A stretch of 64,000 nucleotides of DNA from Candidatus Levyibacteriota bacterium (GTDB lineage: Bacteria; Patescibacteriota; Microgenomatia; Levybacterales; UBA12049). The position numbers and the translations under genes are program-made. Shown piece after piece: positions 1-64,000 of this stretch (positions within the stretch are counted from its first letter, which is position 1; each line of letters begins with the position of its first letter). Location: positions 64,931 through 128,930 of the forward strand of contig DAIDHK010000003.1 in the NCBI GenBank assembly GCA_027459725.1, given 5' to 3'. Under the pieces are notes generated by a model. That model made no database searches. It was not told the origin of the DNA and saw only the letters and a list, made by a program, of their open reading frames with translations.

Positions 1-5
1 CAGGT

Positions 6-587
6 GTGCTTGCTTTTATAAGCCAATACCTTTTTTATCTATGCTCACCTGCTGATTCTTTTACTTACTGGCTGCCTTACACTGGCTTATTTGTCGCAGG
101 CTATTTTTTTGGGAATAACGCAAATAACATTAAGAGTAGTAAACTGTTAATAACTTACTCAATTGCTTTACTATTTACCATCGGTTTAGGCTATTTTTAC
201 TATTTCTTGCATAATCAAGGAAATCATCTACTTGATTCACACGGCTGTCTTTCTTTTTATTCTGATTCATACCTCAGCATAAATGTTGTCATTATGGCTC
301 TCTGTACATTTATATTACTAATTAGGCTTAAATTCCAATCACTTTTAGTAAATCCATTTACTAAAAAACTTATCTTTTCAATTGCCAGAGCTTCGCTGGG
401 AATTTATGTACTCCATACTTTTTTTCTAGATATTCTTGATTCAAGATTTCATTTATTTGACCATATTGCTCCGGCGTGGATATATATTTTCATAAAGTGG
501 TTTGTAATTTTTGCATTATCTTATATTAGTACTATCATGCTTATGAAAATTCCTTTAATAAAGAGGGTCTTTGGAGAAACCAAATAA
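6..587 (+). CDS. Polytopic membrane protein, possibly the C-terminal part of an acyltransferase-3-family (OafA/OpgC-like) protein; the ORF may start upstream of the window
   Basis: ORF runs from the window edge; multiple hydrophobic helices; weak resemblance to acyltransferase family 3. Confidence 0.35.
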   Translation: MLAFISQYLFYLCSPADSFTYWLPYTGLFVAGYFFGNNANNIKSSKLLITYSIALLFTIGLGYFYYFLHNQGNHLLDSHGCLSFYSDSYLSINVVIMALCTFILLIRLKFQSLLVNPFTKKLIFSIARASLGIYVLHTFFLDILDSRFHLFDHIAPAWIYIFIKWFVIFALSYISTIMLMKIPLIKRVFGETK

Positions 588-639
588 AAGTTATGATTCC
601 ATGTTAGTTCTATAACTATGGAATGGAATAATTACAAAT

Positions 640-2158
640 ATGAAAGCAGTTATTTTAGCCAGAGTTTCAACGGCAAGACATGAAGAGGAAGGACTTTCTT
701 TAGATAACCAGCTATAAACTCTACATGACTATGCTCAAAAAAAAGAACTTGAGGTAGTAAGAGAGTACAGATTTAGTGAAAGTGCAGACCGCAAGATTAG
801 AAAAAAGCTCCTCGAAATGGTTGGCTACGTCGTTAAGCAACATCCTGAAGTCAAAGCCGTTATAGCTTACAGAGTTGGCCGGATAACAAGAAAATATCGT
901 GATGCCGTTGCAATGGATGACCTACGACTTGATTGCGACAAAGAACTTCATCTAGTTTATAACCGACTAATAATGGATAAGACAACAGTAGGACGGGAGA
1001 TTGTAGACTGGGACTTGAAAGTGTTTTTAGCCAAACAATACCTAAACCGCTTGAAAAAGGATGCTAAAAATAGTGCCATGTATAAACTGAAAAATAACGA
1101 ATGGCTTCAAAAAGCTCCTTACGGATACCAGAATATAACGCAGGAAGACAAAAAGAAATGGATAATACCTGACCCATTTGAAGCAAAAGTTGTTGAAAAA
1201 ATGTACGAGTGGTATTCATCAGGCAGTTTTTCCATGCTTGAGGTACGAGGTAAGGTCAAAGAAGTATTTGATCTTACCTTTTCAAAAAGATACGTTAACG
1301 CAATTCTCAAGAATAAATTTTACTACGGCATTATGGTATATGACGACAAAGAATATCCTCACAATTATGAACCGATAATAGCACCTGACTTATTTGAAAA
1401 AGTTCAACAAATAAAGGCTGGCTATAACAGGAAGCATTTTAAATTTACTGGCTTACCTTATGTTTATAGAGGGTTTTACAATGCATGACGTGCGTGTGCA
1501 TGATTACACCTGAAAAGAAAAAAGGTAAATATATTTATTACCATTGCACGCAATATCGCGGCAAACACGAAAACGCAAAATGGGTAACAGAGGATGATCT
1601 AACAAGCCAATTCAAACAATACTTCAGTGGCTTTGAGATGTCTCAGGAAGCCGTAGATGATATAACACAGAGCATATGAGAAGCAGACAAGGATAAATCT
1701 TATTTTCATCGTTCTTTACTGGATAATTACAATGCACGGTACCAAAAATATGAAGATATGATTGAGCGTGCTGCGGTAGTATTACTGAGAGTTACTATAA
1801 CAAAAAGCGTGATGAGTTAAGGAGAAAACAGAAGAGTATACAAAAGAAGATAGCCAAACTACAAATCGCTGACGAAGAGTATTATATAACCTCAGATTAC
1901 ATCTTAGACCTTGCAAAACGAGCGCCTGAATTGTATGAAAGTTCTGAACCGATTGAAAAACGACAACTTTTGAAATTTACACTTCAGAATTAGCAATTAG
2001 ATGGTAGTTTAGCTTGCTATGACGAGATAAAACCATTTGACACAATACGAAAATATGCAATGCGTCAAGCTTGGCTCCACATCGTACACAACGTTAGAAT
2101 TATTCTAGAAAGACAAGATGAGTATATTTACATACCAGACTTAAGACAAGTTGCATAA
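640..2158 (+). pseudogene. Large serine recombinase (resolvase/invertase-family integrase), disrupted
   Basis: N-terminal 'AVILARVSTARHEEEGLSLDNQL' ends at an in-frame TAA (715-717). The same frame then continues as ORF 817-1488, which is homologous to the intact recombinase at 20534-21997 (GSFSM, KFTGLPYVYRG). At least two further frameshifts follow (1485-1679 'YYHCTQYRGKH' zinc-ribbon part, then C-terminal fragments to ~2158). Confidence 0.7.
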
Positions 2159-2213
2159 ATTGACTCGCCACGCATTCCGCATGATATTTCCAGTTACAAA
2201 CCGATTTTAAAAC

Positions 2214-2738
2214 TCATTGTAGACCAATACTATAACGTACTTCGTTTACTTTAAAACCCCTGCTGTGAGTAACTGTCTTCGTTCTCCCTTCAACTCTCCA
2301 CCCTTTTGATTCATACCATTTCCTCGTTTTTTCATTTGTATCTAATACCCATAATGTAGCTTTTTTATATCCATCTTCTTTTAAAACTTTTTTTGCTCTT
2401 TTCATTAACTTCGATCCTACACCTTGGTTTGCATATGCAGGTAATATATAAATTCCATGCAATTCTCCTGTATCCTTTGATACATCCTCATCACGATTGA
2501 CGCCGAATGTACACCATCCCACCACTTGACCATTGACTTCTGCAACATAAGCATATACACCTTTTTCTAAATTCTCAAGTTGATTTTTCCAGCTTTCTGT
2601 CCTCTTATTTATGGATAAACTGTCCAAGTAAGAATCTGGAATTTGTCCTTTATATGCGTGTTGCCAGGTTTTTATATGAACAGTAGCAATTCCATAAGCA
2701 TCATTTGGCTCTGCGAGCCTAATACGAACGTCTTTCAT
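2214..2738 (-). CDS. GNAT family N-acetyltransferase
   Basis: Typical GNAT acetyl-CoA motif 'VNGQVVGWCTF...QGVGSKLM'; 174 aa. Confidence 0.8.
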   Translation of the reverse strand: MKDVRIRLAEPNDAYGIATVHIKTWQHAYKGQIPDSYLDSLSINKRTESWKNQLENLEKGVYAYVAEVNGQVVGWCTFGVNRDEDVSKDTGELHGIYILPAYANQGVGSKLMKRAKKVLKEDGYKKATLWVLDTNEKTRKWYESKGWRVEGRTKTVTHSRGFKVNEVRYSIGLQ

Positions 2739-2951
2739 ACCTGAATTATATCAGGTTCAAATCCCACTGAGGTCATTTTTGTTTTGAGACAACGAAAAAA
2801 ATGAGTTCATGGCTAGCTATCGATGCTCCCCTAGTTACACTACCTCATACCAATAGATTACGCGCCTGCAGTCCAACCTATTTTTAATGTTGGATACTTT
2901 GTAGAGATGAAACAGAAATGGGAAGAAATAAGATGATTACAAAACAATCAC

Positions 2952-3164
2952 TTACTCCGAAATTTTTAGTGCCTCTAGTTGCTTTGGAGGACACTTGCTA
3001 TCTGCATACGAGCAAAAAACACAACAGTCTCCTTCTTTTGGTTTAAGCATCTGTCCACAGTGAATACATTTATAGAAATGCTGGCAGGCATTTGTCGGCA
3101 TCTCTACCTCCTGAATAAAGTGACAAAAGGGGCATGTCAGATGTGCTTTTGTTTGAATATCCAT
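2952..3164 (-). CDS. GDCCVxC-domain small zinc-ribbon protein. Probable true start is at the internal Met; the track ORF extends to 3221 into the IS terminal repeat
   Basis: Motifs 'CPFCHF', 'CIHCGQ', 'GDCCVFCSY'. Confidence 0.45.
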   Translation of the reverse strand: MDIQTKAHLTCPFCHFIQEVEMPTNACQHFYKCIHCGQMLKPKEGDCCVFCSYADSKCPPKQLEALKISE

Positions 3165-3169
3165 ATATT

Positions 3170-4310
3170 CATTATAGCACTGCATTGAATAGATACCCTG
3201 TAATGTACGCGTCACCCACATTTCGGAAGATTGGTTTCAATAAAAGTAATTGGTGACATGTAATGAAGTGACCTATGAGGTCTTTGATAATTGTACCAGA
3301 AGAGATATTTGGTGAGTTTTCTGTTCATAGCTGGGATATCATAGTAGATCTCATCATTTCGTAAGATAAACTCCTCTTGTATCGTTCGGTTAAAACGCTC
3401 AATGTAGGAATTAATCTTTGGCATGCGAGGATAAATGAATTGGTGCTTTATATGCTGTTCTTCTAAGTAGGCATGAAAATTTTTGAGAAACTCCGAGCCA
3501 TTATCTGTATGCACAGTGTGAATCTTTGTTGGATTCACTTCCTGAAACTGCTGGAATACGTTCTTCGCCATTGCTGAGGAGAGATTGGGTACATAGACAG
3601 CAAGAGCAACTTTGGTAAACACATCAATCACATTCATAAACAAATGTTTCTCGTAGTTAATGTACACTACCACGGAGTCCATCTCCACAAAGCCAGGTGT
3701 GTTCACTTTTGGAGATTTTCGAACTCTGAGCTTTTTGAACTTGTTTTGCTGCTTCTGTGGATACACTCTATGCTCAAACGTAAACTTTCTTCTTTTGATA
3801 ATCTTCCCAATAGTAGTAGCACTGATACTTGCAATGCCAAGCTCTTTTGCATACGCATCCATAAAGGGTTTAATGATATTCTTGCCAATATTTCCATGCT
3901 CTTTGCGTAGTTCTTTAATCAGCGCTATCAATCGCCAGTCTGTCTCCATCTTGCGTACATGTTCAGGTCGTGTCCCGTGAGGTACAAGGCTGCTGACTCG
4001 TCTTCCATGCTTTTCAAACGTTCGCTTCCAGGTGTGGAGTGTTGTTTTCTTTAGTTTAAATGCTTCTAGTGTTGGTTTGAGTCCATATTTGTAGTAATGG
4101 GTAAGCACATGGTAACGAAACTGAGCAATGTCTGAAACTTCTTTTGAAAGACTATCCTGCAGCATTTTCATCTGCCATATGATAGCTCTTTTGTGAGTAT
4201 TTTGGTCGTAAATATCTGACTCGTTTAAAATCTGTTGGCATAGTCTGTTTTTATGCCATCGTCCGAAATGTATCGCTACTTATTCAATAGTTATAATAAG
4301 ACGCTATAAG
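3170..4310 (-). mobile_element. IS481-family insertion sequence (approximate ends)
   Basis: Single transposase ORF flanked by imperfect terminal inverted repeats. Left: 'TTATAGC...CATTGAATAG...ACATTTCGGA' at ~3172-3228. Right: 'TCCGAAATGT...TATTCAATAG...GCTATAA' at ~4262-4309. The transposase stop lies inside the repeat, as is usual for IS481. Confidence 0.5.
3212..4171 (-). CDS. IS481-family DDE transposase (rve integrase core)
   Basis: 319 aa with an N-terminal HTH and a DDE core ('HTDNGSEF', 'YIERFNRTIQEE', 'YNYQRPHRSL'). Confidence 0.8.
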   Translation of the reverse strand: MKMLQDSLSKEVSDIAQFRYHVLTHYYKYGLKPTLEAFKLKKTTLHTWKRTFEKHGRRVSSLVPHGTRPEHVRKMETDWRLIALIKELRKEHGNIGKNIIKPFMDAYAKELGIASISATTIGKIIKRRKFTFEHRVYPQKQQNKFKKLRVRKSPKVNTPGFVEMDSVVVYINYEKHLFMNVIDVFTKVALAVYVPNLSSAMAKNVFQQFQEVNPTKIHTVHTDNGSEFLKNFHAYLEEQHIKHQFIYPRMPKINSYIERFNRTIQEEFILRNDEIYYDIPAMNRKLTKYLFWYNYQRPHRSLHYMSPITFIETNLPKCG

Positions 4311-4494
4311 AGGGTCTGAGATGCTCTAAATATAACTTGCTCCCTCAGCCTTGGATTACTCTTAGCATAAACTATACTTCAATCATTCAATTTTTTCGGG
4401 ATGAGAGATATATTGGAGAATTGAGACAGAGGTGGATAGAAATAAAAAAGTTACAAAGCGTAAATTCTTTAACAATTTAGTTTTTACCAAGCTA

Positions 4495-4677
4495 TTATCT
4501 GTTGCTTTTATTTAATCCAGCATAATATCCAGCAAAAAGTAGGAGTATACCCATTAGGATAAGTGGTAAAACAATAAAAATTGGTTTTACTGACGGCGTT
4601 GCAGCAATTGGCGCAGAGGAAGCTGCTGAGACACAGGCAAGAACACTTAGAATAATTGATTTACGCTTATTGTCCAT
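4495..4677 (-). CDS. Small hydrophobic membrane protein
   Basis: 60-aa ORF with two predicted TM helices. Confidence 0.25.
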   Translation of the reverse strand: MDNKRKSIILSVLACVSAASSAPIAATPSVKPIFIVLPLILMGILLLFAGYYAGLNKSNR

Positions 4678-4721
4678 AATGTTATTTTTGTTACCAGTCT
4701 TCCTGATTATAAAAACACTTT

Positions 4722-5114
4722 TTACTTAACTTTCTTTTCTGTATTTATTTTTACTGCTTCTTGGATAAGTGCTTTTAACGCTGCTTCGTCAATTTTTCCA
4801 TTTTCAAAGAAATCAATTGCGCGAACAGTTTTACTATCAAGCCGTGTGTTGAAAAGCTTCTTTGGGTCTTTTATCTGAGCTCCTTTAGGAAAAGTGAGTC
4901 TTACTGCATTCTTAAGGGTATCTGCAACACAAAGCATTCCATCATGAGACCAAACAGGAACTCCTTCTGGTTTGGAAGGCTTTTTCCACTTCACCTCCTC
5001 TATTATTTGTAGATCCGCATTTTTTAATATATCTCGAAGCTGTGATAGTACCTTGCGCCGCCAATCACTTATATTTCTGATTATGTCGTCTATTTCTTGA
5101 GATGGAGTTTTCAT
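4722..5114 (-). CDS. DUF1801 (YdhG-like) domain protein
   Basis: 130 aa; pattern 'IDDIIRNISDWRRKVLSQLRDIL...VKWKKPS' resembles the DUF1801 family. Confidence 0.5.
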   Translation of the reverse strand: MKTPSQEIDDIIRNISDWRRKVLSQLRDILKNADLQIIEEVKWKKPSKPEGVPVWSHDGMLCVADTLKNAVRLTFPKGAQIKDPKKLFNTRLDSKTVRAIDFFENGKIDEAALKALIQEAVKINTEKKVK

Positions 5115-5133
5115 TTCTTCTATTATACAGTAA

Positions 5134-5619
5134 ATGTCAAAAAGTCGGTTGTGCTACACTTATTTTATGGCTATTCTACTATTGAAAATCTTATTGTTGC
5201 TCCTTAGTATTCATGCAGTGGTAAAGCCTTTGTTTTTCTACTTTCTTAGCTACAATACTAGACGCAAACAGCTCGATAAATCGTACGGAAATAAAAATAC
5301 TGCCACAAAATTATTCGACAATGTGATTTTGTTGGTTTTGCTAGTTTTAATTATCTTGCTGGTTATCTCTGGACAAATGCAGTATATAAGTTTTGCGGTT
5401 GGGTTATATGTTGGCGCTACTTTAATTCAAGTATATTTTCATAGTTTTTCCAGTCAGTTACCAGAAGATAAAGCTCCTAAATCACCTACATCTCCAATAA
5501 AAATCATGTCTTATGCAATTCAGGCAAACCCTGAAAAACCTTGGAAATCTCTTTTATTTATTAGTGTTCTTTTCCTTTGGGTTATCTATATGCTTTTGAC
5601 GATAGGATTCAAGTTATAA
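5134..5619 (+). CDS. Hypothetical membrane protein
   Basis: ORF with several hydrophobic segments. Confidence 0.35.
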   Translation: MSKSRLCYTYFMAILLLKILLLLLSIHAVVKPLFFYFLSYNTRRKQLDKSYGNKNTATKLFDNVILLVLLVLIILLVISGQMQYISFAVGLYVGATLIQVYFHSFSSQLPEDKAPKSPTSPIKIMSYAIQANPEKPWKSLLFISVLFLWVIYMLLTIGFKL

Positions 5620-5766
5620 TAAGAAGCTACCCATCACTCTCTGAGGTTCTAACTCTAACCTTGCTCACACTGATCAACACGTTTAGAACCTATGATTGGC
5701 TAAATGAGTATGAACCGATGGATATGACCACGAGATATATGCAGGGGATAATTATATAGTTCCTCG

Positions 5767-6525
5767 TTATTTTGTCGGTACTGCAGTTTCACAAATATAG
5801 AGTATGTTATCAATGAGCTTGAGATCCCGAGGTGTTATCTCTCCTCGTACTCTTTTGGTTCCCAGGGACGCATTTAGGTTGTTTAATATATCAGGTCTAT
5901 TATCAAAATCTATGGGCACATGGCTCAACTTCAAAGCCTTTCCGTGCACGTCGAATAGATAATTTGTTTCGAACCCGTTATATCCGGTTTCCTCTAAGTA
6001 GGCAAGTGCTCTGTCTCTGCTACTGTCTTCCATATGCGCTCCTACTGCTACACTATGCATAGGATCAACACCTAGTGGTTTTAGCTCATCTCTACGAAAG
6101 TGTTCTATATTAGCTTCAAAAACAATTCCGCCATTGCCTAAAGCAGTCGGGATAAAACCTTTACCACCATATAAGACTCTCTTTTTTGCTAAAATTCCAA
6201 AATCTTCATACTCGTACATCAAATCTAATGATTTGTTTCCAAAGGTAAACTGAATAATTCCATTCGCATTTGTAGGAACTCTTGAAAGTACGTCGCCTAT
6301 ATTATACACACGAGTTGCCAATTCTTGGATAGTTAGTTCAACTTCACCTAAAATATTGTTGCGACCAATTGAATCAGGAATCAAACCTCTTCTTCTAAGA
6401 ACAGATGCTTCTCTTCGAAGATGTTGTGCGCCCGTGCTGTAACCAAATCTTGCAAGATCTATAGCTAATTTTTCTAATTCTGCTGCCATGGAAGGAATAC
6501 TATCAGATTTAAAGGAAGAATACAA
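5767..6525 (-). CDS. Hypothetical protein
   Basis: 252-aa ORF with protein-like composition and no recognisable motif. Confidence 0.45.
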   Translation of the reverse strand: MYSSFKSDSIPSMAAELEKLAIDLARFGYSTGAQHLRREASVLRRRGLIPDSIGRNNILGEVELTIQELATRVYNIGDVLSRVPTNANGIIQFTFGNKSLDLMYEYEDFGILAKKRVLYGGKGFIPTALGNGGIVFEANIEHFRRDELKPLGVDPMHSVAVGAHMEDSSRDRALAYLEETGYNGFETNYLFDVHGKALKLSHVPIDFDNRPDILNNLNASLGTKRVRGEITPRDLKLIDNILYICETAVPTK

Positions 6526-6719
6526 CTATAAGATGTTATCCTCATGCTTATCATAGTACAAAGTCATTTTGCATTTGAATTAATTCTTCAATTAAGAAAA
6601 CTATATAATCAAAAAATTGTGAAAGCTCAGAATAGTCTTTGCTAACGATCCTTGTCACTCCACGCTGTTTTAATTGTTCATTAAACTCCGTTCAGTTTAC
6701 GATATTTGAGAAAAGTACA

Positions 6720-7937
6720 TTACTGACTTTCTAGAAGCGATGATAGCTGTCGGTTAATAAAAAATAGTGTTGACGAGCCTGTAATATCATAAATTTGGCT
6801 TGCATAAGTCTCAATTTCAAACTTATTCCAATCGAAGTTATTAAATTGGTTCTTATTCATCTGGATCTGCAAAATACCTGCGGTGTTATCTGCATTAACT
6901 GTGTGTGTAGCTATATAAGCAATTTGAATTTGCTGAACTGCATCAAATCCAAATACCGAATTTCCAAAAATTTGTAGATCTAATGCAGCATCATTCATGA
7001 TTGACATATCATTTAAATAATCATTTGATTCAAAGGTAAGAATTGCTATCCCATTTAAATCATCGAAGGTAATCTCAGCATCCTTATTTCCGCCATTCGA
7101 TAAATAGGCTTGTGTTAGTTGATATCTTATTGTACCCGGTATAGGCGTAGGAAGATCTTGCTTAATAAGCGATATGGATGTTGTGGGTACAGAGGTTGGT
7201 GTCGATCCTGAAGTGCTTTGAGCAGTTGGAAGAGCTGTAACTTGATGATTGTCCATTTCATAACACGACCCAGCTTCCTTCCAGCCCAGCGAACCGTTAC
7301 CAAGGTAGGTACACCAGAGACCGGGTATAACCTGCAATTCAAGATCAGATGCATCATCGCCCCAATTAATTTCTTCTGCTGTTTTCTTATCGAGCTTTGT
7401 CCCTATGAATTCTTGATACGTCGTATGTCCATATTGATCTTCCACTGGTCCCCAAGCACCAATATTTACCAGCTGTACCGGAGGTTTACTGTTATGATAG
7501 ATTGCCGTATAGATATCACTCATATCTTTTTTAATACCATCTCTCGTAAGTGAATTAGAAAAGTTTTGGTTAATATTGAAATCCACATTCACGGTCTGAC
7601 TATCGGAATTATACTCAAAATCCCGAAGCCGCGGTTGTGGGGGGGTATCATTATTGCTACCGGACAAGATATCTGCAACGGATGGAAATTTTGTAATATC
7701 TTTGTTTGCTTGGAGAATTTTTTGAGGAATATTAATTTGAGGAGATGAATTGCTCGCAGGTGTAGTAATGCCACCTAAAACCAAAAAAATAATTGCTGCT
7801 ATACCCCAGCCAAGAGATAGATTTTTACGGGAAGGGATTGATCCTGTCTTTTTGTTTTTATAGCTACTTGGACTGATGATACCTATAATAAGTGTGATCA
7901 GTGAAAACAAAAAAAGGAGAATAAAAATATAGTTCAT
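6720..7937 (-). CDS. Membrane-anchored secreted two-domain protein with a Ser/Thr-rich linker
   Basis: N-terminal TM helix and an S/T/P linker 'QSTSGSTPTSVPTTS'; start overlaps the upstream ORF (ATGA). Confidence 0.45.
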   Translation of the reverse strand: MNYIFILLFLFSLITLIIGIISPSSYKNKKTGSIPSRKNLSLGWGIAAIIFLVLGGITTPASNSSPQINIPQKILQANKDITKFPSVADILSGSNNDTPPQPRLRDFEYNSDSQTVNVDFNINQNFSNSLTRDGIKKDMSDIYTAIYHNSKPPVQLVNIGAWGPVEDQYGHTTYQEFIGTKLDKKTAEEINWGDDASDLELQVIPGLWCTYLGNGSLGWKEAGSCYEMDNHQVTALPTAQSTSGSTPTSVPTTSISLIKQDLPTPIPGTIRYQLTQAYLSNGGNKDAEITFDDLNGIAILTFESNDYLNDMSIMNDAALDLQIFGNSVFGFDAVQQIQIAYIATHTVNADNTAGILQIQMNKNQFNNFDWNKFEIETYASQIYDITGSSTLFFINRQLSSLLESQ

Positions 7938-8164
7938 AACTTTTGTACGAAAGTTATCAGATAACCAATACTAAATCCAGCATAGTAAGCAATCGTGTCA
8001 AGATCTAAAACAAAAAGAAGTAGAGCGATAATGCCCAAAAAGAACAGAATTATCTTACGACTGATTTTATCTCGAAACAGTTTCAGGGCTATCACTGGCA
8101 CAAATATCTCTAACAGGAATAACAAGATCGTTAGAAAGAAAAGAATACCAAGTACGGCGTGCAT
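7934..8164 (-). CDS. Small membrane protein, translationally coupled to 6720-7937
   Basis: 76 aa with 2-3 TM helices; its stop overlaps the downstream start. Confidence 0.35.
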   Translation of the reverse strand: MHAVLGILFFLTILLFLLEIFVPVIALKLFRDKISRKIILFFLGIIALLLFVLDLDTIAYYAGFSIGYLITFVQKL

Positions 8165-8280
8165 AAATAGCTTACCTCATCACTATAACACTTACTTTCA
8201 GCTTGTCAAGGCTCTTTTCGTGCGCAAAGTATGTATATATCGCTAATCCTGCTTGTTATTATTGTGGAAAATGTCGCTAT

Positions 8281-8505
8281 ATGGCATTTTATTTTACCAA
8301 TAGTCAGAAAGAGGAGATCGGGAAAAACATCCGTCGGATCAGACGGAAGAAAGGCTTAAAACAGATCGATGTAGCGACCGCCGCTACGATCAATGAATCT
8401 TATTACTCCAAGGTAGAAAAGGGTCTGGCGAATATCACGCTCGAAAAGCTCTATAAAATTGTAAAAGCGCTGGACAGCCGAAGCGAAGATATTTTACCAT
8501 TCTAA
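8281..8505 (+). CDS. XRE-family helix-turn-helix transcriptional regulator
   Basis: HTH 'IRRIRRKKGLKQIDVATAATINESYYSKVEKG'. Start is placed at the internal Met because the track ORF's N-terminal 26 aa look non-coding. Confidence 0.6.
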   Translation: MAFYFTNSQKEEIGKNIRRIRRKKGLKQIDVATAATINESYYSKVEKGLANITLEKLYKIVKALDSRSEDILPF

Positions 8506-8538
8506 TCCTCATTCTTTACCAAGTCCACGCTTCACATA

Positions 8539-9324
8539 TTGATGCTCTCGAGGTATACTCCATCTATCAAAATTAAAATGAAAATAAGAATAATTGAATC
8601 ACATCCTCTCGTAGGTAAAAACGCTAAATTTACTACTGATGAAAAAAAGTTTATTCTTCTACTCCAACAAGATGATCTTCTTGAGAAGGAGGTAATGAGG
8701 GTAAGATATAATCTTCATTTCCCAAAAGAGGGATTTAATATCGAAACTCAGTATGATATTGAAAAAATCATAACTCCTGTTCAATACAATAAAGTTATGA
8801 AATATGCAGCATATTTCATGCTGCTAGAATATGGCTATGAAATCAAGTTGCCCGCCTACTGGATACAAAGCTTTAAACAGATCATCCTTTATAGCGCGGT
8901 ATTGCCATTTATTAATAAGACTCATGAACCATTTGAAGCTGTCATTGTCAAGCAAGATAGCGAAGTAATGGTAACTATGAAAATCTCAGAAAAGATAGAC
9001 ATAGTGCAAGTTGCTGTAGAGCTAATAAAACAAGGACTCCCATTGCTACTTGATGAGTTACCTTCTGTACCCAGAATAAATAAACCCCTAGAGACAGTCG
9101 AGCGTGACACTCTATTGGCTGATTTAAAAAAAGACAAAAGTAATCAAGGAGTGATAAATGAAATTAATAAAAATCCTCAACTGCAAAAAATAATCGGTTT
9201 TATAGAAGAAGACTCGCTCCAGCCTGTTAGATCACGATATGAAAAGAAAGCATCATCAATACTCAAACTATCAGAACGTAAAATGCTCCACTTACTAATG
9301 AATGAGTTCAAGCTTGATCAGTGA
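8539..9324 (+). CDS. Hypothetical protein
   Basis: 261-aa ORF immediately downstream of the XRE regulator. Confidence 0.45.
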   Translation: MMLSRYTPSIKIKMKIRIIESHPLVGKNAKFTTDEKKFILLLQQDDLLEKEVMRVRYNLHFPKEGFNIETQYDIEKIITPVQYNKVMKYAAYFMLLEYGYEIKLPAYWIQSFKQIILYSAVLPFINKTHEPFEAVIVKQDSEVMVTMKISEKIDIVQVAVELIKQGLPLLLDELPSVPRINKPLETVERDTLLADLKKDKSNQGVINEINKNPQLQKIIGFIEEDSLQPVRSRYEKKASSILKLSERKMLHLLMNEFKLDQ

Positions 9325-9411
9325 CGCATTGAATTTCTCCCTAAACACATGATATGCATTAAATGTTTTATGCAAGCAACGTAAATTTGTCTATACTGCT
9401 GCAAAATAAAT

Positions 9412-9684
9412 ATGAATCCAGCAGTTGATCTCTATTTCAAAACTCAAAGTCTCAACATTGCCTGCTTCTTGTTTGCCAAAGGGTTTGAACTCGTCAATAT
9501 CGATACCACTGTTGATCCCAAACGCGCAATGTTTGTCTTCGTTGATACTCCTGATCGCGAGCTTTTGCTCCAACAATATAGTTTTGCTCCTGAGGATAGT
9601 CCAACGGTGATATGCGACGTGCGGAAAATATTCTCCTCCCTGCGAACACTCAAAGAGAAATTGTACCAAGCAAAATATGAATAA
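9412..9684 (+). CDS. DUF5659-domain protein
   Basis: Pattern 'DLYFKTQSLNIACFLFAKGFELVNID...AMFVFVDT...LLLQQYSF' matches the small plasmid/phage-associated DUF5659 family. Preferred over the antisense ORF 9391-9780. Confidence 0.5.
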   Translation: MNPAVDLYFKTQSLNIACFLFAKGFELVNIDTTVDPKRAMFVFVDTPDRELLLQQYSFAPEDSPTVICDVRKIFSSLRTLKEKLYQAKYE

Positions 9685-11152
9685 GACCTTTGAATCGATT
9701 ACTATTGAAAAATTGACCGAGATTCTCGGTATCACGATTAAACGGGATGAGATAAATAAACTCATTACCTTTTTAACCATGCTCTCGGCATATACAGACA
9801 GTTGTCAGCTCAATCTGTCATTTAATGCACCGTCATCATCAGGGAAAAGTTTTCTGCCTATGGAGATAGCAGCATTGTTCCCGTCAGCTGACGTAAATAA
9901 ATTCGCCTACTGCAGCCCGACAGCATTCTTCCATCAAACAGGAACACCCAATAAGGAGACAAGCGGATATATTGTCGATCTCTCACGCAAAATTCTCATT
10001 TTTCTTGATCAGCCTCATGACATGTTGCTCCAGCACTTACGCCCAATGCTCTCCCACGATGAGAAGGAAATTCATATCAAGATAACCGACAAGAGTCAAA
10101 AGATGGGACTGCGAACAAAAAACATCACTCTAATCGGATTCCCGGTTGTCATATTTTGTACCGCAGGTCTGCGAATAGACGAGCAAGAGGCGACAAGATT
10201 TATCCTTCTGTCCCCTGAGATTACACAGGAAAAGCTTCGGGAAGCGATAGAGGAACGGTTACGAAAAGAAGCAGATATTACTGCCTACCGTGGGCTGGTT
10301 GAATCCAATCCTGACAGGGTTGCATTGAAGGAACGCATTCTAGCAATCAAAGAAAAACACATTCAGGATATACGAGTTGGTTCATACGCGCTTCTGCGTG
10401 AGATGTTTGCACAAAGAGTAAAAGTGCTCAAGCCACGTCACCAACGCGACATTGGCAAAATCATCGATTTGACGAAAATACTTGCTCTGCTGAACTTTTT
10501 GCATCGCCAAGAAATAGAAGGAGCAATTTATGCAAACGATGACGACGTCAAACAGGCGTTTCACATCTGGGATAGTATTGCTGAGAGTCAAGAGCTTAAT
10601 CTGCCACCGTATATATACAACCTCTATAAGGAAGTAATCGTTCCGGCTTTTGAAGAAAAGAAAAAAGGCATAAGCGACGACCTTGGTATAAAGATCGGCC
10701 TGACTCGACAGGACATCCTCTCAAAACACTTTGCCGTGTATGGAAGATTCTTGCCTGAGATCCAATTACGACAGCAAATACTGCCAATGCTCAAAACTTC
10801 TGGTCTCATCATTGAGGAGCCGGACGATATTGATAAGCGTCGATTGATCATTTACCCCACCACCGCCTACACTATTTCTCAACCGGAAAACAATAGTGTA
10901 GTAGAGGGTGGGGTAGACGAAAAAAAGGTTGAGATGCCAATTGACCTGCAAAACATTGATAAAACGTCACCCTGGGCACAGTACATCCCACAAATTTCGC
11001 TAGAACAATATAGCAACAGCCAACTTGAGCAAGCGTTTGCCATGTTCGAGCAGTATAAAGATCAAATGACAGAATTGTTGGGATCTGAAGAAGCATATGA
11101 AAGCTTAAAACGAAAACTACTCGATGAACGGGATATACGCTCTGGCATGTAA
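9677..11152 (+). CDS. P-loop NTPase, putative replication/primase-helicase-like protein of a mobile element
   Basis: Walker A 'APSSSGKS' and Walker B 'ILIFLDQPHD'; the start overlaps the DUF5659 gene stop. Confidence 0.5.
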   Translation: MNKTFESITIEKLTEILGITIKRDEINKLITFLTMLSAYTDSCQLNLSFNAPSSSGKSFLPMEIAALFPSADVNKFAYCSPTAFFHQTGTPNKETSGYIVDLSRKILIFLDQPHDMLLQHLRPMLSHDEKEIHIKITDKSQKMGLRTKNITLIGFPVVIFCTAGLRIDEQEATRFILLSPEITQEKLREAIEERLRKEADITAYRGLVESNPDRVALKERILAIKEKHIQDIRVGSYALLREMFAQRVKVLKPRHQRDIGKIIDLTKILALLNFLHRQEIEGAIYANDDDVKQAFHIWDSIAESQELNLPPYIYNLYKEVIVPAFEEKKKGISDDLGIKIGLTRQDILSKHFAVYGRFLPEIQLRQQILPMLKTSGLIIEEPDDIDKRRLIIYPTTAYTISQPENNSVVEGGVDEKKVEMPIDLQNIDKTSPWAQYIPQISLEQYSNSQLEQAFAMFEQYKDQMTELLGSEEAYESLKRKLLDERDIRSGM

Positions 11153-11184
11153 TCAAACTGACCTATGGTTCTTAATCTTGACTA

Positions 11185-11619
11185 ATGAATGATAATAATT
11201 TCGCAAATACTATGTTTCGATACTACTTTGACCAGCGACCGATTGTTGAGAACGCACAGATGGTACGCGTCAGCACATTCGTCCGGGATCACTTGCGACA
11301 GTTCAAAAAGGTATATACCGAGTACTTCGGTAACCCACCCGACCTGTCGAACAGTAACCACATCAGCCTATTCCTCGACTGCGTGAACGGAAGAGCAAAA
11401 CTGAGCCTTAGCCAAACCATCAATGGCACAATTGAAACTTCAGAACCGAATCCTATCAAGCTGATGATTACGAACTCCAACTTGGGAAAAGGTTTTGTCT
11501 TCTGGTTTGTATGTAATAACTGTTGCCGCAAAGCTCGCATTCTCTATGTTCCGCCGTCTTCAACGACCTTTCTTTGCCGAATATGTCACATGCTGCGATA
11601 TCAGGGCAAACGCAAATAA
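11185..11619 (+). CDS. Hypothetical protein with a C-terminal 4-Cys zinc-ribbon
   Basis: 'CNNCCRK...CRICH'. Confidence 0.4.
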   Translation: MNDNNFANTMFRYYFDQRPIVENAQMVRVSTFVRDHLRQFKKVYTEYFGNPPDLSNSNHISLFLDCVNGRAKLSLSQTINGTIETSEPNPIKLMITNSNLGKGFVFWFVCNNCCRKARILYVPPSSTTFLCRICHMLRYQGKRK

Positions 11620-11631
11620 AAAACCTCTTGT

Positions 11632-11811
11632 ATGAAAGCACTTACCATATCAGACCTAAAAGAATTTCAAGAAGCTATACAAAAAGATTATGGACTAACA
11701 CTTGAAGAAACTGAGCTTCATGATGCAGCCTTCAACCTGCTTCAATATATTGAGACGTTAATTCAGTTTGACAAGGATAATAAAAAACCAGAGGGTTCTA
11801 AAGTCGTATAG
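11632..11811 (+). CDS. Small hypothetical protein (59 aa)
   Basis: ORF below the track cutoff, lying between the Zn-ribbon gene and the recombinase; no clear Shine-Dalgarno. Confidence 0.2.
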   Translation: MKALTISDLKEFQEAIQKDYGLTLEETELHDAAFNLLQYIETLIQFDKDNKKPEGSKVV

Positions 11812-11858
11812 GCGAACCCATTGATAACTGGCAATGGTCAGAACAAAATAAAATAACT

Positions 11859-13445
11859 ATGGAAGAAGCATTAACGATAAACAGAATCTCCAGTCAGCGG
11901 CAAGATGAAGGCTATTCTCTCCCACAACAGGCAAAGATGAATCGGGACAAAGCCGAAAGTGACGGCAGAAAAATAATAAAGGAGTTCAATATTATCGAAT
12001 CAGCTAAAGCGAGCGAAAAACGGGATGATTTCAACCAAATGGTCCAGTATCTTAAGTCCCACCCGAGCATACGGTATGTGTACATTGAAAAACCAGACAG
12101 GTTGACTCGCAACTTGAAAGATGCGACCTTGGCGTACGAACTCGTATATGAGTATGGTATCACCTTTATTTTTACCCGGGATAGTTTTATACTAAACAAA
12201 GATTCGAACTCACATGCAAAGTTTCAATTCGATATAAAAGCCGTGTTAGCAAAAAACTACATCGATAACTTATCAGACGAGGTCAAAAAAGGTCAGCGTG
12301 GAATGCTGGAAGAGGGAAAATGGCCAGGCGGCTCTTCACCGACAGGATACAAAAAGGAAAACAAACTACTTGTTCCCGACGAACCACGAGCTATTTTTGT
12401 CATTAAAACATTTGAATTATATGCTTCTGGCACTCATTCGTTAAAATCGCTTAAAAAAGAAATGGATAAACGAGGATTTAGTTCACAAAATAGAAAGCTG
12501 CTTACTAAAAGCAATTACTATAATATTCTCATCAACCCGATTTACTATGGCATGATGCGCTGGAATGGACGCTTCTATCAAGGGACACATCAACCACTTA
12601 TCGACAAAATGTTATTTGACAAAGTACAAGATATGCTCGCTCGTACCAAAAACGGCGAACTGATCCCCGTCTACGCCAAGCATGATCTAACCTATCGGGG
12701 AGTGCTCCAATGCGGCGAATGTGGCTGTAAAATCACTGCCGAGGAAAAAACAAAGACAAATAAAGGTAACGGCAAGATACATCACTGGACGTACTATCAT
12801 TGTACCCATTACAAACCCTGCTTACAAAAAGGTTGTGTACGCGAGGAGGAGATTGATTCACAAATCATTGCCTTGTTGAAAAACATATCACTAGGAACGC
12901 ATACGACGGAATGGCTGAAGAAACGACTGAAAGAGAGTCATCAGGACGAGATCGACTTCAGGAATCATCAGCTAACAGCTCTTAACACACAGCTTAATCA
13001 AGTTCTGGGAAGATTGGATAAGGTCTATGACGACAAACTCGACGGAGTGATTGATGAACTCACATACCACAGAAAACGGGAACAGTTTCTTGCAGAACGA
13101 TCAGATATTGAGACACAAATCAAACGAGACATGGTCTCTGATGATAAATATGTTGATTTTGGCTGCTTAGTATTAGATGTGGCAAACAGAGCTTCGGAGA
13201 TTTATCAGGTTCGAAAGTCGGACGAAAAGCGGTATCTTCTTAGTTTTGTATTTTCGAACCTCTTTTTACAGGACAAAGCAATCAAATTTAGATTCAAAAC
13301 TATCTTTGAAACAGTGTTACAGTACCAAGAAACAAGAAATGTGCTCCCCTTAATAGATATATTTAGGAAAGAAGAAATGCAAATAGATATTAGCTTGACT
13401 AATATAAAAACAATTTACGAAACCTTTAATATTGCCTTATATTAG
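11859..13445 (+). CDS. Large serine recombinase (integrase type)
   Basis: N-terminal resolvase domain with catalytic Ser context 'RISSQRQDEG'; zinc-ribbon 'CGECGC...YYHCTHY'; coiled-coil C-terminus; 528 aa. Confidence 0.85.
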   Translation: MEEALTINRISSQRQDEGYSLPQQAKMNRDKAESDGRKIIKEFNIIESAKASEKRDDFNQMVQYLKSHPSIRYVYIEKPDRLTRNLKDATLAYELVYEYGITFIFTRDSFILNKDSNSHAKFQFDIKAVLAKNYIDNLSDEVKKGQRGMLEEGKWPGGSSPTGYKKENKLLVPDEPRAIFVIKTFELYASGTHSLKSLKKEMDKRGFSSQNRKLLTKSNYYNILINPIYYGMMRWNGRFYQGTHQPLIDKMLFDKVQDMLARTKNGELIPVYAKHDLTYRGVLQCGECGCKITAEEKTKTNKGNGKIHHWTYYHCTHYKPCLQKGCVREEEIDSQIIALLKNISLGTHTTEWLKKRLKESHQDEIDFRNHQLTALNTQLNQVLGRLDKVYDDKLDGVIDELTYHRKREQFLAERSDIETQIKRDMVSDDKYVDFGCLVLDVANRASEIYQVRKSDEKRYLLSFVFSNLFLQDKAIKFRFKTIFETVLQYQETRNVLPLIDIFRKEEMQIDISLTNIKTIYETFNIALY

Positions 13446-13801
13446 ATACTTGAGTTTGAAGCAAGAATATGTGCGTTATGCACTACGTTTCCATTTATTT
13501 TTTCATCTTCACTAATTACAGCTCCTTCTTTATATTTTAAGAGCTCTTGAACAATGTGTTCAGTCTTAGGGAAAATCCCTAGCCTAGCAATTGTTGCCAT
13601 TTCCTCTGGCGTAAATGTTTGTATCAATAAAGCTCGAACCAGTGTGAAAATTTCATTTTTTGTTGTAGCATTTATCCAAGGAGCCGAAACAAGAACTGTC
13701 CATTTATCAGTAAATTCGTCCATTTTGAGAATGGCAAATAAATTAACTTCGCCTTTTTGTGTTCTTAATGTTGCCAGTATTTGTTTGAATTTTTCTACCA
13801 T
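13442..13801 (-). CDS. Hypothetical protein; start overlaps the stop of 13795-14244
   Basis: 119-aa ORF in a two-gene overlapping minus-strand operon. Confidence 0.4.
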   Translation of the reverse strand: MVEKFKQILATLRTQKGEVNLFAILKMDEFTDKWTVLVSAPWINATTKNEIFTLVRALLIQTFTPEEMATIARLGIFPKTEHIVQELLKYKEGAVISEDEKINGNVVHNAHILASNSSI

Positions 13802-14244
13802 TTTTTCCTTTCTTTTATTACTGTTAATATGCCATGCATTGGTTCAGTTAGATTTTGATGAAGACCTTCTACTGTTAGCTTATTCCAAACTGTTTTTGCA
13901 TCATATCTCATAGCTGGCCATTCACCTGGGTATTTCAATGTAAAATCAGACCAGTTTTCCCACGCTTCCTTAGGGCCTCTTGAACTAAAGATATTTTCTA
14001 AACCAGATACAATTAACAATTGCTCAAAGCGATGCGTCATGAAGTATGAATTTATCTTATCATTTTTCGTATTCTCTGGATATGTAACTAGATGCAACAC
14101 CTTGCATGTCGCTGCTTTCAAAGCACACTCTAATACATAACCTAGCATATACGCTGCTCCATGCCAATCATTTACTGACATAAGCGTTTCTGCACTTTTC
14201 AGCCTTGCTTTAGCAATCTTTCTTAATTCAGGACAGTTAGCCAT
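13795..14244 (-). CDS. Hypothetical protein (weak HEPN-like alpha-helical appearance, unconfirmed)
   Basis: 149-aa ORF; no clean Rx4-6H motif, so no family is assigned. Confidence 0.4.
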   Translation of the reverse strand: MANCPELRKIAKARLKSAETLMSVNDWHGAAYMLGYVLECALKAATCKVLHLVTYPENTKNDKINSYFMTHRFEQLLIVSGLENIFSSRGPKEAWENWSDFTLKYPGEWPAMRYDAKTVWNKLTVEGLHQNLTEPMHGILTVIKERKKW

Positions 14245-14516
14245 GGCTGAATTATACCATGCCCTTTAAGACAGGTTAATTTTCTTTTATATGATGACTA
14301 AATTAGCGATGTAATAATAAGGTAATAGTAAATGTAGAAGCCTAAGCAATTAATTCTCTCAAACAGAAATGAGATCTTATAATTTTTCTATCAATCTTTT
14401 GCTCATCAGTCAAATTTTTAGCTTGTTCACCAAGAATTTTTCTTGCTTTCTTCATATCCCTGCTCTTGAGTATACGTTACTCGAGCACTATAATGTAGCC
14501 GAAGATGTAATGAATT

Positions 14517-15620
14517 ATGATGAGTGGTAAAGAACAGATTTATTTCCTCATAGACGCAATTGATGACATAAGGACTATAACCCCTTCTGGTCGACCTTTG
14601 ATAATAGACCCAACAAATAAACTTAACCGTAACTATACAGATATTGAGTTAATGCAATTATTTACTAAACTGGAAAAAGACAAACAGATATTAAAGGTAT
14701 TAAAAATTCCACATAGGATAAAACAAACTGATATTGTTGAAAGACTTTACCCCTACGGCTATGCGGATGATGGCTGTTATCATATAGAACTACTTCCCGT
14801 CTTTGATGAATACTTTCACAATATGCAGAATGAGCCAGAGTATCAAGAATTTACAGGATATATACCTCCTGCAAAACAAGCTCAATCAAACGAATCACGA
14901 ATTGAAACTTTATATGAGAAAATAGCTGAGGTAGATGAGCAAATTAAAATAAGAAGAGAAGCATGGGCTAATGCTCAAGATACCATTAACAAGAACCCTT
15001 TTTATGCAGAAGCGACACGTGTTGGAAATCTTGCAAAACTTGAGCAACAGGCACAAACAGATATAGGAAATTTTATTAAGCAGAAAGAAACCTACCTAGA
15101 CGAAATCAGTTTGAGACAAGGAATACCTTTATCAAGAAATTCACAGACACAACAAGAAACTAATACACTTGCAAATCAATATGATCAACTTCTCAAAGAA
15201 GTAATGGAGCCAAATAACCCTACTCTTGATAGGAGGTATAATCAAGCTCTAAAAGAAATTAAATCTAGCCAACACATAATTAAACCTCAAACTGCACCAA
15301 GAGCAAATGATGTGAACTCATTCACTCTTACTGAAAACGTTTTATCTATCAACGGAAAAACGATAAAATTCAAAAAAGATGCAAGAACACTAGTATTACT
15401 AAAATCATTAGTAAAAAAGTCAAAAGGAATCTACTTTAGCGAGGAAGCAAAGAAACTTGAAGGAGCGATCGTAGACGATAATAAAGACCCCAAAGACATC
15501 TACTATGAAGTTTGCAGAGGAATTGAGAACAGATTAGCTAAAATGGGCATCACGAATTTTCTTGAATATGATTATAACCAAGCGAAAATAAATCCTCGGT
15601 ATAAAAATTTATCTAAATAG
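14517..15620 (+). CDS. Hypothetical coiled-coil protein with a possible C-terminal winged-helix
   Basis: 367-aa ORF with a Q/E-rich central region. Confidence 0.45.
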   Translation: MMSGKEQIYFLIDAIDDIRTITPSGRPLIIDPTNKLNRNYTDIELMQLFTKLEKDKQILKVLKIPHRIKQTDIVERLYPYGYADDGCYHIELLPVFDEYFHNMQNEPEYQEFTGYIPPAKQAQSNESRIETLYEKIAEVDEQIKIRREAWANAQDTINKNPFYAEATRVGNLAKLEQQAQTDIGNFIKQKETYLDEISLRQGIPLSRNSQTQQETNTLANQYDQLLKEVMEPNNPTLDRRYNQALKEIKSSQHIIKPQTAPRANDVNSFTLTENVLSINGKTIKFKKDARTLVLLKSLVKKSKGIYFSEEAKKLEGAIVDDNKDPKDIYYEVCRGIENRLAKMGITNFLEYDYNQAKINPRYKNLSK

Positions 15621-15685
15621 CCTCATTCTTCCGTATACGGAACGTAAACAGTTGGGTACGATTTCTCTTGTCTACACTCTGTTTA

Positions 15686-15826
15686 ATGACAACAAAAAAT
15701 GACAGTCAAAAACTAAAAACATTTCTCGAGCAGGTATATGGGAAAGAACTATCTGAAGCTGAAATTCAGGAATATAAAAACCGCTTAGTAAAACTCTTTG
15801 GTCTTTTTGTGACTATTGATAAATGA
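15686..15826 (+). CDS. Small hypothetical protein (46 aa); its stop overlaps the next ATG
   Basis: Short ORF 'MTTKNDSQKLKTFLEQVYGKELSEAEIQEYKNRLVKLFGLFVTIDK', below the track cutoff. Confidence 0.2.
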   Translation: MTTKNDSQKLKTFLEQVYGKELSEAEIQEYKNRLVKLFGLFVTIDK

Positions 15827-15849
15827 ACAAACAAGAAAAAGTAACGAAC

Positions 15850-16140
15850 ATGAAGATTTCAGAAATCCAAATTATACCTATAAAACCACAAAATGGTTTA
15901 GTAGGCTTTGCCAGCTTTGTTTTAGACAACAATATTTACCTAAGCTCCATTGGTATTATTACTCGGCCTGAAGGTGGTTATAGACTTCTTTATCCAACCA
16001 AAAAAGTCGGAATTAAAAATATTAACATCTATTATCCAATAAATAAGTCCTTTGCTACCTGTATTGAAAAGGGGGTCATCGATCAGTTTGAAAATGTAAT
16101 GAAAAAATATGATAGACACGATGAAACTGACATTAGATAG
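15850..16140 (+). CDS. spoVG: SpoVG-family nucleic-acid-binding protein
   Basis: 'MKISEIQIIPIKPQNGLVGFASFVLDNNIYLSSIGII...' matches the SpoVG N-terminal consensus; start placed at the internal Met. Confidence 0.55.
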   Translation: MKISEIQIIPIKPQNGLVGFASFVLDNNIYLSSIGIITRPEGGYRLLYPTKKVGIKNINIYYPINKSFATCIEKGVIDQFENVMKKYDRHDETDIR

Positions 16141-17245
16141 AAGCATGATCGCATTGATTGATAAAGATCTATTTCAAAAAGAAACACAGAATGCCTCACG
16201 AGGCTACTTTACACTCGTGCAAAATCCTACAAAATCAGAGCTACAGAATGGTATTTATAAACCTCGTCTAACACTTACAAAGAGATTTAATACATCAGGA
16301 CAACGAGGGCTGACACTGGCAATAGAGTTTTCTGCTCCAAAATTACTTTATGGTAATAACTTTGATGAGCTTGTGAACAGCGACTTCAATACTGTTATTT
16401 ATAAATTGGAAGAAGTATTAAAAAAAATGGGTGTAAGAGTGTTCCATGAATTACTTTTAGTCGCGCCTGTCTCAGCAATTCACTATTCTAAAAATATCCC
16501 TCTTACCGATGGTACTACGCCTCACTACCTTATTAGCAAGATAAAAGAAGCAAATATATCACTTGCTCTTGACGTAAACCAAACCGATTATAGAAATGAT
16601 GGACACAGCTATAAATGGCATGCTAACTCATATGAAGTAGCGTTTTACGACAAAATCAAAGACCTTGAAGCAGCAAAGAAAAGTAATAAACGAGCAATTG
16701 AAAAAGATAATGCGCTCCAGCTTCACTTGTTTGAAGACTTACAAAGAAAACGTTTAGAAATATTTCGGATGGAAGTACGACTCAACAGTAGACAAAAAAT
16801 GAAACAGTTATTTCCAAATCTGGGCATTGAAACAAAATTAACTTTTCAAAGTTTATTTACAGCTCAAATTTCTCAAAAAGTACTTTTGTATTATCTTTCA
16901 GAACTAGAAAAACGAAGACCGAAAATCATAGATTATCAAACTAAAAGATCTAAAGCTCTTTTGGCAGATATTATAGTTAATAATCCCACTCTTGGAGCAC
17001 AAAAAACTCTACAACTATTTGGTCTCAAACAAGCTATTGATGCCATTACTCCCCGTGAATTACGAGCTATGTTCGGAAATCAAAGCACTAGAAGCTGGTA
17101 TCGATTAATTACTGATGCTAAAACAGTTAAACTACCAGCCACACAAAGTCCGTTTCGCATAGTTCGTGAACGTTTGAATAAATTTGAGCCTCTTAAACTA
17201 GTTGACTTTCAAGACAAAATGATAAACAATGATAAATATAATTAG
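16109..17245 (+). CDS. Hypothetical protein, possibly a Rep_trans-like replication initiator/relaxase of an integrative mobilizable element
   Basis: 378 aa, located just upstream of the excisionase-like HTH gene; Tyr-containing stretch 'HANSYEVAFYDK'. The functional assignment is inference only. Confidence 0.3.
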   Translation: MIDTMKLTLDRSMIALIDKDLFQKETQNASRGYFTLVQNPTKSELQNGIYKPRLTLTKRFNTSGQRGLTLAIEFSAPKLLYGNNFDELVNSDFNTVIYKLEEVLKKMGVRVFHELLLVAPVSAIHYSKNIPLTDGTTPHYLISKIKEANISLALDVNQTDYRNDGHSYKWHANSYEVAFYDKIKDLEAAKKSNKRAIEKDNALQLHLFEDLQRKRLEIFRMEVRLNSRQKMKQLFPNLGIETKLTFQSLFTAQISQKVLLYYLSELEKRRPKIIDYQTKRSKALLADIIVNNPTLGAQKTLQLFGLKQAIDAITPRELRAMFGNQSTRSWYRLITDAKTVKLPATQSPFRIVRERLNKFEPLKLVDFQDKMINNDKYN

Positions 17246-17420
17246 TATGTCAGAAGAACAATATTACTCTATTGAAGAAGTAGCAAAGATGCTAAAAGTA
17301 GCTTATTTAACTGTCTATCGATGGATACAAGCAAAGAGACTCATTGCTTTAAAAGCTGGTAAACAATATAGAGTTACAAAAAAAGATCTAGATGCTTTTC
17401 TCAATAGTTACAAGGGATAA
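17229..17420 (+). CDS. Excisionase-family/MerR-like HTH DNA-binding protein (putative Xis or recombination directionality factor)
   Basis: 'YSIEEVAKMLKVAYLTVYRWIQAKRLIALKAGKQYRV' resembles the excisionase-type HTH_17 domain. Confidence 0.6.
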   Translation: MINIISMSEEQYYSIEEVAKMLKVAYLTVYRWIQAKRLIALKAGKQYRVTKKDLDAFLNSYKG

Positions 17421-17426
17421 ATCGTT

Positions 17427-20400
17427 ATGAACTTAATAAACAAAAGACTATTAGCTCAAAAGATAGAATCGTTTGAGTTTCCAACAGGAGAAAAACAAGT
17501 ATTATCAAAGAAGCTTATTAATGGCTGGCAAAAAGCATTAAAGGATAGTGATTTAGAAAAAACAAAAGAAAAAACAGTACAGGGCAAATTTCTTAATACT
17601 TTCTTTGAAGAAATTTTAGGATATACGGATGTAACAATTGGACAAAACGAATGGACTTTAATTCAACACCCCAGAATTGAAAATGACAGCATGGAACCTG
17701 ATGGCAGTCTAGGATGGTTTACAAAAGACCAAAAGCTCACACGAGCTGTTATTGAATTAAAAGACGCTAAGACTCCTTTAGACAAGAAACAACTAAGTCG
17801 AGTTGGAAAGTATACACCTATAGAACAAGCCTACCTTTATGCAACAAAATATGAAGGATGCAACTGGATTATTGTTTCTAACTTTAAAGAAATAAGACTT
17901 TATAATAAGCAGAAAACACAAGAATATTACGAAAAGTTTGATGTTCTAGATTTAAATAATGAATCAGAATTTAAACGTTTTTATTATTTGTTTTCTAAAG
18001 AAAACTTTCTATCGAAGGATAAAGAAAGTACCATAGACATCTTAGCAAAGGACACGACTGTTGAAGAACAAAATATTACTAAAAAGTTTTACTCTGAATT
18101 TAAACAAATTAGACTAGATTTATTAAATCATCTCGTAAACCATAATCCTACGTTATCAAAAGATGTTTTGTTAGAAAAAACTCAGAAACTTTTAGATAGA
18201 TTTATATTTACACTTGTGTGTGAAGATACAAGTAGTTTACTTCCCCTTAATATAGTTAAGGATACGTATGAACGAGCAATAAATTCCTTCTCACCTACCG
18301 ACGAGCGTGTATGGACTGAATTTAAAGGATTATTTCTTGCAATAGATAAAGGTAACAGTAGAGTAAAACCTCCTATTAACGCATATAATGGAGGGCTGTT
18401 TGCTTTTGATAATGTTCTAGACAATTTAAAAATAAAAGACGATATATGGGAGCAATTAATCGAGCTTGCGAAATATGACTTTGAGACTGATCTTAATGTG
18501 AATATTTTAGGTCATATTTTTGAACAAAGCATCTCAGATTTAGAATCAATTAAAGAGACAATCACTTTGGGGCTTGAAAACGGAGGTAGTTTGCTAACTG
18601 AAGATGGTAATAAAATTGAGATAGGATCAAAAGAGACTACTAAGGAAAAAGTTGGCAAACGCAAAAAGGATGGTATCTTTTATACGCCTGAATATATAAC
18701 TCGATATATTGTTGAAAATACAGTAGGAAAATATTTAGAGGAACACCCTGATAAGTTAGAAACAATAAAAGTACTCGATCCAGCTTGCGGAAGCGGAGCA
18801 TTTTTAAATCAGGCTCATTCATTCCTTTTTAAAGAACATCGAAATAGATATGAAGCTAAAATAAACGAGAAGTTAGAAAGAAAAGAAAATCTTACATTGT
18901 TTGACTACAACCCAGCAGAAGCAGATAGAAGTATTCTGTTAAATAATCTTTATGGTGTGGATCTAAACATAGAGAGCGTAGATATTACTAAACTTGCCTT
19001 ATGGCTGAAAACTGCAAGAAGAACTGAACCACTACAAAGTCTTGATAAAAACATTAAATGTGGCAATTCTCTTATTGATGACGCTACTATAGCAGGTAAG
19101 CACGCTTTTACTTGGAAGAATGAATTTAAGGATATACTCGAATCTGGTGGGTTTGATGTAATCATTGGAAACCCTCCTTATGTATTTGGAAGAGAAAAAT
19201 TTAGTGAAATTGAAAAAACTTACTATAGCCAAGCCTATAATTCATTTGAATATCAAACAAATCTTTTTATATTATTTATCGAGCAGGCTATACGATTACT
19301 CAAATCTCAAGGCTATCTAGGCTTTATCATTCCAAACTCACTCCTAAAAATTTCATCCGCTAAAAAACTTAGAAAGTACCTTTTTGAACATGGTGCTGTA
19401 AAAAACATCATTAATCTTTATGGTGTGACGTTTGAAGATGCAAGTGTTGAAACAGTCATTCTAATTTTCCAAAAAAATGTCGAGCAATCGGACGTAAAAA
19501 TCTTAAATGTGTATGAAGAAAATGATATTACACTACAAAAGTATAAAATTGTTGATGGTATAAAATGGAAACAGAATATAAATTCTGACTTTGACGTATT
19601 TATAAATATAAATGACGAAAAAATTCTTCAAAAAATGCATACTCATACACATCATTTAGAAGTCAGTTTTGATGTTAAGGCAGGTTTACAAGCGTACGAA
19701 AAAGGGAAAGGTATACCGATTCAAACAGCAGAAGATGTCATAAACCGACCTTATGACTTCCAAACAAAAGTAGACGAAAATACTTATCCCTATTTAGATG
19801 GAGTAAACATTGTTCGCTATTATCAAAACGGCTATGCCTATTGGTTGCGATACGGAGAACAATTAGCCGCACCTAGAACTTTTGATATTTTTGAAAGACC
19901 AAGATTACTAGTAAGAGAAATTACTTCAAATTTTCCAAGAGCAATTATTGCTACTTATTTAGATGAAATTTACTTAAACAATAGAAGCATAATCAATATC
20001 CTTTCTCCCCAAAATGATCCTAAATCCTTAAAGGCACTATTGGCAGTGCTAAACAGTTCTTTAATTTCTTATTATTTTGAGAAGACCAATCCCAAGGCAA
20101 ATCGGAAAATGTTTCCCAAAATTATATTACAAGACTTAAGAAAATTTCCTATTCCTCCTATTAACGATAAAGAAAAAGAACTTCTTGCTGAAAAAGTTGA
20201 CATAATGATTGACCTTAATAAAAAATTTTACAAAGCTACTTATGAAGCAATTTTATTCCTTAAAGAAGAATATTCCATCAATAAAATATCATCTAAATTA
20301 GAAACTTTCTATATGCTTGGTTGGAATGAATTTTTTCAAGAACTTGAAAAATCTAAAATAAAGTTAAATATTACTAAAAAAGAAGAATTACATTCTTGGT

Positions 20401-20537
20401 TTAAATCGAAACAAGATAGTTTAAACGGAATATTAAAGCAAATTAGTACAATTGATAAACAAATTGACCTATCTATTTTTGATTTATACCACATAACACC
20501 AGAAGAAAAAGAGATTGTAGAATCAACGGAATCATGA
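17427..20537 (+). CDS. Type IIL/IIG restriction-modification enzyme, MmeI family (fused PD-ExK endonuclease, N6-adenine methyltransferase and target-recognition domain)
   Basis: N-terminal 'EPDGSLGW...AVIELKDAK' is a D-x(n)-E-x-K motif. 'FFEEILGY' and 'IIVSNFKEIRLYN' match the MmeI N-terminal pattern. Methyltransferase motif I is 'DPACGSGAF' and motif IV is 'IGNPPYV'. 1036 aa. Confidence 0.7.
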   Translation: MNLINKRLLAQKIESFEFPTGEKQVLSKKLINGWQKALKDSDLEKTKEKTVQGKFLNTFFEEILGYTDVTIGQNEWTLIQHPRIENDSMEPDGSLGWFTKDQKLTRAVIELKDAKTPLDKKQLSRVGKYTPIEQAYLYATKYEGCNWIIVSNFKEIRLYNKQKTQEYYEKFDVLDLNNESEFKRFYYLFSKENFLSKDKESTIDILAKDTTVEEQNITKKFYSEFKQIRLDLLNHLVNHNPTLSKDVLLEKTQKLLDRFIFTLVCEDTSSLLPLNIVKDTYERAINSFSPTDERVWTEFKGLFLAIDKGNSRVKPPINAYNGGLFAFDNVLDNLKIKDDIWEQLIELAKYDFETDLNVNILGHIFEQSISDLESIKETITLGLENGGSLLTEDGNKIEIGSKETTKEKVGKRKKDGIFYTPEYITRYIVENTVGKYLEEHPDKLETIKVLDPACGSGAFLNQAHSFLFKEHRNRYEAKINEKLERKENLTLFDYNPAEADRSILLNNLYGVDLNIESVDITKLALWLKTARRTEPLQSLDKNIKCGNSLIDDATIAGKHAFTWKNEFKDILESGGFDVIIGNPPYVFGREKFSEIEKTYYSQAYNSFEYQTNLFILFIEQAIRLLKSQGYLGFIIPNSLLKISSAKKLRKYLFEHGAVKNIINLYGVTFEDASVETVILIFQKNVEQSDVKILNVYEENDITLQKYKIVDGIKWKQNINSDFDVFININDEKILQKMHTHTHHLEVSFDVKAGLQAYEKGKGIPIQTAEDVINRPYDFQTKVDENTYPYLDGVNIVRYYQNGYAYWLRYGEQLAAPRTFDIFERPRLLVREITSNFPRAIIATYLDEIYLNNRSIINILSPQNDPKSLKALLAVLNSSLISYYFEKTNPKANRKMFPKIILQDLRKFPIPPINDKEKELLAEKVDIMIDLNKKFYKATYEAILFLKEEYSINKISSKLETFYMLGWNEFFQELEKSKIKLNITKKEELHSWFKSKQDSLNGILKQISTIDKQIDLSIFDLYHITPEEKEIVESTES

Positions 20538-21997
20538 TGAAAACAATAATAATAGCAAGAGTATCAACAGAAGAGCAGAAAGAAGCGAACAATTCTCTAC
20601 CCGCTCAGATTGCACGACTCAAAAAGTACAGTCAAAATAAAGGCTTTGAAATAATCAAAGAGTTTAGCTTTGATGAAAGTGCATATAAGACCCAGCGTAA
20701 TGATTTTGATAGTATTCTAGACTATGTAATCGAACAAAAAGATAAACTAGCTGTTTGCTTTGATAAGGTAGATAGACTATCCCGCAATATTTTTGATAAA
20801 CGCGTATCTATGCTCTATGAGAAGGCACTAAAAGACGAGATAGAGCTTCATTTTGTATCAGACGGACAAGTAATAAATAGTCAGCTATCCGCAGTAGAAA
20901 AATTTAATTTTAGTATCAGTCTTGGGCTTGCTAAATACTACTCTGATGCTATAAGCGATAACGTCAAACGAGCACAAGAACAAATGCTTCGAATGGGAAC
21001 TTATCCAAGTAGACCTTCATTTGGTTACAAGCGAGTACCCATAGGAAAAGATAAGACAGAAATTGTAATTGATGAATTTGCTTCTCGTATCGTTCAAAAA
21101 GCCTACGAATGGTACGCAACTGGTAGCTTTTCAATGGATTTACTACGCAAGAAGTTAAAAACAGAATACGGTGTTAATTGGTCACATGGCTGGACTGATA
21201 AAATCCTCAAAGATACATTTTATTGTGGAGTAATGAAATGGAATAAGAAGTTATACCCACATAAATATCAGCCAATTATTACTAAATCCCTATTCGACCA
21301 AGTACAGCTAATAAAAGTTGGGTTTAATAAAAAAAGATTTAAGTTTGCAGGTTTACCTTATATCTACAGAGGCTTACTACGTTGTGGGCATTGTGGACTA
21401 TCTGTAACACCTGAAAAGCACAAAGGGCTAGTCTATTACCATTGCACGCAATATAACGGCAAACATGGGGCTGAATGGCTACGGGAAGAAGATATAACTA
21501 ACCAGATAGGAAATGTCTTTAAGAATATGCGTGTGCCTGAATGGGTTATAGAACAAATCGTTGACGCATTACGGACAACGCATGAAAGTAAAATTGATTT
21601 TCGAGAGAAGCAATACAGCAAACTATCAGAAGAACACGAAATGTATAGTAAAAGACTAGAAAAACTATACCTTGATCGATTAGACGGGCGTATTACTGAT
21701 AATGAGTATGACAAATTTTATCAGTCCTTCCGTGAACAGATAGCAGATATTGATACTCGACTAAGTATGCTACAAGAAGCAGATGATAACTACTACATCA
21801 CGGCTAAATACCTGTTAGAACTGGCAAATAAAGCGTATGAATTGTTTGTAAGTTCGGAAGTTGAAGAAAGAAGGCAATTAATCAAGCTTGTACTATCGAA
21901 CCTTAGAGTAGAAGGTAAAATAGTCCGATATGACGCCCAAAAACCTTTTGATACGATACTAAATTTCGCTGATCATCAACGTTGGCTCCGCGACTAG
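20534..21997 (+). CDS. Large serine recombinase (integrase type)
   Basis: 'IARVSTEEQ' catalytic region, zinc-ribbon 'RCGHCG...YYHCTQY', coiled-coil C-terminus. Start overlaps the RM gene stop (ATGA). The stop TAG at 21995-21997 lies inside tRNA-Asn. Confidence 0.9.
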   Translation: MMKTIIIARVSTEEQKEANNSLPAQIARLKKYSQNKGFEIIKEFSFDESAYKTQRNDFDSILDYVIEQKDKLAVCFDKVDRLSRNIFDKRVSMLYEKALKDEIELHFVSDGQVINSQLSAVEKFNFSISLGLAKYYSDAISDNVKRAQEQMLRMGTYPSRPSFGYKRVPIGKDKTEIVIDEFASRIVQKAYEWYATGSFSMDLLRKKLKTEYGVNWSHGWTDKILKDTFYCGVMKWNKKLYPHKYQPIITKSLFDQVQLIKVGFNKKRFKFAGLPYIYRGLLRCGHCGLSVTPEKHKGLVYYHCTQYNGKHGAEWLREEDITNQIGNVFKNMRVPEWVIEQIVDALRTTHESKIDFREKQYSKLSEEHEMYSKRLEKLYLDRLDGRITDNEYDKFYQSFREQIADIDTRLSMLQEADDNYYITAKYLLELANKAYELFVSSEVEERRQLIKLVLSNLRVEGKIVRYDAQKPFDTILNFADHQRWLRD

Positions 21998-22057
21998 GAT
22001 TCGGACCTAGAACCTTGAAGTTAACAGCTTCCTGCTCTACCGTTGAGCTATCGCGGA
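21983..22057 (-). tRNA. tRNA-Asn (anticodon GTT), with encoded CCA
   Basis: Hand-folded cloverleaf. Acceptor UCCGCGA/UCGCGGA is a perfect 7 bp. D-arm is GCUC-AACGGUA-GAGC. Anticodon loop is CUGUUAA. T-arm is CUAGG-UCCGAAU-CCUAG. Discriminator is G, followed by CCA. Confidence 0.85.
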
Positions 22058-22130
22058 ATGTGACGATATTTTATCATCAAAGAGTGAGGAAATCCACCCC
22101 TGCATAGTTTAAGTTTAATATGAACAGTGG

Positions 22131-22496
22131 TCATTTCTTTGCTCTCAAAGCAAAAATGAAGCTAATCCAAAAATATAATAGAAGCAATTGCCAAAATATG
22201 ATAGAAAATAGGAGAGTTCCCAAAATGACAGAAATTATTTCACGGTGAATGCCAGCAGGAGAGACAAAAAGAGCTGTTACTCTGCCTGCCAGAAAAAGCA
22301 TAAGTAATCCTATGAGAGGAGAAAAAATTACCGGGAATAAGATTGGTCGTCTGGTTATTGTACGAGAAGAAATAAATGGATAAAAAGTTAATCCAAGCAG
22401 TGTTTTTGTCCAGACATAACTTACAAAAATAAGAAATACGTGTTTTCGCATAAGATTAGAATGGCCAATGGAGATGCACCAGGCCAAATCCTCCAA
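22131..22496 (-). CDS. Membrane protein, putative C-terminal part of an anti-sigma factor
   Basis: Three TM helices; overlaps 22456-22710 by 41 nt in another frame. Confidence 0.3.
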   Translation of the reverse strand: MEDLAWCISIGHSNLMRKHVFLIFVSYVWTKTLLGLTFYPFISSRTITRRPILFPVIFSPLIGLLMLFLAGRVTALFVSPAGIHREIISVILGTLLFSIIFWQLLLLYFWISFIFALRAKK

Positions 22497-22710
22497 ATAT
22501 TTTCAAAATATTGTCATCATAGGACTTACCCAGGGCAAATTGCAAAATTAAAGATAATAAGAAAGCCAAAGGAATAAGAAGACGATAAGGATTTTCTCCC
22601 AGTGATGTTGCCATCCATGAAAAAAGATCAGGAAAAGGAACACGCTTCATGATCTGTTCTTGCTCACGAGCGCGTTGTTGTAATCTATGCAGAAAATCAT
22701 GTTCGTTCAT
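22456..22710 (-). CDS. Putative anti-sigma factor N-terminal segment
   Basis: Immediately downstream of the ECF sigma gene and overlapping it; one TM helix. Confidence 0.35.
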   Translation of the reverse strand: MNEHDFLHRLQQRAREQEQIMKRVPFPDLFSWMATSLGENPYRLLIPLAFLLSLILQFALGKSYDDNILKIFGGFGLVHLHWPF

Positions 22711-23230
22711 AGTATTTAATAAACTGCTGTCTGGCTCTATAGAGCAGCGATTCTGTTGCTTTATATGATAAATCTAATTCAATAGCGAGCCTTTTGACTG
22801 GAATATGCTCTTCATAGTGCTGTCTAAGAACTTGTTGATGTTTTGCTGACAAACAACTTAGAGCTGTCTCAATACTATCTTGTAGTTTATTTTTTTCAAA
22901 TTGAAAGTCAGGGCTATAAATTTCTTCTGCTACTAATTCTAATAGTGGTATTTGGGATAATAAGAAGACTTTAATTTTCCTTTTACGGTAGAAGTCAGCT
23001 ACTTTATTATGAGCAATTTTAAATAACCATGCCGTGAGTTTGTTTTCATCTTTGAGCATAATAATCGAATCAATAGCTTCAAAAAAAATGTCATCCAGGA
23101 TTTCTTGTGCGTCTTCTTCCCGCCCAAGCTTAGTTCGTAAGAAGCGAGCAATTTTAGGGGAATAGGTTTTATGGAAAGACTCAATTGCCTGAGAGTCTCC
23201 TTGTTTTAGCTTCTTGATTATTGAACTCAT
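22697..23230 (-). CDS. ECF-subfamily RNA polymerase sigma-70 factor
   Basis: Region 2 'DIFFEAIDSI...AWLFKIAHNKVADFYRKR' and region 4 'LSAKHQQVLRQHYEEHIPVKRLAIELDLSYKATESLLYRARQ'. Confidence 0.8.
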   Translation of the reverse strand: MSSIIKKLKQGDSQAIESFHKTYSPKIARFLRTKLGREEDAQEILDDIFFEAIDSIIMLKDENKLTAWLFKIAHNKVADFYRKRKIKVFLLSQIPLLELVAEEIYSPDFQFEKNKLQDSIETALSCLSAKHQQVLRQHYEEHIPVKRLAIELDLSYKATESLLYRARQQFIKYYERT

Positions 23231-23306
23231 AATGTGCGTAGTATAACAAAGATTTACAAATAATTATTGTAGAGTAACAGTTAATTTTAAATCTTAGTCG
23301 TAAATA

Positions 23307-24596
23307 TTGAGCAATAAATGGTATCGTGTTTTTATTGTCATCAATAACGTTGAGGTCTATACTGGATATAGCTACATTATTAAACTAATGAGTACTATTT
23401 TCAATATAATAAAAACAAAAAAGTTAATTTTTATAATCTTAGTAGTTTTTGTTATCTTTTTCTTACTGCGTTACTTTTTGTTGAGTCCAAACAGCACAGA
23501 CTTGGTATATAAAGTTACCCGGGAAAACTTGGTCGACAGCGTACAGGTAAGTGGAACATATGAAACGGCTGCTCAGACTTCAGTAACTTCTCCCACCAAT
23601 GGAATACTTGATAAAATTTATGTCAAAAATGGTGACATAGTTCAAAGGGGAGCTCCCTTATTTCATGTAGAGAGTAGCGCAACAGATGCTCAAAAAAAAT
23701 CAGCTTATGCTGACTATATGACAGCAAACAGCCAACTGCAGGCTGACAAATCTGCTCTTTATGCCTTACAATCTAGTATGTATTCAGCTTGGAAAACTTA
23801 CACCGATTTAGCTACAAATACTACTTATGAAAATGCAGACGGCAGTCCCAATACAACCAATCGGAGTTTACCGCAATTTACTACAGTACAGGATAATTGG
23901 TTAGCAGCTGAGGACAACTATAAGAATCAGCAGAATGTAATAGCTAAGGATCAGGCCGCTCTAGATTCAGCCCAACAGAATTATGCCCAAACACAAAGTG
24001 TTACGGTTAATGCACCTGTAACCGGTACGGTTGAAAATTTGTTGTCTACCAATGGTGATCAGGTAACTGCAGACAACACTTCTGTAGTTATTTCTGCAAA
24101 TACGGCTGGACAGTCTGCTGTGTCTGCTTCTGTAGCAAGTCCAATACTGGTGATTAGTAATATGGCCAATCCATATATTACTGCAGATATCAGCGAGGAC
24201 TACGCGGCTAGTATTGAAGCTGGACAGAGAGTCTCTATTGTTTTTGATGCTTTGAAAAATAAGACTTTTAGCGGTCATGTGGAAGCTGTGAATACAATCG
24301 GAACAACCGTCGGCGGAGTGGTGGATTATACAGCACGGATTTATGTAAATAATCTTTCCAGCAATATTAAACCGGGTATGACAGCTCTCATTACCATTGA
24401 AACTTTGAGAATAGATCATGTGTTAGATGTTCCCAATAGCGCCCTAATAAACAAAGGTAGTTTATATTTTGTAGAGTTAGCGCAAACACATAAATTAGTT
24501 CCGGTTGAAATAGGTACGAGGGGAGTATCCAAAACTGAAATAAAAAATGGTTTGCCTGTCAATACACTCATTCTTGCCAATCCAGGTGTAAATTAA
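23307..24596 (+). CDS. HlyD-family efflux periplasmic adaptor (MacA-like)
   Basis: N-terminal TM helix and coiled-coil region, then beta-barrel/lipoyl-like segments; paralog of 57943-59235. Confidence 0.75.
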   Translation: MSNKWYRVFIVINNVEVYTGYSYIIKLMSTIFNIIKTKKLIFIILVVFVIFFLLRYFLLSPNSTDLVYKVTRENLVDSVQVSGTYETAAQTSVTSPTNGILDKIYVKNGDIVQRGAPLFHVESSATDAQKKSAYADYMTANSQLQADKSALYALQSSMYSAWKTYTDLATNTTYENADGSPNTTNRSLPQFTTVQDNWLAAEDNYKNQQNVIAKDQAALDSAQQNYAQTQSVTVNAPVTGTVENLLSTNGDQVTADNTSVVISANTAGQSAVSASVASPILVISNMANPYITADISEDYAASIEAGQRVSIVFDALKNKTFSGHVEAVNTIGTTVGGVVDYTARIYVNNLSSNIKPGMTALITIETLRIDHVLDVPNSALINKGSLYFVELAQTHKLVPVEIGTRGVSKTEIKNGLPVNTLILANPGVN

Positions 24597-24597
24597 T

Positions 24598-25869
24598 ATG
24601 ATGTGGAAAGAAAATTCTCTCTATGTTGGATTTTTTCTGGCTCTTCGTGAGATAAAACGTACCAGTTTTTGGACGACTGCCTTAATTATCTTTGTCATGA
24701 TGATGACATTTTTTAACATGAACTTAGTTGGGGGTGTACTACTGGGGATTGCGCATGGAGTGATTGGATCATATAAACAGTATTATTCCGGTGACATCAT
24801 TATTACTCCAGCGACAGATAAAAGTAACATTGAGGACACCAATACGATCGTAGAAGTTATAAAAAGTATACCGACGTTTCAAAGCCTAACAGTACGTTAC
24901 ACGGCACCTGCTCTTGTTGAGTATGGTTATCAGAATAAGCTAAAACCAACTGATTTGTCAGAAAGTGCGGATGCTACTTTAACTGGTATTGATCCGCAAG
25001 CAGAAAATAATGTAACCAACTTATCCAAAGCGATTGTGGCAGGCTCATATCTGTCTCCTTCAGATGTTGATGAAGTTTTGGTTGGAGCTAGTTTAATAAA
25101 GAAGTATGCTTCCTTACGCGGATCAGTTACTACTTTGGGGGCCAAGATTCTTCGAACTCCTGATATTGGATCGAAAATCAGAATTACGGTTGATGGTGCT
25201 CAAAAAGAAGTGTTTATCAAAGGCATTGTTTCCACACAGGGTACAAATATTGATACGCGTATTTTTATGAATTCCACAGCCATGCGAGAGCTAATAGGTA
25301 ATACTAATCTTGATTCTGGGGAGATAGCAGTTAAGTTACTTCCCACTGCATCTGAGGAACAAGCAAAAGCATATTTAGAGAATAACCTTAAGAACAACAA
25401 AGATATTTTAATTCAGACTGCTAAAGATGCACTTCCAGGTGGAGTGAGCGATGTTATAAATACTTTCACTATTTTGGGAAATGTAGTGGGTGGCATTGCG
25501 CTCATCGTTGGTGCTGTCACTATCTTTATTGTTATTTTTGTTAATGCAGTGACGAGAAGAAAATACATTGGGATTCTCAAAGGTATCGGTATCTCGGCAC
25601 TGGCAATAGAATTTTCTTATATTCTGCAAGCGATATTTTATGCATTCTCAGGTATCGTAATTGCCAGTATCCTGATTCAATGGTTGTTTGTGCCATATTT
25701 TGCCCTACATCCAATTAGCTATCCTATTGCTAACGGTTCACTGGCTATTACTTCTTCCGATTTACTGTTTCATGGTGGGTTATTGCTAATAACGTCCTTG
25801 CTGTCTGGGTTTATCCCGGCTTGGTTGGTTACTAGGCAAAATACATTAGATGCTATATTGGGGAGATGA
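24598..25869 (+). CDS. ABC transporter permease, FtsX/MacB type
   Basis: N-terminal TM helix, large periplasmic domain and a C-terminal 3-TM FtsX domain. Confidence 0.75.
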   Translation: MMWKENSLYVGFFLALREIKRTSFWTTALIIFVMMMTFFNMNLVGGVLLGIAHGVIGSYKQYYSGDIIITPATDKSNIEDTNTIVEVIKSIPTFQSLTVRYTAPALVEYGYQNKLKPTDLSESADATLTGIDPQAENNVTNLSKAIVAGSYLSPSDVDEVLVGASLIKKYASLRGSVTTLGAKILRTPDIGSKIRITVDGAQKEVFIKGIVSTQGTNIDTRIFMNSTAMRELIGNTNLDSGEIAVKLLPTASEEQAKAYLENNLKNNKDILIQTAKDALPGGVSDVINTFTILGNVVGGIALIVGAVTIFIVIFVNAVTRRKYIGILKGIGISALAIEFSYILQAIFYAFSGIVIASILIQWLFVPYFALHPISYPIANGSLAITSSDLLFHGGLLLITSLLSGFIPAWLVTRQNTLDAILGR

Positions 25870-25870
25870 T

Positions 25871-26560
25871 ATGATTCACATTGAAAATTTAACTAAAAAA
25901 TTTTATATGGGAGATACAGAGCTCATTGCCCTTAAAGGTTTGAGTTTTGATGTTCCTACCGGACAATTTATATCTATAACCGGTCGTTCAGGTGCGGGTA
26001 AAAGTACCTTATTATATAATATGAGTCTACTGGACAAACCGACTTGTGGAAGTGTGACGATTGATGAACAAGTAGTTACCGAGATTGATGATCAAAAAAG
26101 GGTAGCTTATCGTTTGAACAATTTTGGTTTCATTTTTCAGGAATATGCTCTGATTCCTACCTTAACTTCAATTGAAAATGTGATGTTACCTCTTCTTATG
26201 CAGGGGGTGAAACGAAAAGAGCTGGAATTAGAAGCACTGCAAGCTTTGCAAAAAGTTGGTTTGATAGACAAATTAAAAAATCTCCCAAGTCAGCTTTCAG
26301 GTGGACAACAGCAAAGAGTTGCTATCGCCAGGGCGATTGCACACAATCCTAAAATAATCTTTGCCGACGAGCCGACGGCAAATCTGGATACCATTTCTTC
26401 ACAGGAAGTATTAGATATTTTTATAAAACTCAATAAAAACGGACAAACAATTATCATGGTTACTCACGAGCCTGAGTATGCGAGACTTGCTCATAGAACA
26501 ATTGAATTGTCTGATGGTCTGATTATATTAGACAAGTTAAACAGTGTTAAGAAGCGGTAA
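25871..26560 (+). CDS. ABC transporter ATP-binding protein (MacB/LolD-like)
   Basis: Walker A 'GRSGAGKST', signature 'LSGGQQQRVAIARA', Walker B 'IIFADEPT'. Start placed at the internal Met just after the permease stop. Confidence 0.9.
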   Translation: MIHIENLTKKFYMGDTELIALKGLSFDVPTGQFISITGRSGAGKSTLLYNMSLLDKPTCGSVTIDEQVVTEIDDQKRVAYRLNNFGFIFQEYALIPTLTSIENVMLPLLMQGVKRKELELEALQALQKVGLIDKLKNLPSQLSGGQQQRVAIARAIAHNPKIIFADEPTANLDTISSQEVLDIFIKLNKNGQTIIMVTHEPEYARLAHRTIELSDGLIILDKLNSVKKR

Positions 26561-26611
26561 TTTTTGTGATGTTTATTTCTGTAGATATAAAAAATTTGTT
26601 GAACTTTTTTC

Positions 26612-26640
26612 TTGACTGGGGCAATTCTGTTTTTTATAAT
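26612..26640 (+). promoter_or_regulatory. Near-consensus sigma70 promoter TTGACT-N17-TATAAT; the predicted start site is ~3 nt before the ATG at 26651, implying a leaderless mRNA
   Basis: Read directly: -35 at 26612-26617, -10 at 26635-26640. Confidence 0.4.
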
Positions 26641-26650
26641 GCTTTAAAGT

Positions 26651-27121
26651 ATGAGTAATCGTGAGGTAGATTTAGAAACAGTTCATTATAATTCTGATGC
26701 AATGTCACATGCCATGGGGCAGTTAATTTATAACTTCGGAGAATACTCAGGATTAGTTGGTAAAGACGTTTGGTTCGGACTTACAGCTAAATTAGGTAAA
26801 GTAATTCGCGAAGAGCTTCCACAAACGGTGACTTGGCGAACAAGAGCTTTAGATATCGTCTTTACAGGTTTTCCTCTGCCTATCTTAAGGCCATATAACG
26901 GTAGGTTGGTTTTTGCAGCCAAAGCTCCACGTGTGATCTTTGCTCCAAGAGTGGAGGAAATATCTCCTTCCAGAAGAAATCATATATACAGAGTTACAAA
27001 AGCTATCTCAGAGGAAATGGCAGAAATTTATCGATTAAAGATAGATGATAACACACTTATTTTCCCTAAGAGTATATATGCAAAAGAGTGGAATTCCCAG
27101 AAAGGAATGATGCTAGTTTGA
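26651..27121 (+). CDS. Hypothetical protein
   Basis: 156-aa ORF directly downstream of the promoter. Confidence 0.45.
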   Translation: MSNREVDLETVHYNSDAMSHAMGQLIYNFGEYSGLVGKDVWFGLTAKLGKVIREELPQTVTWRTRALDIVFTGFPLPILRPYNGRLVFAAKAPRVIFAPRVEEISPSRRNHIYRVTKAISEEMAEIYRLKIDDNTLIFPKSIYAKEWNSQKGMMLV

Positions 27122-27146
27122 TAACTGTTCCTAAATTTTAAACAGA

Positions 27147-27626
27147 TTAATGAAGAACTAACTGCAATTTATTTACTTTCCAGAACAGATAGGCATTTCT
27201 AGTAACGAGCAGCATAAACACAGGTAATAAAATTTCCACCTGGCTAATGTTTTGCGTTTTTGTTTCTCCTAACATAACAGCGATAACTCCTTTAATTATA
27301 AAAGCTGCTAACCACCATAAAAAATAGGTCCAGTTGCCTTTGGCCATGGCTTTACCGCTTGGACCTTTATATACATGCAGTTGTCTACAAGCAAGCAAGC
27401 CTAGAATAGTGCTGACAATTGCAGAAATTACAATATCTATTAATTTAGCCTGGTCTGGATGAAAACCGGGTAAAGATTGCAAAATTATATAAAGGATAAT
27501 GATTGGGAAAATAATTAAAGCGCGTCTACTGAGTTTACGTGGGCGAAGCTGGCGATAGATTAAGAAAGCAATGAATATTATTACTAATAATAAGGAAATA
27601 AAGGGGTTTTGCCAGAGAGAACTCAT
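27147..27626 (-). CDS. Hypothetical polytopic membrane protein
   Basis: Four or five TM helices. Confidence 0.45.
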   Translation of the reverse strand: MSSLWQNPFISLLLVIIFIAFLIYRQLRPRKLSRRALIIFPIIILYIILQSLPGFHPDQAKLIDIVISAIVSTILGLLACRQLHVYKGPSGKAMAKGNWTYFLWWLAAFIIKGVIAVMLGETKTQNISQVEILLPVFMLLVTRNAYLFWKVNKLQLVLH

Positions 27627-27816
27627 ACAAATAGTAGTTTATAAAAGATAAAATGGCAAAGCAAGCTGAGATATTTTCTCCTCGCGTTAGTAGATAGATT
27701 AAATAACAGAGCTGTCAGGCAATATTTATGGTAAAAAGTTAGAAGAGATGAAGCTGCTATCTCTATTCGATAGTGAGGTAGAATCTTTTAAAAGTTACCG
27801 AAAAATTAATCTATGT

Positions 27817-28140
27817 TTATTGCATCTTTTTGGTTCTTTCTTTACTATAGAATATGGCATCACTAAAGAATGGTCGGATTCTTATCAAGTCATCTTCGCC
27901 GCTAATTTCTGTTTGAGACCAGGTTTGTCCGAAGCCAAATTTATTAAATCCATTTTCCAAAGAATCAATAAGCTTGTGCGGAGATAAAATTAAAAATATA
28001 AGTAAAATGTTATCATCAATTACTTTGTATCCGCCGATCATTCTTTTGCCAACAAAAATACATTTCCAGCCGAAAGAATGAGAAGTACGCAGATATGCAA
28101 GATCTCTAAGATAGTCAAGGAGAATTTCTTCCAGTGTCAT
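27817..28140 (-). CDS. Hypothetical protein, weakly TfoX-N-like
   Basis: 'KRMIGGYKVIDDNILLIFL' loosely resembles a TfoX N-terminal domain; preferred over the overlapping plus-strand ORF. Confidence 0.3.
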   Translation of the reverse strand: MTLEEILLDYLRDLAYLRTSHSFGWKCIFVGKRMIGGYKVIDDNILLIFLILSPHKLIDSLENGFNKFGFGQTWSQTEISGEDDLIRIRPFFSDAIFYSKERTKKMQ

Positions 28141-28280
28141 ATGCGGTCTATTCTAACAGAAGTTTAATAGAGTTAGGCAAGATGCTGAGATTTTTTGTTT
28201 ATCCTAATCATGAGGATTGAAGCTAATAAAAAGAGAATTCGTGCATCCATATCATCTTCTAAATCGGTAACGGCTGTTCT

Positions 28281-28544
28281 TTATAAAAATATAACAGCGA
28301 AAAGTTTAAGTAGTAGGGAAATAATCACAAATATGGCAGGTAGGACTGATCTACTATACATATTCTCGCCCTTAAGATACCAGCCAACAGCGGTTAAACT
28401 CAGTATAAATAAAACTGCCTCACCTAGTTTATGTAACCACCCATCTTGGATAAAAAATTCAGGAAATAAAGCAAATCCTGATAGAGCAACGAGAGATACT
28501 CCAACTAAATTAATGCCTCTGTTTATCTCTTCTTTCACACTCAT
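28281..28544 (-). CDS. Small membrane protein
   Basis: Two TM helices; preferred over the overlapping plus-strand ORF, which has poor protein-like composition. Confidence 0.3.
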   Translation of the reverse strand: MSVKEEINRGINLVGVSLVALSGFALFPEFFIQDGWLHKLGEAVLFILSLTAVGWYLKGENMYSRSVLPAIFVIISLLLKLFAVIFL

Positions 28545-28641
28545 AAGTCTAACTTAAATTAAGTGTAAACCTGAGTTAAGCTCAATATCAAAATCACAAA
28601 ATAGCATAAAATTATTGTGTTTTTATGCCGGAGGATGATAT

Positions 28642-28776
28642 AATCCAGATATGGCAAAACGAAATACGGGACTTAGTAGTCGTCATAAATCACATTCACA
28701 CAAGACTAAAAAAAGACTAGAGAAGAAGAAACAGCATTTGGCTCAACTAGCAGCCAAACGTCGCCACAGCCGTTAA
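28642..28776 (+). CDS. Small, highly basic 44-aa protein (ribosomal-protein-like composition)
   Basis: 'MAKRNTGLSSRHKSHSHKTKKRLEKKKQHLAQLAAKRRHSR'. GGAGG lies 15 nt upstream and a TATAAT lies 5 nt upstream of the ATG. Confidence 0.3.
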   Translation, partial: NPDMAKRNTGLSSRHKSHSHKTKKRLEKKKQHLAQLAAKRRHSR

Positions 28777-28874
28777 ATCATTTGTGTCTATTCAGTCTTA
28801 AACAGTATTACCTTCTTACAGTTAAACTCTATTATCATCTAATTTATTTTACAATAAAATGTTAAAATTCTAAT

Positions 28875-29342
28875 ATGTCAGAGATAGTCTTACCTGGAGA
28901 AAAGCATTTTACGGCATCAGTCTGGATCATAAGTAAAACTAAACCTAAAAAGATATTACTGATTCATCATAAAAAACTCGGCAAATGGCAGCAACCTGGG
29001 GGGCATATTGAAAGATTTGAAAATCCAGTTGAGGCTGCGATCCGTGAAGTAAGAGAAGAAACAGGTTTGGATATCAGTTTCTTGCAAAATGATATTAAGT
29101 TCATTGATGAAGCTGCCAGGATGCTGCCACCGCCAAAATTCTTGATGGAACATACTATTCCAGCAACCACAAAACAGGTTGCTCATTTCCACATTGACAT
29201 TAATTATGTAGTAGAAATTTCTGAACAAGTATTAAAATATCAAGAAAAAGAAGCGCATGGAATTGGATGGTTTACTAAACAGGAAGCTTTGCTGTTAACC
29301 ATTCATGGGGACACACTTAGTATTATCAATCAGCTTTTATAA
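28875..29342 (+). CDS. NUDIX hydrolase
   Basis: Nudix box '[24 protein letters not shown]'. Confidence 0.8.
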
Positions 29343-29439
29343 TTTCTCCATTCTCTCAAGTTCTTTTTTCTTTCTTACATATTATTAATTAAGACTTACA
29401 TTGAAGTGGAAGTCTGAAAGACAGAAGAAGGAGGAGTTT

Positions 29440-29703
29440 ATGCCGGAGCCAAAGACATTGAAAGACGAAATAGAACAAAAGAAATCAGAGAAAGAACTAA
29501 ATGAAAACTACGATGAGGATTACAGAGGTAAAAGAGAAGAGTATGAGGAATATGAAAAGGAGAATGAAGAGACAGCTAAGGAATATGAGGATAAAGCGGA
29601 AGAATATAAAAAAGAGGTAAATGAATTTGAAGAAGAAGAAGATAAAGAAAAATTGGAGGAGATGGAGAAGGAAATTGAAGAAGCTAAAGACTCGGCAGAG
29701 TAA
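29440..29703 (+). CDS. Acidic low-complexity (E/K-rich) protein
   Basis: Strong Shine-Dalgarno AAGGAGGAG ~5 nt upstream of the ATG at 29440; E/K/Y repeats. Confidence 0.35.
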   Translation: MPEPKTLKDEIEQKKSEKELNENYDEDYRGKREEYEEYEKENEETAKEYEDKAEEYKKEVNEFEEEEDKEKLEEMEKEIEEAKDSAE

Positions 29704-29768
29704 AAAATCGCTTAATTAGTGAGGGATAACTCTAATTTATTGTATTTTGAGAATATATATGTTAAAAA

Positions 29769-30344
29769 ATGTTGTGCCCTATGAAGCGTACTTACATGTT
29801 AATTGTGAGTTTATTAATTATAGTTCTCTTCGTTGCAGGTTTTGATTACTTTACTAAACATTGGCCAATACTAAATCACTCCCATAAAGCTACAGGAGTA
29901 CAAAAGTCTACAACAAATAAAGTAGCCACCCTTGAGGGTACATTAAAAAGTCTATTACTGGCTAACAAAGCGCAAAAATGCACATATTATACCTCTACTG
30001 CGTCAACTATAATTACCGGTAATGTTTATGTTGCAAATAGGAAAATGAAAGGTGATTTTTCAACAGGTAGTCAAGGTATACATATAAATGGACATCTGAT
30101 AATTAATGATAAAAATGCCTATATATGGACAGATTTAAGTAAACAGGGATTTAAGTTCTACTTAGGTGATTTGACAGCTAGTACATCTGCTCAAAATAAT
30201 AATTCACAAGCTCCGAATTTGAATCAGAAGATTAATTACTCTTGCAATAATTGGTCAGTAGACAAGTCCGTCTTTATCCCCCCCACCGATATTACCTTTT
30301 CTAATCTGGCGATTCCTACGAGGGTAACTAGTGGGATGCAATGA
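29769..30344 (+). CDS. Hypothetical secreted or membrane-anchored protein
   Basis: N-terminal TM/signal segment. Confidence 0.45.
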   Translation: MLCPMKRTYMLIVSLLIIVLFVAGFDYFTKHWPILNHSHKATGVQKSTTNKVATLEGTLKSLLLANKAQKCTYYTSTASTIITGNVYVANRKMKGDFSTGSQGIHINGHLIINDKNAYIWTDLSKQGFKFYLGDLTASTSAQNNNSQAPNLNQKINYSCNNWSVDKSVFIPPTDITFSNLAIPTRVTSGMQ

Positions 30345-30569
30345 ATAAGATCGACAATCTTTAACCAGTCTGCAGCTTCTGTGATAAGCAAGCCGTTCGT
30401 GCTTAAGCGTCATAGACGCATTGTAAGAAGGCTACTATTAATTATTTAATCTGACTTTAAAATTAATTATTGAAATCATGCATATATGAATAAATGTCCT
30501 GATTGCTCTGCCAATTAGAAGTCGTAAACTTGTTTACTTACACATACGGCGGAGTTATACAGATTTACA

Positions 30570-30740
30570 TTATCTATCTATTTGCTGTAGTAAGACCTCC
30601 ATCATTCCTTCCAGCTTGCCCACTTTTTCTCTTAACTCCAGCAACTCCTTTAAAATATGAGGAGGGACATCAGGCGGTGCAGGCCTGGGTGGTGGGGAAT
30701 GCTTTGGTTCATGATCTGGGACGGATTTCAATTCTGGCAT
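30570..30740 (-). CDS. Small protein (56 aa) with a Pro-rich N-terminus and a coiled-coil C-terminus
   Basis: Strong Shine-Dalgarno GGAGAAAGGAG upstream on the minus strand; 'MPELKSVPDHEPKHSPPPRPAPPDVPPHILKELLELREKVGKLEGMMEVLLQQIDR'. The overlapping plus-strand ORF 30503-30742 is judged spurious. Confidence 0.35.
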   Translation of the reverse strand: MPELKSVPDHEPKHSPPPRPAPPDVPPHILKELLELREKVGKLEGMMEVLLQQIDR

Positions 30741-30831
30741 AGTCATCTCCTTTCTCCAACTATCTTAATTCTTAATAATGAGAAGTGTGCAATAACTCTG
30801 CAAGGACATATTAATAGAAAAGAGCTTATAG

Positions 30832-30860
30832 TTTGACACCTTCTACAATATAAGATATAA
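30832..30860 (+). promoter_or_regulatory. Perfect consensus sigma70 promoter TTGACA-N17-TATAAT
   Basis: -35 at 30832-30837, 17-nt spacer, -10 at 30855-30860. Confidence 0.45.
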
Positions 30861-31024
30861 TTTGGATCGTTTATATAAGAAAGGCTGCACTTGATTCAGG
30901 CACAATATAATAAAAAAATAAGGACAAGATGTTTAATAGTCAGCAATTTAGCTGAATATTACTTTCACGCTTCTTATTTGCTCATAGAATTGATCAATTG
31001 AGCAATAGAATCAAAGTTTAACTT

Positions 31025-31279
31025 ATGGAAAATAATAGAAATATTTATTCAAGATATTCCTCTCGAATTATGAATTATAATATTGTAGGGTTTAACCAGA
31101 AGGATCCTCATATAGGAACGAAGGTTACTGTATTAGGTAGAGATGGGGAAGTTGTATGGGAAAGAAAAGTTCTAAAGAGAAAGAATGTGTTGGGATTAAG
31201 AGTTCCCCTTCCCTTCTATGACCAACGGCTAAGTTTAGTTTCTTCTAAAGCAAACAGAATTTTAAGAAGTTCAATCTAA
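31025..31279 (+). CDS. Hypothetical small protein (doubtful)
   Basis: 84-aa ORF with no Shine-Dalgarno, downstream of the consensus promoter. Confidence 0.2.
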   Translation: MENNRNIYSRYSSRIMNYNIVGFNQKDPHIGTKVTVLGRDGEVVWERKVLKRKNVLGLRVPLPFYDQRLSLVSSKANRILRSSI

Positions 31280-31452
31280 GTTGTAATTATCAGATTACAC
31301 TATACCTCCATAAATAGACCGTAATTTTTAGAAGTATACTTGCCAACTTTAAATCCCCTAAAACCAATTGAATAAGTTACTATTATAAGGCTGTATACTT
31401 AATAAGTACTCAAATGTTGGAATTTGTAGTACTTTTAATAAAAACTAAAATA

Positions 31453-31481
31453 TTGACAGCTAAACAGGAAATAAGTATAAA
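31453..31481 (+). promoter_or_regulatory. Sigma70-like promoter TTGACA-N17-TATAAA; the predicted start site is ~7 nt before the upp ATG, implying a leaderless or very short leader
   Basis: -35 at 31453-31458, -10 at 31476-31481, ATG at 31495. Confidence 0.4.
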
Positions 31482-31494
31482 TCTTATTGAATAA

Positions 31495-32217
31495 ATGCGA
31501 ATTAAAAGATTAAACAATAAGTCATTAATTATTGAAGTTTTTGATAGTAATGCAGTTAAACAATGGTTGTCGGTCTTGCGCGATGAGAAGACAGATTTAG
31601 AGCAATTCAAAAAGAATGCTGATAATATCGCTTGTGCATTAGGAATTCATTTGGCTGATAAGTTACCAGTTATAACCAGGCAGATTATTACTCCCGTTGG
31701 TAAAACTAAAGGAGAATATGTAGACTCTGCTAAGATTTTACTCGTAGCGATTTTACGTTCTGGTTATCCCATGTGTAAAGCAATTCATGAAGCAATACCG
31801 GGAGCACAGTTAGCTTTGATTGATATCAAAAGAGATGAAACAACTGCTCAACCTCATTTGGGTTATGAAGGGTTGCCGCAAAATTTAGAACAATTTGAAC
31901 AAGTGATCATCCCGGATCCCATGTTAGCTACGGGTGGGTCAGCCTTGATGGTGATTAAAATGTTGAAGCAGCGTAAAGTTAAAAATATTCATCTTATTTC
32001 GATTGTTTCGGCACCTGAAGGACTTAAGCGCGTTAAAAAAATGCATCCCGAAGTAGAAATTACGGTTTGTGCAATTGATAAAGGCTTAAATTCTGCTAAA
32101 TATATTGTGCCTGGTTTGGGGGATTTTGGCGATCGGTATTTTGGCAACGGAACATTGCTAATTACTGATTCAGACGGAACAGATCTATCTTATCATAATG
32201 GTAAGCTAATAAGATAA
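31495..32217 (+). CDS. upp: Uracil phosphoribosyltransferase
   Basis: PRPP-binding 'IIPDPMLATGGSAL' and 'YIVPGLGDFGDRYFG' signatures. Confidence 0.8.
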   Translation: MRIKRLNNKSLIIEVFDSNAVKQWLSVLRDEKTDLEQFKKNADNIACALGIHLADKLPVITRQIITPVGKTKGEYVDSAKILLVAILRSGYPMCKAIHEAIPGAQLALIDIKRDETTAQPHLGYEGLPQNLEQFEQVIIPDPMLATGGSALMVIKMLKQRKVKNIHLISIVSAPEGLKRVKKMHPEVEITVCAIDKGLNSAKYIVPGLGDFGDRYFGNGTLLITDSDGTDLSYHNGKLIR

Positions 32218-32280
32218 TTTAGATAAGGTGGTTTTGTGAGGAGACGATTAGAGAAATTTGTGTTATATTAGAAACACATT

Positions 32281-33189
32281 ATGCAGACGATTAAATTAAA
32301 TAGTGGATATGAAGTGCCGGTCTTGGGTTTGGGAACCTGGCAAGCAGAGCCTCATGTGGTAGGTAATGCTGTGGAAGTAGCATTGATGCAAGCGAATTAC
32401 CGGAATATTGATTGTGCAGCAATCTATGGTAATGAGAAAGAAATAGGCGTGGTGTTTGCCAAAGTTTTTAAAACAGTTAAAAGAGAAGATGTTTTTATAA
32501 CCAGTAAACTTTGGAATACCAACCATCGGCCGGAAAATGTAGAAGAGGCTTGTAAGAAAACACTATCTGACTTACAACTAAAATATTTGGATTTATATTT
32601 AATGCATTGGGGATTAGCTTTTGACCATATTGGAAAGACAAATGTAGAAGGTAAAATAGTGCTGGATAAAGTTTCAATTAAGGACACCTGGGTTGCAATG
32701 GAAAATTTAGTCAAAAAAGGTTTAGTTCATTCAATTGGTGTTGCTAATTTTACGGCTGCACAAATGAATGATCTGCTTAATTATGCCCAGATTAAGCCGG
32801 CCATGAATCAGATTGAACTACATCCGTATAATTCGCAGGAGTCTTTGGTTAGGTACTTGCAGCAAAATGATATCGCAGTTACGGCTTATTCTCCTTTAGG
32901 GCGACAAGGTGTGAAAGAAATCAAAGGTAAAAGGCTGTTTGATGAAGATGTTATTAAAAATATTTCCCTGGCGCATAACAAATCAAGGGGACAGATTTTA
33001 CTTCGCTGGGCAATTCAACGTAATACGATAGCTATACCCAAGAGCACTTCTCCGGAAAGAATTAAAGAGAATATTGATATTTTTGATTTTGAATTGACTG
33101 CAGCAGAGATGCAGCAAATTGGAAGTTTAAATAAAAATCTTCGATTGGTTGATCCTGGTGAGTCCTGGGGATTCCCCTATTTTGCTTAA
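32281..33189 (+). CDS. Aldo/keto reductase family oxidoreductase
   Basis: 'LGLGTWQ', 'DLYLMHW', 'IGVANFTAAQMNDLL', 'IPKSTSPERIKENI'. Confidence 0.85.
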   Translation: MQTIKLNSGYEVPVLGLGTWQAEPHVVGNAVEVALMQANYRNIDCAAIYGNEKEIGVVFAKVFKTVKREDVFITSKLWNTNHRPENVEEACKKTLSDLQLKYLDLYLMHWGLAFDHIGKTNVEGKIVLDKVSIKDTWVAMENLVKKGLVHSIGVANFTAAQMNDLLNYAQIKPAMNQIELHPYNSQESLVRYLQQNDIAVTAYSPLGRQGVKEIKGKRLFDEDVIKNISLAHNKSRGQILLRWAIQRNTIAIPKSTSPERIKENIDIFDFELTAAEMQQIGSLNKNLRLVDPGESWGFPYFA

Positions 33190-33278
33190 ATTCATCTCAA
33201 AATTCAGTATTCTTTAAGGTGCTCACGCAGGGCCTCTCATGTAATTCTCATGTTGATCTTGTATAGTTAGCTCTGCCT

Positions 33279-33716
33279 ATGAAAAAGACAATCATTGCTC
33301 TTGTTGCGGTTTTAATTATTGGAGGATATGTACTATATCAAAATCAAGGTAGATTTTTTTTGATCCTGCTTGCGCAGCATAGATTATCTAATCCTTTTCA
33401 GGGTAATGGTAATACAACCCCGGTAGCTCATGTCAGTTATAAAGATGGAACTTATACCGGGATAGTAGCAGACGCATTTTATGGTAATGTACAGGTGCAA
33501 GCTACTATTTCAGGAAGTAAGATCACTGATGTACAATTTTTACAGTATCCGCATGATGCTTTAAGATCACAGGCAATCAACACACTTGCTATGCCTAATC
33601 TTAGACAGGAGGCTATTACAGCCCAGATCGCTCAGGTCGATGTCGTCTCAGGCGCAACTGATACAAGTAGTGCTTTTGTTCAATCTTTACAGTCAGCTCT
33701 TTCGCAAGCCAAATAA
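33279..33716 (+). CDS. FMN-binding domain protein, membrane-anchored and extracytosolic
   Basis: N-terminal TM helix; 'YKDGTYTGIVADAFYGNVQVQATISGSKITDVQFL' FMN_bind-like motif; paralog of 34513-35094. Confidence 0.6.
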   Translation: MKKTIIALVAVLIIGGYVLYQNQGRFFLILLAQHRLSNPFQGNGNTTPVAHVSYKDGTYTGIVADAFYGNVQVQATISGSKITDVQFLQYPHDALRSQAINTLAMPNLRQEAITAQIAQVDVVSGATDTSSAFVQSLQSALSQAK

Positions 33717-33721
33717 ACCCT

Positions 33722-34507
33722 ATGAAACACACAAAGCTAATTATGGGAATGCCTGTCACTGTGGAAATTATAGATACTAAAGTGAAGTATCATGTTTTTC
33801 AGGAAATATTCAACTATTTCGAATATATTGATAATACTTTCAGTACATATAAAGAGGATAGCGAGATAAGCAAGATTAATCAGGGAAGGTTAGATAAATC
33901 TCAATATAGTCGAGATATGCAAACAATCTTTGATTTAGCTGAAAGAACCAGGCAGGAAACTGAAGGATATTTTGATATTTACCATGAGGGGAAAATTGAT
34001 CCTTCGGGTATTGTTAAGGGGTGGGCGATTTATCAGGCAGCGCTCATTTTGAAACAAAAAGGATTTTCAGATTATTATGTAGAGGCAGGAGGTGACATTC
34101 AGGTGGCAGGCCTTAATAGTCATCACCATGCTTGGATAATAGGCATACGTAATCCTTTTAATCGGGAAGAAGTTATTAAAGTCGTATCCCTAAAGGGTAA
34201 AGGGATAGCGACATCCGGCACATATATTCGTGGTGCCCATATTTATAATCCTCAGGATAGGACTGACAGTTTATCAGACATTGTCAGCTTTACCGTTATT
34301 GGACCTAATGTTTATGAAGCAGACAGATTTGCTACGGCTGCTTTTGCTATGGGTAAAAAGGGGATAAATTTTATAGAAAATTTGTACGGATTTGAGGGTT
34401 ACATGATAGACAAAAGAGGAATCGCAACTATGACTAGTGGATTTAATACTTATGTAGTAATGGATATAGAAAGTTCCAGAGAAAAGAATATAAATTTTGT
34501 TAAATAA
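33722..34507 (+). CDS. apbE: FAD:protein FMN transferase (ApbE family)
   Basis: 'DPSGIVKGWAIYQAALILKQKGFSDYYVEAGGDIQVAG', 'GIATSGTYIRG'. Confidence 0.75.
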   Translation: MKHTKLIMGMPVTVEIIDTKVKYHVFQEIFNYFEYIDNTFSTYKEDSEISKINQGRLDKSQYSRDMQTIFDLAERTRQETEGYFDIYHEGKIDPSGIVKGWAIYQAALILKQKGFSDYYVEAGGDIQVAGLNSHHHAWIIGIRNPFNREEVIKVVSLKGKGIATSGTYIRGAHIYNPQDRTDSLSDIVSFTVIGPNVYEADRFATAAFAMGKKGINFIENLYGFEGYMIDKRGIATMTSGFNTYVVMDIESSREKNINFVK

Positions 34508-34512
34508 AATAT

Positions 34513-35094
34513 ATGGATACTAAAAAAATATTTCTTTCTACAATAGTTATAACAACTTTTCTAGGTTACTCATTCTATGCTAGGGTAAAAGGAATTAATC
34601 AGATGCCAGCACTTGCGCCAGTGACTAATAGTAATAGACAGGCGATGATTAACTCAGTTCCTATTACGCCAACCGTTACCTCTTTTCCGACCACTGCTCC
34701 AACCACATCAGTCAGTTCTAATACAGGTACTCCGACAGCAACTTCTCAGCCGGATACGCCAACACCTACTTCTACTTCTACTCCTACTCCTACTCCAAAA
34801 CCTAGTTCGCAATATAAAGATGGAACTTATACTGGGTCAGTAGAGGATGCATTTTATGGTAGTATTCAAGTACAAGCTACAATTTCGGGTGGGAAAATAA
34901 CTAATATTCAATTTTTGCAGGCACCCAATGATAATGGGACTTCAATTTATATTAACTCACAGGCAGATCCGATGTTGGCTCAAGAAGCAATTCAAGCACA
35001 AAATGCTAATGTAAATATTATTTCCGGGGCATCAGATTCCAGTCAAGCCTTCATGCAGTCTCTGCAGTCTGCTCTCGATCAAGCCAAAAGTTAA
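34513..35094 (+). CDS. FMN-binding domain protein with a Thr/Pro-rich linker, extracytosolic
   Basis: TM anchor, T/P/S linker, 'YKDGTYTGSVEDAFYGSIQVQATISGGKITNIQFL'. Confidence 0.6.
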   Translation: MDTKKIFLSTIVITTFLGYSFYARVKGINQMPALAPVTNSNRQAMINSVPITPTVTSFPTTAPTTSVSSNTGTPTATSQPDTPTPTSTSTPTPTPKPSSQYKDGTYTGSVEDAFYGSIQVQATISGGKITNIQFLQAPNDNGTSIYINSQADPMLAQEAIQAQNANVNIISGASDSSQAFMQSLQSALDQAKS

Positions 35095-35099
35095 ATTAT

Positions 35100-36614
35100 A
35101 TGCAAATCATTGATAACCTTTTAGACAAAATCACCATGTATCGTTTGGTGCTGTATTACCTAATCTTTCTTTTAGTAATAGCACTTTTTTATTCTTTCCT
35201 GGGGATATTACCTTTTTCGCCTGTATCTTTAATCGTTTCAGTCCTTTTTATTTTAGCCATATGTTGGTTAACTAACAAAATATTTGCTAAAACGTTCAGG
35301 GTACCCGCAAATTTTGAGTCTGTGTATATCTCAGCTCTAATTTTAGCATTGATTGTTTCACCGGCCAAAACATGGACAGACTATGCCTTTTTATTTTGGG
35401 CATCAGTACTTGCCATGGCCTCTAAATACATTCTGGCAATAAATAAAAAACATTTATTTAATCCTGTTGCGGTTGCTGTAGCGATTACGGCATTCGTGTC
35501 GGTTGGATCAGCCAGTTGGTGGGTAGGTACAGGCGCAATGCTGCCCTTTTTATTATTAGGTTTTTTGATTGTGCGAAAGATCCGACGTTTTGATTTGGTT
35601 TACTATTTTTTCTTAGCTGTTCTTCTGACTTTGTTTGGGATTACTATTTTACAAGGAGGTAATTTATTCAGTTCAGTAAAAGATGTCTTAGTATCTTCAT
35701 CACTTTTCTTTTTTGCTTTTGTCATGTTGACTGAACCCTTGACTACACCACCGACAAAAAAATTGCAAATTATATACGGGATTTTAGTAGGCATAATGTT
35801 TGTTCCGCAGTTTCATATTGGTACTTTTTATACAACTCCGGAAATAGCATTGGTGCTAGGAAACTTATATGTCTACGTGGTAAGCCCGAAGTTTAAGATT
35901 ATGACAACCCTAAAACAAAAACTGCAGGTTGCACCCGATATGATTGATTTTTTATTTGTCCCTCAGGGTAAATTTAATTTTGTTCCTGGACAATACATGG
36001 AATGGACAATTCCACATGCAAATCCTGATAGTAGAGGAAATAGAAGATATTTCACATTGGCATCTTCACCCACAGAAAGTGTGCAAAGACTTGGTATTAG
36101 ATTCTATCCTAATGGCAGTAGCTTAAAAAAAGCCATGTTAGCAATGAATTCCACAACACCTTTGATTGGTAATCAAATAAGTGGAGATTTTACACTTCCC
36201 GATGATCCAAATAAAAAACTAGTTTTTATGGCAGGAGGAATCGGTATTACGCCATTTCGAAGTATGCTTAAATATTTAGTCGACACAAATCAGAAAAGAC
36301 CTATCATTATGTTTTACAGTAATAAATTGTATAACGAAATTATTTATACGGATGTTTTTAATGATGCCTATTCTAAGTTAGGTATAAAAACTGTTTATAC
36401 TTTAACCGATAAAAATAAAATCCCGGCTAACTGGAGGGGAAGAGTGGGGCGTATTGACTCTAAAATGATAGCCCAGGAAGTACCTGATTATAAAGAAAGA
36501 ACATTTTATCTTTCAGGGTCTCATTCCATGGTAGTTGGGCATGAAGAAACGTTAAGAAGTATGGGTATACAGGAAAAACAGATTAAGAAAGATTTTTTCC
36601 CGGGTTTTGCTTAA
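35100..36614 (+). CDS. Membrane-bound oxidoreductase: N-terminal polytopic domain fused to a ferredoxin-NADP-reductase-like FAD/NAD(P)-binding domain
   Basis: ~6 N-terminal TM helices; FAD motif 'RRYFTLASSP'; NAD(P) motif 'MAGGIGITPFRSML'. Confidence 0.6.
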   Translation: MQIIDNLLDKITMYRLVLYYLIFLLVIALFYSFLGILPFSPVSLIVSVLFILAICWLTNKIFAKTFRVPANFESVYISALILALIVSPAKTWTDYAFLFWASVLAMASKYILAINKKHLFNPVAVAVAITAFVSVGSASWWVGTGAMLPFLLLGFLIVRKIRRFDLVYYFFLAVLLTLFGITILQGGNLFSSVKDVLVSSSLFFFAFVMLTEPLTTPPTKKLQIIYGILVGIMFVPQFHIGTFYTTPEIALVLGNLYVYVVSPKFKIMTTLKQKLQVAPDMIDFLFVPQGKFNFVPGQYMEWTIPHANPDSRGNRRYFTLASSPTESVQRLGIRFYPNGSSLKKAMLAMNSTTPLIGNQISGDFTLPDDPNKKLVFMAGGIGITPFRSMLKYLVDTNQKRPIIMFYSNKLYNEIIYTDVFNDAYSKLGIKTVYTLTDKNKIPANWRGRVGRIDSKMIAQEVPDYKERTFYLSGSHSMVVGHEETLRSMGIQEKQIKKDFFPGFA

Positions 36615-37584
36615 GCGGTAAGATTACTGAAACAGTTGTCTCTTTTTCTTCAACTGAAATTATATTAATTTTACCTTGATGCATATCTACTATTTGTTTA
36701 GCGATTGAAAGTCCTAATCCATATCCCTTTTCTGATCGGGAAGGATCAATACGATAAAAACGATCAAAAATCTTTTCCAGTTCTTTTTTAGGAATACCGA
36801 TACCGCTGTTGCTGATTATAACTACTGCTGACTTTTCATCATAATTTATCTTAACTTTAATATTGGCCTTTACCGGTGAATACTTGATGGCATTATCCAG
36901 TAAATTAGAAAAAAGCCTATTTAGTAAGTGACTATTACCCTGAATTATGATATTTTTTTGAGGAGGGGTAAGAGATATAATTTGATTCTTAGTGTCAGCT
37001 CTCTTTTGTAATAATGCAATCCGAGCACTTAGTAAATCTATCAAATCAATCTTTTCTTGTAAAGCAGATCGATGTTGGTCTTCTCTATTAATAAATAACA
37101 GGTTTTCTACTAATGCGATTAAATCATCGACCTCTTCCTTATTACTTTTTAAGGTTTTTTCATAATCAGACAAGGTTCTTTTTTTGCGTAAGGAAAGTTC
37201 TATATCTGCACTAATAATTGACAAAGGAGTACGTAGATCATGTGAAGCATCAGTTAGGAACTGTTTTTCTCTGGCATGAGCAGCTTGTATAGGCGCCAAT
37301 GTTCGACCGGTTAAGAACCAAGTTATAATAGGAATTGTAAATAATAACCCGAAATCAATTAACAAAATAATGTTTTTTAATTCATCCATGATAACATCCA
37401 GGGGAGGCTCTCGTTTCGGGACTTCCTGATCAATAGATTGTGAGTAATTATGATGTTTTATAAATGAACTGTCCCCAAAAAACTGGTTCATCCAAAAATA
37501 AATCCCACCAGTTAAACTCCAGAACAGGACTAGAAAAATGATAGAATATAACACACTTAGTTTAATTCTGGCTGTATGAAACAT
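36583..37584 (-). CDS. Two-component sensor histidine kinase
   Basis: Two TM helices, H-box 'DASHDLRTPL', ATPase 'NAIKYSP...GYGLGLSI'. Confidence 0.8.
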   Translation of the reverse strand: MFHTARIKLSVLYSIIFLVLFWSLTGGIYFWMNQFFGDSSFIKHHNYSQSIDQEVPKREPPLDVIMDELKNIILLIDFGLLFTIPIITWFLTGRTLAPIQAAHAREKQFLTDASHDLRTPLSIISADIELSLRKKRTLSDYEKTLKSNKEEVDDLIALVENLLFINREDQHRSALQEKIDLIDLLSARIALLQKRADTKNQIISLTPPQKNIIIQGNSHLLNRLFSNLLDNAIKYSPVKANIKVKINYDEKSAVVIISNSGIGIPKKELEKIFDRFYRIDPSRSEKGYGLGLSIAKQIVDMHQGKINIISVEEKETTVSVILPLKQNPGKNLS

Positions 37585-37594
37585 AGAAATATAT

Positions 37595-38275
37595 TTAGTT
37601 TGCTTTTGTTTTTAAAATATATCCTAACCCACGTACCGTATGAATAAGTTCATGTGAACTTTTGTCCGTTTTCAATTTCTGTCGTAGATATTTAATATAA
37701 GTTTCCACTATGTTGGATAATCCTTCATACTGATAATCCCAGACATGTTCTAATAGTCGCGTTTTAGACAAAACTGTATTAGGATTACGCATGAAATACT
37801 CCAATAAGGCATATTCTCTGGCAGTTAAATTAAGATTTCTATTATTTCTTTTGACTTCTTTTGTGGCAGGATTCAAGACTAAGTCTGCGAGTTGTAAAAT
37901 TACCGGTTCAGTTTTGTTTCCACGTCGTAGAAGAGCTCTAATACGGGCTGAAATCTCGGTAAAGGAGAACGGTTTTGTTACATAATCATCAGCACCAGCG
38001 TCCAACCCCTCTATTTTATCTTCTATAGCATCTCTGGCCGTAAGCATCAGGATGGGGGTATGTATATTTTTTTCACGTATCTTTTTACAAAGAGTAAAAC
38101 CATCCATTTTGGGCAACATGATATCCATAATAATCAAGTCATAGGAATTGATCATGACTTTTTCCCACCCCTCTTCGCCATCTTTGGCCAGATCTACGCT
38201 ATAGGAATCTTCCATCAGACCCTGGCGTAAAATATGAGCAATTTTTGTCTCATCTTCAATAATCAAAATCTGCAT
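37595..38275 (-). CDS. OmpR-family response regulator
   Basis: Receiver domain 'ILIIEDE...DLIIMDIMLP'; winged-helix 'LTAREYALLEYFM...VRGLGY'. Confidence 0.85.
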   Translation of the reverse strand: MQILIIEDETKIAHILRQGLMEDSYSVDLAKDGEEGWEKVMINSYDLIIMDIMLPKMDGFTLCKKIREKNIHTPILMLTARDAIEDKIEGLDAGADDYVTKPFSFTEISARIRALLRRGNKTEPVILQLADLVLNPATKEVKRNNRNLNLTAREYALLEYFMRNPNTVLSKTRLLEHVWDYQYEGLSNIVETYIKYLRQKLKTDKSSHELIHTVRGLGYILKTKAN

Positions 38276-38337
38276 ACTCTTATTATAAGCTAAACATTTA
38301 TTTTGTTAAAGCTAAATAAAATGATACAATTATTATT

Positions 38338-38892
38338 GTGAATAATAAACTGAAGATTTTAGGATTTGCAGGAAGTTTGCGCAAAGAGTCTTTAAACAAG
38401 AAACTCTTGTATGCAGCTCGGGAAATTTGTCCTGATGATGCTGAATTGGAAATTTTTGATATTAAAGATATACCTTTGTTTAACGCTGATGTAGAAGCAG
38501 AAGGGGACCCACAAAGTGTTAAAGATTTTAAAAATAAACTTCGACAGGCTGATGCTGTACTAATAGCTACTCCTGAATATAATCATTCTATTCCAGGGGT
38601 GCTTAAAAATGCCCTAGACTGGGCCAGTCGTCCACCTGAAAAAGTGTTAAATAAGAAGCCGGTGGCTATGATGGGTACATCCGACGGCATGACAGGGGCA
38701 ACCAGATCCCAACAACATATGATTCAAGTTTTAGCAGCTATGAATGCTTATACTTTATCTAAACCAGAAGTGATTGTTCCCAATGGAGATAAGAAGTTTG
38801 ATGAAGCTGGTAACTTAACTGATGATAAAACCAAATCAAAGATTATAACTTTGCTGACTGAATTAATTAACTGGACACAAAAGTTAAGATAG
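38338..38892 (+). CDS. NAD(P)H-dependent FMN reductase family oxidoreductase
   Basis: 'LKILGFAGSLRKESLNKKLL...ATPEYNHSIPGVLKNALDW' flavodoxin-like fold. Confidence 0.7.
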   Translation: MNNKLKILGFAGSLRKESLNKKLLYAAREICPDDAELEIFDIKDIPLFNADVEAEGDPQSVKDFKNKLRQADAVLIATPEYNHSIPGVLKNALDWASRPPEKVLNKKPVAMMGTSDGMTGATRSQQHMIQVLAAMNAYTLSKPEVIVPNGDKKFDEAGNLTDDKTKSKIITLLTELINWTQKLR

Positions 38893-38942
38893 CCTTTTTC
38901 TGGTTGACTTAAACTCATTCTAGTTGTAGATTATAAATTGAA

Positions 38943-39149
38943 ATGTGGTATTATCCTCATTACTTACTTTGGTGGTTTCCTTTACTGATCCCTTTGGTTA
39001 TTGTTGATGTCATTCTAAAAGCTATAGGGGCATGGAAGGCTGCGCGTAATAATCAACTCACTTGGTTTATCTTTATTTTAATTATTAATACGGCTGGGAT
39101 TCTTCCTTTGATTTATATTCTTTTCTTTCAAAAGAAAATCAGAAAATAA
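38943..39149 (+). CDS. Small membrane protein
   Basis: 68 aa with two TM helices. Confidence 0.35.
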   Translation: MWYYPHYLLWWFPLLIPLVIVDVILKAIGAWKAARNNQLTWFIFILIINTAGILPLIYILFFQKKIRK

Positions 39150-39250
39150 TGTGATCAACATCACACCTCTTACTTGACTTTTATTACTCTCTTATCATAC
39201 AATTATTACGTTTTTATTACATTGTAACTGTACCATTAAACGCTAGTTCT

Positions 39251-39742
39251 ATGACTAAAAATATAATTATAGTTATTTTATTAATTATTGCTGTCGCTGA
39301 AGCAGGATATATTATCGATAAAAAGAATACTTCCCAGGCTACTTTGGCTTTGACCACTCATCCTAGTGTTACTAGCGTTATGCCTCCTGCAGGGCCTAAT
39401 GCTAAAGGAAAAGGACCTGTCATCATTTCCAAAGGTATGAATTTGAAGAGTACCCCATTGTTTAATTATGCTTACGAAATTGCTCCCAACATGGCTAGTG
39501 ATGCAAAAACAGTTATGACGGGTTTTAGCATGACTTCTCAAACACAATCTGATGGTTCAATTATAGTTACTTTGACACCGAAGGATTCTGAAGACCAAAA
39601 TCAGCAATATACAATCAAACCCGGACAAATTCTTTACTATATTGAACAGACTCCGGTAGATGATAAAAATGAGCAGGATAAAGATCTAAACTATAGAGAT
39701 GATTATGGAATTATTACAGATGCTAACGGTATAGTTCAATAA
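39251..39742 (+). CDS. Hypothetical secreted/membrane-anchored protein
   Basis: N-terminal TM helix. Confidence 0.45.
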   Translation: MTKNIIIVILLIIAVAEAGYIIDKKNTSQATLALTTHPSVTSVMPPAGPNAKGKGPVIISKGMNLKSTPLFNYAYEIAPNMASDAKTVMTGFSMTSQTQSDGSIIVTLTPKDSEDQNQQYTIKPGQILYYIEQTPVDDKNEQDKDLNYRDDYGIITDANGIVQ

Positions 39743-39757
39743 CTAACTTTTTTCTTC

Positions 39758-41332
39758 TTAATGCCAGAATTTTCGTTCTCCTGTTAAAATCATTGTCATT
39801 CCCGCTTTATCAGCTGCGGCGATGGATAAGTTGTCATTTATTGATCCTCCCTGTTGCACAATAGCAGCAATACCGTATTTAGCAGCCAGTTTAACTGTGT
39901 CATCAAAGGGGAAGAAACTATCACTGGCCATGATTGCTTGTTCAGAGTATCTGTCAGCTTGATCTAAGGCAATTTGTGCAGCTCGGATGCGTGAAGTCTG
40001 TCCTGATCCTATACCCCTGGTCATTGGCAAATTTTTATCCACTACAATTATTGTGTTGGATTTTATTCTCCCTATAAACTGCCAGGCTAATTGCATCTGT
40101 TTTAATTGTTTTTCAGTAGGTTTTTTTTGAGTTACTACTTTCCAATTTTTATATTTTTTCTTATAATTATCATCCCAGTCCTGTAATACAAACCCTCCGT
40201 CAAAGTATTTAGCATGCAGATCGTTAGATCTGTGATGTGGAATATTACCGAAAGTATAGATACCAGTACTCTTGCGAATAGTTTGAATAAATTGTTGTGC
40301 ATCATCGGTTATACTTGGAGCAGCTACTATATCAACTAAAACACCATTTTCCTCCTTAAAATTAGCAAATGTTCTGGCGGTTTTTAGGTCGAGAGGTTTA
40401 TTTAAAACTATGATACCCCCAAAAGCGGAAACAGGATCAGCAGCTATTGCTCGCTTTAAAGCTTGAGCGCTGTTGTTCCCTAAAGCTATACCCGAAGGAC
40501 TGTTATGTTTTATCACTACCGCCGCAGGGTTGGTAAAAACTCTAACCGATTCCAAGCCGGCTACAATGTCTGTGAAGTTGACGTAGGATAACTCTCTTCC
40601 GGTTAATTTTTTTAACTTAACCAGAGGGGAATTAGTATTTGGTTCAAAATATACCGCTGCAGACTGATGTGGATTCTCACCATAACGTAGATTAATTAGC
40701 CTTCTGCCGGGTAGAGTAGTTTCCTGAGGAAATTTTTCTTTATTTAAATAATGCGCAATCTGACTGTCATAGAATGATAAGTGGGCAAATGCTTTGGCTG
40801 CAAGTTGTTGTCGAAAATTCTGCTTAATATTTTCTTCTCTGAATAAAGAAATTACTTGAGTATAGTCTTGAGGATCAGTTATTACTAGTACGTTTTTAAA
40901 ATTTTTAGCCGCTGCTCTGATCATTGTTGGTCCTCCCACGTCAATGTTTTCAATTGCGTCCTCAATTTTGACGTGAGGTTTGGCTATAGTTTGTTCAAAA
41001 GGGTAAAGGTTGCAGACTACTAAATCTATGTTTTTAATTTTAAATTCTTTAGCTTCTTTAACATGTTTTTCATTAGTACGGTCAAATAAAATTCCACTTT
41101 CGATTTGAAAACTAATAGTTTTCATCCTTCCATCAAAACTTTCTGGGTTACCGGTAATATCCTGAATAGGGATGACGGGGATATCATTCTCTGTTAATAT
41201 TTTGGCTGTTTTGCCAGTAGAAATAATTTGGAAGCCTATTTGTGATATCTGTTTTCCAAATTCAACAATGCCAGTTTTGTCAAAAACACTAAGCAGAGCA
41301 TATCGAGCATTCTTATAATGGGACATGGACAT
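39758..41332 (-). CDS. purH: Bifunctional AICAR transformylase/IMP cyclohydrolase
   Basis: N-terminal MGS-like 'ALLSVFDKTGIVEFG...STGKTAKIL...VVCNLYPFEQTIAKP'; C-terminal AICARFT domain; 524 aa. Confidence 0.9.
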   Translation of the reverse strand: MSMSHYKNARYALLSVFDKTGIVEFGKQISQIGFQIISTGKTAKILTENDIPVIPIQDITGNPESFDGRMKTISFQIESGILFDRTNEKHVKEAKEFKIKNIDLVVCNLYPFEQTIAKPHVKIEDAIENIDVGGPTMIRAAAKNFKNVLVITDPQDYTQVISLFREENIKQNFRQQLAAKAFAHLSFYDSQIAHYLNKEKFPQETTLPGRRLINLRYGENPHQSAAVYFEPNTNSPLVKLKKLTGRELSYVNFTDIVAGLESVRVFTNPAAVVIKHNSPSGIALGNNSAQALKRAIAADPVSAFGGIIVLNKPLDLKTARTFANFKEENGVLVDIVAAPSITDDAQQFIQTIRKSTGIYTFGNIPHHRSNDLHAKYFDGGFVLQDWDDNYKKKYKNWKVVTQKKPTEKQLKQMQLAWQFIGRIKSNTIIVVDKNLPMTRGIGSGQTSRIRAAQIALDQADRYSEQAIMASDSFFPFDDTVKLAAKYGIAAIVQQGGSINDNLSIAAADKAGMTMILTGERKFWH

Positions 41333-42246
41333 TATAACTTATAAAACAATAAATCTTGTTTGTCAAATTAACCTGAAGTTCTATAAATATTCATTTGTAT
41401 AATTACACGGCTGCCTTAGTCCTTCAGAAATTATCGATAAATGATTAAGTAAGGCGGGATAAGTTATAGGGATGTCAGATCTTGCTTGTTCTTCTGCTGG
41501 AGTTCTATGATTTGGTTAAATATATTATCTCCTGACCAAAAAGCATCAGGTAATTTAAGGTCAAACTTGTTAATAGGTTATGTATTTTGAACGTATTCAG
41601 AATAAAATCTTTTCATTACTATTGCTTCAAATGGCATCAATGGTTCTATAGCTTTTTTTACCCTACTGTTCATGAATCATGACATATCCACGTAGCGTCG
41701 TCCAATGACTTTTATTGTTGTAGTAATGTTGATAAAAGACATAACAGCTATAAATTGTATCTATAATTTTTTTTAACTTGTTCAGAGATACTTCCATCCG
41801 GTTCCACGTTAACAATTCATGTTGCATTGATTACTAGAATGTCTAAAGAATTTTACGTGGCTATCGTCCCACAGTGTCAGATAAACCACTATAGCAGATT
41901 CTTATGGCTCTTTCCCTCTCTTCTAATGTAGTCTCAACTTTCTGCAAGTATGCGCCGTTTTTTATCTGTCAGTCTGACACTATGTACTTGTGTTGTGCGG
42001 TAGAAGTGCCACCCAGTTGTAGTACCTCGCCTAATTTGAGTAATAGTCGCATAGGATCAATATTCCCACCTATACGACTGGCTAAAGAGTCTATAAGGTG
42101 GACACGTGACGAATGTATTCTACCTGCCTTCAGCTCTGATCCGTAATGTTTTTTCATAATTACGCATTATAAGATAATTGATTATTGTCCATTGACACAA
42201 ATGAAGTTTTTTTGTACAGTAAAATTGTGTTTAAGGAGAATTTATA

Positions 42247-42330
42247 ATGAATAGTAGAGTTATTGTTACAAATAATTTTTCGCCCTCCTCTTGTTCCTTT
42301 TTGGTTAAGGGGATATTTCTTGTGATTTAA
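42247..42330 (+). CDS. Candidate Ser-codon-rich leader peptide (27 aa) of the ser operon
   Basis: Shine-Dalgarno AAGGAGA 8 nt upstream. Peptide 'MNSRVIVTNNFSPSSCSFLVKGIFLVI', with four Ser codons in a six-codon window. An intrinsic terminator follows, then serB. Confidence 0.3.
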   Translation: MNSRVIVTNNFSPSSCSFLVKGIFLVI

Positions 42331-42355
42331 ATTTATACTGAAAAACACAGAACAC

Positions 42356-42376
42356 ATCCCCGCAAGGGGATTTTTT
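42356..42376 (+). terminator. Intrinsic terminator/attenuator hairpin ATCCCC-GCAA-GGGGAT plus a T5-6 tract, 12 nt upstream of the serB ATG
   Basis: 6-bp GC-rich stem, GCAA tetraloop, T-run. An exact copy of the 3' arm 8-mer AAGGGGAT occurs 57 nt upstream (42307-42314) and could form an alternative pairing. Confidence 0.5.
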
Positions 42377-42388
42377 AATGGAAAGAAT

Positions 42389-43048
42389 ATGAAAGATAAA
42401 TACTTAATCATTGATTTTGATAGTACATTCATTCAAGTAGAAGCTCTAGATGAGTTAGCTAAGATTGTACTAAGTACTCATCCGTATAAAGAAGAACTAG
42501 TTAAAAAGATTGAATTAATTACTCAACTAGGAATGGAGGGAAAATTAAAATTTACTGAATCTTTAAAAATTCGTTTGAACTTATTTAAACCAACTGAAAA
42601 AGAAATAGATGAATTAATTATTTTCTTAAAAGGTAAAATTTCTAAATCTATTTTAAAAAATAAAGATTTTTTTGTGAGAAACAGTAAGAGAATATATATC
42701 GTTTCGGGAGGATTCTATGAATATATTTATCCTGTCGTTAAAAATTATTCTATCACTATGGATCATATTCTGGCTAATGAGTTTTTATTTGACAGAAATG
42801 GAAAATTTCAAGGGTATGATACTAACAATCCATTAAGTAAGACTGGAGGCAAGGTAAAAGCAGTCAAACAATTAAGATTACCCTCAGAAGTAATTGTACT
42901 GGGGGATGGATATACGGACTGGGAAATTAAGCATGCAGGATTAGCGGATAAGTTTTACGCTTTTATCGAGAATGTAAATAGAAAAAAAGTAACTCAAGTA
43001 GCAGATCAGGTTATAACTTCTTTTGACGAAATTATAGAGATACTATGA
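42389..43048 (+). CDS. serB: Phosphoserine phosphatase (HAD superfamily)
   Basis: HAD motif I 'IIDFDSTF', 'VSGGF', 'GDGYTD'. Confidence 0.75.
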   Translation: MKDKYLIIDFDSTFIQVEALDELAKIVLSTHPYKEELVKKIELITQLGMEGKLKFTESLKIRLNLFKPTEKEIDELIIFLKGKISKSILKNKDFFVRNSKRIYIVSGGFYEYIYPVVKNYSITMDHILANEFLFDRNGKFQGYDTNNPLSKTGGKVKAVKQLRLPSEVIVLGDGYTDWEIKHAGLADKFYAFIENVNRKKVTQVADQVITSFDEIIEIL

Positions 43049-43980
43049 AATCAAAATATAAAGTTTTACTGTTAGAAAATGTTCATCCGGTAGCTAAGGA
43101 ACTATTCGAAAGCTACAACTTTACTGTGGAATATTTAAAACATTCCTTGCCGGAAGAAGAGTTAGTACATAAGCTGGATGGTGTAAGCGTTTTAGGGATT
43201 CGTTCCAAAACGCAAATTACTTCCAAAGTTTTATCCAAAGCCAAAGATCTGCGTATGATTGGCGCCTATTGTATCGGAACTAATAATATTGATCTACAAA
43301 GTTGTGCATGTAAAAAAATTAATATACAAAACGCTCCTTATCAGTCAACTCGCAGTGTGGCTGAGTTAATTATCGGTGAAATTATTATGCTGGCAAGAGG
43401 AGTCTTTGATAAAAGTAATTCTTTGCATCATGGCAATTGGCAAAAAAGCGCTAATGGAAGCTTTGAAGTTCGTGGCAAGAAGTTAGGAATAATTGGTTAT
43501 GGACAGATAGGTACTCAATTAGGTGTGCTAGCTGAAGCATTAGGGATGGAAATTTATTATTATGATCTGGTTACGAGGTTAGCCTTTGGTAATGCAAAAG
43601 CATGTACCTCTCTTTATGAATTACTAAACTTGTCGGATGTTATCTCTGTACATGTTGATGGCCGTAAGGAAAATCATGATTTAATTTCCATACAGGAATT
43701 TTCTGAAATGAAAGAGGGAGTACTTTTCTTAAATGCCAGCAGGGGTTTTGTAGTAAATGTTTCGGCTTTAGTCATGGCTATTAAAAACGGTAAAGTCAGA
43801 GGAGCTGCGCTGGATGTATTTCCAAAAGAACCCCATGCCAATGGGGATAAGTTCAGTACACTTTTGCAGGGGTTACCAAATGTCATTTTAACTCCACATA
43901 TTGGAGCAGCGACGCAAGAAGCTCAAGAACAGATAGGACGTTTTGTTACACAAAAGGCAATTGAATATATGCAGCCATAA
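43045..43980 (+). CDS. serA: D-3-phosphoglycerate dehydrogenase (D-2-hydroxyacid dehydrogenase family)
   Basis: NAD-binding 'GKKLGIIGYGQIGTQLG'; catalytic 'LNASRG...LDVF...TPHIGAAT'; start overlaps the serB stop. Confidence 0.8.
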   Translation: MKSKYKVLLLENVHPVAKELFESYNFTVEYLKHSLPEEELVHKLDGVSVLGIRSKTQITSKVLSKAKDLRMIGAYCIGTNNIDLQSCACKKINIQNAPYQSTRSVAELIIGEIIMLARGVFDKSNSLHHGNWQKSANGSFEVRGKKLGIIGYGQIGTQLGVLAEALGMEIYYYDLVTRLAFGNAKACTSLYELLNLSDVISVHVDGRKENHDLISIQEFSEMKEGVLFLNASRGFVVNVSALVMAIKNGKVRGAALDVFPKEPHANGDKFSTLLQGLPNVILTPHIGAATQEAQEQIGRFVTQKAIEYMQP

Positions 43981-43983
43981 CTT

Positions 43984-45054
43984 ATGAAAAAAATATTTTT
44001 TACACCGGGTCCTTCACATCTTTATTCTACCCTCAGCAGACATATTAAAACTGCCTTAACAGAAGACGTGTTATCCATTTCTCATCGCGGAGAAAAATTT
44101 CATCTTCTGTTGGAGAATTTGCAAAATAATCTGAGAGTTTTATTAGACATCCCAAAAGATCATCAAATATTTTTTATCTCTTCTGGAACAGAAGCGATGG
44201 AGGTAACAATCAGAAACTGTGTTCAAAAAAATAGCTTCCATTTAATAAATGGGGCATTTTCCCAACGTTTTTTTGAAATCTCGCAGGCATTAAATAAAGA
44301 AGCTCAGGCAACAATGATTACAGAACTTAGTGAAGTTAAAGATTTAAAAGTTAATTCTCAAACAGAACTGATTTGTATAACTCAGAATGAAACAAGTACA
44401 GGATACCAAGTTCCAATAGAGTTTATTTATAAAATTAAAAACAAGTATCCAAATTGTTTACTGGCTCTTGATACTGTTTCGTCGATGCCTTATGTGGATT
44501 TGAATTATTCACTTACTGATGTGGTCTTCTTCTCAGTTCAAAAATGCTTTGGTTTACCATCCGGATTAGGAGTGATGATAGTGAGCCCGCAGGCGATAGA
44601 CAAGGCCAGATACTTATTAGAAAATAACTATGACGTAGGTGTCATTCATAATTTTACTAAACTATCAAAAGCGATGCAAAAACTTGAAACTGTCGAGACG
44701 CCAAATATTTTTGCTTTATATCTAATGGAGAAAGTTACGAATGATTTTTTACAGATAGGTATTAATAATTTAAGACAAGAAACAGAAGTGAAAGCGAAGT
44801 TATTATATGATTTTTTTGACAATCAGGCGGGTTTTGATATCTCTATTAAAGATAAAAGATACCAGTCGCAAACAGTGATTGTCATAAATGCGGAAACAAA
44901 TAAATTAAATGGTATTAAAGAGATAGAGTTAAGAAACAATATAGTTATTGGCAGAGGATATGGAATCTATAAAGATAAACAATTACGTGTTGCAAATTTT
45001 TTTACACATTCCATAGCAGATGTAGAGAGGCTATTAAGATTAATCAAAAGTTAA
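43984..45054 (+). CDS. serC: Phosphoserine aminotransferase (class V aminotransferase)
   Basis: 'FTPGPS' N-terminus, aminotransferase class V architecture; operon context serB-serA-serC. Confidence 0.65.
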   Translation: MKKIFFTPGPSHLYSTLSRHIKTALTEDVLSISHRGEKFHLLLENLQNNLRVLLDIPKDHQIFFISSGTEAMEVTIRNCVQKNSFHLINGAFSQRFFEISQALNKEAQATMITELSEVKDLKVNSQTELICITQNETSTGYQVPIEFIYKIKNKYPNCLLALDTVSSMPYVDLNYSLTDVVFFSVQKCFGLPSGLGVMIVSPQAIDKARYLLENNYDVGVIHNFTKLSKAMQKLETVETPNIFALYLMEKVTNDFLQIGINNLRQETEVKAKLLYDFFDNQAGFDISIKDKRYQSQTVIVINAETNKLNGIKEIELRNNIVIGRGYGIYKDKQLRVANFFTHSIADVERLLRLIKS

Positions 45055-45069
45055 GGGTTATTGTGCCTA

Positions 45070-46248
45070 TTATATTTTTCTTGTATTACCCCTATTGAGC
45101 CAAAAAATTACTAATAATGCTAGAGGTAAATAAAATAGAATTAATTTAGGGTAATAAGCCATACTAAGAACATCTAGCATGTTGGCGATAGTAAAAATAC
45201 CCAGTAAGTTTTTCTGTTTATGATTATTTGCCATGAGAAAGACTCCTAATATTAAAGGAATGAATATAGGTAGGGAATAACGAAAACTAGAAACCATAAT
45301 CCACGTCTGATTTGAAGTAGGAAAGCTTAAAAAGCCAGTAAAATTGCATAAGCCCAATAAGAATAGCTTTATTACGTTATCAATGTGAAATTGATGTTTT
45401 ATAAGTTTGAATACTACCCAACCAAATGCAATAAATAAACTTAAAATCCACAATTTATATTCACCAAATCCCGCATTTATCATCTGTACCGGATAACGCA
45501 GTGTGATGTGCAAAATATTGTCAGTAAAAAGATTCTGACCTTTAAAAAAAAGAAAAGGAAGAGGATAAATGGGATTCCCTGTCAAAAAATAATTACGGAT
45601 ATACCAGAAAAGCCCTAGTATAGAAAAAGGAAGAAAAAAAGCAATAAAATTTTTAAGATTTAAATTGACAACAATTGTCTTAAAGTAGAGGATAAATAAA
45701 ATAATAATAAAGAAAAGACTGGTATATTTTGACCCAATTAGCATGCCTGCAATAAAACCAAGTTTAAAAAAATAAGAAGGATATTTGTGAGGTTTCTCAA
45801 GCAAGACTATAGCTAAAGTAAAAAATACTCCTACCCAGATATCTATGCTTACTGCATTCAACCAGCGTAAAACAAGATTAGTAGTACAAATAGCCAAAGC
45901 AAACAATAAGGAATAAAACTTATCAAGTTTAAATGTCTTACCTAACTTTGTTAAGGAAAAAAATAAAACAACTGTGGCAAATATATTAGATAATGTAAGT
46001 GGAATATGTAGCAAAATAAACAGAGCGTTAATGGCCTCAGAAGATCCTGGGTAGTACCACTGTGGCAATTTGGCATGAGGCAAATTTAGAAAGCTACCAC
46101 TGAGGATAGTTTGTGCAATAGGAATATGATAATCCCAACTGTCACCCGGGGAAGGAATAGGGTGTAAGATAGCAAAGTAAATATAATATATCAGGTAAAA
46201 AAGGAATATTAATATGCCAATGTTAGCATAGGAGGGGATATTTTTCAT
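45070..46248 (-). CDS. Polytopic membrane protein, possibly a GT-C-type glycosyltransferase
   Basis: ~11 TM helices; no specific motif. Confidence 0.4.
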   Translation of the reverse strand: MKNIPSYANIGILIFLFYLIYYIYFAILHPIPSPGDSWDYHIPIAQTILSGSFLNLPHAKLPQWYYPGSSEAINALFILLHIPLTLSNIFATVVLFFSLTKLGKTFKLDKFYSLLFALAICTTNLVLRWLNAVSIDIWVGVFFTLAIVLLEKPHKYPSYFFKLGFIAGMLIGSKYTSLFFIIILFILYFKTIVVNLNLKNFIAFFLPFSILGLFWYIRNYFLTGNPIYPLPFLFFKGQNLFTDNILHITLRYPVQMINAGFGEYKLWILSLFIAFGWVVFKLIKHQFHIDNVIKLFLLGLCNFTGFLSFPTSNQTWIMVSSFRYSLPIFIPLILGVFLMANNHKQKNLLGIFTIANMLDVLSMAYYPKLILFYLPLALLVIFWLNRGNTRKI

Positions 46249-46430
46249 GTGCTAATTGTACATAAAATCCTGTAACAAATGTATAAGCAGTTAAGACAGA
46301 AGTTCGTGTTACCAAATAGCATATATATTCCTGTAATATTAATATTGTTAATTTAAACATAAATATTATATTAATAATATTATCTTATTGACAATTATTC
46401 TTAATAAGAATATATTGGAAATATTATTTC

Positions 46431-47861
46431 ATGGATAACAAATACACATTAAGAAATTTCTTAGAAATCCCTTATGATGAATTAGAAGAACTTAATCTGA
46501 AAGCCAGAGACAATAATAAAGACCCGGAGAAAACATTAGCAGAAAGAAAAATTTATTTAGAGAAAGAGAAGAGAATAAAAGCGATTACTCTTTGTTTTAC
46601 TGATATTGAGGGACGCTTCCACATGTTAGATTACGATAAGAAATTTTTACTTGCCTCATTGGATAACCTAACTTTTGATGGTTCTTCAATTCGTGGATTT
46701 ACCGTTCAGAGCGAATCTGATTTGCGTTTGCGGGTAGACTGGGGTAGCTTTACCTGGTTGCCCTCAGATATTTTTGGAGCAGGAAAAGTGATTATGTTTG
46801 CCAATGTAATGACGAGAGACCGTCAACAGTACTCTTCTGATTTTCGTGGTCTACTGCAGGAATATACTGATAAGTTAATGTCTAAAGATGGCATGTCTGC
46901 CAATATATCAGCCGAGATTGAAGGATTCATTTTAGAAGGTACAAATGCAGAACAGACTTTTGATGAAAATAAAGGGTTTAATTTGATTTCTACAGGTGGT
47001 TATTTCCATTCTTTGCCTATGGACAAGTTGCGTCAATTTATTGATGCGAGTGCAGAAGCGCAAAGAGCTATGGGTTTTCAAAATGAAAAAGATCATCCCG
47101 AAGTCGCACCTTCACAGTTTGAAATGAATTTTTCTTACCGTTCTGCTATTGCTGCGTGCGACCAAATACAATTGTATAAACTTGTTTGCCGACAAGTTGC
47201 TAATAAAATGGGTCTTACAGCCAGCTTTTTGCCCAAACCGATTATGGGCATTAACGGCAGTGGGATGCATACTAATTTATCGTTGGCTAAGAGTAAAAAA
47301 AATTTGTTCTATGACAGGACAGGAAAGGAAAGTTTATCTCCAATTGCCTGGGATTTCATTTCCCGCTTACTCAATCACGCGCCGGAAATTTGTTTGGTAC
47401 TTAATTCAAGTGTAAATGCCTATAGAAGACTAGATCCACATTTTGAGGCTCCGAATCAAATCAAAGTTTCGCCAGTTGATAGAGGATCGATGATTAGAAT
47501 TCCAGTAGGTAATGAAAGGTCAGCGCGTATAGAGGTGCGCTCAGTTGCACCCGATTCTAATCCATATCTTCTGATTTATACTTTACTCAAGACTGGTTTG
47601 AAGGGTCAGAAACTGCAGAGGGATTCTGAAAAACGTGAGAGATTGCGTTTCTTGCCAGGGACTATCAATGAAGCTTTAAGATTGTTTAAAGCCAGTGATT
47701 TTGTCTCCGATATTTTGGGAGAAGAAAACAAGGAAAAATTTGCCTTATTCAAACAGTTAGTTGCAGACCGTAGTCCTAAAGAATTAGGGACGAAAATAAA
47801 AACCTCTGAGATTATTTATCATCATGAAGTCACTAATCAGGCATTGTGGAATACTTTTTAA
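46431..47861 (+). CDS. glnA: Glutamine synthetase
   Basis: 'KPIMGINGSGMHTNLSL' ATP-binding signature, 'SQFEMNFSY', 'RIPVGNE'. Confidence 0.85.
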   Translation: MDNKYTLRNFLEIPYDELEELNLKARDNNKDPEKTLAERKIYLEKEKRIKAITLCFTDIEGRFHMLDYDKKFLLASLDNLTFDGSSIRGFTVQSESDLRLRVDWGSFTWLPSDIFGAGKVIMFANVMTRDRQQYSSDFRGLLQEYTDKLMSKDGMSANISAEIEGFILEGTNAEQTFDENKGFNLISTGGYFHSLPMDKLRQFIDASAEAQRAMGFQNEKDHPEVAPSQFEMNFSYRSAIAACDQIQLYKLVCRQVANKMGLTASFLPKPIMGINGSGMHTNLSLAKSKKNLFYDRTGKESLSPIAWDFISRLLNHAPEICLVLNSSVNAYRRLDPHFEAPNQIKVSPVDRGSMIRIPVGNERSARIEVRSVAPDSNPYLLIYTLLKTGLKGQKLQRDSEKRERLRFLPGTINEALRLFKASDFVSDILGEENKEKFALFKQLVADRSPKELGTKIKTSEIIYHHEVTNQALWNTF

Positions 47862-48552
47862 GGTTTTATTGAAAGAATATATATACCGATAAAGATTAAG
47901 CTAATCTATAATATTTTTACTACCAGGATTTTTTATTTATGTCTTCTTTAGTAATATGTGGGAACCATCGGGATTGAATTGATCCTTCTATCAAAATGAA
48001 GAATGGTTGTATATCACCCAGCACTGGAATTAGAGCAATTGTTGCCAGTAATCACGCATATAGATAAATAATACCAGTGCTTCTATCAACTATTTCATCC
48101 AGAGACAGTATAGGTCATGTATTTTTATTAAATTGGCTTAACTCTAAGATAAAATTAGATTTGACGGTGTGTATAAAAAGAAGAATTATACTTCCAAAGG
48201 TACCTCTTTACTCCTGATAAGCAAAAGAAAGCCAGTAATTATTGCCTAAAAGTGGGTGTATTTAAATAATACGGGTATACCAGATGCATGTAAGCATCAT
48301 ATACCAGAATGATTCTCCTGGTATAAATATTCCTCTTGGACCTTTTTCTATACTCAGCAAGAGACCTTAAGATAAAATAATTAGGGCAAAAAAATGCGAG
48401 GATAATTCTCAGTTTAAGTGGGTCTCTTACTTTTTCCTCTATTAGAAATATTTTCATCTAACTGTAACACAGTAAAGAAGGGGTGACAGTAAGGCAAAAA
48501 ATATCCAGCTCGCGCTTATATTATATCGCACAAGATCGTTTGTATACTGGGA

Positions 48553-49119
48553 TTATTTTTTGAAAACTTTGCCGGGAAGCCATGGGGTACCTAAGAGAGG
48601 TAAAAGAGAGCGGTCAATTCCATACCACCCAGCGATTCTCCAGGCCAGAATGAGAAACAACTCCAATAGAAATAACAAAGGATTAACACTTACAGTGCCT
48701 GAAAATAGATAATTCATATTCATAAAAGCACCAAAAAAAGCAGCAATTCCTGTAAATGCACCTACGAGCAAACCCACACCCACAAGTAATTCACCATAGG
48801 AAACTAAATAAGAGAAAGTAACAGCGTTGGGCAAAACAAAATTATGCAGAAAAGTTGCATACCAACCTGCAACATCAGGATTTATTCCAGCTGTTTTATG
48901 CAAGGCTCCCTGAATAAAACCACTCAGGGCAACACCTGCTTTATTTCCCGTCCATACAATACTATTAACTTTTTCATACCCCGCTGACAACCATTGCCAA
49001 CTGACATAAAGACGGATTATTAACCATAACCAGGCTAACTTAGTATTAGCAAACAGAAATTTGGAAATCAATGGTTCAGGTATGGTTGTGACGAATTCCT
49101 GGGCAGATTTCTTAGTCAT
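48553..49119 (-). CDS. DoxX-family membrane protein
   Basis: Four TM helices with DoxX-like spacing. Confidence 0.5.
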   Translation of the reverse strand: MTKKSAQEFVTTIPEPLISKFLFANTKLAWLWLIIRLYVSWQWLSAGYEKVNSIVWTGNKAGVALSGFIQGALHKTAGINPDVAGWYATFLHNFVLPNAVTFSYLVSYGELLVGVGLLVGAFTGIAAFFGAFMNMNYLFSGTVSVNPLLFLLELFLILAWRIAGWYGIDRSLLPLLGTPWLPGKVFKK

Positions 49120-49208
49120 ATATATAGCTTAGCAAACTGAAAATAAATATCAAGATGATATTTGTTATACTAATAGTACTATAATGTCTTTTAAATCCAG
49201 GTAAATTT

Positions 49209-49718
49209 ATGAATAAATTATATATAATGTGCGGCATTCCTTTTGCCGGTAAAACTACGCTGGCCAATGAAATTGTCAAACTGAAAAATTTTACTAAAGT
49301 TGACCTTGATGAAGTGAAAATCTCTCTCTTTGGATCGGGGATTGAGGATCAGCAATTACAAAAAACCGATTGGGACAACATCTATCAGCAAATGTACCAT
49401 CATATTCAAATTTTTTTAGCTCAGGAAAAAACTGTTTTGCATGATACAGGTAATTTTACTCGACATGAAAGAGGTAATGTACGAAACATTGCAGCTATGA
49501 TGGGAATTGAAGCTATAACTATTTTTGTTGATACACCGGTAGAAGAAGCAAGAAAGAGATTAGATGTAAATCGGCTGACAAACGAAAGATTTGACATTTC
49601 CGACCAGGCTTTTTTAGCAGCTGTTACGGAAATGGAGATACCGGATATTAGTGAGAAATCTCTCATATATAATGGGGTGATACCGATGGAAGAATGGATA
49701 AGGCGGAATATAGACTAA
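49209..49718 (+). CDS. P-loop kinase-like AAA-domain protein (AAA_33/zeta-toxin-like fold)
   Basis: Walker A 'GIPFAGKTTLA'; 169 aa. Confidence 0.5.
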   Translation: MNKLYIMCGIPFAGKTTLANEIVKLKNFTKVDLDEVKISLFGSGIEDQQLQKTDWDNIYQQMYHHIQIFLAQEKTVLHDTGNFTRHERGNVRNIAAMMGIEAITIFVDTPVEEARKRLDVNRLTNERFDISDQAFLAAVTEMEIPDISEKSLIYNGVIPMEEWIRRNID

Positions 49719-49727
49719 TTTATAATT

Positions 49728-51512
49728 TTACTTATAGCCCTTTGCCTGAAGTTCAAATAGTTCTGCGTAAAGTCCTTTTTCTCTCATTAACTTTTTGTGG
49801 TCACCTTCTTCAACAATCTTTCCATCTTCCAAGACTATAATTCTGTCAGCATTTCTTACTGTTGAAAAACGATGAGAAATGATGATTACTGTTTTATCTT
49901 TTTGTAGCTTTTGTACATTTTCATATATTTCATATTCTGATTTTGCGTCTATAGCGCTGGTGGGTTCATCCAGTATAAGGATTGGAGCATCACGGAAGAA
50001 GGCTCTGGCGAGAGCTGATTTCTGCCATTGGCCGCCCGAGAGCTCAATGCCATCGTCAAACATTTTACCCACTGTTTGCTCCAAGCCTTTAGGTAGAGAA
50101 GACAAAAATTTATCTGCTCCCGCTTTTTTGATTGCCTGGTATAATAAATCAATGTTAGTTTTTTTTTCTTGGTTACCAAAAATAATGTTTTCTTTAAACG
50201 TAAACTGGTACTTTATAAAATCCTGAAAAAGCACACCTATTTGTTTATACCAGTCATCAAGATTTAATTGCTTGATATTGATTTTATTTATTAACAATTC
50301 ACCTTCTGTTACGTCATAAAAACGCAATAATAGTTTGATCAAGGTGGTCTTGCCAGCACCGTTTTCTCCGACTAGGGCGATTTTCTCTCCTGGTTTAATA
50401 GTTAGATTAAAGTTTTTGAGAATATATCGTTCGGTTTTGGGGTATTTAAAGGAGATATTTTTAAATGTAATTTCACAAGGTAGGTCACTTGCCGGAAACG
50501 ATGTGGGATTTTCCGGTGAGGAAATAACTTTTTTGGTTTCCATTAGCTGAAAAAATTTCTCAATATAATCTGTGCGCATTGAAATGCTGGAATACATATT
50601 GAGGATGTTTTCTACACCCGCTGCCAGTGCAATAATCTGCTGGAAGTAAAGTGTAAACTGACCAATTGAAATGATTTGTTTAACCACTGCATTCAACAAC
50701 AAATATAAGGAATAAACGAAAGCTACAACTTGCAGTATATTTCCGGCAAAATTTGCCTCAACGCCATCTTCTGAAACTTTATCAAAAGGTTTTAAGTAAT
50801 TATTGATAGATAACTGTACTTTGTTATGTAGAATCTTACCTGTCTTAAAGATAATTGCCTCTTTGGAGGTAGAATCTGAAGATAATAGGGATCTCACATA
50901 GCTGATAAGTCTGATAACTCTAGATCGTTTTTCAGAATAATATGGCCAGAGTTTTTGTCTATAAGAATCAGATATAAAGTAAACAGGTAGAGTGGCAATT
51001 ATGACTATGGGAGCTATCCATGGAAAGACTGGAGCTATTACCATGAGTGCGATTATAACTTTAATAATAAAATTTATAAGACCGCTGACTCGCTCTAGCA
51101 GTACTACCATCGGTCCAATGGTGCCGTCGGTCTGTGCCAGCAGACTCTGAAATTTAGACTTTTCAAAAGTAGCCGGATCAAGTGTTGATAGTTTCTTAAC
51201 TACTAAAATGTTTAAATAAAGTTCTATTTTCCCCTGGAAAAATGCATTACGCATTCCTTCATACGTTCCAAGATAATAGTTTAATAAACTGGAAAAAATA
51301 TATGCAAGTCCTACCCAGATAAACCTCTGCAAATCTGATGTTTGTCCAGCTGTGGTAAGTAAATCAATCGTCTTCGCGAGCAGTAGAGCTTGAATAAATG
51401 GATAAAAGGTATTGGAGTATGTATCGCTAAAAAATTGTATAACAACATAGACTCCGGTGGCGTGCCAAAATAACTTTAAAACCTTCCAGGTGATACTTAG
51501 GTTTTTATGCAT
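49728..51512 (-). CDS. ABC exporter, fused permease and ATP-binding protein (MsbA-like)
   Basis: 6-TM domain plus NBD: Walker A 'GENGAGKTTL', signature 'LSGGQWQKSALARAF', Walker B 'ILILDEPTS'. Confidence 0.85.
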   Translation of the reverse strand: MHKNLSITWKVLKLFWHATGVYVVIQFFSDTYSNTFYPFIQALLLAKTIDLLTTAGQTSDLQRFIWVGLAYIFSSLLNYYLGTYEGMRNAFFQGKIELYLNILVVKKLSTLDPATFEKSKFQSLLAQTDGTIGPMVVLLERVSGLINFIIKVIIALMVIAPVFPWIAPIVIIATLPVYFISDSYRQKLWPYYSEKRSRVIRLISYVRSLLSSDSTSKEAIIFKTGKILHNKVQLSINNYLKPFDKVSEDGVEANFAGNILQVVAFVYSLYLLLNAVVKQIISIGQFTLYFQQIIALAAGVENILNMYSSISMRTDYIEKFFQLMETKKVISSPENPTSFPASDLPCEITFKNISFKYPKTERYILKNFNLTIKPGEKIALVGENGAGKTTLIKLLLRFYDVTEGELLINKINIKQLNLDDWYKQIGVLFQDFIKYQFTFKENIIFGNQEKKTNIDLLYQAIKKAGADKFLSSLPKGLEQTVGKMFDDGIELSGGQWQKSALARAFFRDAPILILDEPTSAIDAKSEYEIYENVQKLQKDKTVIIISHRFSTVRNADRIIVLEDGKIVEEGDHKKLMREKGLYAELFELQAKGYK

Positions 51513-51534
51513 ATATGTAATATAACAAGAATAA

Positions 51535-52056
51535 TTAATCTTCGGCTAAACTAGTAATTAGTTGTTCCTCATACCCAAAGTAGCTCCACTGAGGATCATG
51601 TTTGAAGATAATTATATGCTGCAATTCTTTGACGGGAAACCATTTTACACATGCTACTTCTTCCTTTTCCAGCTCTAGCTGATTTAAATCTCCATTCCAG
51701 ATTGTATAAAAAACTGCCTGAAATTCTTTGGTAGGCAAACATTTGTAGATTTCATATAATGTTAAGTCAATTTCACGCGCACTTATTCCCACTTCCTCAT
51801 GTAGTTCCCGCAAAGCTCCTTCAAGATACTCTTGTTGAGGGGTTAAATGGCCACCAAAAAAGGGATCCCAGATGCCTGGGTTGATATCTTTTCGGATAGA
51901 TCTTTGTTGACATAGAATTTGTTTCTGGTTATTAATGATCCAAATATGCGAACATCTATGCCAATTCCCATTTTTATGTACGATATCTCGTGGAAGGGGT
52001 TTTATAGGTTGATTATTCTCATCAACTGTAAGGAGTAGTTCTTTTTTGATAACCAT
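51535..52056 (-). CDS. NUDIX hydrolase
   Basis: Nudix box 'GGHLTPQQEYLEGALRELHEEVGI'. Confidence 0.75.
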   Translation of the reverse strand: MVIKKELLLTVDENNQPIKPLPRDIVHKNGNWHRCSHIWIINNQKQILCQQRSIRKDINPGIWDPFFGGHLTPQQEYLEGALRELHEEVGISAREIDLTLYEIYKCLPTKEFQAVFYTIWNGDLNQLELEKEEVACVKWFPVKELQHIIIFKHDPQWSYFGYEEQLITSLAED

Positions 52057-52234
52057 AAAAAGTTAAAGATAACTTCGCGATTAATTTAATCCAAACATTG
52101 TTCTAAACTCATCTACTTTCAGCCAGACAATTTTTCTCGCAAGATATCGCATATATACGGCAATAGTGGTTTTACCGCTAGTCTTACCCCTCTTAGAATT
52201 ACTATGAAATGTTGCATGTTTAACATAATAACAT

Positions 52235-53329
52235 ATGAATAAGAAAAACAATTGGAGTAGAATAGAAAGGATGAAAAAAACTTTATTGATCTTGATTTTT
52301 TTTATTTTATTAACCACCTCAATTGGAGAAGGAATTTATATTTGGCATCAACAGAATGGATTTAATGCTTTACTCACATTACTGCAGCAAAAACCGCCAG
52401 CTCGTCGCACACCCCTGTTGGCTTATGATTTTCAAAATTTAAGAAAAACTAAATTTCCTGTTACACAAATTAATTTAGGTAATGTCGTCACATCAACCAG
52501 CACTTACATATCTCGTATCTTTTACTATTCAGTACCAGTAAAACCAAATAGCAATAAGCTGGAAAAAGTAAGCGGGTTAATGAATTTACCAGTCAAACCT
52601 GGTAACTATCCCGTGATAGTGATGTTTCGGGGTTACGTTGATCAGAATATATATAAACCTGGTATAGGTACCCAACCAGTAGCTCAAGTTTTAGCACAAA
52701 ACGGTTATATAACTTTGGCACCTGATTTCTTGGGTTATGGACAGTCAGCAAGTCCCTCGGCTGATCCGTTCGAAAACCGTTTTCAGACATATACAACAGC
52801 TTTGACTATGTTATCTTCGTTACCTACTTTGAATAAGGGCTTGAATTCTGTCTATGACGGAACCATGAGTGCAGATTTGACTAAAGTTGGTATTTGGGCA
52901 CACAGTAACGGTGGCCATATTGCTTTGTCTATATTGGCGATAAGTGGAGTTACTTATCCTACAGTGCTCTGGGCTCCAGTTTCTACGTCATTCCCATATG
53001 ATATTCTATACTATACTGATGAGTCAGATGATCAGGGGAAAGGCTTGCGAAAAGTTTTAGCTACTTTTGAAAAGGTATACAATACCGATTTATTTTCACC
53101 ACCACGATATTATAAATGGATTAAAGCACCTATTGAGTTAGACCAGGGCACTAATGATCATGAAGTTCCCTTTTGGTGGTCAGATCAGTTGGACGCAACT
53201 CTTACTAAAGATAAAGTTGATATAACATATAACACTTATCCAGGAGCGGATCATAATATGCTTCCCAATGGTTGGCCTAATGCTGTAAGTAATGATTTGC
53301 AATTCTATGCTAAAGAGTTTAGTAAATAG
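52235..53329 (+). CDS. Secreted alpha/beta-hydrolase-fold protein (putative esterase/peptidase)
   Basis: N-terminal TM/signal segment; nucleophile-elbow-like 'GIWAHSNGGHIAL'. Confidence 0.4.
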   Translation: MNKKNNWSRIERMKKTLLILIFFILLTTSIGEGIYIWHQQNGFNALLTLLQQKPPARRTPLLAYDFQNLRKTKFPVTQINLGNVVTSTSTYISRIFYYSVPVKPNSNKLEKVSGLMNLPVKPGNYPVIVMFRGYVDQNIYKPGIGTQPVAQVLAQNGYITLAPDFLGYGQSASPSADPFENRFQTYTTALTMLSSLPTLNKGLNSVYDGTMSADLTKVGIWAHSNGGHIALSILAISGVTYPTVLWAPVSTSFPYDILYYTDESDDQGKGLRKVLATFEKVYNTDLFSPPRYYKWIKAPIELDQGTNDHEVPFWWSDQLDATLTKDKVDITYNTYPGADHNMLPNGWPNAVSNDLQFYAKEFSK

Positions 53330-53391
53330 TAGCAAAAATATTGATATTCGATATGACAAACTTAAGAATTTTCCTCTACTCTAAAGATATC

Positions 53392-54114
53392 TCAAAGACC
53401 TTTGACATTGAAGAATCTACCAATAGAATAAGTGACAATCATAGCCAGGGCGCCACCAGCTACGACGCGGGTGGTAGCTTTGAGTATATTGGCTCCTCCA
53501 ATTTTGGCACTGATAGTTCCTGTAATCGCTAAGGCAAGTAAGACAGAGATAAAAGTAACAGGTGTTCTCAACGAAATAGGTAAAATTATAATTGTAATCA
53601 AAGGTATTATAGCTCCAACTAAAAATGAAGCGGCAGATGCAATAGCGGCATGCCAGGGGTTAGTAAGATTGTTGGGGTCAATCCCTAACTCTGCATCAAA
53701 ATGAGCTTTAACCGGATCATGAGCAGTCAACTCTTTGGCAACAATTTCGGCTGTTTTTTTACTCAAACCTTTATGTTGATAAATTTTTGCCAGTTCTTGC
53801 ATCTCTTCCTCAGGGTGATTGGCTAACTCTTCACGTTCTTTTTCCAATAACGCTTTTTCAGTATCTCTTTGACTACTTACAGATACATATTCTCCGGCAG
53901 CCATCGAGATTGAGCCTGCTATAATCCCAGCTATACCCGATGCGATAATTACTGAAGTCGATTCAGTTGCAGCGGCTACGCCTATGACTAAGCCAGCGAT
54001 AGACACTATTCCATCATTGGCACCCAAAACAGCTGCACGTAGCCAGTTTAGTTTAACAGCATGATTTGGCTTTTGTAACTTTTCTATATCTACCTCACTT
54101 ATTTCTTTAATCAT
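53392..54114 (-). CDS. VIT1/CCC1-family iron/manganese transporter
   Basis: 'LRAAVLGANDGIVSIAGLVIGVAAA'; five TM helices. Confidence 0.7.
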   Translation of the reverse strand: MIKEISEVDIEKLQKPNHAVKLNWLRAAVLGANDGIVSIAGLVIGVAAATESTSVIIASGIAGIIAGSISMAAGEYVSVSSQRDTEKALLEKEREELANHPEEEMQELAKIYQHKGLSKKTAEIVAKELTAHDPVKAHFDAELGIDPNNLTNPWHAAIASAASFLVGAIIPLITIIILPISLRTPVTFISVLLALAITGTISAKIGGANILKATTRVVAGGALAMIVTYSIGRFFNVKGL

Positions 54115-54140
54115 GGCAGTATTTAACTATAAATTTATAT

Positions 54141-55289
54141 TTATTTCAATATCTTACCAAACATTTGTTTAACTTTAGGGTCGCAAAACGCAGCTGCTAG
54201 TAAAGTTACTATAGGTACAGCTAAAAGTAAACCGGCTGTGCCGCCAATTGCTTTGATAATTTCCTCACTGAAAGATTCACTATTAATAATTACCCAGTAA
54301 GGCCATTGTTGCGGATTGAATAAGAAGAAGATTAAAATAGCAAGGCCTGAGCCGGCAAAGGCTAGAACCAGAGTATTGATTATAGAGATAGCATGTTCGC
54401 GTCCAATCATGAAGCCTCGAGCAAAAAGCTGTTTAAATGTTAAATTACTATTTTGATTGGCTAGCTCAAAAACAGTGTGAGCTTGAGTTACTGTTACGTC
54501 ATTTAAAGCCCCCAGAGTACTGATAATAATACCTCCTAACAAAATACCTTTAAGACTAATAATACTGGTTGTACCGAAATGTAAATCTGTAGCATCAGAG
54601 TTACCATAACCGTTTAATAATGTAAACTGAACCACCCATATGGCTATTAAATAAGTGATAAGTAAAGAAACTAAAGTAGAAAAAAGAGCAATTGTAGTCT
54701 GTCTTGATATACCATGTGCCACATAAGTAGTTAAAAATAAAATAATAACTGAACCAATCATTGAAACAGTCAGTGCGTCAGCTCCGGCTATAATCTGGGG
54801 TATAATGTAACTAAAAATAACAGCAAGACTGATAATCAGCCCGAAGATAGATCCGAGCCCTTTCCACCCTGCAATGGCTATAATTAGTATGAAAAAAGCT
54901 ATAATGGCAATTATTATTTGCGGTAAACGGTACTTATCATTGACGTAGTATTGAACATGACCACTTGAATCAGTTTCTTTATTTAGAATTATCGTTTCTC
55001 CTGTCTGCATGCTTAAATCAGCAACATGCTGAGGATCATAATTGACTTTCAGTTTTTTCCCTTTATCTGGTCCGCTTAATAACCTGACGGTCATATCTTG
55101 AGTTCCATTTTTTTCAGTAGAGATAGTCTGAATAAGTGCAGTAAGATAGGTGATAGTGGGAGCACTAGCACTTGAGTTAGTGGTAGAAGGTTGTGTGGAT
55201 GAAGGTGAGTTCGTCACTGCACTGGCAGGTATGATAAATTTTACGCTTAACAACAAAATGATAAACAAAACAAAGAAAAATTTTTTCAT
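54141..55289 (-). CDS. YibE/F-family membrane protein
   Basis: Signal segment, periplasmic N-domain, then ~7 TM helices. Confidence 0.45.
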   Translation of the reverse strand: MKKFFFVLFIILLLSVKFIIPASAVTNSPSSTQPSTTNSSASAPTITYLTALIQTISTEKNGTQDMTVRLLSGPDKGKKLKVNYDPQHVADLSMQTGETIILNKETDSSGHVQYYVNDKYRLPQIIIAIIAFFILIIAIAGWKGLGSIFGLIISLAVIFSYIIPQIIAGADALTVSMIGSVIILFLTTYVAHGISRQTTIALFSTLVSLLITYLIAIWVVQFTLLNGYGNSDATDLHFGTTSIISLKGILLGGIIISTLGALNDVTVTQAHTVFELANQNSNLTFKQLFARGFMIGREHAISIINTLVLAFAGSGLAILIFFLFNPQQWPYWVIINSESFSEEIIKAIGGTAGLLLAVPIVTLLAAAFCDPKVKQMFGKILK

Positions 55290-55420
55290 AAAGCTTTAGT
55301 TACTTAAGCTAAAGGGAAACTAAAAAATAGGCAGACGAAGTTTATTATACACTATTACACAATAGAGACAACCTGGGTTACCTGTTAAATAGCAAGTAAC
55401 CCCCAGCTGTCTGAGAGTAA

Positions 55421-55876
55421 TTACTGAGACGGATTGGGCTGATTATTGCCGTTTGTCATTGGCCTCCCACGCCCAAAGGTTGGATTTAAGTCTACATTGA
55501 ATGCAGTAACTGAGCCATCTGAATTTGTCGTCCCAATAATCATTACATTTTCGCCAGTCTTTAGATCGCTGGTCGAACCAGCAGTTTGTTTGGAAATACT
55601 AACGCTGCTTGGTAAAACAACAATCTTACTGCTACCATCTGCTAGTTTAACAGTCAGTGTATTGTTGCTAACACTGAGAATTTGGCCCCGCACAGCCTGG
55701 GTGTTGGAGTTATTACCACCTTGTCCTCCTGCAAATTGTCTATATACTCCACCTCCGCCACGTCCAGCAAAACCGGATATACGTTGATTCTGTTGATATT
55801 TCATGCCGGCATAAAAGCCAACTGCAGCTACTACGATTACAAGAATAACTACCAGAATTATATGATTATTTTTCAA
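55421..55876 (-). CDS. Secreted Gly-rich protein encoded at the end of the HlyD-ABC operon
   Basis: N-terminal TM helix, 'GRGGGGVYRQFAGGQGG', beta-rich C-terminus. Confidence 0.45.
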   Translation of the reverse strand: MKNNHIILVVILVIVVAAVGFYAGMKYQQNQRISGFAGRGGGGVYRQFAGGQGGNNSNTQAVRGQILSVSNNTLTVKLADGSSKIVVLPSSVSISKQTAGSTSDLKTGENVMIIGTTNSDGSVTAFNVDLNPTFGRGRPMTNGNNQPNPSQ

Positions 55877-55956
55877 TTAATTCACCCCCCTTCGAAATAA
55901 TATTAATATGAAAGTTTGTAGGTAATGCATACAAAGATCATTTTAGCCAACCATTC

Positions 55957-57168
55957 CTATTCATAGCGTAATGCTTCAATTGGACTAAGACTAGCGGCTT
56001 TTTGTGCCGGGTACCAGCCAAAAAGTATCCCTATACCCCCAGATACGCCAATAGCTAAAAATATGGCAAAAGTAGAGAGTACAAAAGGTAAGTTGATAAG
56101 AGAAGATACCAATGCGGAGACTAAAATGCCTACGACCATTCCCAAGAGTCCTCCCACAATTGTCAGCAGTACTGCTTCTACCAGAAATTGATATATAATA
56201 GTTTTTTTCTTGGCTCCCAAAGCTTTTCTTAATCCGATCTCTCGAATTCTTTCCGTAACTGTTACTAACATTATGTTCATGATTCCAATACCACCTACTA
56301 TAAGGGAAATAGCGGCAATTCCAGCCAGTAAACTCGTCAAAGTTCCAGTAACTGAACTGGCTGCTGTAAGAATCTGTTGTTGAGATAAGATACTGAAATC
56401 AGCTTGGGCAGGATCAGTAATATGATGACGGGCAAGTAGGAAATAGCCAACTTGATTCTCTGCAGCAGTCATTACATTTTGTGATTTAGCCGAAACTGTT
56501 ATATTATTTAAATAACTGGTGCCGCTTATTTCCTGCTGATCAGTCAGCAGGGGGATGTAAACAGTTGCGTCTGGATTTTGAAAACCGCTTCCTCCTTGTG
56601 AGACTGTAACACCAATTACTGTAAAAGTAGTGTTATCTATGCGTAATGTCTGTCCAACAGGAGATCCAGTAAATAAATCAGATGCTACTTGTGATCCGAT
56701 TACTGCCACTTTACTAAGAGATTGAGAGTTACTTATAAACGATCCTTGCTGCATTTGAGTATTGTGTACAATGGCATAAGAAGGAGTAACTCCCAGAATT
56801 GAATCGTTTTCATTATTACCATTGGCAATAACCTGTCCTCGAGAGGAAACTTCCGGAGATACCGCGGTAATATCTGATAACTGAGGAGAATTTTCCATGG
56901 CGATGGCATCAGCGTTAGTCAGTGTCTGGTTGCTTCCTGCGGCTTGACGAACTCCACCTGTGGTTTGAGCTCCGGGTATAATAGTCAAAGTATTTGCTCC
57001 CAAAGATTCTATTTGTTTCTGAACAGATTGCTGACTTGCTTGACCAAGTGAAATAAGAGCAATAACTGAACCGATACCAATAACAATTCCCAAAGTAGCA
57101 AGTCCGGTTCTTAGTTTATTTAAAGTTAGTGCCTCAATAGCTGATGATAAAAGTTCAAATAAATCCAT
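55957..57168 (-). CDS. ABC transporter permease, FtsX/MacB type
   Basis: Same architecture as 24598-25869. Confidence 0.75.
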   Translation of the reverse strand: MDLFELLSSAIEALTLNKLRTGLATLGIVIGIGSVIALISLGQASQQSVQKQIESLGANTLTIIPGAQTTGGVRQAAGSNQTLTNADAIAMENSPQLSDITAVSPEVSSRGQVIANGNNENDSILGVTPSYAIVHNTQMQQGSFISNSQSLSKVAVIGSQVASDLFTGSPVGQTLRIDNTTFTVIGVTVSQGGSGFQNPDATVYIPLLTDQQEISGTSYLNNITVSAKSQNVMTAAENQVGYFLLARHHITDPAQADFSILSQQQILTAASSVTGTLTSLLAGIAAISLIVGGIGIMNIMLVTVTERIREIGLRKALGAKKKTIIYQFLVEAVLLTIVGGLLGMVVGILVSALVSSLINLPFVLSTFAIFLAIGVSGGIGILFGWYPAQKAASLSPIEALRYE

Positions 57169-57210
57169 ATTATTTTTAGCTTAATGTCTATAAAATATTT
57201 CTAATAAATT

Positions 57211-57897
57211 TTAGTGTTTAGACGTTTTTTTATCACTTATTAATTTACCATCTTTTATCATGATTATTCTTTTAGCATTTTGGGCAATATCAGGTTCGTG
57301 TGTGATCATCACGATAGTGTGTCCTTGCTTATTTAAGTCTTTAAAAATATCCATGATTTCATTAGCCTGGGAGGAGGCAAGATTTCCAGTGGGTTCATCT
57401 GCTAACAAAATAGCTGGGTTCATAGCCAAGCCTCTGGCAATAGCTACTCTTTGCTGCTGCCCTCCGGAAAGCTGGTTAGTAGTATGCTCCAATCGATCTC
57501 CTAAACCGACCAATGTTAAGTATTTCTTTGCTCGCTCTATTCGTTCTTCTTTGGGTATTCCGGCATACATCAAAGGCAACATTACATTTTTCATAGTACT
57601 TCTTCGTGGAAGAAGATTGAATGCCTGAAAAACAAAACCAATTTTTCTGTTGCGGATATCTGCTAATTCATCATCAGTCAATTTGCTAACATCTTCTCCA
57701 TCAAGAATATATGTGCCTGAGGTAGGAGTATCTAGTGCTCCTATCATATGCATGAGAGTAGATTTGCCACTTCCAGAAGGACCCATTATAGCAACAAATT
57801 CGCCTTTGGATACATCAAAAGACACATCAGATAGCGCTATAGTCTCTGTACTGCCAACATAATAGATTTTGTTTAAATGTGATACGTGAATTAACAT
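57211..57897 (-). CDS. ABC transporter ATP-binding protein (MacB/LolD-like)
   Basis: Walker A 'GPSGSGKST', signature 'LSGGQQQRVAIARG', Walker B 'ILLADEPT'. Confidence 0.9.
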   Translation of the reverse strand: MLIHVSHLNKIYYVGSTETIALSDVSFDVSKGEFVAIMGPSGSGKSTLMHMIGALDTPTSGTYILDGEDVSKLTDDELADIRNRKIGFVFQAFNLLPRRSTMKNVMLPLMYAGIPKEERIERAKKYLTLVGLGDRLEHTTNQLSGGQQQRVAIARGLAMNPAILLADEPTGNLASSQANEIMDIFKDLNKQGHTIVMITHEPDIAQNAKRIIMIKDGKLISDKKTSKH

Positions 57898-57942
57898 ACA
57901 TAAGTTAATCTATGATTACTCTTTGAAATATTAAATATTATC

Positions 57943-59235
57943 TTAGCCTCCTGCTCCAACTCTTACAGCACCACCCCCACGTGGCCCTCCGCCAAAGATG
58001 TTGCGGCTAAAAGGTGATGTTGTGTTGTTTGACGATGCAGAACTACTATAACCAATGGCCACTGTCTGCCCTTCACTTAAACCGTTTATAATTTGAGTTT
58101 CGGTATCTGATGAGGCACCGATTTGAACTGTAGTGGGTGTTACAACTCCGTTATTCACAACATCCACAGTTGACACATTGCCGGTTGTTTGTACCGCAGC
58201 AGAAGGAACCAACAAAACATTGCTTAAGACACCAGTAATAATATTGGCAGTAACGCTCATATTAGGCAAGATTTGATTATTAGGAAGATCTAGAACAATA
58301 GTAGCAGGATAAGTGGTAACACCGGAGCTAACTGTACCTGTGGTATTAATACCAGTTACTTTTCCTGTGAAAGTTTGGTTTGGTAAGGCATCGAAAGTCA
58401 CTGTAGCTTTCTGACCTTCTTTTACTTTAGCTGCGTCAACTTCGGATAAACTGACTGAGATTACGGGGGTTCCACTGCTTTTTATGCTTGCAATAGTAGT
58501 TTGACTGGTACTGGTAGTTGATGTTGCCGCACTGGTAATCTGCATACCAGGAGCAATTACTAAGTCGGCAATAGTACCACTAGATGGTGTAGTTATTGTT
58601 GCTGATGAAGCCTGATAGCTGGTAAGAGCGTTGCTCTCTGCTGCTTGGTCCTGGGCAATGACTATCTGCTGATTCTTATATGCAGCTTCTGCCGCCAGCC
58701 ATGCATCCTGAGTAGTTATAAATTGAGGTAAAGTCCTATTTAGCGTGTTAGGACTGCCATCGGAGTTTTGATAAGTCGCGTTCGTAGATAAATCTAAATA
58801 GGTTTGCCATTTAGTAAACATATCTTCCTGTAATGTATAAAGCTGAGCCTGGGCACTAGCTAAAGCTGATTGAGCCCCTAAATAGGCTGCGTAAGTCTGA
58901 GTTTGTCTTTGTTGACCTGAGTTATCTAGATTCAAATCTGCAATAGTCTGTCCAGCTGAGACCTGATCTCCATCTTTGACTAAGACATCTTTAACAGTAC
59001 CACTGGCCTGAGTAGTTACAGCCAGACGGTTGGCTACAACTACCGAACCTGATTCTGTAACAGAGGTTACTAATGTTCCTTTAGTAGCCTGTGCCGTTTG
59101 ATAATTTGCTTGCTTTTGACCGCTGGGTAAATTAAGTGCCACTATAATAGCAATGATGACAACAATTACTGTAAAAACAGTGCGTCTAGTGGTCTTAAAC
59201 AGGAAATTTTTTATACCCAAGAGAATGTTTTTCAT
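57943..59235 (-). CDS. HlyD-family efflux periplasmic adaptor
   Basis: Paralog of 23307-24596. A long block 'YxDLxTNxTYxNxDGSPNTxNRxLPQFxTxQDxWLAAExxYKNQQxVIAxDQAA' is shared between the two. Gly-rich C-terminus. Confidence 0.75.
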   Translation of the reverse strand: MKNILLGIKNFLFKTTRRTVFTVIVVIIAIIVALNLPSGQKQANYQTAQATKGTLVTSVTESGSVVVANRLAVTTQASGTVKDVLVKDGDQVSAGQTIADLNLDNSGQQRQTQTYAAYLGAQSALASAQAQLYTLQEDMFTKWQTYLDLSTNATYQNSDGSPNTLNRTLPQFITTQDAWLAAEAAYKNQQIVIAQDQAAESNALTSYQASSATITTPSSGTIADLVIAPGMQITSAATSTTSTSQTTIASIKSSGTPVISVSLSEVDAAKVKEGQKATVTFDALPNQTFTGKVTGINTTGTVSSGVTTYPATIVLDLPNNQILPNMSVTANIITGVLSNVLLVPSAAVQTTGNVSTVDVVNNGVVTPTTVQIGASSDTETQIINGLSEGQTVAIGYSSSASSNNTTSPFSRNIFGGGPRGGGAVRVGAGG

Positions 59236-59287
59236 AACTATCTCATACTATATCTATAATTTCTGAATACTTGCTGAAATAGCTGAA

Positions 59288-60310
59288 CTATTCATTTGCA
59301 TCTATAGGCAGCATAACATTAAAGATTGTCCCCTTGGTACTACTTTTAACAGATATGGTCCCGTTATGCAAGGTTACAATTTTTTTTGCAATTGAAAGTC
59401 CCAGTCCATAACCGGAGATTTCCTGTTTTGTTCTGGATTGGTCTGCTCGGTAAAAGCGTTCAAAAATATGAGGCAAGTCATCAGGATCAATACCCATCCC
59501 ATGATCAGCTATTTTAATCGACACCTTATGATCAGCCCTCTCAGTGCTAACTTTAATTTTAGTTTTATTGTTGCTGTATTTAATAGCGTTATCAAGCAAA
59601 ATTATTATTAACTGTAATAAGCTTTGTTTGTCTCCCAAAACTTTATAATCTTTCACATTGCGCTCAATAATGATATCTTTTTTCTTAGCTTCAGAAGTAA
59701 TCTTTTTCACGGCTTCTTCGATTACTTGAGAAATGTAGACAGATGTAAAGATATTTTGTCCTTTGGATTTTTCAAGTTGAGACAACTGTAACAAGTTATC
59801 CGATAAAGATTGTAGGTGTATTACTTCTTCCAGATTACTCTGAAGGATTTTTTTGGTTTCTTCAGTCGAAATATCTTTCCCACGTAAATTAACTTCAATT
59901 TCAGATCTTAGAGCAGTAAGGGGAGTTCTTAGTTCATGAGAGGCATCAGTAATAAACCGATTCTGTTCATCTACCATAATCTGTATTGGTTTAAGGGTAC
60001 GTCCTGCCAGAAAATATCCTGCTCCTCCTGCCAAGACAAAAATACCTAAATTGAGCAATACCAGTGCCAGTTTAATTCTATTTTCCTCATCTTGTAACAA
60101 TTGTGGATCGATTTGTAATTGATCCAGATGGGGAGGGGCTGGAATTAGATCTGGGTTATCGAAATAATATAGTCGAAACTGTTGTTCGTGCAGACTGCGG
60201 ATTAATTCTGATTTTGCTTCATTATAAATTGCCACACTAAAGAGAATACTAATGCTCATTAAAATGAGCAAATACCAGGCCGTAAGTTTGATGCGTGCAG
60301 AGTGGAACAT
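59288..60310 (-). CDS. Two-component sensor histidine kinase
   Basis: H-box 'DASHELRTPL'; 'GYGLGLSIAKKIV'. Confidence 0.8.
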   Translation of the reverse strand: MFHSARIKLTAWYLLILMSISILFSVAIYNEAKSELIRSLHEQQFRLYYFDNPDLIPAPPHLDQLQIDPQLLQDEENRIKLALVLLNLGIFVLAGGAGYFLAGRTLKPIQIMVDEQNRFITDASHELRTPLTALRSEIEVNLRGKDISTEETKKILQSNLEEVIHLQSLSDNLLQLSQLEKSKGQNIFTSVYISQVIEEAVKKITSEAKKKDIIIERNVKDYKVLGDKQSLLQLIIILLDNAIKYSNNKTKIKVSTERADHKVSIKIADHGMGIDPDDLPHIFERFYRADQSRTKQEISGYGLGLSIAKKIVTLHNGTISVKSSTKGTIFNVMLPIDANE

Positions 60311-60346
60311 AGTGGATGTTTAAATTTCAGTATCTTAAATTTGAAA

Positions 60347-61039
60347 TTAGTTATTCTCCTTATCACTTATCATATACCCAAAGCCCCTCACAGTGCGAAT
60401 AAGTGCTATTTGTTCCGGGAAGATACGGTCAATTTTATTACGTAAATGAGTCATATAAACTTCTACTGTATTTGGCAGAATATCTGTATCATAATTCCAT
60501 ACATGATTTATAATCTGATCTTTGGTTATGACCTTATTAGCATGTCTCATCAGATACTCCAGTAAAGCAAATTCTTTTTGAGAAAGCGTAATAGATTTAT
60601 TTTGTCTCTCAACTTGAAAAGTTGAGGTATCAAGGGATAGATCTTTCACAGTTAATTTATTTTCTGCAGTTTTTTGCGGACGTCGCAGAAGAGCTCTTAC
60701 TCGAGCCAGCAATTCCTCAAAAGCGAATGGTTTTACTAAGTAGTCATCTGCGCCTGCATTCAAACCTTCGACTCGATCATTTAGCTGACCTTTAGCCGTT
60801 AGTAATAAAATAGGTGTATGGATTTGCCTACTGCGTAAAGTTGTACAAATGGTTAACCCGTCCATTCCGGGAAGCAGACGATCCAGGATAATTAAATCAT
60901 AATCTTCTCCTACAGCCAGGTCCAAACCCTGAGTTCCATCGTAAGCTACATCGGTAATATAGTTCTCCTGTTCGAGGCCTTTTTTAATGGAGTTGGCAAT
61001 TTTGTGCTCGTCTTCGACGATTAAAATTTTCACAGCCAC
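60347..61039 (-). CDS. OmpR-family response regulator
   Basis: Receiver plus winged-helix 'LSQKEFALLEYLM...VRGFGY'. Confidence 0.85.
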   Translation of the reverse strand: MAVKILIVEDEHKIANSIKKGLEQENYITDVAYDGTQGLDLAVGEDYDLIILDRLLPGMDGLTICTTLRSRQIHTPILLLTAKGQLNDRVEGLNAGADDYLVKPFAFEELLARVRALLRRPQKTAENKLTVKDLSLDTSTFQVERQNKSITLSQKEFALLEYLMRHANKVITKDQIINHVWNYDTDILPNTVEVYMTHLRNKIDRIFPEQIALIRTVRGFGYMISDKENN

Positions 61040-61123
61040 AGTATAGCAGATATAAGCTGAAAATTAGCTGATAAGAATGGTTGTTGATTTGGAAATAAAT
61101 AATAATTAAAAACCAGAACAATT

Positions 61124-62326
61124 TTATTTCTCAAAAAATTTTTTACCCTTCAGTTTGTCTGGTAGATAAGATTGTCCATCGTTTAGTCCAACACATTTTT
61201 CACTCCAGTTATAGCCTTGAGAATATTTCAACTCCTTCATGAGTTTAGTGGGTGCATTACGTAATGCTAAGGGAATAGGCAAGTTAGGATATTGAAAAAT
61301 AGCCTGCTTGGTCTTAGCAATTGCGTTGGGTACAGCACGTGATTTTTTAGCCGTTGAGAGATAGAGGCAGGTAGAGGTTAGAATTAACTGTGCTTCCGGC
61401 ATCCCTATTTTCTCTACTGCTTCAAAACAACCGTTAGCCTGAATTAAAGCCCCTCTATCTGCGAGTCCAATATCCTCAGCTGCGAAGATTAGCATGCGTC
61501 TGGCGATAAAAATAGGATCTTCACCATTTTCCATCATACGCAGCATGTAATATAGCGAAGCATCAGGATCTGATCCACGCATAGATTTGATAAAAGCACT
61601 GATTGTATTGTAATGTTCGTCGGCTTTTTTATCGTAAATACCCGCTGATTTATGCTGAAAAACTTCTTCGATAATTTGTGAAGATAGAGTTTTCTGTTTG
61701 TAATTAGTTACGGCAATTTCTAGCCCATTTAGCATTATTCTTGCATCTCCTCCTGAAAATTGTATTAAAAGATTTTTTGCCTCCGGCAGGAGATTCTTTT
61801 TATACTTTCCTAATCCACGATCAGAATCATTAAGTGCAAGCTCAATTAGTTTATCTAAATGATCTAAATTAAGATGCTCTAAAACAAAAACGCGACAGCG
61901 TGATAAAAGAGCGCTGTTTACTTCAAAGGAAGGATTTTCCGTGGTTGCGCCTATTAAAATAATATCTTCTTTTTCGACATAAGGGAGCAGTGCGTCCTGT
62001 TGTGATTTGTTCCATCGATGAATTTCATCCAGAAAAAGAATTGATTGCTTGTCGCTTATCTTATCATCTATAACTTCTCGTAGTATCTCCTGTAATTGTG
62101 CTTTACCTGCGTCAACTGCGGAAAGTTGATAGAAATGAGCATTTGTCTCACTAGCAATAATTTGCGCGAGAGTTGTTTTTCCGGTACCCGGTGGCCCCCA
62201 GAAGATCATGGAGAAAATCTGTTTCTCTTCAATCATCCTGCGAATAACTTTGCCTTTTCCGACTAAATGTTCCTGCCCAACAAACTCCTCAAGATTTCGT
62301 GGTCTCAAACGTGCGGCAAGATTCAT
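61124..62326 (-). CDS. rarA: Replication-associated recombination protein A (AAA+ ATPase)
   Basis: 'LRPRNLEEFVGQEHL...MIFWGPPGTGKTTLA...ILFLDEIHRWNKSQQDALLP'. Confidence 0.85.
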   Translation of the reverse strand: MNLAARLRPRNLEEFVGQEHLVGKGKVIRRMIEEKQIFSMIFWGPPGTGKTTLAQIIASETNAHFYQLSAVDAGKAQLQEILREVIDDKISDKQSILFLDEIHRWNKSQQDALLPYVEKEDIILIGATTENPSFEVNSALLSRCRVFVLEHLNLDHLDKLIELALNDSDRGLGKYKKNLLPEAKNLLIQFSGGDARIMLNGLEIAVTNYKQKTLSSQIIEEVFQHKSAGIYDKKADEHYNTISAFIKSMRGSDPDASLYYMLRMMENGEDPIFIARRMLIFAAEDIGLADRGALIQANGCFEAVEKIGMPEAQLILTSTCLYLSTAKKSRAVPNAIAKTKQAIFQYPNLPIPLALRNAPTKLMKELKYSQGYNWSEKCVGLNDGQSYLPDKLKGKKFFEK

Positions 62327-62349
62327 GAGTTCATTCTAGCATAAACAAT

Positions 62350-63912
62350 CTAATATATAAACGAATGTTTACTAAATTTACTAGCGATGTTATATTTGTA
62401 TTCTAAAAGAGAGAGATTTCCTTGGGACGTAAAAATAGTATTTATTTTATAAGGTTGTCCAAATTGTTTTTTAAGATCAACTAAGGAGCAGCCATTCAAT
62501 TCAGGTGTCAATTTTTTATTAAAATCTATAAGTAAGAAAGTTTTCTTTACTTTTTTATTGGTCATATACCATTGATCTGCACTTACCCAAAAATAAGGGT
62601 ATATTTTATGTTTATAACACACAACTTGTCGAAATTTTATTTTATTGTTAGATAAAAAGGTATTTATTGCAGCATTCCAATAACTAGTATAACCATAGTT
62701 AAAGTTGTTCCTATTTACAGCAGATATAATTTCATTATTATATAAGTACTGATTGGAGGTATTTTTTTTATAAAAAGTAGCGTTAATTGTTATAAAATTT
62801 AAAACTACAACTATAAAGATAATTGCACTAATTAATATACGTATTGTTTTTATAGGTAATTTAAATAATAAAAAAACAAGTCCAAAAGGCAAAATAAAAA
62901 ATATAAACATAAGGTATCTACTAGTGTCTAAGTCCGTAGTATTTACTGAAAATAAGTAAGCAGTAAAAGTTGCTAAAAAGCTAATTGGAATAACTCCTAA
63001 AATTATATCTTTTTTTATCCAATAAGCTTTTAGCATAAGAAAAATACCACAACTTCCTAAGACGAAGATAATGACTTTAAATAAATTAGTTAAGTAAAAA
63101 GATTTTTGGATTCCAATTATATATTCTATACCTTCAATTAGTAAATTTAAGTTTTTTATTAATTCTTTACCAGTAACTGTATTTTGGTTTATATTAAAAA
63201 TTACAAAAAGATTAGAATTTATTATAAAAAATCTTATTATATAGCTTAAAAGGCAGATAGAAATTAAGATCATAACTTCTTGTATATATCTATCATCTAT
63301 CTTTAGTTTCGATGCTAAAACTAATATTAGAGGAACTATAAATAAATAAAGGAAATATGGATCAGAAAGTATAACTAGTAATAATAAAACATATACTATC
63401 AAGCGAATAAACACTCTATTAGATTTTAATATCCTGTCATAATAAATTAATATAAGGAATATAATACCAAATTCTATATTTCTAATATAAGGCTGCGCTA
63501 ATAATGTATAAAATATCCAAGAGAAGTTTATCAGTAAAAAAATTGGCAAAAAATATATCTTATTTTTAGAGGCAATTTTTATTTTTATAAAGTATGAATA
63601 GAATATAAAATAGAAGACCAAAGTTAAAACCAGCGATATAAATATATTAGCAAATATTACTATATTAGGACTATTAAAAAAATACTGTGAAATTAGTGTT
63701 ATTGGATAATGCAATAAATATGTATCTAAATTAATGTATACTTTTGATTTAAAAAAGTAAGGAATAAGTATATTTCCCCATATGCTATCACTTGAAAATT
63801 TGTTAAACATTGAGGCGAAGAATGAATTGATAAAAATATTTGATAAAATCAGAAACAGAATGCTTTTATAAAGTACATTTGTTTTTTTATATTTATATGC
63901 TTTCTTTAACAT
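62350..63912 (-). CDS. Large polytopic membrane protein with a C-terminal soluble domain, possibly a GT-C glycosyltransferase or polymerase-like protein
   Basis: More than 12 TM helices; gene is very AT-rich. Confidence 0.45.
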   Translation of the reverse strand: MLKKAYKYKKTNVLYKSILFLILSNIFINSFFASMFNKFSSDSIWGNILIPYFFKSKVYINLDTYLLHYPITLISQYFFNSPNIVIFANIFISLVLTLVFYFIFYSYFIKIKIASKNKIYFLPIFLLINFSWIFYTLLAQPYIRNIEFGIIFLILIYYDRILKSNRVFIRLIVYVLLLLVILSDPYFLYLFIVPLILVLASKLKIDDRYIQEVMILISICLLSYIIRFFIINSNLFVIFNINQNTVTGKELIKNLNLLIEGIEYIIGIQKSFYLTNLFKVIIFVLGSCGIFLMLKAYWIKKDIILGVIPISFLATFTAYLFSVNTTDLDTSRYLMFIFFILPFGLVFLLFKLPIKTIRILISAIIFIVVVLNFITINATFYKKNTSNQYLYNNEIISAVNRNNFNYGYTSYWNAAINTFLSNNKIKFRQVVCYKHKIYPYFWVSADQWYMTNKKVKKTFLLIDFNKKLTPELNGCSLVDLKKQFGQPYKINTIFTSQGNLSLLEYKYNIASKFSKHSFIY

Positions 63913-64000
63913 AATTTTTAGTTGCTTTTAATATCACAAGCATTCCAAAATTGATAAATTCTATTTGCTCAATTTTAAATCCTGATTTTGTAATTAAATA

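Follow-up and report, generated by a model that had tools for sequence, protein, structure and literature searches.

The large serine integrases of phages and ICEs (A118/LI, Bxb1, phiC31, TP901-1, SPbeta) have a common architecture, in which a Resolvase domain carrying an R-V-S motif is followed by a Recombinase domain and a zinc ribbon, and their junctions share only a very short core. SCCmec and other SCC elements rely on CcrAB or CcrC large serine recombinases; their insertion site is the 3′ end of rlmH/orfX, a conserved housekeeping gene that stays functional, and they stack in tandem as composite islands. Among systems with tyrosine recombinases, pSAM2 carries a rep-xis-int block adjoining attP, and phage Mx8 targets a tRNA gene. 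AICEs of the pSAM2 type are described as small integrative plasmids of 8–17 kb that occupy the 3′ ends of tRNA genes (PMC2440964), and the attP of the Mx8 IntP/IntX and SSV-type integrases lies within the integrase gene, so that integration yields a new 3′ end and an altered C-terminus (PMC6070905; PMC4383910). tRNA gene 3′ ends are said not to be used by serine integrases (PMC4383910; PMC7192596).

We analyzed a 64,000-nucleotide stretch of a Candidatus Levyibacteriota genome (the window), in which positions 640–22057 probably hold small plasmid-like integrative elements arrayed in tandem at one tRNA-Asn 3′ end: two complete small mobile elements (E1 and E2) and the wreck of a third (E0). The recombinases share the architecture and very short junction core of the phage and ICE enzymes, but are distant from them in sequence (TP901-1, E = 3.7e-5 over the catalytic domain; XisF and CcrB models far under their cutoffs), their attP lies inside the integrase coding sequence, and the elements, hosted by Patescibacteria and Dependentiae, are without phage or conjugation genes. 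As in SCC, large serine recombinases occur together with 3′-end insertion that spares the housekeeping gene and with tandem stacking at one site, whereas the CcrB model reaches 70 bits against a cutoff of 900, a tRNA takes the place of rlmH as target, a single terminal integrase per element stands where SCC has an internal ccr pair, and the integrase ORF itself crosses the junction. The order of E1 (Rep-like gene, HTH_17, cargo, integrase, att site) matches that of pSAM2, but AICEs have tyrosine integrases and long tRNA-derived direct repeats, and they also carry FtsK-like transfer genes, of which the present elements showed none. The Mx8/SSV-type enzymes, with which the intragenic attP is shared, are tyrosine recombinases; here, what is exchanged is a conserved tail, about 34 aa long (P′1), which in arrays ends up joined to another element's integrase. 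Islander-type tyrosine-integrase islands also have a tRNA 3′ end as target, a tRNA-proximal integrase gene, tandem arrays and an intact tRNA, but the present locus lacks a tyrosine recombinase and any displaced tRNA fragment of at least 15 nt, and only a 5–8-nt core is repeated.

The integrase–tRNA junction

The single tRNA within the window is a tRNA-Asn(GTT) on the minus strand (21983–22057, ARAGORN; Rfam RF00005, 62.8 bits over 21986–22057), which is intact, encodes its CCA and is the integration target. Integrase A (20534–21997, plus strand, 487 aa), the intact terminal integrase of E1, has Resolvase, Recombinase and Zn_ribbon_recom domains, and the family alignment shows no variation at its residues R9, V10 and S11. 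Its last codons are TGG CTC CGC GAC TAG; the Trp codon is the antisense of the encoded CCA, and antisense tRNA-Asn supplies the final four codons (WLRD) and the stop (21995–21997), which lies 15 nt within the tRNA 3′ end. A sequence-only reading of this DNA had reported the overlap and taken it for the attachment junction of an element targeting the tRNA-Asn 3′ end through a large serine recombinase, and both points hold. In this junction, J3 (attR; 21960–22010, plus strand), the integrase A 3′ end (P arm) is followed by the core TGG CTCC and by a B′ arm made of the tRNA acceptor and T-arm, with the T-loop antisense TTCGGAC at +18. To the right of the tRNA, the genes (ECF sigma, HlyD/FtsX/ABC) resemble host backbone, again as first read.

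We compared 79 related genomic loci from Patescibacteria and Dependentiae. The tRNA 3′ end coincides with the same conserved integrase Trp codon in 57 of them (ARAGORN; tRNA-Asn, -Arg, -Glu, -Gln or -Asp), and five further loci have a group I intron-split tRNA-Asn at this codon. Because the conserved codon sits on the tRNA CCA end in about 62 of the 79 loci, the overlap is a family-wide rule, far beyond chance. Antisense-tRNA C-termini are likewise present in 97 of the best 120 of 2254 integrase A homologues (cluster representatives), and housekeeping genes flank the far side of the tRNA in annotated loci (L002, with rpoD and dnaG, and L172). The integrase family was absent from 2.9 million viral contigs (best full-length match 33% identical), and the proteins of the elements gave no functional PHROG matches; by these comparisons, the elements are not phage-like.

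Elements E1 and E2 and the relic E0

E1 (about 13344–21985, plus strand, about 8.6 kb) extends from the P′1 arm to integrase A. Its left junction, J2 (13341–13445, plus strand), is a hybrid attL in which the core GTG CTCC precedes the P′1 arm, which encodes a conserved 34-aa tail, LPLIDIFRKEEMQIDISLTNIKTIYETFNIALY. This arm occurs in 21 loci, in 9 fused to LSR2, the terminal integrase of E2, and in 12 as a tail only, behind unrelated sequence; it displays codon-position periodicity, none of the 21 copies contains a stop codon, and the tail was found in none of the best 120 of the 2254 integrase homologues. E1 further contains two minus-strand ORFs (13442–13801 and the HEPN-like 13795–14244), an ORF at 14517–15620, SpoVG (15823–16140), a Rep-like protein (16109–17245, plus strand, 378 aa), an excisionase-family helix-turn-helix protein (HTH_17; 17229–17420, plus strand, 63 aa; Pfam HTH_17 E = 2.4e-15) and, as cargo, a type IIG restriction-modification enzyme (Eco57I/MmeI-like; 17427–20537), the RM system of the sequence-only reading. 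The Rep-like protein, which matches no sequence family, is a candidate Rep_trans-like initiator by which E1 may replicate as a rolling circle. Upstream of the integrase, 60 loci have a Rep-like gene and 28 have SpoVG. In L001, L002, L082, L169 and L172, HTH_17 again follows the Rep-like gene and precedes the integrase; it is a candidate recombination directionality factor. Seven loci carry a single E1, with a tail-only attL and an integrase/tRNA-Asn attR 7.9–11.0 kb apart; in all seven, attL joins non-recombinase DNA to P′1, and the identity common to both ends is only G CTCC. The gene order of L007/L172 is that of E1 in the window, but with Fic in place of the restriction-modification gene.

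E2 (about 2075–13343, plus strand, about 11.3 kb) consists of the P′2 arm, cargo, backbone and LSR2. Its cargo, mostly on the minus strand and without homologues in the other loci compared, includes GNAT (2214–2738) and DUF1801 (4722–5114) domain matches, a Cys-rich ORF (2952–3221), and membrane and unknown ORFs up to 8164. Inside the cargo lies an IS481-family insertion sequence (3218–4271, minus strand), recognized in the sequence-only reading, with a 14-nt terminal inverted repeat (3218–3231 and 4258–4271) and a transposase (3212–4171) that matches rve/rve_3 and scores 142 bits with NCBIfam transpos_IS481, under the 224-bit cutoff. The plus-strand backbone comprises HTH_3 (8203–8505), an ORF (8539–9324), DUF5659 (9412–9684), a Walker-A protein (9677–11152, 491 aa) and an ORF (11185–11619). 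DUF5659 and both HTH genes had been named before and are present; the Walker-A protein had been called a P-loop NTPase, for which it has a Walker-A-like motif (APSSSGKS) but no match to any family. The backbone order recurs in L082 (minus-strand cargo, HTH_3, replication-type protein, LSR2, then tRNA-Asn), and shorter parts of it, ending with LSR2, occur in L001 and L169.

LSR2 (11859–13343, plus strand), with Resolvase, Recombinase and Zn_ribbon_recom domains, is the second large serine recombinase noted previously; its ORF continues to 13445 because it is fused to the P′1 arm of E1. About 35 of 38 close homologues (57–76% identity) have antisense-tRNA tails (for example WLRD-stop, WLPG-stop or ..DSN..). 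In L082, where E1 is followed by P′2, E2 and LSR2, the LSR2 homologue ends inside tRNA-Asn (11805–11879), and on the evidence of this arrangement LSR2 is an independent tRNA integrase.

E0 is known only from a pseudogene (640–2079, plus strand) of an int-type large serine recombinase, its terminal integrase, which would represent an older, displaced element. The relic aligns over its full length with integrase A at a direct-repeat spacing of about 19.9 kb, in tblastn pieces in three frames (640–1476, 1473–1676 and 1775–2077; 35–45% amino-acid identity), and contains in-frame stops; its Pfam Recombinase match (817–1488) is the fragment reported earlier. The displaced integrase is decayed and the tRNA-proximal one intact, as successive insertion predicts. 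At junction J1 (2071–2110, plus strand), a hybrid attL reading CAAGCT TGG CTCC ACATCGTACACAACGTTAGAATT, the relic 3′ end (P arm) is joined through the core T TGG CTCC to the P′2 arm of E2, in which a T-loop mimic, TTAGAAT, lies at +23; the motif is placed likewise in eight other P′2 arms, and L169 shares the variant as TTAGAAC.

The internal element boundaries lie at about 2075 and about 13343, with TTGGCTCC (2071–2079) and GCTCC (13343–13347) as the sequence common to the junctions. Position 640, given before as the island's start, is the start of the pseudogene; leftwards, the array reaches the window start or runs past it, and its true limit cannot be placed within the window. The region is composite, as proposed, but rather than one element with cargo, it appears to hold three insertions made one after another (relic, E2, E1), with one of its three recombinases as the terminal integrase of each.

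Attachment-site geometry and stacking

At the homologous codon, each of the junctions J1, J2 and J3 has NNG CTCC; the repeated core is only 5–8 nt long, and all three share only G CTCC. The sequence-only reading had looked to a direct repeat of the tRNA 3′ segment as the sign of an element, and no second copy of the 22-nt or 15-nt segment was found with up to 3 mismatches. Such an absence is expected for serine recombinases, the direct-repeat test being suited to tyrosine integrases; since the junctions repeat a short core only, that test would have rejected a true element. The proposed comparison with relatives lacking the insertion yielded no empty tRNA-Asn site, the best flank homologues (51% identity) being on small contigs without a tRNA.

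The element-side arms mirror the T-loop of the tRNA. TTCGRAC lies at +23 in P′2 arms versus +18 in the tRNA, and the P′2 profile best matches the tRNA side when shifted by +5 (0.434, versus 0.19–0.34 at other shifts; 9 of 9 arms), whereas the P′1 peak is weak (0.387 at +6). The P′ arms mimic the acceptor end and T-loop, with the T-loop motif about 5 bp farther from the core, an arrangement that lets serine integrases distinguish attP from attB. This displacement matches the published rule for LI integrase, whose zinc-ribbon-domain motif occupies base pairs 16–24 in attP and 11–19 in attB, about 5 bp farther out in the element arm than on the host side (PMC3783163).

In the free circle, each integrase gene would read through its own attP, with approximately the last 8 codons before the core as P arm and a P′ arm encoding a further C-terminal tail. 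Because the gene crosses its own attachment site, integration would replace the integrase C-terminus. Recombination is predicted inside the core G CTCC, which is antisense to CCA's first C, the discriminator and the bases at the start of the acceptor, and would leave an intact tRNA adjoining an integrase gene that now ends in antisense tRNA (WLRD-stop). As the occupied site would retain the whole tRNA half-site, a later element could insert between tRNA and resident, shifting older elements leftwards and fusing the older integrase to the newcomer's P′ arm; the likely order here is E0, then E2, then E1. Standard serine-integrase rules disfavor recombination of attP with an occupied attR, and we infer insertion beside a resident element from the arrays. 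These occur in both orders, E2-E1 in L001, L003, L013, L018, L040, L074 and the window, and E1-E2 in L017, L077, L082 and L169; in L023, a distance of 9.7 kb separates two int-type genes. Two loci fit poorly: in L072, an integrase fused to a P′2-type tail lies 2.7 kb from a seemingly unoccupied tRNA-Asp, and L045 has a P′ arm in inverted orientation, 93 nt upstream of an integrase.

Alternative readings of the array

The elements could have inserted as described and now be immobile, fixed genomic islands, a possibility we consider real but the less likely one. No excised circle or attP junction was seen for any E1, an insertion sequence has entered the E2 cargo, the E0 integrase is a pseudogene, and the P′2 and P′1 T-loop mimics of the window deviate from consensus (TTAGAAT and TTTAGGAAA). 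However, the ORFs of both integrases (A and LSR2), of HTH_17 and of the Rep-like protein are all intact, and the TTAGAA variant also occurs in L169. The P′1 tail is open in 21 of 21 copies and has coding-type periodicity, a pattern implying that selection still acts on the excised form throughout the family.

It is considerably less probable that a single composite element makes up the region, equipped with a pair of active integrases and two attP sites (integrase/P′2 and LSR2/P′1) and able to open at either; the window would then hold the form integrated through the site at the integrase 3′ end. Integrase-P′2 and LSR2-P′1 fusions are common and in frame, both orders are found, which a circle able to open at either site would predict, and co-excision of a tandem array would yield such a circle. 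Yet the seven single-E1 loci hold the E1 half only, with P′1 on the left and integrase/tRNA on the right, a product of a single recombinase that is possible only if P′1 belongs to the integrase; moreover, for LSR2, about 35 of 38 close homologues are located directly on a tRNA, and a composite element has no need of the third, decayed integrase at J1. An incidental overlap through gene crowding, with recombinases that act as invertases or resolvases and have nothing to do with the tRNA, has almost no probability left: overlapping genes are numerous in small genomes and some sources name homologues "DNA invertase Pin-like," but the junction rule (about 62 of 79 loci, five tRNA identities, two phyla), together with the single-E1 junctions, effectively refutes it. 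Housekeeping genes also lie beyond the tRNA in the annotated loci, and the enzymes have the full three-domain large serine recombinase architecture.

A tandem array of serine-integrase elements thus remains our preferred reading. We found no paper that describes this tRNA-targeting serine-integrase family; in the literature found, tRNA 3′ ends are not a known target of serine integrases, and the present family targets them.

Integrase genes and tRNA 3′ ends

The open reading frame at 20534-21997 (+) encodes a 487-residue protein (integrase A) with Resolvase, Recombinase, and zinc-ribbon domains, and its stop codon lies 15 nt inside the 3′ end of tRNA-Asn(gtt) at 21983-22057 (-). This overlap had been claimed in a sequence-only reading of the window, and ARAGORN, Rfam (62.8 bits), and the sequence of the ORF all confirm it; ARAGORN finds no other tRNA in the 64-kb window. 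The gene ends ...CAA CGT TGG CTC CGC GAC TAG, with the Trp codon TGG forming the antisense of the encoded CCA. In the T-loop of this tRNA (21998-22008), TCCGAAT as compared to TTCGAAT in relatives, position 55 is C instead of the nearly universal U; the tRNA as a whole still scores 62.8 bits.

Integrase A matches PF00239 (Resolvase) with an E-value of 9e-19, as does a second large recombinase in the window, LSR2 (11859-13445), with an E-value of 6e-17, and both score above the gathering thresholds of PF07508 and PF13408. An alignment of 43 family members shows R9, V10, and S11 to be invariant, with the conserved catalytic Arg and Ser nucleophile in place. By domain content, both proteins are bona fide large serine recombinases, related only distantly to any studied member of that class. 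No match to Phage_integrase (tyrosine recombinase) was found in 33 ORFs scanned across 1-27121.

At E ≤ 1e-20, integrase A has 2254 homologues, nearly all unnamed and from Patescibacteria-type metagenome assemblies. Their sequences agree up to ...KPFDTILNYADxQ(L/A)W, past which a few tail classes split off. In 97 of the 120 top homologues, the Trp is followed by 2-4 residues (LRD, LPR, LPG, CAR, RP) or by ..DSNLEP..., tails that are antisense translations of the tRNA acceptor stem and T-arm. Scanning one genome per species gave 79 loci from Levy-, Woese-, Pace-, and Roizmanbacteria, Saccharibacteria, and Dependentiae/Babeliales, and in 57 of them the opposite-strand tRNA located by ARAGORN begins exactly at the conserved Trp codon. 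Patescibacteria loci have tRNA-Asn as the target, and those of Dependentiae have tRNA-Arg, -Glu, -Gln, or -Asp. Five further loci, negative in ARAGORN, have the 3′ half of tRNA-Asn followed by a group I intron (RF00028; L003 11478-11692, L005 11495-11697, L008 4998-5193, L010 11496-11723, and L073 11498-11684); ARAGORN overlooks these tRNAs because the introns split the genes. Group I introns have recently been described in Patescibacterial tRNA-Asn genes (PMC13011429). Several assemblies with these elements (L005, L007, L008, L013-L015, and others) bear the title "uncultured Gammaproteobacteria" or "Pseudomonadales"; in both their elements and their tRNA-Asn context they match the Patescibacteria ones, their contigs look like candidate-phyla DNA, and they are probably mislabelled bins, whose titles were disregarded here.

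Past the tRNA, the two loci with an annotated right flank continue into housekeeping-type genes (rpoD, dnaG, and ruvABC in L002; signal peptidase, helicase, and photolyase genes in L172). The family-wide coincidence of Trp codon and tRNA, together with these flanks, identifies the junction as an attachment site rather than a result of gene crowding. A direct repeat of the tRNA-Asn 3′ segment, proposed in the sequence-only reading as the mark of the opposite junction, is absent: with up to three mismatches, the 22-nt and 15-nt segments match nothing in the window except the tRNA itself. Since serine recombinases need only an identical 2-bp centre, this absence is no argument against integration, and we rejected a long tRNA repeat as a valid test for an enzyme of this class. 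Nor does the GC profile mark a boundary, since its range within the array (0.31-0.44) overlaps that outside (0.34-0.39). Over the window's final kilobase (63001-64000), GC content is down to 0.21, compared to 0.30-0.44 elsewhere.

Probable stacked insertions at tRNA-Asn

The sequence-only reading had interpreted the region as a single island with cargo at a tRNA attachment site; the attachment site and the composite nature stand, and the anatomy has to be replaced. We also considered 2080-21989 as a single 19.9-kb element with the WLxxxxxLRTFxW tails as the integrase's own attP. About a fifth of the integrase homologues do have long non-tRNA tails with a weak common motif, and about 18 of 23 homologues so tailed have Arg at the ninth position of the tail. 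L082 and L169 were examined as permuted circles, and neither contig has a terminal overlap. The single-element model was abandoned because seven single elements begin on the left with the LSR2 tail alone, because LSR2 homologues end in tRNAs, and because L082 ends in tRNA-Asn.

The tail in question, the C-terminal 34 residues of LSR2, is a strongly conserved block, LPLV(D/N)xF(K/R)NREIEFGFSLQNIQTVFETF.., encoded by NNG CTC CCC YTR GTA... and present in 21 loci, fused to an intact LSR2 in 9 and alone in 12. The 12 tail-only copies lie behind unrelated sequence with nearby stops, 5-9.5 kb upstream of an int-type integrase (the type of integrase A), and at seven of these loci that integrase ends in tRNA-Asn at the other side, 7.9-11.0 kb away. 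These seven loci are complete single elements of one type, E1. As the block stands alone opposite the integrase and tRNA-Asn in all seven, it is best regarded as the element-side attachment arm of the int-type integrase (P′1) and not as part of LSR2.

About 35 of 38 close LSR2 homologues carry antisense-tRNA tails, and the homologue in L082 terminates within tRNA-Asn at 11805-11879; from these comparisons, LSR2 appears to be a tRNA integrase in its own right. Combined with the order in L082 (partial E1, integrase, TTCGAAC-type arm, minus-strand cargo, HTH_3, PrimPol, LSR2, tRNA-Asn), this points to a second type of element, E2, whose arm (P′2) is the TTCGAAC-type one. Both single elements and stacked arrays are observed, the latter in both orders of E1 and E2. 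Distant LSR2-like proteins of 552 residues (P0285, P0287, P0292, P0294, and others) end in ..VWRRVWNDFRTLKWIEEIDYPE..., the kind of tail found behind the integrase in L082; the JGI clusters P0285 and P0287 have 19-23 members, and these proteins may represent excised forms or an array type that is common.

We read the window as successive insertions on the tRNA side. A decayed int-type integrase at 640-2079, the relic of element E0, aligns with the intact integrase A gene over its full length, in pieces in three frames with in-frame stops and 35-45% identity. It retains ...CAA GCT TGG CTCC at the homologous position (2066-2079) and then turns to non-tRNA sequence, so that junction J1 (2072) consists of TGG CTCC followed by P′2. 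E2 (about 2075-13343) ends at J2 (13341), where GTG CTCC is followed by P′1, and E1 (about 13344-21985) extends from the P′1 arm through integrase A to J3 (21983), where TGG CTCC is followed by tRNA-Asn. The insertion next to the tRNA, the newest, has an intact integrase and the oldest is a wreck, as successive tRNA-side insertion predicts. Just upstream of the relic, the window starts within an Acyl_transf_3 gene that could be E0 cargo; hence, the window does not fix the left limit of the array.

E2 consists of minus-strand cargo, which includes an IS481-type insertion (3218-4271), and of HTH_3, DUF5659, a Walker-A protein, and LSR2. Domain searches recovered the island genes named in the sequence-only reading, except that its "P-loop NTPase" (9677-11152) has only a Walker-A-like motif. 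IS481 is the best NCBIfam model for the 3218-4271 insertion, at 142 bits (below the 224-bit cutoff), and the insertion has rve domains and a 14-nt inverted repeat. This element (3212-4271) abuts and overlaps the 5′ end (start codon) of a Cys-rich 89-residue ORF with CxxC repeats (2952-3221), which has no family match. The E2 cargo has no DNA match in the plasmid collection, and the proteins at 8539, 9677, 14517, and 16109 match nothing in Pfam, PHROGs, NCBIfam, or PDB sequence searches. For the 378-residue protein at 16109, a fold search gave the sole lead, and we compared the protein, a candidate rolling-circle initiator, with those of the Rep_trans (pT181/RepD) type, whose hallmarks are the Rep_trans fold and a catalytic tyrosine.

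In the circular form, each integrase gene would span its attP: the E1 circle would join ...CATCAACGTTGG|CTCCCCTTAATAGATATATTTAGG..., and the E2 circle ...AAGAAATGTG|CTCCACATCGTACACAACG.... An occupied site would stay a target, since the tRNA half-site is kept and the left arm on the host side lacks conservation anyway. No excised form was observed, and no empty tRNA-Asn site was found in the collections searched, which contain no close relative of the source genome. The integrase and the ECF sigma factor have no exact-protein matches; a metagenome scan with the latter found relatives at only 50-51%, on 1.9-2.4-kb contigs that carry no tRNA, and the right flank of the window is present in 0 of the 79 loci.

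Two configurations are not accounted for by stacked insertion. At L072 (10004-14291), an integrase with a P′2-type tail lies 2.7 kb from a seemingly unoccupied tRNA-Asp/Asn/Val cluster, with just two minus-strand ORFs in the interval and no integrase relic beside the tRNA. At L045 (1000-1066, -), an inverted P′-type arm, identical to that of L072 at 22 of 23 nt, precedes by 93 nt the start of an integrase gene with its end in tRNA-Arg; the arm may be an inversion product.

Attachment core and T-loop mimicry

Comparison of attL with attR in the seven single-element loci leaves G CTCC(CC) as the sole identity shared by both ends, and the junctions observed in the window have TTGGCTCC and GCTCC in common. 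Crossover would thus fall within G CTCC (+3 to +7), outside of which no position is identical in every attL/attR pair; motif spacing likewise puts the centre of the site at about +4 to +7. No identity step relative to L169 is discernible across J1, the P′ arm being too diverged (about 60%).

In the P′2 arms, TTCGAAC or TTCGGAC begins 23 nt after the T of TGG, and the antisense of the tRNA T-loop, TTCGRAC, lies at +18. We compared profiles of nine P′2-type arms and 22 tRNA-side junctions (B′ arms) and observed a match with a sharp maximum at +5 (0.434, versus 0.19-0.34 at other shifts). The peak holds for all nine P′2 arms; that of P′1 is weaker and lies at +6. In the LI/A118 integrase, the zinc-ribbon-domain motif occupies base pairs 16-24 of attP half-sites and 11-19 of attB (PMC3783163), and the +5 offset conforms exactly to this attP/attB spacing rule. 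We infer that the TTCGRAC motif is bound by the zinc-ribbon domain. In the attP arms, the acceptor end and T-loop of the tRNA are mimicked with the 5-bp offset that the structural model of attP/attB discrimination predicts, which lends this model natural, sequence-level support and offers a readable code for target choice.

A second block, TGGA(A/T), is conserved at +36 to +40 from TGG in the P′2 arms of L009, L023, L041, L072, and L082. It sits past a 25-bp half-site, is missing from the P′2 arm of the window (about 2107-2111), and may reflect either an accessory site or a constraint on coding.

The P′1 tail and relation to known elements

The E1 element of L007/L172 consists of P′1, two minus-strand ORFs, a homologue of ORF-14517, SpoVG, a Rep-like gene, HTH_17, Fic, and the integrase, followed by tRNA-Asn. 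Window positions 13344-21985 follow the same gene order, with a type IIG restriction-modification gene instead of Fic in the cargo slot. The 63-residue HTH_17 protein (17229-17420), located between the Rep-like gene and the integrase, is by position a candidate directionality factor. The slot of the two minus-strand ORFs at the E1 left end of L172 is occupied in the window by a 119-residue ORF overlapping a 149-residue ORF (13442-14244, -), the latter with a weak HEPN match (E = 3.9e-4, below cutoff); the two may form a toxin-antitoxin or defence pair. In L170/L171 (1596-9773), an int-type integrase with a non-tRNA tail precedes a 430-residue ORF, SpoVG, and genes for a DnaB-type helicase and a Toprim protein; with its different replication module, this set of genes appears to be yet another type of element.

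Conservation of the P′1 tail extends well past a 25-bp half-site. Codon periodicity (entropy at position 2 < 1 < 3) is evident both within and past the att portion, and none of the 21 copies contains a stop codon, including the 12 that are fused to nothing. The simplest reading of this coding conservation is selection on the excised form, where the tail would be the C-terminus of the E1 integrase, and the protein would then differ between its free and integrated states. Integration would remove the ∼34-residue tail and put 3-15 antisense-tRNA residues in its place; in arrays, the tail would pass to the integrase of the neighbouring element. It is possible, if on balance doubtful, that the tail acts as a functional C-terminal module only while E1 is excised, providing state-dependent control of directionality or activity.

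These elements combine features otherwise known separately. With SCC they share stacking at a housekeeping gene's 3′ end, with pSAM2 the rep-xis-int layout in a tRNA 3′ end, and with Mx8 an attP within the integrase gene; Mx8 is a phage whose tyrosine integrase differs as a protein between free and integrated states (PMC6070905; PMC4383910). Despite the shared stacking, assignment to SCC is rejected on scores (CcrB 70 bits against a cutoff of 900, CcrA 55-59 against 700, and CcrC 40 against 900) and on the target, which is tRNA-Asn and not rlmH. A prophage is contradicted by the lack of virion or packaging genes among PHROG matches and of close viral relatives: among 10 island proteins scanned, LSR2 alone matches an assigned function (integrase/invertase), the cargo ORF 6720-7937 matches a PHROG of unknown function, and the integrase family has no close relatives in IMG/VR, its best full-length match there being 33% identical. 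An Islander-type island would call for a tyrosine recombinase and a displaced tRNA 3′ repeat, and neither is present.

Serine integrases serve as the principal tools for the insertion of large DNA; in nature, they mostly target idiosyncratic protein-coding genes. tRNA targeting by these enzymes has been stated to be unknown (PMC4383910) and, in a survey with 14 of 297 predicted cases in need of proof, "not reported previously" (PMC7192596); a minority of tycheposons with a large serine recombinase is mentioned without detail. The full-text literature searched contains no account of the present integrase family, and an earlier description may exist in subscription journals, which were mostly outside that search.

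As a rule, the members of this family of more than 2000 proteins from Patescibacteria and Dependentiae target tRNA genes, of at least five identities, and this explains the odd, variable C-termini of many recombinase ORFs in these genomes. The family identifies a common type of mobile element in two reduced-genome lineages that are poorly understood, and it supplies candidate integrases whose targets rank among the most conserved sequences in biology. If the state-dependent role of the P′1 tail were true, the physical state of the element would switch its integrase between two protein forms, in addition to target recognition through mimicry of the tRNA T-arm, which would let one enzyme family use several tRNA identities.

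Follow-up and report, generated by a model that had tools for sequence, protein, structure and literature searches.

A Type IIG restriction-modification gene as very likely exchangeable defence cargo of a site-specific integrative element in a Patescibacteria genome

Firmicute IMEs are known in which a serine integrase is combined with a rolling-circle initiator, and P2 and P4 are defence hotspots. In SSV1-type integrases, attP lies within the integrase gene. IMEs and genomic islands residing in tRNA genes are the subject of a review (PMC5704250) and of Islander/TIGER (PMC4383910). Defence hotspots on mobile elements include pipolins (PMC11551731) and Tn7 cargo (PMC8649781), and small serine recombinases have been considered as defence markers (PMC13552941). 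In phage Mx8, attP lies inside the coding region of the tyrosine integrase intP, and integration gives the gene a new 3' end (PMC6070905). In this study, we analysed a 64,000-nucleotide stretch of DNA (the window) and propose that a restriction-modification (RM) gene within it is very likely exchangeable defence cargo of an 8.6-kb site-specific integrative element. The chromosomal RarA shares 68-74% identity with proteins of Patescibacteria and Levybacteria and, to judge by such identities, the host is a member of the Patescibacteria. No description of the element family was found in full-text literature searches.

Three ORFs were confirmed at 17229-21997 on the plus strand: an HTH gene of 63 aa (17229-17420), the RM gene of 1036 aa (17427-20537), and a large serine recombinase gene of 487 aa (20534-21997). 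The TAA stop of the HTH gene ends at 17420, and a spacer of 6 nt separates it from the ATG of the RM gene at 17427; the TGA stop of the RM gene and the ATG of the recombinase gene overlap as ATGA (20534-20537). The ORFs, motifs, spacer, and overlap reported in a first-pass annotation were all recovered when coordinates and sequence were re-read. Its placement of the RM gene as second to last in an integrative element, touching both the HTH gene and the recombinase gene, also held. No plus-strand terminator-like site was detected within 13300-22300, and the cargo would be co-transcribed with the backbone operon.

Domains, motifs, homologue alignment, and fold matches were used to assign the 1036-aa protein (17427-20537, plus strand). 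It consists of an N-terminal PD-(D/E)xK nuclease, a helical spacer, a gamma-class N6-adenine methylase, a TaqI_C-like specificity domain, and C-terminal helices, the order nuclease, spacer, methylase, specificity being that of the Type IIG/IIL enzymes BpuSI, DrdV, and MmeI. Methylase motif I (DPACGSGAF) occupies residues 451-459 and NPPY residues 582-585. The Pfam models Eco57I (1e-42), N6_Mtase (2e-24), MmeI_Mtase (1e-16), and TaqI_C (8e-16) matched, as did the PADLOC Type IIG model PDLC03609 (REase_MTase_IIG; 6e-110), at levels far outside chance. Residues D92, E110, and K112 sit in a predicted alpha-beta-beta-beta-alpha-beta core and are invariant across an alignment of 30 homologues, whose identity to the window protein is 46-63%; homologues match it over its full length. 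Hence, the catalytic D/E/K residues named earlier are retained on alignment, the HMM search gave clear Type IIG similarity, and the claim of a single-chain RM gene was borne out by PADLOC, Pfam, and fold matches.

The earlier label of an MmeI-family enzyme was too narrow. MmeI_Mtase passed (61.3 bits against a cut-off of 27) and MmeI_N passed marginally (29.1 against 27), but MmeI_hel stayed under its cut-off (18.5 against 27), and MmeI_TRD and MmeI_C gave no match at E<=0.01, the specificity domain matching TaqI_C instead. In a PDB profile search, CamA (2e-40), BseCI (7e-31), and BrxX/PglX (1e-30) were matched, and MmeI itself (5HR4) ranked 21st of 24 (E=1.8e-6) with a match confined to profile positions 258-648; MmeI was absent from the top 50 Foldseek fold matches. 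Full-length fold matches included DrdV (7LO5; 5e-20) and BpuSI (3S1S; 2e-19). In its methylase and specificity region, the protein is similar to CamA, BseCI, PglX, and TaqI. Unlike MmeI, the window enzyme has a TaqI_C-like specificity domain, and its methylase-TRD part is nearer to CamA, BseCI, and PglX. The protein is predicted to be an intact Type IIG enzyme that is a distant MmeI relative only.

It is very improbable that the protein is instead a PglX-like methyltransferase without nuclease activity, orphan or derived from BREX. BrxX/PglX is the best full-length fold match (E=9e-27 over 1061 aligned columns, about 1050 residues), BREX-1 PglX is the top NCBIfam match, and an Eco57I-type methylase with a TaqI_C-type specificity region is common to both. 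However, BREX-1 PglX reaches just 132.8 where the cut-off is 500, the models of the other BREX types likewise score far under their cut-offs, and PADLOC favours Type IIG (6e-110) over PglX (3e-26). The window protein, in contrast to PglX, retains the invariant D...ExK triad within its nuclease-like core and stands alone, no BREX component being present among the genes scanned inside the element.

The recombinase gene (LSR2, 20534-21997, plus strand) encodes the integrated 487-aa form of a large serine recombinase. Resolvase, Recombinase, and Zn_ribbon_recom (Pfam) all scored above their cut-offs, the N-terminal motif IIARVSTEEQ includes the expected serine, and the protein is 76-88% identical to the recombinases in the related loci L093, L095, and L099. 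Downstream lies an intact tRNA-Asn(GTT) gene (21983-22057, minus strand; ARAGORN; Rfam tRNA, 62.8 bits), the integration target, whose antisense sequence supplies the final two codons and stop of LSR2. A tRNA-Asn gene adjoins the recombinase in at least nine loci, including L095, L096, L099, L100, L102, L106, L109, and L111. The right GCTCC core (attR, 21985-21989), located by element comparison, lies within TGGCTCC, the 3' end of tRNA-Asn; copies of the same element in four contexts are identical through ...CTGGCTC and then diverge. The left core (attL, 13343-13347), located by sequence and the left-end motif, is followed by CCTTAATAGATAT... and fits the conserved left-end motif GCTCC[C/G]CCTAGTAGACGC..., which bounds the same element family, with differing flanks, in L095-L098, L103, L109, L110, and L111. 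At both boundaries, GCTC(C) is the exact point at which identical elements in the four contexts part. The window thus has an integrase beside an intact tRNA gene and GCTCC repeated at the far boundary, as in tRNA islands. The GCTCC cores at 13343 and 21985 are assigned as the att sites of LSR2 and delimit the 8.6-kb element (13347-21988); the predicted attP reads ...CAACGTTGGCTCCCCTTAATAGA....

An unexpected feature was the position of attP inside the recombinase ORF, which encodes 487 aa when integrated and a predicted 517 aa in the excised circle. The left-end segment (13347-13445, plus strand) encodes in frame, according to virtual circle junctions, the tail of a serine recombinase, comprising its final 32 codons and the stop. 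This tail completes LSR1, the recombinase of the neighbouring element, in the array and would complete LSR2 in the excised circle. Virtual circle junctions were in frame, with ORFs of 517-518 aa and homologous tails, in all cases tested (the window, L095, L109, and L111). Because attP is predicted to lie within the recombinase ORF, integration would swap the last 32 residues for two tRNA-antisense residues. Compared with Mx8 and SSV1-type integrases, the enzyme here is a large serine recombinase, and just its approximately 32 C-terminal residues would be exchanged.

The assignment of the recombinase's sites to the element ends bears on the idea that LSR2 inverts DNA within the RM gene, giving on/off switching or specificity shuffling. 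A perfect 16-nt inverted repeat is present in the RM gene (17869-17884 and 18753-18768), and a repeat of that length arose in just 1% of codon-shuffled controls. However, the repeat stems from IIVSNF and KLETI, two conserved peptide motifs with chance reverse-complement codons, homologues have a corresponding inverted repeat of merely 5-12 nt, and it lacks similarity to the GCTCC att core. Such inversion is extremely improbable.

Three such elements lie in tandem within the window. E2 (2079-13346, plus strand, 11.3 kb), the older neighbour, lies between one GCTCC core at 2074-2078 and another at 13343-13347 and encodes LSR1 (11859-13445). The oldest, E1 (640-2078, plus strand; tblastn matches in three frames), is an element remnant that consists of a frameshifted LSR2-like recombinase pseudogene ending exactly at the TGGCTCC core at 2072-2078. 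GC content is 39-44% in the 9-13 kb region and 31-34% in the RM-carrying element. Use of a hybrid site as attB would be unexpected for a serine integrase; hence, tandem arrays count against our preferred explanation.

At the left end, the element carries two minus-strand genes, one (13442-13801) for a protein of 119 aa and one (13795-14244) for a HEPN-like protein of 149 aa. The latter scored just below the Pfam HEPN cut-off (21.0 bits against 22; E=3.9e-4), and phrog_5737 matched the left-end cargo (13442-14244; 3e-10). The two are possibly a toxin-antitoxin pair. Related elements have def, an MFS transporter, or small genes in this place. The forward backbone operon begins with a 367-aa protein (14517-15620, plus strand) that has no match in Pfam or PHROG and is weakly similar (E=1e-7) to its 347-aa positional counterpart in L095-L098. 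A SpoVG-like small nucleic-acid-binding protein follows (15823-16140, plus strand; Pfam SpoVG, 4e-8, 33.7 bits against a cut-off of 29.6), 59-66% identical to its counterparts in L093, L095, and L099. The next backbone protein, of 378 aa (16109-17245, plus strand), is probably a G2P/Phage_CRI-type rolling-circle replication initiator (Rep), as viral models and relatives suggest. Its AF2 model matched viral models at E=1e-9 (unnamed) to 8e-6 ('Replication-associated protein G2P [Inoviridae]'). The window protein itself gave no Pfam match and no PDB fold match; family member P0395 passed Pfam Phage_CRI (PF05144; 28.3 bits against 21.7), and three others scored 17-21 bits. The protein has 1746 homologues, the best 120 of which are 62-82% identical; the family forms 1244 clusters at 50% identity, and the AF2 model has a pLDDT of 77.9.

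The same backbone order was found in all examined Patescibacteria loci with the 378-aa gene: a gene of about 350 aa, SpoVG-like, 378-aa Rep, HTH_17, cargo, and recombinase. The SpoVG-like, 378-aa, HTH_17, and recombinase proteins are 59-88% identical between the window and L093, L095, and L099. The cargo slot starts 0-8 nt past the HTH stop, within one operon, and ends between 4 nt before the recombinase start and a 23-nt overlap with the recombinase gene. It holds two small genes without an assigned function in L093, RrnaAD (rRNA-adenine-methylase-like) in L095-L098, L103-L105, L109, L111, and L112, Type I hsdMSR in L099-L102, an EcoRI-type methylase with GmrSD_N/HNH in L106-L108, and another PD-ExK/N6-methylase protein in the second element of L097. 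Related IIG genes occupy the same cassette in L034 (82% identical), L016 (54% identical overall), and L046 (40% identical), the last also with a 4-nt overlap between RM and recombinase genes. The conserved backbone and varying cargo argue for the RM gene being exchangeable defence cargo. Because the tight HTH-enzyme-recombinase layout is the normal design of the element, it implies no special tie among the three genes, and the arrangement, earlier called unusual, recurs with differing genes in the slot. A methyltransferase is encoded in all cargo types seen except the two small genes of L093.

The HTH gene (17229-17420, plus strand) encodes an excisionase-family DNA-binding protein according to Pfam HTH_17 (2e-15, 56.9 bits against a cut-off of 27), NCBIfam TIGR01764 'excise' (9e-15, 54.8 bits against 28.8), and phrog_66 'excisionase and transcriptional regulator' (1e-9). 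The TIGR01764 and HTH_17 models place it in the excisionase-family winged-helix fold. HTH_17 lies directly 5' of the slot in every backbone-carrying locus, whichever the cargo; it is thus a backbone gene, encoding either a putative excision factor or a regulator, and not a partner of the RM enzyme.

HTH_17 may be the element's excisionase (RDF), with the RM enzyme kept beside the integrase to stabilise the element by post-segregational killing; we regard this reading as possible, though doubtful. The excisionase-family matches and the constant company of HTH_17 and recombinase in the backbone are consistent with it, and small Xis-like RDFs are known for the phiRv1 and TP901-1 serine integrases (PMC1470463). 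As in those systems, a small excisionase-like protein shares the element with a large serine recombinase; here, a role of HTH_17 in excision would be assigned by analogy. Against this reading, the HTH proteins of L009 and L011 are 50-59% identical to that of the window while the recombinases are just 23-27% identical, and L001 has the HTH gene with no recombinase nearby. Since related elements carry non-RM slot cargo (the small genes of L093, RrnaAD), RM addiction is not required by the element. Moreover, both activities of a fused R-M polypeptide would decay together, which weakens the logic of addiction. Of the two roles offered by the first-pass annotation, defence cargo on an island stands, and stabilisation of the element by RM is the less probable one.

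HTH_17 was also seen directly 5' of related IIG genes with neither backbone nor recombinase nearby, in L001 and, with GmrSD between, in L003; hence, HTH and RM may sometimes travel paired. A two-gene defence unit of HTH_17 and the IIG enzyme, with the HTH as controller or MADS mad1/mad2-like partner, that entered the element as one piece is nevertheless unlikely. The HTH gene directly precedes related IIG genes in L001, L002, L009, L011, and L034, and heads an HTH-GmrSD-IIG operon in L003. The window HTH is nearest (81%) to the one in L034, where the closest RM relative lies. PADLOC matched mad1 (4e-10) to the HTH and mad2 (4e-21) to the enzyme, and the N-terminal part of its Type II methylase model PDLC03348 includes a stretch matching the HTH. 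However, HTH_17 proteins that are equally similar (66-69%) stand ahead of cargo of other kinds (Type I RM, RrnaAD, small genes), and the NCBIfam MADS equivalog models were not passed (MAD1, 43.9 against 80; MAD2, 59.6 against 720). L003 is probably a decayed element because a C-terminal recombinase remnant lies just upstream.

Exchangeable cargo, the reading that we favour, allows the element to be set beside known ones. Compared with tRNA-gene IMEs and islands, it is alike in having an integrase beside a tRNA gene with a restored 3' end, short direct repeats at the ends, tandem arrays, and RM systems among the cargo. It differs from them in its Patescibacteria host, a backbone of SpoVG-like, G2P-like Rep, and HTH_17 genes, a fixed, operon-embedded cargo slot, and an attP predicted inside the recombinase ORF. 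Neither a relaxase nor transfer genes were recognised in the element. As with the hotspots of pipolins, Tn7, and P2/P4, the mobile backbone is conserved and unrelated defence systems interchange at a single position; here, a small HTH gene and a large serine recombinase gene flank the slot, inside one operon.

We propose the following life cycle, in which the window copy, for which neither a circle nor an unoccupied site was observed, is inferred to be mobile. The recombinase would have inserted the element at the GCTCC core found at the very 3' end of tRNA-Asn, keeping the tRNA intact, and would excise it as a circle, perhaps with the help of HTH_17. The Rep protein may replicate the excised circle, which would re-integrate at the tRNA-Asn of a new cell. 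Elements may swap cargo, for which homologous recombination within the conserved genes on either side would be the simplest route. In the integrated state, the enzyme would add methyl groups at its recognition site in host DNA and cut incoming DNA that is unmethylated.

The 1036-aa RM protein is encoded at 17427-20537, between a 63-aa HTH_17 gene (17229-17420) and the gene for a large serine recombinase, LSR2 (20534-21997). This gene trio, its tight packing, and the methylase motifs had been claimed in the first-pass annotation, and all were borne out. Six bases separate the HTH_17 stop codon from the RM start codon, the RM stop codon and the recombinase start codon overlap as ATGA, and the motifs DPACGSGAF and NPPY occupy residues 451-459 and 582-585. 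None of the nuclease residues D92, E110, and K112 varies among 30 aligned homologues (46-63% identical), and all three lie in an alpha-beta-beta-beta-alpha-beta core in the AlphaFold model of the protein (mean pLDDT 82). A promoter scan returned 36 promoter-like sites, no excess over the 35.7 found in shuffles. No plus-strand terminator-like site was found, and the genes from the SpoVG-like gene to the recombinase overlap or abut; this arrangement suggests that they would be co-transcribed.

The protein had also been assigned to the MmeI family. The Type IIG part of that assignment held (PADLOC Type IIG model, 6e-110), and close kinship to MmeI did not. The Pfam models Eco57I (1e-42), N6_Mtase (2e-24), MmeI_Mtase (1e-16), and TaqI_C (8e-16) matched, and MmeI_N was barely over its cut-off (29.1 bits versus 27). 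MmeI_hel fell under its cut-off, and the MmeI target-recognition and C-terminal models had no match. When PDB entries were ranked with a profile of the 30 homologues, CamA (2e-40), BseCI (7e-31), BrxX/PglX (1e-30), and TaqI (2e-18) came first, BsaXI (2e-15) and DrdV (4e-14) followed, and MmeI reached only 1.8e-6. The full-length fold matches of the model were BrxX/PglX (9e-27), DrdV (5e-20), and BpuSI (2e-19). By these domain, profile, and fold matches, the RM protein is predicted to be an intact Type IIG enzyme whose broad architecture is that of BpuSI, DrdV, and PglX, and it is not close to MmeI. A BREX or MADS identity was rejected because the NCBIfam scores were far under the cut-offs and no partner genes were found within the element. 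An exact look-up returned no identical protein on record, and the proteins of the window are singletons. The enzyme itself is ordinary, a new addition to a known class.

Some homologues are 63-70% identical to the RM protein across only its first two thirds, and those at three related loci (L016, L022, and L024) match at residues 1-700 and 865-1034, not in between. This pattern indicates, at the level of protein alignment, that the target-recognition domain is swapped among relatives. In these three and in five individual homologues (P0027, P0042, P0045, P0059, and P0062), the nuclease and methylase parts are 55-72% identical and residues ~700-865 are unrelated. The RM gene also contains a perfect 16-nt inverted repeat (17869-17884 and 18753-18768); one as long occurred in 1% of codon shuffles. 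This repeat was dismissed as a coincidence of coding, since it consists of two conserved peptide motifs with reverse-complement codons and the DNA is not conserved in homologues.

On the minus strand, positions 21983-22057 hold a tRNA-Asn(GTT) gene whose 3' end shares 15 nt with the end of the recombinase ORF. The element boundaries were determined by comparing one element, recognised by an identical 379-aa protein, in four flanks (L095-L098). The right ends are identical until ...CAACTCTGGCTC and divergent after it; the left ends are identical from GCTCCGCCTAGTAGACGC... on and divergent leftward. A variant whose left cargo is an MFS transporter begins in the same way, with GCTCCCCCTAGTAGACGC..., in four flanks. 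This makes GCTC(C) the common core; it is the reverse complement of tRNA-Asn sequence that comprises the last acceptor-stem bases, the discriminator, and the first C of CCA. In the window, this core occurs on the right at 21985-21989 and on the left at 13343-13347, where the sequence that follows it, CCTTAATAGATAT..., fits the left-end motif of the family. Thus, the RM element (E3) spans 13347-21988 (8.64 kb). The core and motif at 13343 rule out a left boundary at the stop codon of a second recombinase, LSR1 (13445), or at 2079. The actual direct repeat is just 5-7 nt and was recognised by comparing related loci. Within the window, no 21-nt copy of the tRNA 3' end was found elsewhere even at three mismatches, a 12-nt tRNA-end search gave one match, no better than chance, and the left-end motif ATTCTGYAACMATAAA gave chance-level matches only.

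In two related loci (L093 ~12940-13000 and L098 ~6160-6260), just the 3' half of tRNA-Asn adjoins the recombinase. The tRNA gene is broken near the anticodon loop by a sequence common to both, GGACTATCTCATCACC, which could be another insertion or a tRNA-gene intron. More distant serine-recombinase elements with related IIG genes (L011 8228-10036, L048 11244-12923, L016 8677-10263, and L045 800-2380) end in other tRNA genes (His, Thr), and the whole or most of the tRNA lies antisense inside the called recombinase ORF. Immediately right of tRNA-Asn in the window is an ECF sigma factor gene (22697-23230, minus strand). Two separate HlyD/FtsX-permease sets, MacAB-like, are found at 23307-26560 (with an ABC ATPase gene) and 55957-59235, and GC drops to 21% at the window end (63001-64000) versus about 35% elsewhere.

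LSR1 (11859-13445) is 32% identical to LSR2. A frameshifted, LSR2-like recombinase pseudogene is present at 640-2078 (three frames, 35-45% identity), and its end coincides exactly with an additional core at 2074-2078, within TGGCTCC. Three elements thus stand in tandem at tRNA-Asn in the window. E1, which ends at 2078, is the decayed remnant of an older element. E2 (2079-13346, 11.3 kb) carries LSR1, an HTH_3 gene, several unknown proteins, and, on the minus strand, genes for a GNAT acetyltransferase (2214-2738), an rve-family IS transposase (3212-4171), and a DUF1801 protein (4722-5114). GC is 39-44% in its 9-13 kb region and 31-34% in E3. Similar arrays occur in L093, L096, L097, and L109; in L093, an LSR1-like element also lies directly left of the SpoVG/p378 element. 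For the formation of such arrays, a hybrid site is not expected to serve a serine integrase as attB.

The integrated LSR2 ends ...HQRWLRD, and its last two codons and stop are antisense tRNA sequence. When the right end is joined to the left end in a virtual circle, the predicted junction is ...GATCATCAACGTTGGCTCCCCTTAATAGATATATTTAGG... and the reading frame is kept; LSR2 is then extended to 517 aa, ending ...HQRWL-PLIDIFRKEEMQIDISLTNIKTIYETFNIALY. The same joining in L095, L109, and L111 gives 518-aa proteins whose tails are homologous and follow the pattern WL[PR]LVDAFCN.KIEF.... In the arrays, the C-terminal ~33-37 residues of an upstream recombinase are encoded by the left end of the element that follows (window 13347-13445; L096 6744-6854; L109 5115-5223); for LSR1, the RM element supplies the last 33 codons, stop included, from its left end. 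Coding sequence is therefore shared between neighbouring elements. Because attP lies within the ORF, otherwise identical recombinases are called as 486, 495, 517, or 521 aa depending on the flank. In phage Mx8, int likewise contains attP and acquires a new 3' end on integration (PMC6070905); however, the Mx8 enzyme is a tyrosine integrase, whereas LSR2 is a serine recombinase.

The surroundings of the RM gene were surveyed by looking up six homologues of p378, the 378-aa protein encoded at 16109-17245, which gave 20 loci. Wherever the contig is long enough, the gene order is the same: a ~350-aa (220-524 aa) protein, sometimes a small gene, a SpoVG-like protein, a ~379-aa protein, HTH_17 (55-67 aa), cargo, and a large serine recombinase. 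The first of these proteins is 367 aa long in the window and matched no Pfam or PHROG model. Identities to the window in L093, L095, and L099 are 88%, 82%, and 76% for the recombinase, 80%, 71%, and 65% for p378, 69%, 66%, and 69% for HTH_17, and 66%, 60%, and 59% for the SpoVG-like protein, which is over its Pfam cut-off. The contents of the interval between HTH_17 and the recombinase are unrelated between elements across the 20 loci and the window. This slot holds two small genes with no function assigned in L093, a 295-aa RrnaAD-family methylase in L095-L098, L103-L105, L109, L111, and L112, Type I hsdM-hsdS-hsdR in L099-L102, an EcoRI-type methylase with a GmrSD_N/HNH nuclease in L106-L108, a different PD-ExK/N6-methylase protein in the second element of L097, and the Type IIG enzyme in the window. 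According to gene tables and sequences, the cargo starts 0-8 nt past the HTH stop in every case, and it ends from 4 nt before the recombinase start to a 23-nt overlap with it. No recombination motif common to the cargo borders was seen in the slot sequences compared; cargo would be exchanged via homologous recombination in the flanking backbone genes. The RrnaAD (Erm/KsgA-like) variant (L095-L098, L103-L105, L109-L112) was the commonest sampled, with a peptide deformylase or MFS transporter as leftward cargo, a set that resembles antibiotic resistance more than phage defence.

A second survey covered 79 metagenomic loci encoding relatives of the RM protein; a scan of genome contigs gave only 5 loci. 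The same cassette with a related IIG gene was found in three of the 79: L034 (82% identical, p378 and HTH upstream), L016 (54% identical overall, 63% over residues 1-718; SpoVG-like, p378, RM, recombinase, tRNA-His), and L046 (40% identical; HTH, RM, recombinase, again with a 4-nt overlap). Most of the distant RM relatives in the survey lack both an HTH gene and a recombinase.

Since unrelated cargo is preceded by equally similar copies of HTH_17, this gene belongs to the backbone. It may be an excision factor, as it belongs to the excisionase family and small Xis-like RDFs serve the serine integrases of phiRv1 and TP901-1 (PMC1470463). It may instead regulate transcription of the cargo and recombinase portion of the operon: HTH_17 precedes related IIG genes with no recombinase near in L001 and with only an upstream recombinase remnant in L003, and it is 50-59% identical in L009 and L011 although the recombinase there is just 23-27% identical.

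The p378 protein has 1746 homologues; among the best 120 listed (62-82% identity), every named source is Patescibacteria. In an exhaustive profile search, 1244 clusters at 50% identity were obtained. Pfam and PDB (profile, Foldseek) searches with the window p378 gave no match, and no relative was found in IMG/VR. Its AlphaFold model (pLDDT 77.9, pTM 0.81) resembles predicted viral proteins (E=1e-9 to 8e-6), including an Inoviridae 'Replication-associated protein G2P'. One family member (P0395) passes the Pfam G2P N-terminal model Phage_CRI (28.3 bits, cut-off 21.7), and three more score 17-21 bits. With moderate confidence, p378 is a putative divergent rolling-circle replication initiator. For the host, the chromosomal RarA matches a 'Patescibacteria group' protein at 74% identity and a Levybacteria protein at 68%, in agreement with the source names of the element's relatives.

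The element limits, tRNA-Asn target, conserved backbone, variable slot, intact enzyme motifs, and in-frame junction can be read from the compared loci. LSR2 would excise the element as a circle, p378 would replicate the circle by a rolling-circle mode, the circle would re-integrate, and the cargo enzyme would restrict unmethylated DNA. As a tentative reading, in which we place limited confidence, these elements form an undescribed Patescibacteria 'RM shuttle' family with a dedicated operon-embedded slot, holding a methyltransferase-containing system in nearly all variants seen, and an integration-dependent switch of recombinase isoform. With attP located in the ORF, the full 517-aa enzyme would be encoded by the excised circle alone; the integrated copy would encode a 487-aa LSR2 or, where elements stand in arrays, one whose end is supplied by the left end of the neighbour. 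Together with HTH_17, this switch could set directionality or stability, and the G2P-like Rep could amplify the circle.

Defence cargo on tRNA-integrated islands and hotspots of mutually replacing defence systems are well known (PMC11551731, PMC8649781, PMC13552941). A full-text literature search of incomplete coverage found no description of this backbone, of its fixed operon-embedded slot, of its occurrence in this host phylum, or of the serine recombinase with attP in its ORF.

Little is known of the mobile elements of Patescibacteria (candidate phyla radiation). The present family is abundant, with the 1244 clusters counted for the Rep-like gene alone, and the element is compact, with its ends defined to the base pair and its tRNA-Asn target defined. 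It makes it possible to test a serine recombinase that receives a different C-terminus on integration. It also provides a natural serine integrase, with its att sites predicted, as a possible genetic tool for organisms with few. The family illustrates the movement of RM systems, and perhaps of resistance genes, among the reduced genomes of Patescibacteria.

Follow-up and report, generated by a model that had tools for sequence, protein, structure and literature searches.

Four co-oriented genes at positions 33279-36614 of the 64-kb stretch of DNA analysed here (64,000 nucleotides, referred to below as the window) probably encode a minimal module of 'NQR/RNF-like' type that exports electrons across the membrane. 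In the mechanism that we propose, NAD(P)H would be oxidised by the FAD bound in the FNR/NqrF-like, cytoplasmic half of a 504-aa fusion protein, and the electrons would cross the membrane via one or more flavin sites in the protein's NqrB/RnfD-like half, which has no covalent-FMN loop of its own. At the outer face, they would reach FMN bound as a phosphoester at T127 of FMN_bind-A and S174 of FMN_bind-B, where it would be installed from FAD by ApbE. The short-tether FMN_bind-A probably docks on the membrane domain, and the long-tether FMN_bind-B, which has a Pro/Thr/Ser-rich linker, probably hands electrons on to a soluble or mineral oxidant further out, our leading guess being metal ions such as Fe(III). 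An OmpR-type two-component system probably turns the operon on via a Pho-box-like direct repeat at the -35 position. An ApbE-dependent flavin system leading from NAD(P)H to membrane-anchored FMN-binding proteins had already been proposed in a sequence-only reading of this DNA, and it fits the flavin-based electron transfer across the membrane suggested in the literature for the same architecture (PMC8238504, PMC10979944/PMC11334425).

The seven genes of that reading were recovered at the positions given and with their domains through the ORF list and a Pfam search, all matches scoring above the gathering threshold (Table 1). Neighbours among the four + strand genes are separated by 5-nt gaps, and the 3' end of the fusion gene overlaps the convergent kinase gene by 32 nt.

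Table 1. Genes, domains, motifs and promoter elements of the cluster, in window positions.
Feature	Position	Strand	Details
Direct repeat TCTCATG-TAAT-TCTCAT	33235..33251	+	11-bp period; -35 position of operon promoter
-10-like hexamer TATAGT	33262..33267	+	10 nt 3' of repeat, 11 nt 5' of ATG; putative function
FMN_bind-A	33279-33716	+	145 aa
Flavinylation motif DVVSGAT in FMN_bind-A	33639..33659	+	predicted FMN acceptor T127
ApbE	33722-34507	+	261 aa
FMN_bind-B	34513-35094	+	193 aa
Variant flavinylation motif NIISGAS in FMN_bind-B	35014..35034	+	predicted acceptor S174
Fusion protein	35100-36614	+	504 aa
NqrB/RnfD-like membrane domain	35100..35894	+	residues 1-265; NQR2_RnfD_RnfE PF03116, E 2e-7
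GSASWW remnant of outward-facing flavinylated-Thr loop of RnfD/NqrB	35505..35522	+	
FNR/NqrF-like FAD- and NAD(P)H-binding module	35895..36614	+	residues 266-504; NAD_binding_1 PF00175, E 2.5e-13
Histidine kinase	36583-37584	-	HisKA + HATPase_c
OmpR-type response regulator	37595-38275	-	Response_reg + Trans_reg_C
Sigma-70-like promoter TTAACA-16-TATAAT of RR-HK operon	38282..38309	-	11/12 matches
FMN reductase	38338-38892	+	FMN_red PF03358, E 2e-45
Exact ApbE motif DGMTGAT	38683..38703	+	residues 116-122, in conserved S-x-G-x-x-G-x-x-R loop of FMN reductase

The two FMN_bind proteins flanking ApbE are indeed paralogs, with 64-67% identity over 92-99 residues and the common motif YKDGTYTG...QVQATISG.KIT..QFLQ. 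Both match PF04205 (E 7.6e-9 for FMN_bind-A and 1.6e-7 for FMN_bind-B), the former with an additional weak profile similarity to rnfG/PplA. According to an analysis of transmembrane (TM) segments and charges, FMN_bind-A has an N-terminal signal-anchor (MKK plus a TM helix) that is joined to the C-terminal FMN_bind domain by ~31 aa of linker; in FMN_bind-B, the linker between signal-anchor and FMN_bind domain is 78 aa long, with 56% P/T/S. By these features, they are classed as a short-tether NqrC/RnfG-like flavoprotein and its long-tether paralog. Such a short and long pair around ApbE also occurs in L083, L084, L118 and L119 and is thus a recurring four-gene subtype. In the family, the N-terminal flank of the MKK-TM signal-anchors has a charge at least as high as the C-terminal flank, with four exceptions: FMN_bind-B (+1 vs +2), its counterpart in L002 (+2 vs +3), and L018 and L037, both with doubtful start calls.

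The presence of DVVSGAT in FMN_bind-A and NIISGAS in FMN_bind-B excludes the absence of flavinylation motifs (as defined in PMC12052999 and PMC10722498) that the sequence-only reading had asked about. The form D-x-[IV]-[ST]-G-A-[TS] is found in 17 of 22 FMN_bind family members; FMN_bind-B has N in place of the leading D, and its orthologs show NI[IV]SGAT. Published D-to-A mutants had minor effects and a T-to-S change left less flavinylation, though not zero (PMC12052999). The missing Asp and the Ser acceptor may lower flavinylation of FMN_bind-B.

The same reading had recognised a polytopic membrane domain joined to an FNR module, a fusion that is confirmed here, and had missed the NqrB/RnfD identity of the membrane half, which emerges from PF03116 and from Foldseek: against the PDB, the best 15 matches of the AF2 model (pLDDT 76) are all RnfD or NqrB chains, with TM-scores of 0.55-0.71. 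In addition, hhalign relates the domain to E. coli RsxD (E 2.7e-5). About 10 TM segments are predicted, and the charge distribution together with the AF2 helices points to an N-in/C-in topology with the residual loop outward. At this loop, E. coli RsxD has ~95 aa, including DGISQAT187PLD, whereas the fusion protein has ~17 aa; judging from the alignment, the ~80-residue loop that carries covalent FMN in RnfD is lost. Of 136 diverse family members, 125 share an FNP-to-WW spacing of 17 aa, and a strict ApbE motif occurs in none of 150. The lack of heme ligands in the membrane domain, remarked on before, follows from its NqrB/RnfD-like nature, and its cofactors are assigned purely by analogy with NqrB. 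In favour of the proposed path, the NqrC-like flavin lies beside the empty flavin pocket of the NqrB-like partner in a published AlphaFold-multimer model of the Ktedonobacter complex (PMC10979944).

The other half of the protein, predicted to be cytoplasmic, matches the Fre, flavohemoprotein and NqrF models of NCBIfam over residues 278-500, and its PDB sequence and fold matches comprise NqrF, flavohemoglobin and the SpNOX dehydrogenase domain, with NqrF among the best. The FAD/NAD-binding residues expected from the first reading are present as R-Y-F-T (316-319), G-S-S (339-341), GGIGITP (379-385) and a C-terminal FFPGF, and they are retained in ~90% of 102 full-length family members.

As for regulation, the repeat at the operon promoter has a single exact match within the window, and exact copies in L083, L084 and L002 keep the same distance, 24-27 nt, to the start codon of the first FMN_bind gene. 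Copies with one mismatch, whose number is about that expected by chance, so that significance is limited to exact copies and promoter positions, were found 5' of the cluster-adjacent response regulator genes of L002 and L010. The layout of repeat, 10-11 nt spacer and TATAAT-like hexamer also recurs in L083, L084, L002 and L010. Four genomes keep TCTCAT-N5-TCTCAT at the operon promoter, and two have it at promoters of cluster-adjacent response regulators. We presume that the repeat, a Pho-box-like site, binds an OmpR/PhoB-family response regulator, and the adjacent member of this family (RppA 241 bits and CusR-type 231 bits in NCBIfam, slightly below the cutoffs) is the probable activator acting on it. 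The histidine kinase, a probable sensor controlling the operon, has two TM helices, a short outer loop that is variable and without conservation across relatives, and no HAMP domain; its nearest NCBIfam models are RppB and CusS/CopS-type, both below cutoff, and it adjoins the core in several relatives. Conservation of the direct-repeat site makes it probable that the two-component system does regulate the operon. The FMN reductase, NAD(P)H-dependent and of ChrR type, accompanies the cluster only in the close relatives L083 and L085 and is missing from most loci, which makes it a lineage-specific neighbour and no conserved partner of the system. The RR-HK operon and the FMN reductase gene diverge from a common 62-nt spacer, which contains the promoter of the former and no TCTCAT repeat.

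ApbE (PF02424, E 3e-42) belongs by sequence to the compact, leaderless type of FAD:protein FMN transferase. Its alignment to the E. coli and Salmonella ApbE structures begins at the first beta-strand; GIATSGTY, AHIYNP and EADRFAT are retained, whereas an internal segment of ~56 aa is missing, and the enzyme looks catalytically intact. The ORF allows no upstream extension, and a signal peptide or hydrophobic N-terminus is lacking in the cluster ApbE and in all 17 relatives whose core ApbE gene is intact. Hence, of the extracytosolic flavinylation initially put forward, the flavin system stands and the extracytosolic site is questionable. An ApbE without export signal is hard to reconcile with presumed substrates that face outward, so either the flavinylation site or the topology may differ from what is assumed.

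A tentative way out is that flavinylation is wholly cytoplasmic, the leaderless ApbE modifying the FMN_bind proteins prior to their export and, at T122, the FMN reductase too. With its covalent flavin, the reductase would in that case be a functional partner of the system in this lineage. Besides the 17 leaderless relatives and an ApbE that looks catalytically intact, the motif of the FMN reductase speaks for such a possible third, cytoplasmic substrate: it is one of just two strict ApbE-motif matches among all window ORFs. Among the best 120 FMN_red homologs, whose usual loop is [IT]GMLGTA, DG[MI]TGAT is limited to a small clade of three proteins (P0122, P0123, P0124), each encoded beside an NQR/RNF-like cluster, and the ApbE motif is absent from all 32 metagenomic relatives. 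On the other hand, the motif amounts to one evolutionary event in a gene missing from most family loci and without the repeat at its promoter, it lies in a loop that presumably touches the isoalloxazine and not the phosphate, and co-translational membrane insertion would leave the FMN_bind proteins little time for cytoplasmic modification. The literature can be read both ways, since Klebsiella fumarate reductase and the co-expression of truncated ApbE/NqrC are precedents for cytoplasmic ApbE activity (PMC12052999) and FMN_red proteins can serve as ApbE substrates, but the published flavinylated ones have the site in a C-terminal extension (PMC11334425).

The membrane domain invites two further readings. 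It shares its fold with NqrB and RnfD of ion-pumping complexes, N71, E73, S74, D94, E212 and E248 are invariant polar or acidic intramembrane residues of the family, and TEPLT aligns with RsxD TDPVT; acidic residues of NqrB are implicated in Na+ handling. An energy-conserving minimal pump, in which Na+ or H+ translocation is coupled to the export of electrons from NAD(P)H, would give quinone-free Patescibacteria a redox-driven membrane potential, but we consider it unlikely, as NqrD/E or RnfA/E, part of the coupling machinery, are found neither in the window nor in the relatives' clusters, and the literature takes the system for simple unidirectional transfer (PMC8238504). Rather improbable, too, is a membrane reductase passing electrons from NAD(P)H to quinone or another lipophilic acceptor, with the FMN_bind proteins as intermediate or regulatory carriers instead of an outward relay. 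Electrons would then end at a quinone-type site of the NqrB-like domain, as in Na+-NQR, whose NqrB holds riboflavin and ubiquinone sites; the retained fold, members in quinone-containing Chloroflexota (e.g., Dictyobacter, Ktedonospora) and a leaderless ApbE compatible with cytoplasm-facing flavoproteins would agree with it. However, the family is mostly found in Patescibacteria, which to our knowledge generally lack quinone biosynthesis, the signal-anchors and Pro/Thr/Ser-rich linkers of the FMN_bind proteins are typical of extracytoplasmic tethers, and the predicted topology puts the loop that faces the FMN pocket on the outer side.

The electron-export reading is also supported by synteny: FMN_bind, ApbE and the fusion gene form a core in ~21-24 of 37 loci, across many Patescibacteria classes and Chloroflexota. 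No conserved acceptor-specific gene was found among the relatives' neighbourhoods, which are heterogeneous; as hints at the acceptor, some of them have Nramp, P-type ATPase and VIT1 genes close to the core, and VIT1 has been reported in 6 clusters (PMC8238504). In L121, the fusion gene occurs without the remaining core genes. Variable surroundings and such solitary fusion genes could suggest chance neighbours, a reading effectively refuted by conserved synteny, with the core recurring in about two thirds of the loci across phyla, the 5-nt gaps and the position of all three relaxed ApbE-motif matches of the window inside the cluster.

Altogether, the cluster is a pared-down relative of NQR and RNF, respiratory complexes of bacteria, and, with its NqrB/RnfD-NqrF-like fusion, NqrC/RnfG-like FMN_bind proteins and ApbE, it fits the 'NQR/RNF-like system' as defined in the literature (Méheust 2021; Huang 2024), operationally a PF03116 + PF00175 fusion adjoining ApbE and FMN_bind (PMC8238504). 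These systems, which need no heme, have been described so far by bioinformatics only, mainly from Patescibacteria, Chloroflexota and Actinobacteria (Méheust 2021; Huang 2024), and we found no experimental study of any member in the literature searched. This type of cluster was already reported from computer analysis in 2021 and 2024, to which a further member and its details are added here.

The sequence-only reading of this cluster, which had proposed two FMN-binding proteins, an ApbE-type flavin transferase, a membrane-bound oxidoreductase, a convergent two-component system and an FMN reductase, was correct in essence, and its seven open reading frames are all present where it had placed them. 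The domains FMN_bind, ApbE and NAD_binding_1 (the last in the 504-aa protein), as well as HisKA/HATPase_c and Response_reg/Trans_reg_C in the two-component system and FMN_red in the reductase, were recovered above the Pfam gathering scores. An FAD-binding family that was also expected in the 504-aa protein, PF00970, was not reported at E 0.01, though it is present in some homologs. The residues needed to hold FAD and NAD are found in this protein (RYFT, GSS, GGIGITP and a C-terminal FFPGF). What had been overlooked is the NqrB/RnfD identity of its membrane half. The four genes on the + strand are separated by gaps of 5 nt each, and the kinase gene and the 3′ end of the fusion gene overlap by 32 nt. 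The window is AT-rich (~35% GC), and its closest relative among the numbered loci that carry homologous clusters is L083 (85% identity, GCA_027459745.1), which is collinear from Nudix to PurH. Going by the named relatives of the fusion protein (Levyibacteriota, Patescibacteria group), the source is most likely a Patescibacterium.

Features of the window, with their positions and strands
Feature	Position	Strand	Description
Unassigned ORF	9677-11152	+	491 aa
Putative mobile element	11859-22057		
Large serine recombinase	11859-13445	+	
Type IIG restriction-modification enzyme	17427-20537		1036 aa, Eco57I/MmeI-type
Large serine recombinase	20534-21997	+	
tRNA-Asn	21983-22057	-	
MacB-like transporter	23307-26560	+	HlyD-FtsX-ABC
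TCTCAT repeat	33235-33251	+	candidate operator
TATAGT	33262-33267		
FMN_bind-A	33279-33716	+	145 aa
ApbE	33722-34507	+	261 aa
FMN_bind-B	34513-35094	+	193 aa
Fusion protein	35100-36614	+	504 aa; membrane domain 1-265, FNR/NqrF-like module 266-504
Codons of N71, E73, S74	35310-35321	+	
Codon of D94	35379-35381	+	
Codon of E212	35733-35735	+	
Codon of E248	35841-35843	+	
Histidine kinase	36583-37584	-	
Response regulator	37595-38275	-	
FMN_red	38338-38892	+	184 aa
Putative serine-biosynthesis operon	42389-45054	+	
TCTCAT-N5-TCTCAT, one mismatch	59230-59246		
Second two-component system	59288-61039	-	
Unassigned ORF	62350-63912	-	520 aa

The two serine recombinase genes flank that of the restriction-modification enzyme, and there is an overlap between the tRNA-Asn gene and the 3′ end of the second one; a mobile element has probably integrated here at tRNA-Asn. 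The GC content rises up to 0.42 at 10-12 kb and is down to 0.26 where the window ends, at the 520-aa ORF; neither this ORF nor the 491-aa one has a Pfam match. Genes for a HAD phosphatase, a 2-hydroxyacid dehydrogenase and a class V aminotransferase occur in a row in what looks like a serine-biosynthesis operon (SerB/SerA/SerC-type), an annotation taken from the collinear L083 locus.

Pfam located PF03116 (NQR2_RnfD_RnfE) at residues 153-259 of the fusion protein, with 31.0 bits over a cutoff of 27.7, and PF00175 with 51.1 bits over a cutoff of 22, and NCBIfam gave weak rnfD/RsxD matches. At the sequence level, the membrane half showed a weak match to RnfD among solved structures (E 0.04-0.08). 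Because the FNR half dominated both the full-length fold search and the full-length PDB profile search, the membrane half was modelled and searched alone. An AlphaFold2 model of residues 1-268 (pLDDT 76) was compared with the PDB using Foldseek, and the best 15 matches were all RnfD or NqrB chains (E 1e-5 to 3e-3, TM-score 0.55-0.71), followed by urea and ammonia channels with E > 0.5. For the FNR half, matches include NqrF, flavohemoglobin, Fre and the dehydrogenase domain of SpNOX, and the Fre and flavohemoprotein models align across residues 278-500. Its AlphaFold2 model contains a six-strand FAD barrel with fold matches down to E 1e-16, and the protein carries both the R-x-[YF]-[ST] barrel motif (RYFT) and the GGxGxxP Rossmann motif (GGIGITP) typical of FNR-like enzymes. 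Since the membrane half is predicted to fold as RnfD/NqrB and the C-terminal half is an FNR module with a match to NqrF, the 504-aa protein joins NqrB/RnfD to NqrF in one chain, and NqrC/RnfG have their equivalents in the FMN_bind proteins. On the basis of sequence and predicted fold, the cluster belongs to the published class of the 'NQR/RNF-like system', whose defining feature is a fusion of PF03116 and PF00175 encoded within a flavinylation-associated cluster (Méheust et al., eLife 2021, PMC8238504), and represents its two-FMN_bind subtype. Our literature search found no experimental work on this class, for which a complex of Ktedonobacter racemifer was modelled by Huang et al. (2024, mSystems, PMC10979944/PMC11334425).

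The helices of the AlphaFold2 model and the distribution of charged loops indicate a membrane domain of ~10 transmembrane segments with both termini inside, which is consistent with the FNR module needing access to cytoplasmic NAD(P)H. The loops KKH (116-118), RKIRRFD (159-165), TKK (219-221) and KFK (264-266) are all predicted on one side, and the loop at 133-144 (GSASWW) is predicted to face outward, at the place where RnfD has its flavinylated loop. The stretch between FNPA and the next helix covers ~95 residues in E. coli RsxD, including DGISQAT187PLD, versus ~17 in the fusion. This shortening is common to the family, with an FNP-to-WW spacing of 17 residues in 125 of 136 diverse members, and the strict ApbE motif was found in 0 of 150 diverse members of the membrane-domain family. 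With the loop deleted, the membrane domain has therefore lost its own covalent flavin. As read from these alignments, the deletion is the structural reason for the loss of the NqrB/RnfD flavinylation site, in agreement with and extending the work of Huang et al. (PMC10979944/PMC11334425), who reported that the NQR/RNF-like system does not conserve this site and suggested that the FMN of the NqrC-like subunit visits the flavin pocket left vacant. A cryptic flavinylation site at S139 of GSASWW is unlikely, given the absence of the motif among the 150 members and a residue that varies at this position (I, G, N). Six polar or acidic residues of the membrane domain, N71, E73, S74, D94, E212 and E248, are invariant across the family and may bind flavin or coordinate ions.

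Homologs of the fusion protein number in the thousands, with a nearly constant length of ~504 aa, and those with a name come from Levyibacteriota, 'Patescibacteria group', Chloroflexota and Dormibacteraceae. A scan of species-representative genomes yielded 36 loci in which the fusion is matched wholly or for the most part, from many Patescibacteria classes, Ktedonobacteria and Anaerolineae, and an exhaustive search with the membrane domain as the query gave 400 representative clusters at E <= 1e-30, the best 150 of which include 102 fusions of at least 450 aa. The FMN_bind + ApbE + fusion core was found in about two thirds of 37 loci by tblastn and ORF clustering. No acceptor gene proved to be conserved across the loci; each of the metal transporter and thiol-redox genes is confined to between one and three of them. 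Among the former, Nramp is near the core in L001, L011 and L030, P-type ATPases in L001 and L118, and VIT1 in L001. The latter occur at single loci, as DsbB directly upstream of apbE (L001), VKOR (L118), thioredoxin (L119) and DsbD-thioredoxin (L121). DsbB and VKOR normally depend on quinones, which are believed to be absent from Patescibacteria. Directly beside the cores of L003, L007, L009, L012 and L032 there are MacB-type ABC sets accompanied by a small DUF5666-like protein; in the window, the MacB-like transporter is found ~7 kb upstream of the cluster. Altogether, these neighbours and the six clusters previously linked to VIT1 (Méheust 2021, PMC8238504) lean weakly towards metal reduction.

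The proposed paralogy of the two FMN_bind proteins holds, with 64-67% identity across 92-99 residues and the common block YKDGTYTG...QVQATISG.KIT..QFLQ, and so does the expectation that they would carry a flavinylation motif. FMN_bind-A has DVVSGAT (T127), a strict match to D-x-x-[ST]-G-A-[ST], and FMN_bind-B the variant NIISGAS (S174) with a D to N change, both being predicted acceptors; the motif is matched in 17 of 22 family members. The FMN_bind proteins begin with MKK, followed by a transmembrane helix from residue 4, and their linkers are rich in Pro, Thr and Ser. The charge of the N-terminal flank usually equals or exceeds that of the C-terminal one, with the exceptions of FMN_bind-B (+1 vs +2), its L002 counterpart (+2 vs +3) and L018 and L037, whose start calls are doubtful. 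By these sequence features, they look like signal-anchored, outward-facing proteins. The gene order FMN_bind, ApbE, FMN_bind, fusion is found again in L083, L084, L118 and L119, and L002 has its two FMN_bind genes side by side. Each pair combines a short form (143-149 aa, linker of ~31 aa) and a long form (186-229 aa) with a Pro/Thr/Ser-rich linker of 73-81 aa where measurable. The short protein might dock on the membrane domain, and the long copy would carry electrons farther outward. In L084, an 81%-identical relative, a second FMN_bind (155 aa, DIVSGAS) and fusion (506 aa) pair is encoded at 2199-4188 (-), 1,979 nt from the main cluster. This pair has no ApbE of its own, and one ApbE may therefore serve two modules.

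The ApbE of the cluster shows a peculiar start. PF02424 is recognised with 145 bits, and alignment to the E. coli and Salmonella ApbE structures shows that the catalytic motifs GIATSGTY, AHIYNP and EADRFAT are retained and that ~56 internal residues are absent. The ORF begins MKHTKLIMGMPVTVEI, an upstream extension is impossible, and residue 15 already aligns with residue 32 of the mature E. coli protein. Neither a signal peptide nor a lipobox was detected in the window ApbE, and a hydrophobic leader is missing from each of the 17 relatives whose core ApbE gene is intact, those of cultured Ktedonobacteria included; they all start alike (MK.T..IMGMP[IV]TVEI). In this respect they differ from the FMN_bind proteins, with their signal-anchored and outward-facing look. 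ApbEs are typically secreted lipoproteins, and cytoplasmic ones exist (PMC12052999). The accessible portions of the published descriptions of the NQR/RNF-like system contain no mention of a signal-less ApbE.

The FMN reductase, in turn, has an exact D-x-x-[ST]-G-A-[ST] motif (DGMTGAT) at residues 116-122. Across all window ORFs (24,313 aa in all frames), only FMN_bind-A and FMN_red contain the strict motif, and the relaxed one adds only FMN_bind-B. Among the 120 best FMN_red homologs the usual loop is [IT]GMLGTA, and DG[MI]TGAT is seen in just three proteins, that of the window and the relatives with 85% and 75% identity, each encoded beside an NQR/RNF-like cluster; a 65% relative on a short contig has NGITGAT. 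Neither the motif nor an ApbE neighbour was found for metagenomic FMN_red relatives (0 of 32), none of which exceeds 54% identity, and these loci serve as a negative control only. The DGMTGAT loop is the result of one evolutionary event, which counts against the idea of flavinylation. Moreover, this loop presumably contacts the isoalloxazine and not the phosphate of FMN. Engineered ApbE motifs placed beside the FMN phosphate are efficiently used, and FMN_red (PF03358) proteins can be ApbE substrates, with published sites in a C-terminal extension (PMC11334425). The window protein contains PF03358 and has apbE ~4 kb away; its motif is internal, in 184 aa without a C-terminal extension. On the strength of the motif, flavinylation of FMN_red at DGMTGAT is conceivable and, in our opinion, rather improbable. 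As a conserved core component FMN_red is ruled out, since it adjoins the core only in the close relatives L083 and L085, the latter most likely a continuation of the L084 cluster from the same sample, besides an unrelated and motif-less copy in L016. A wider proposal, which we consider unlikely, would place flavinylation in the cytoplasm in this lineage: the FMN_bind proteins would receive their FMN from the leaderless ApbE ahead of export, and the ChrR-type FMN_red would be covalently flavinylated by it at T122 of a remodelled active-site loop. If true, engineered 'flavin-fixing' would have an equivalent in nature, cytoplasmic ApbE substrates would gain a new class, and these small genomes could do without an FAD export system.

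The kinase (HisKA + HATPase_c) and the regulator (receiver + winged helix) form an OmpR/PhoB-type two-component system according to Pfam, and no NCBIfam equivalog cutoff was reached for either of them, the nearest being RppA/RppB and CusR/CusS-type. Five clustered loci have a kinase/regulator pair no more than 3 kb away from the core; widening the distance to 7 kb brings in further loci, and the arrangement differs from one to another. Stronger evidence than this adjacency for a link with the operon comes from its promoter. The 89-nt spacer upstream of FMN_bind-A has diverged among the three closest genomes except for TCTCATG-xAAT-TCTCAT, followed by 10 nt and TATAGT. This is a direct repeat of TCTCAT with an 11-bp period, located at -35, an arrangement that is classic for activator sites of the OmpR/PhoB type. 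It has a single exact match in the window, an exact copy at the equivalent place in the more distant L002, and one-mismatch versions, with equal spacing to a TATAAT box, upstream of the cluster-adjacent regulator genes of L002 and L010. Five exact matches were found in 1.1 Mb of loci, with fewer than one expected by chance on a rough estimate; one-mismatch matches are near chance, and therefore only position and exactness carry weight. The repeat is a candidate operator that may tie the two-component system to the operon. The regulator of the window has a near-consensus sigma-70 promoter of its own without the repeat, which is also absent from the FMN_red promoter, and an operator common to the operon promoter and the divergent spacer between regulator and FMN_red was discarded in view of the lack of shared 7-9-mers. 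The sensor loop of the kinase, short and unconserved, was dismissed as a clue to the ligand, and neither an FMN nor any other riboswitch was found upstream of the operon, Rfam giving only a tRNA in the window. A second OmpR-type two-component paralog is encoded towards the end of the window (regulator 47% and kinase 34% identical to the cluster pair), with a one-mismatch repeat beside it that is probably due to chance.

The general view is that respiratory chains are absent from Patescibacteria and from related bacteria with small genomes. For them, a flavin-only path of two components that leads the electrons of NAD(P)H outside could count among the few means of disposing of reducing equivalents, of reducing metals for uptake or of redox interaction with hosts. 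The locus offers a compact experimental version of a predicted class, built from four genes plus a likely regulator and candidate operator. Specialists may find interest in its leaderless ApbE, the candidate operator, the short and long FMN_bind pair and the ApbE motif of FMN_red, and a family-wide leaderless ApbE together with a motif-bearing cytoplasmic FMN reductase could change the view of ApbE biology.

Among known systems, the NOX/MsrQ-like FNR fusions such as SpNOX share a polytopic membrane domain followed by a C-terminal FNR-type dehydrogenase, with NAD(P)H inside and the acceptor outside, but the membrane domain of the window is flavin-based and NqrB-like instead of a bis-heme ferric-reductase domain. 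A heme-based, NOX-like membrane domain is ruled out by this RnfD/NqrB fold and the lack of a PF01794 match, and the absence of heme ligands pointed out in the sequence-only reading is explained by the NqrB/RnfD type of the membrane half. The extracellular electron transfer of Listeria (FmnB, PplA, Ndh2, EetA/B) likewise relies on ApbE-type flavinylation of membrane-tethered FMN_bind proteins that carry NAD(P)H electrons outward. However, the window FMN_bind proteins reach just 18-19 bits with the PplA model NF041941 (cutoff 325), there is no Ndh2/quinone step in the window and no Ndh2 among annotated neighbours, and ApbE is leaderless, whereas FmnB is described as a secreted lipoprotein supplied by an FAD exporter (PMC9973259). 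Precedents exist for a signal-less ApbE in the cytoplasm, in the flavinylation of the fumarate reductase of Klebsiella pneumoniae (PMC12052999), and for PF03358 proteins as ApbE substrates, in the flavinylated FMN_red proteins of Lactococcus (PMC11334425), although the candidate site of the window lies in an internal conserved loop (116-122) and not in a C-terminal extension.

For RNF (RnfA-G; RsxA-G in E. coli), RnfD is the nearest fold to the membrane domain (9eri_D, 8rbq_D), TEPLT of the fusion aligns with TDPVT of RsxD and the FMN_bind proteins are weakly RnfG-like, but the ~80-residue RnfD loop with DGISQAT187 is deleted, and RnfA/B/C/E homologs are absent from the 64-kb window. A canonical RNF/NQR operon is ruled out, as tblastn with E. 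coli RsxA, B, C, E and G found nothing below E 0.5 in the 64-kb window; among the neighbours in 27 loci, no NqrD/E, RnfA/E or Fe-S carrier families recur. With Na+-NQR (NqrA-F) the cluster shares an NqrB homolog, an NqrC homolog in the form of FMN_bind with its SGAT site, a homolog of the FAD/NADH portion of NqrF, and an FMN put in by ApbE. It differs in the lack of NqrA, NqrD/E and any Fe-S cluster, including the 2Fe-2S domain of NqrF, which is missing because the FNR matches of the fusion start at the FAD barrel; in the fusion of NqrB and NqrF, with no covalent FMN site in the NqrB-like part; and in an electron flow presumed to be one-way outward versus semicircular to quinone. The best counterpart is the NQR/RNF-like system, with which the window shares an N-terminal PF03116 and a C-terminal PF00175 in one protein, NqrC/RnfG-like FMN_bind and apbE genes adjoining the fusion (here two and one, directly upstream), the loss of the NqrB/RnfD flavinylation site and a taxonomic range across the candidate phyla radiation and Chloroflexota. 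To this plan, the window adds FMN_bind genes with a short and a long tether on either side of apbE, a two-component system with a conserved promoter repeat, and an FMN reductase with an ApbE motif as a neighbour.
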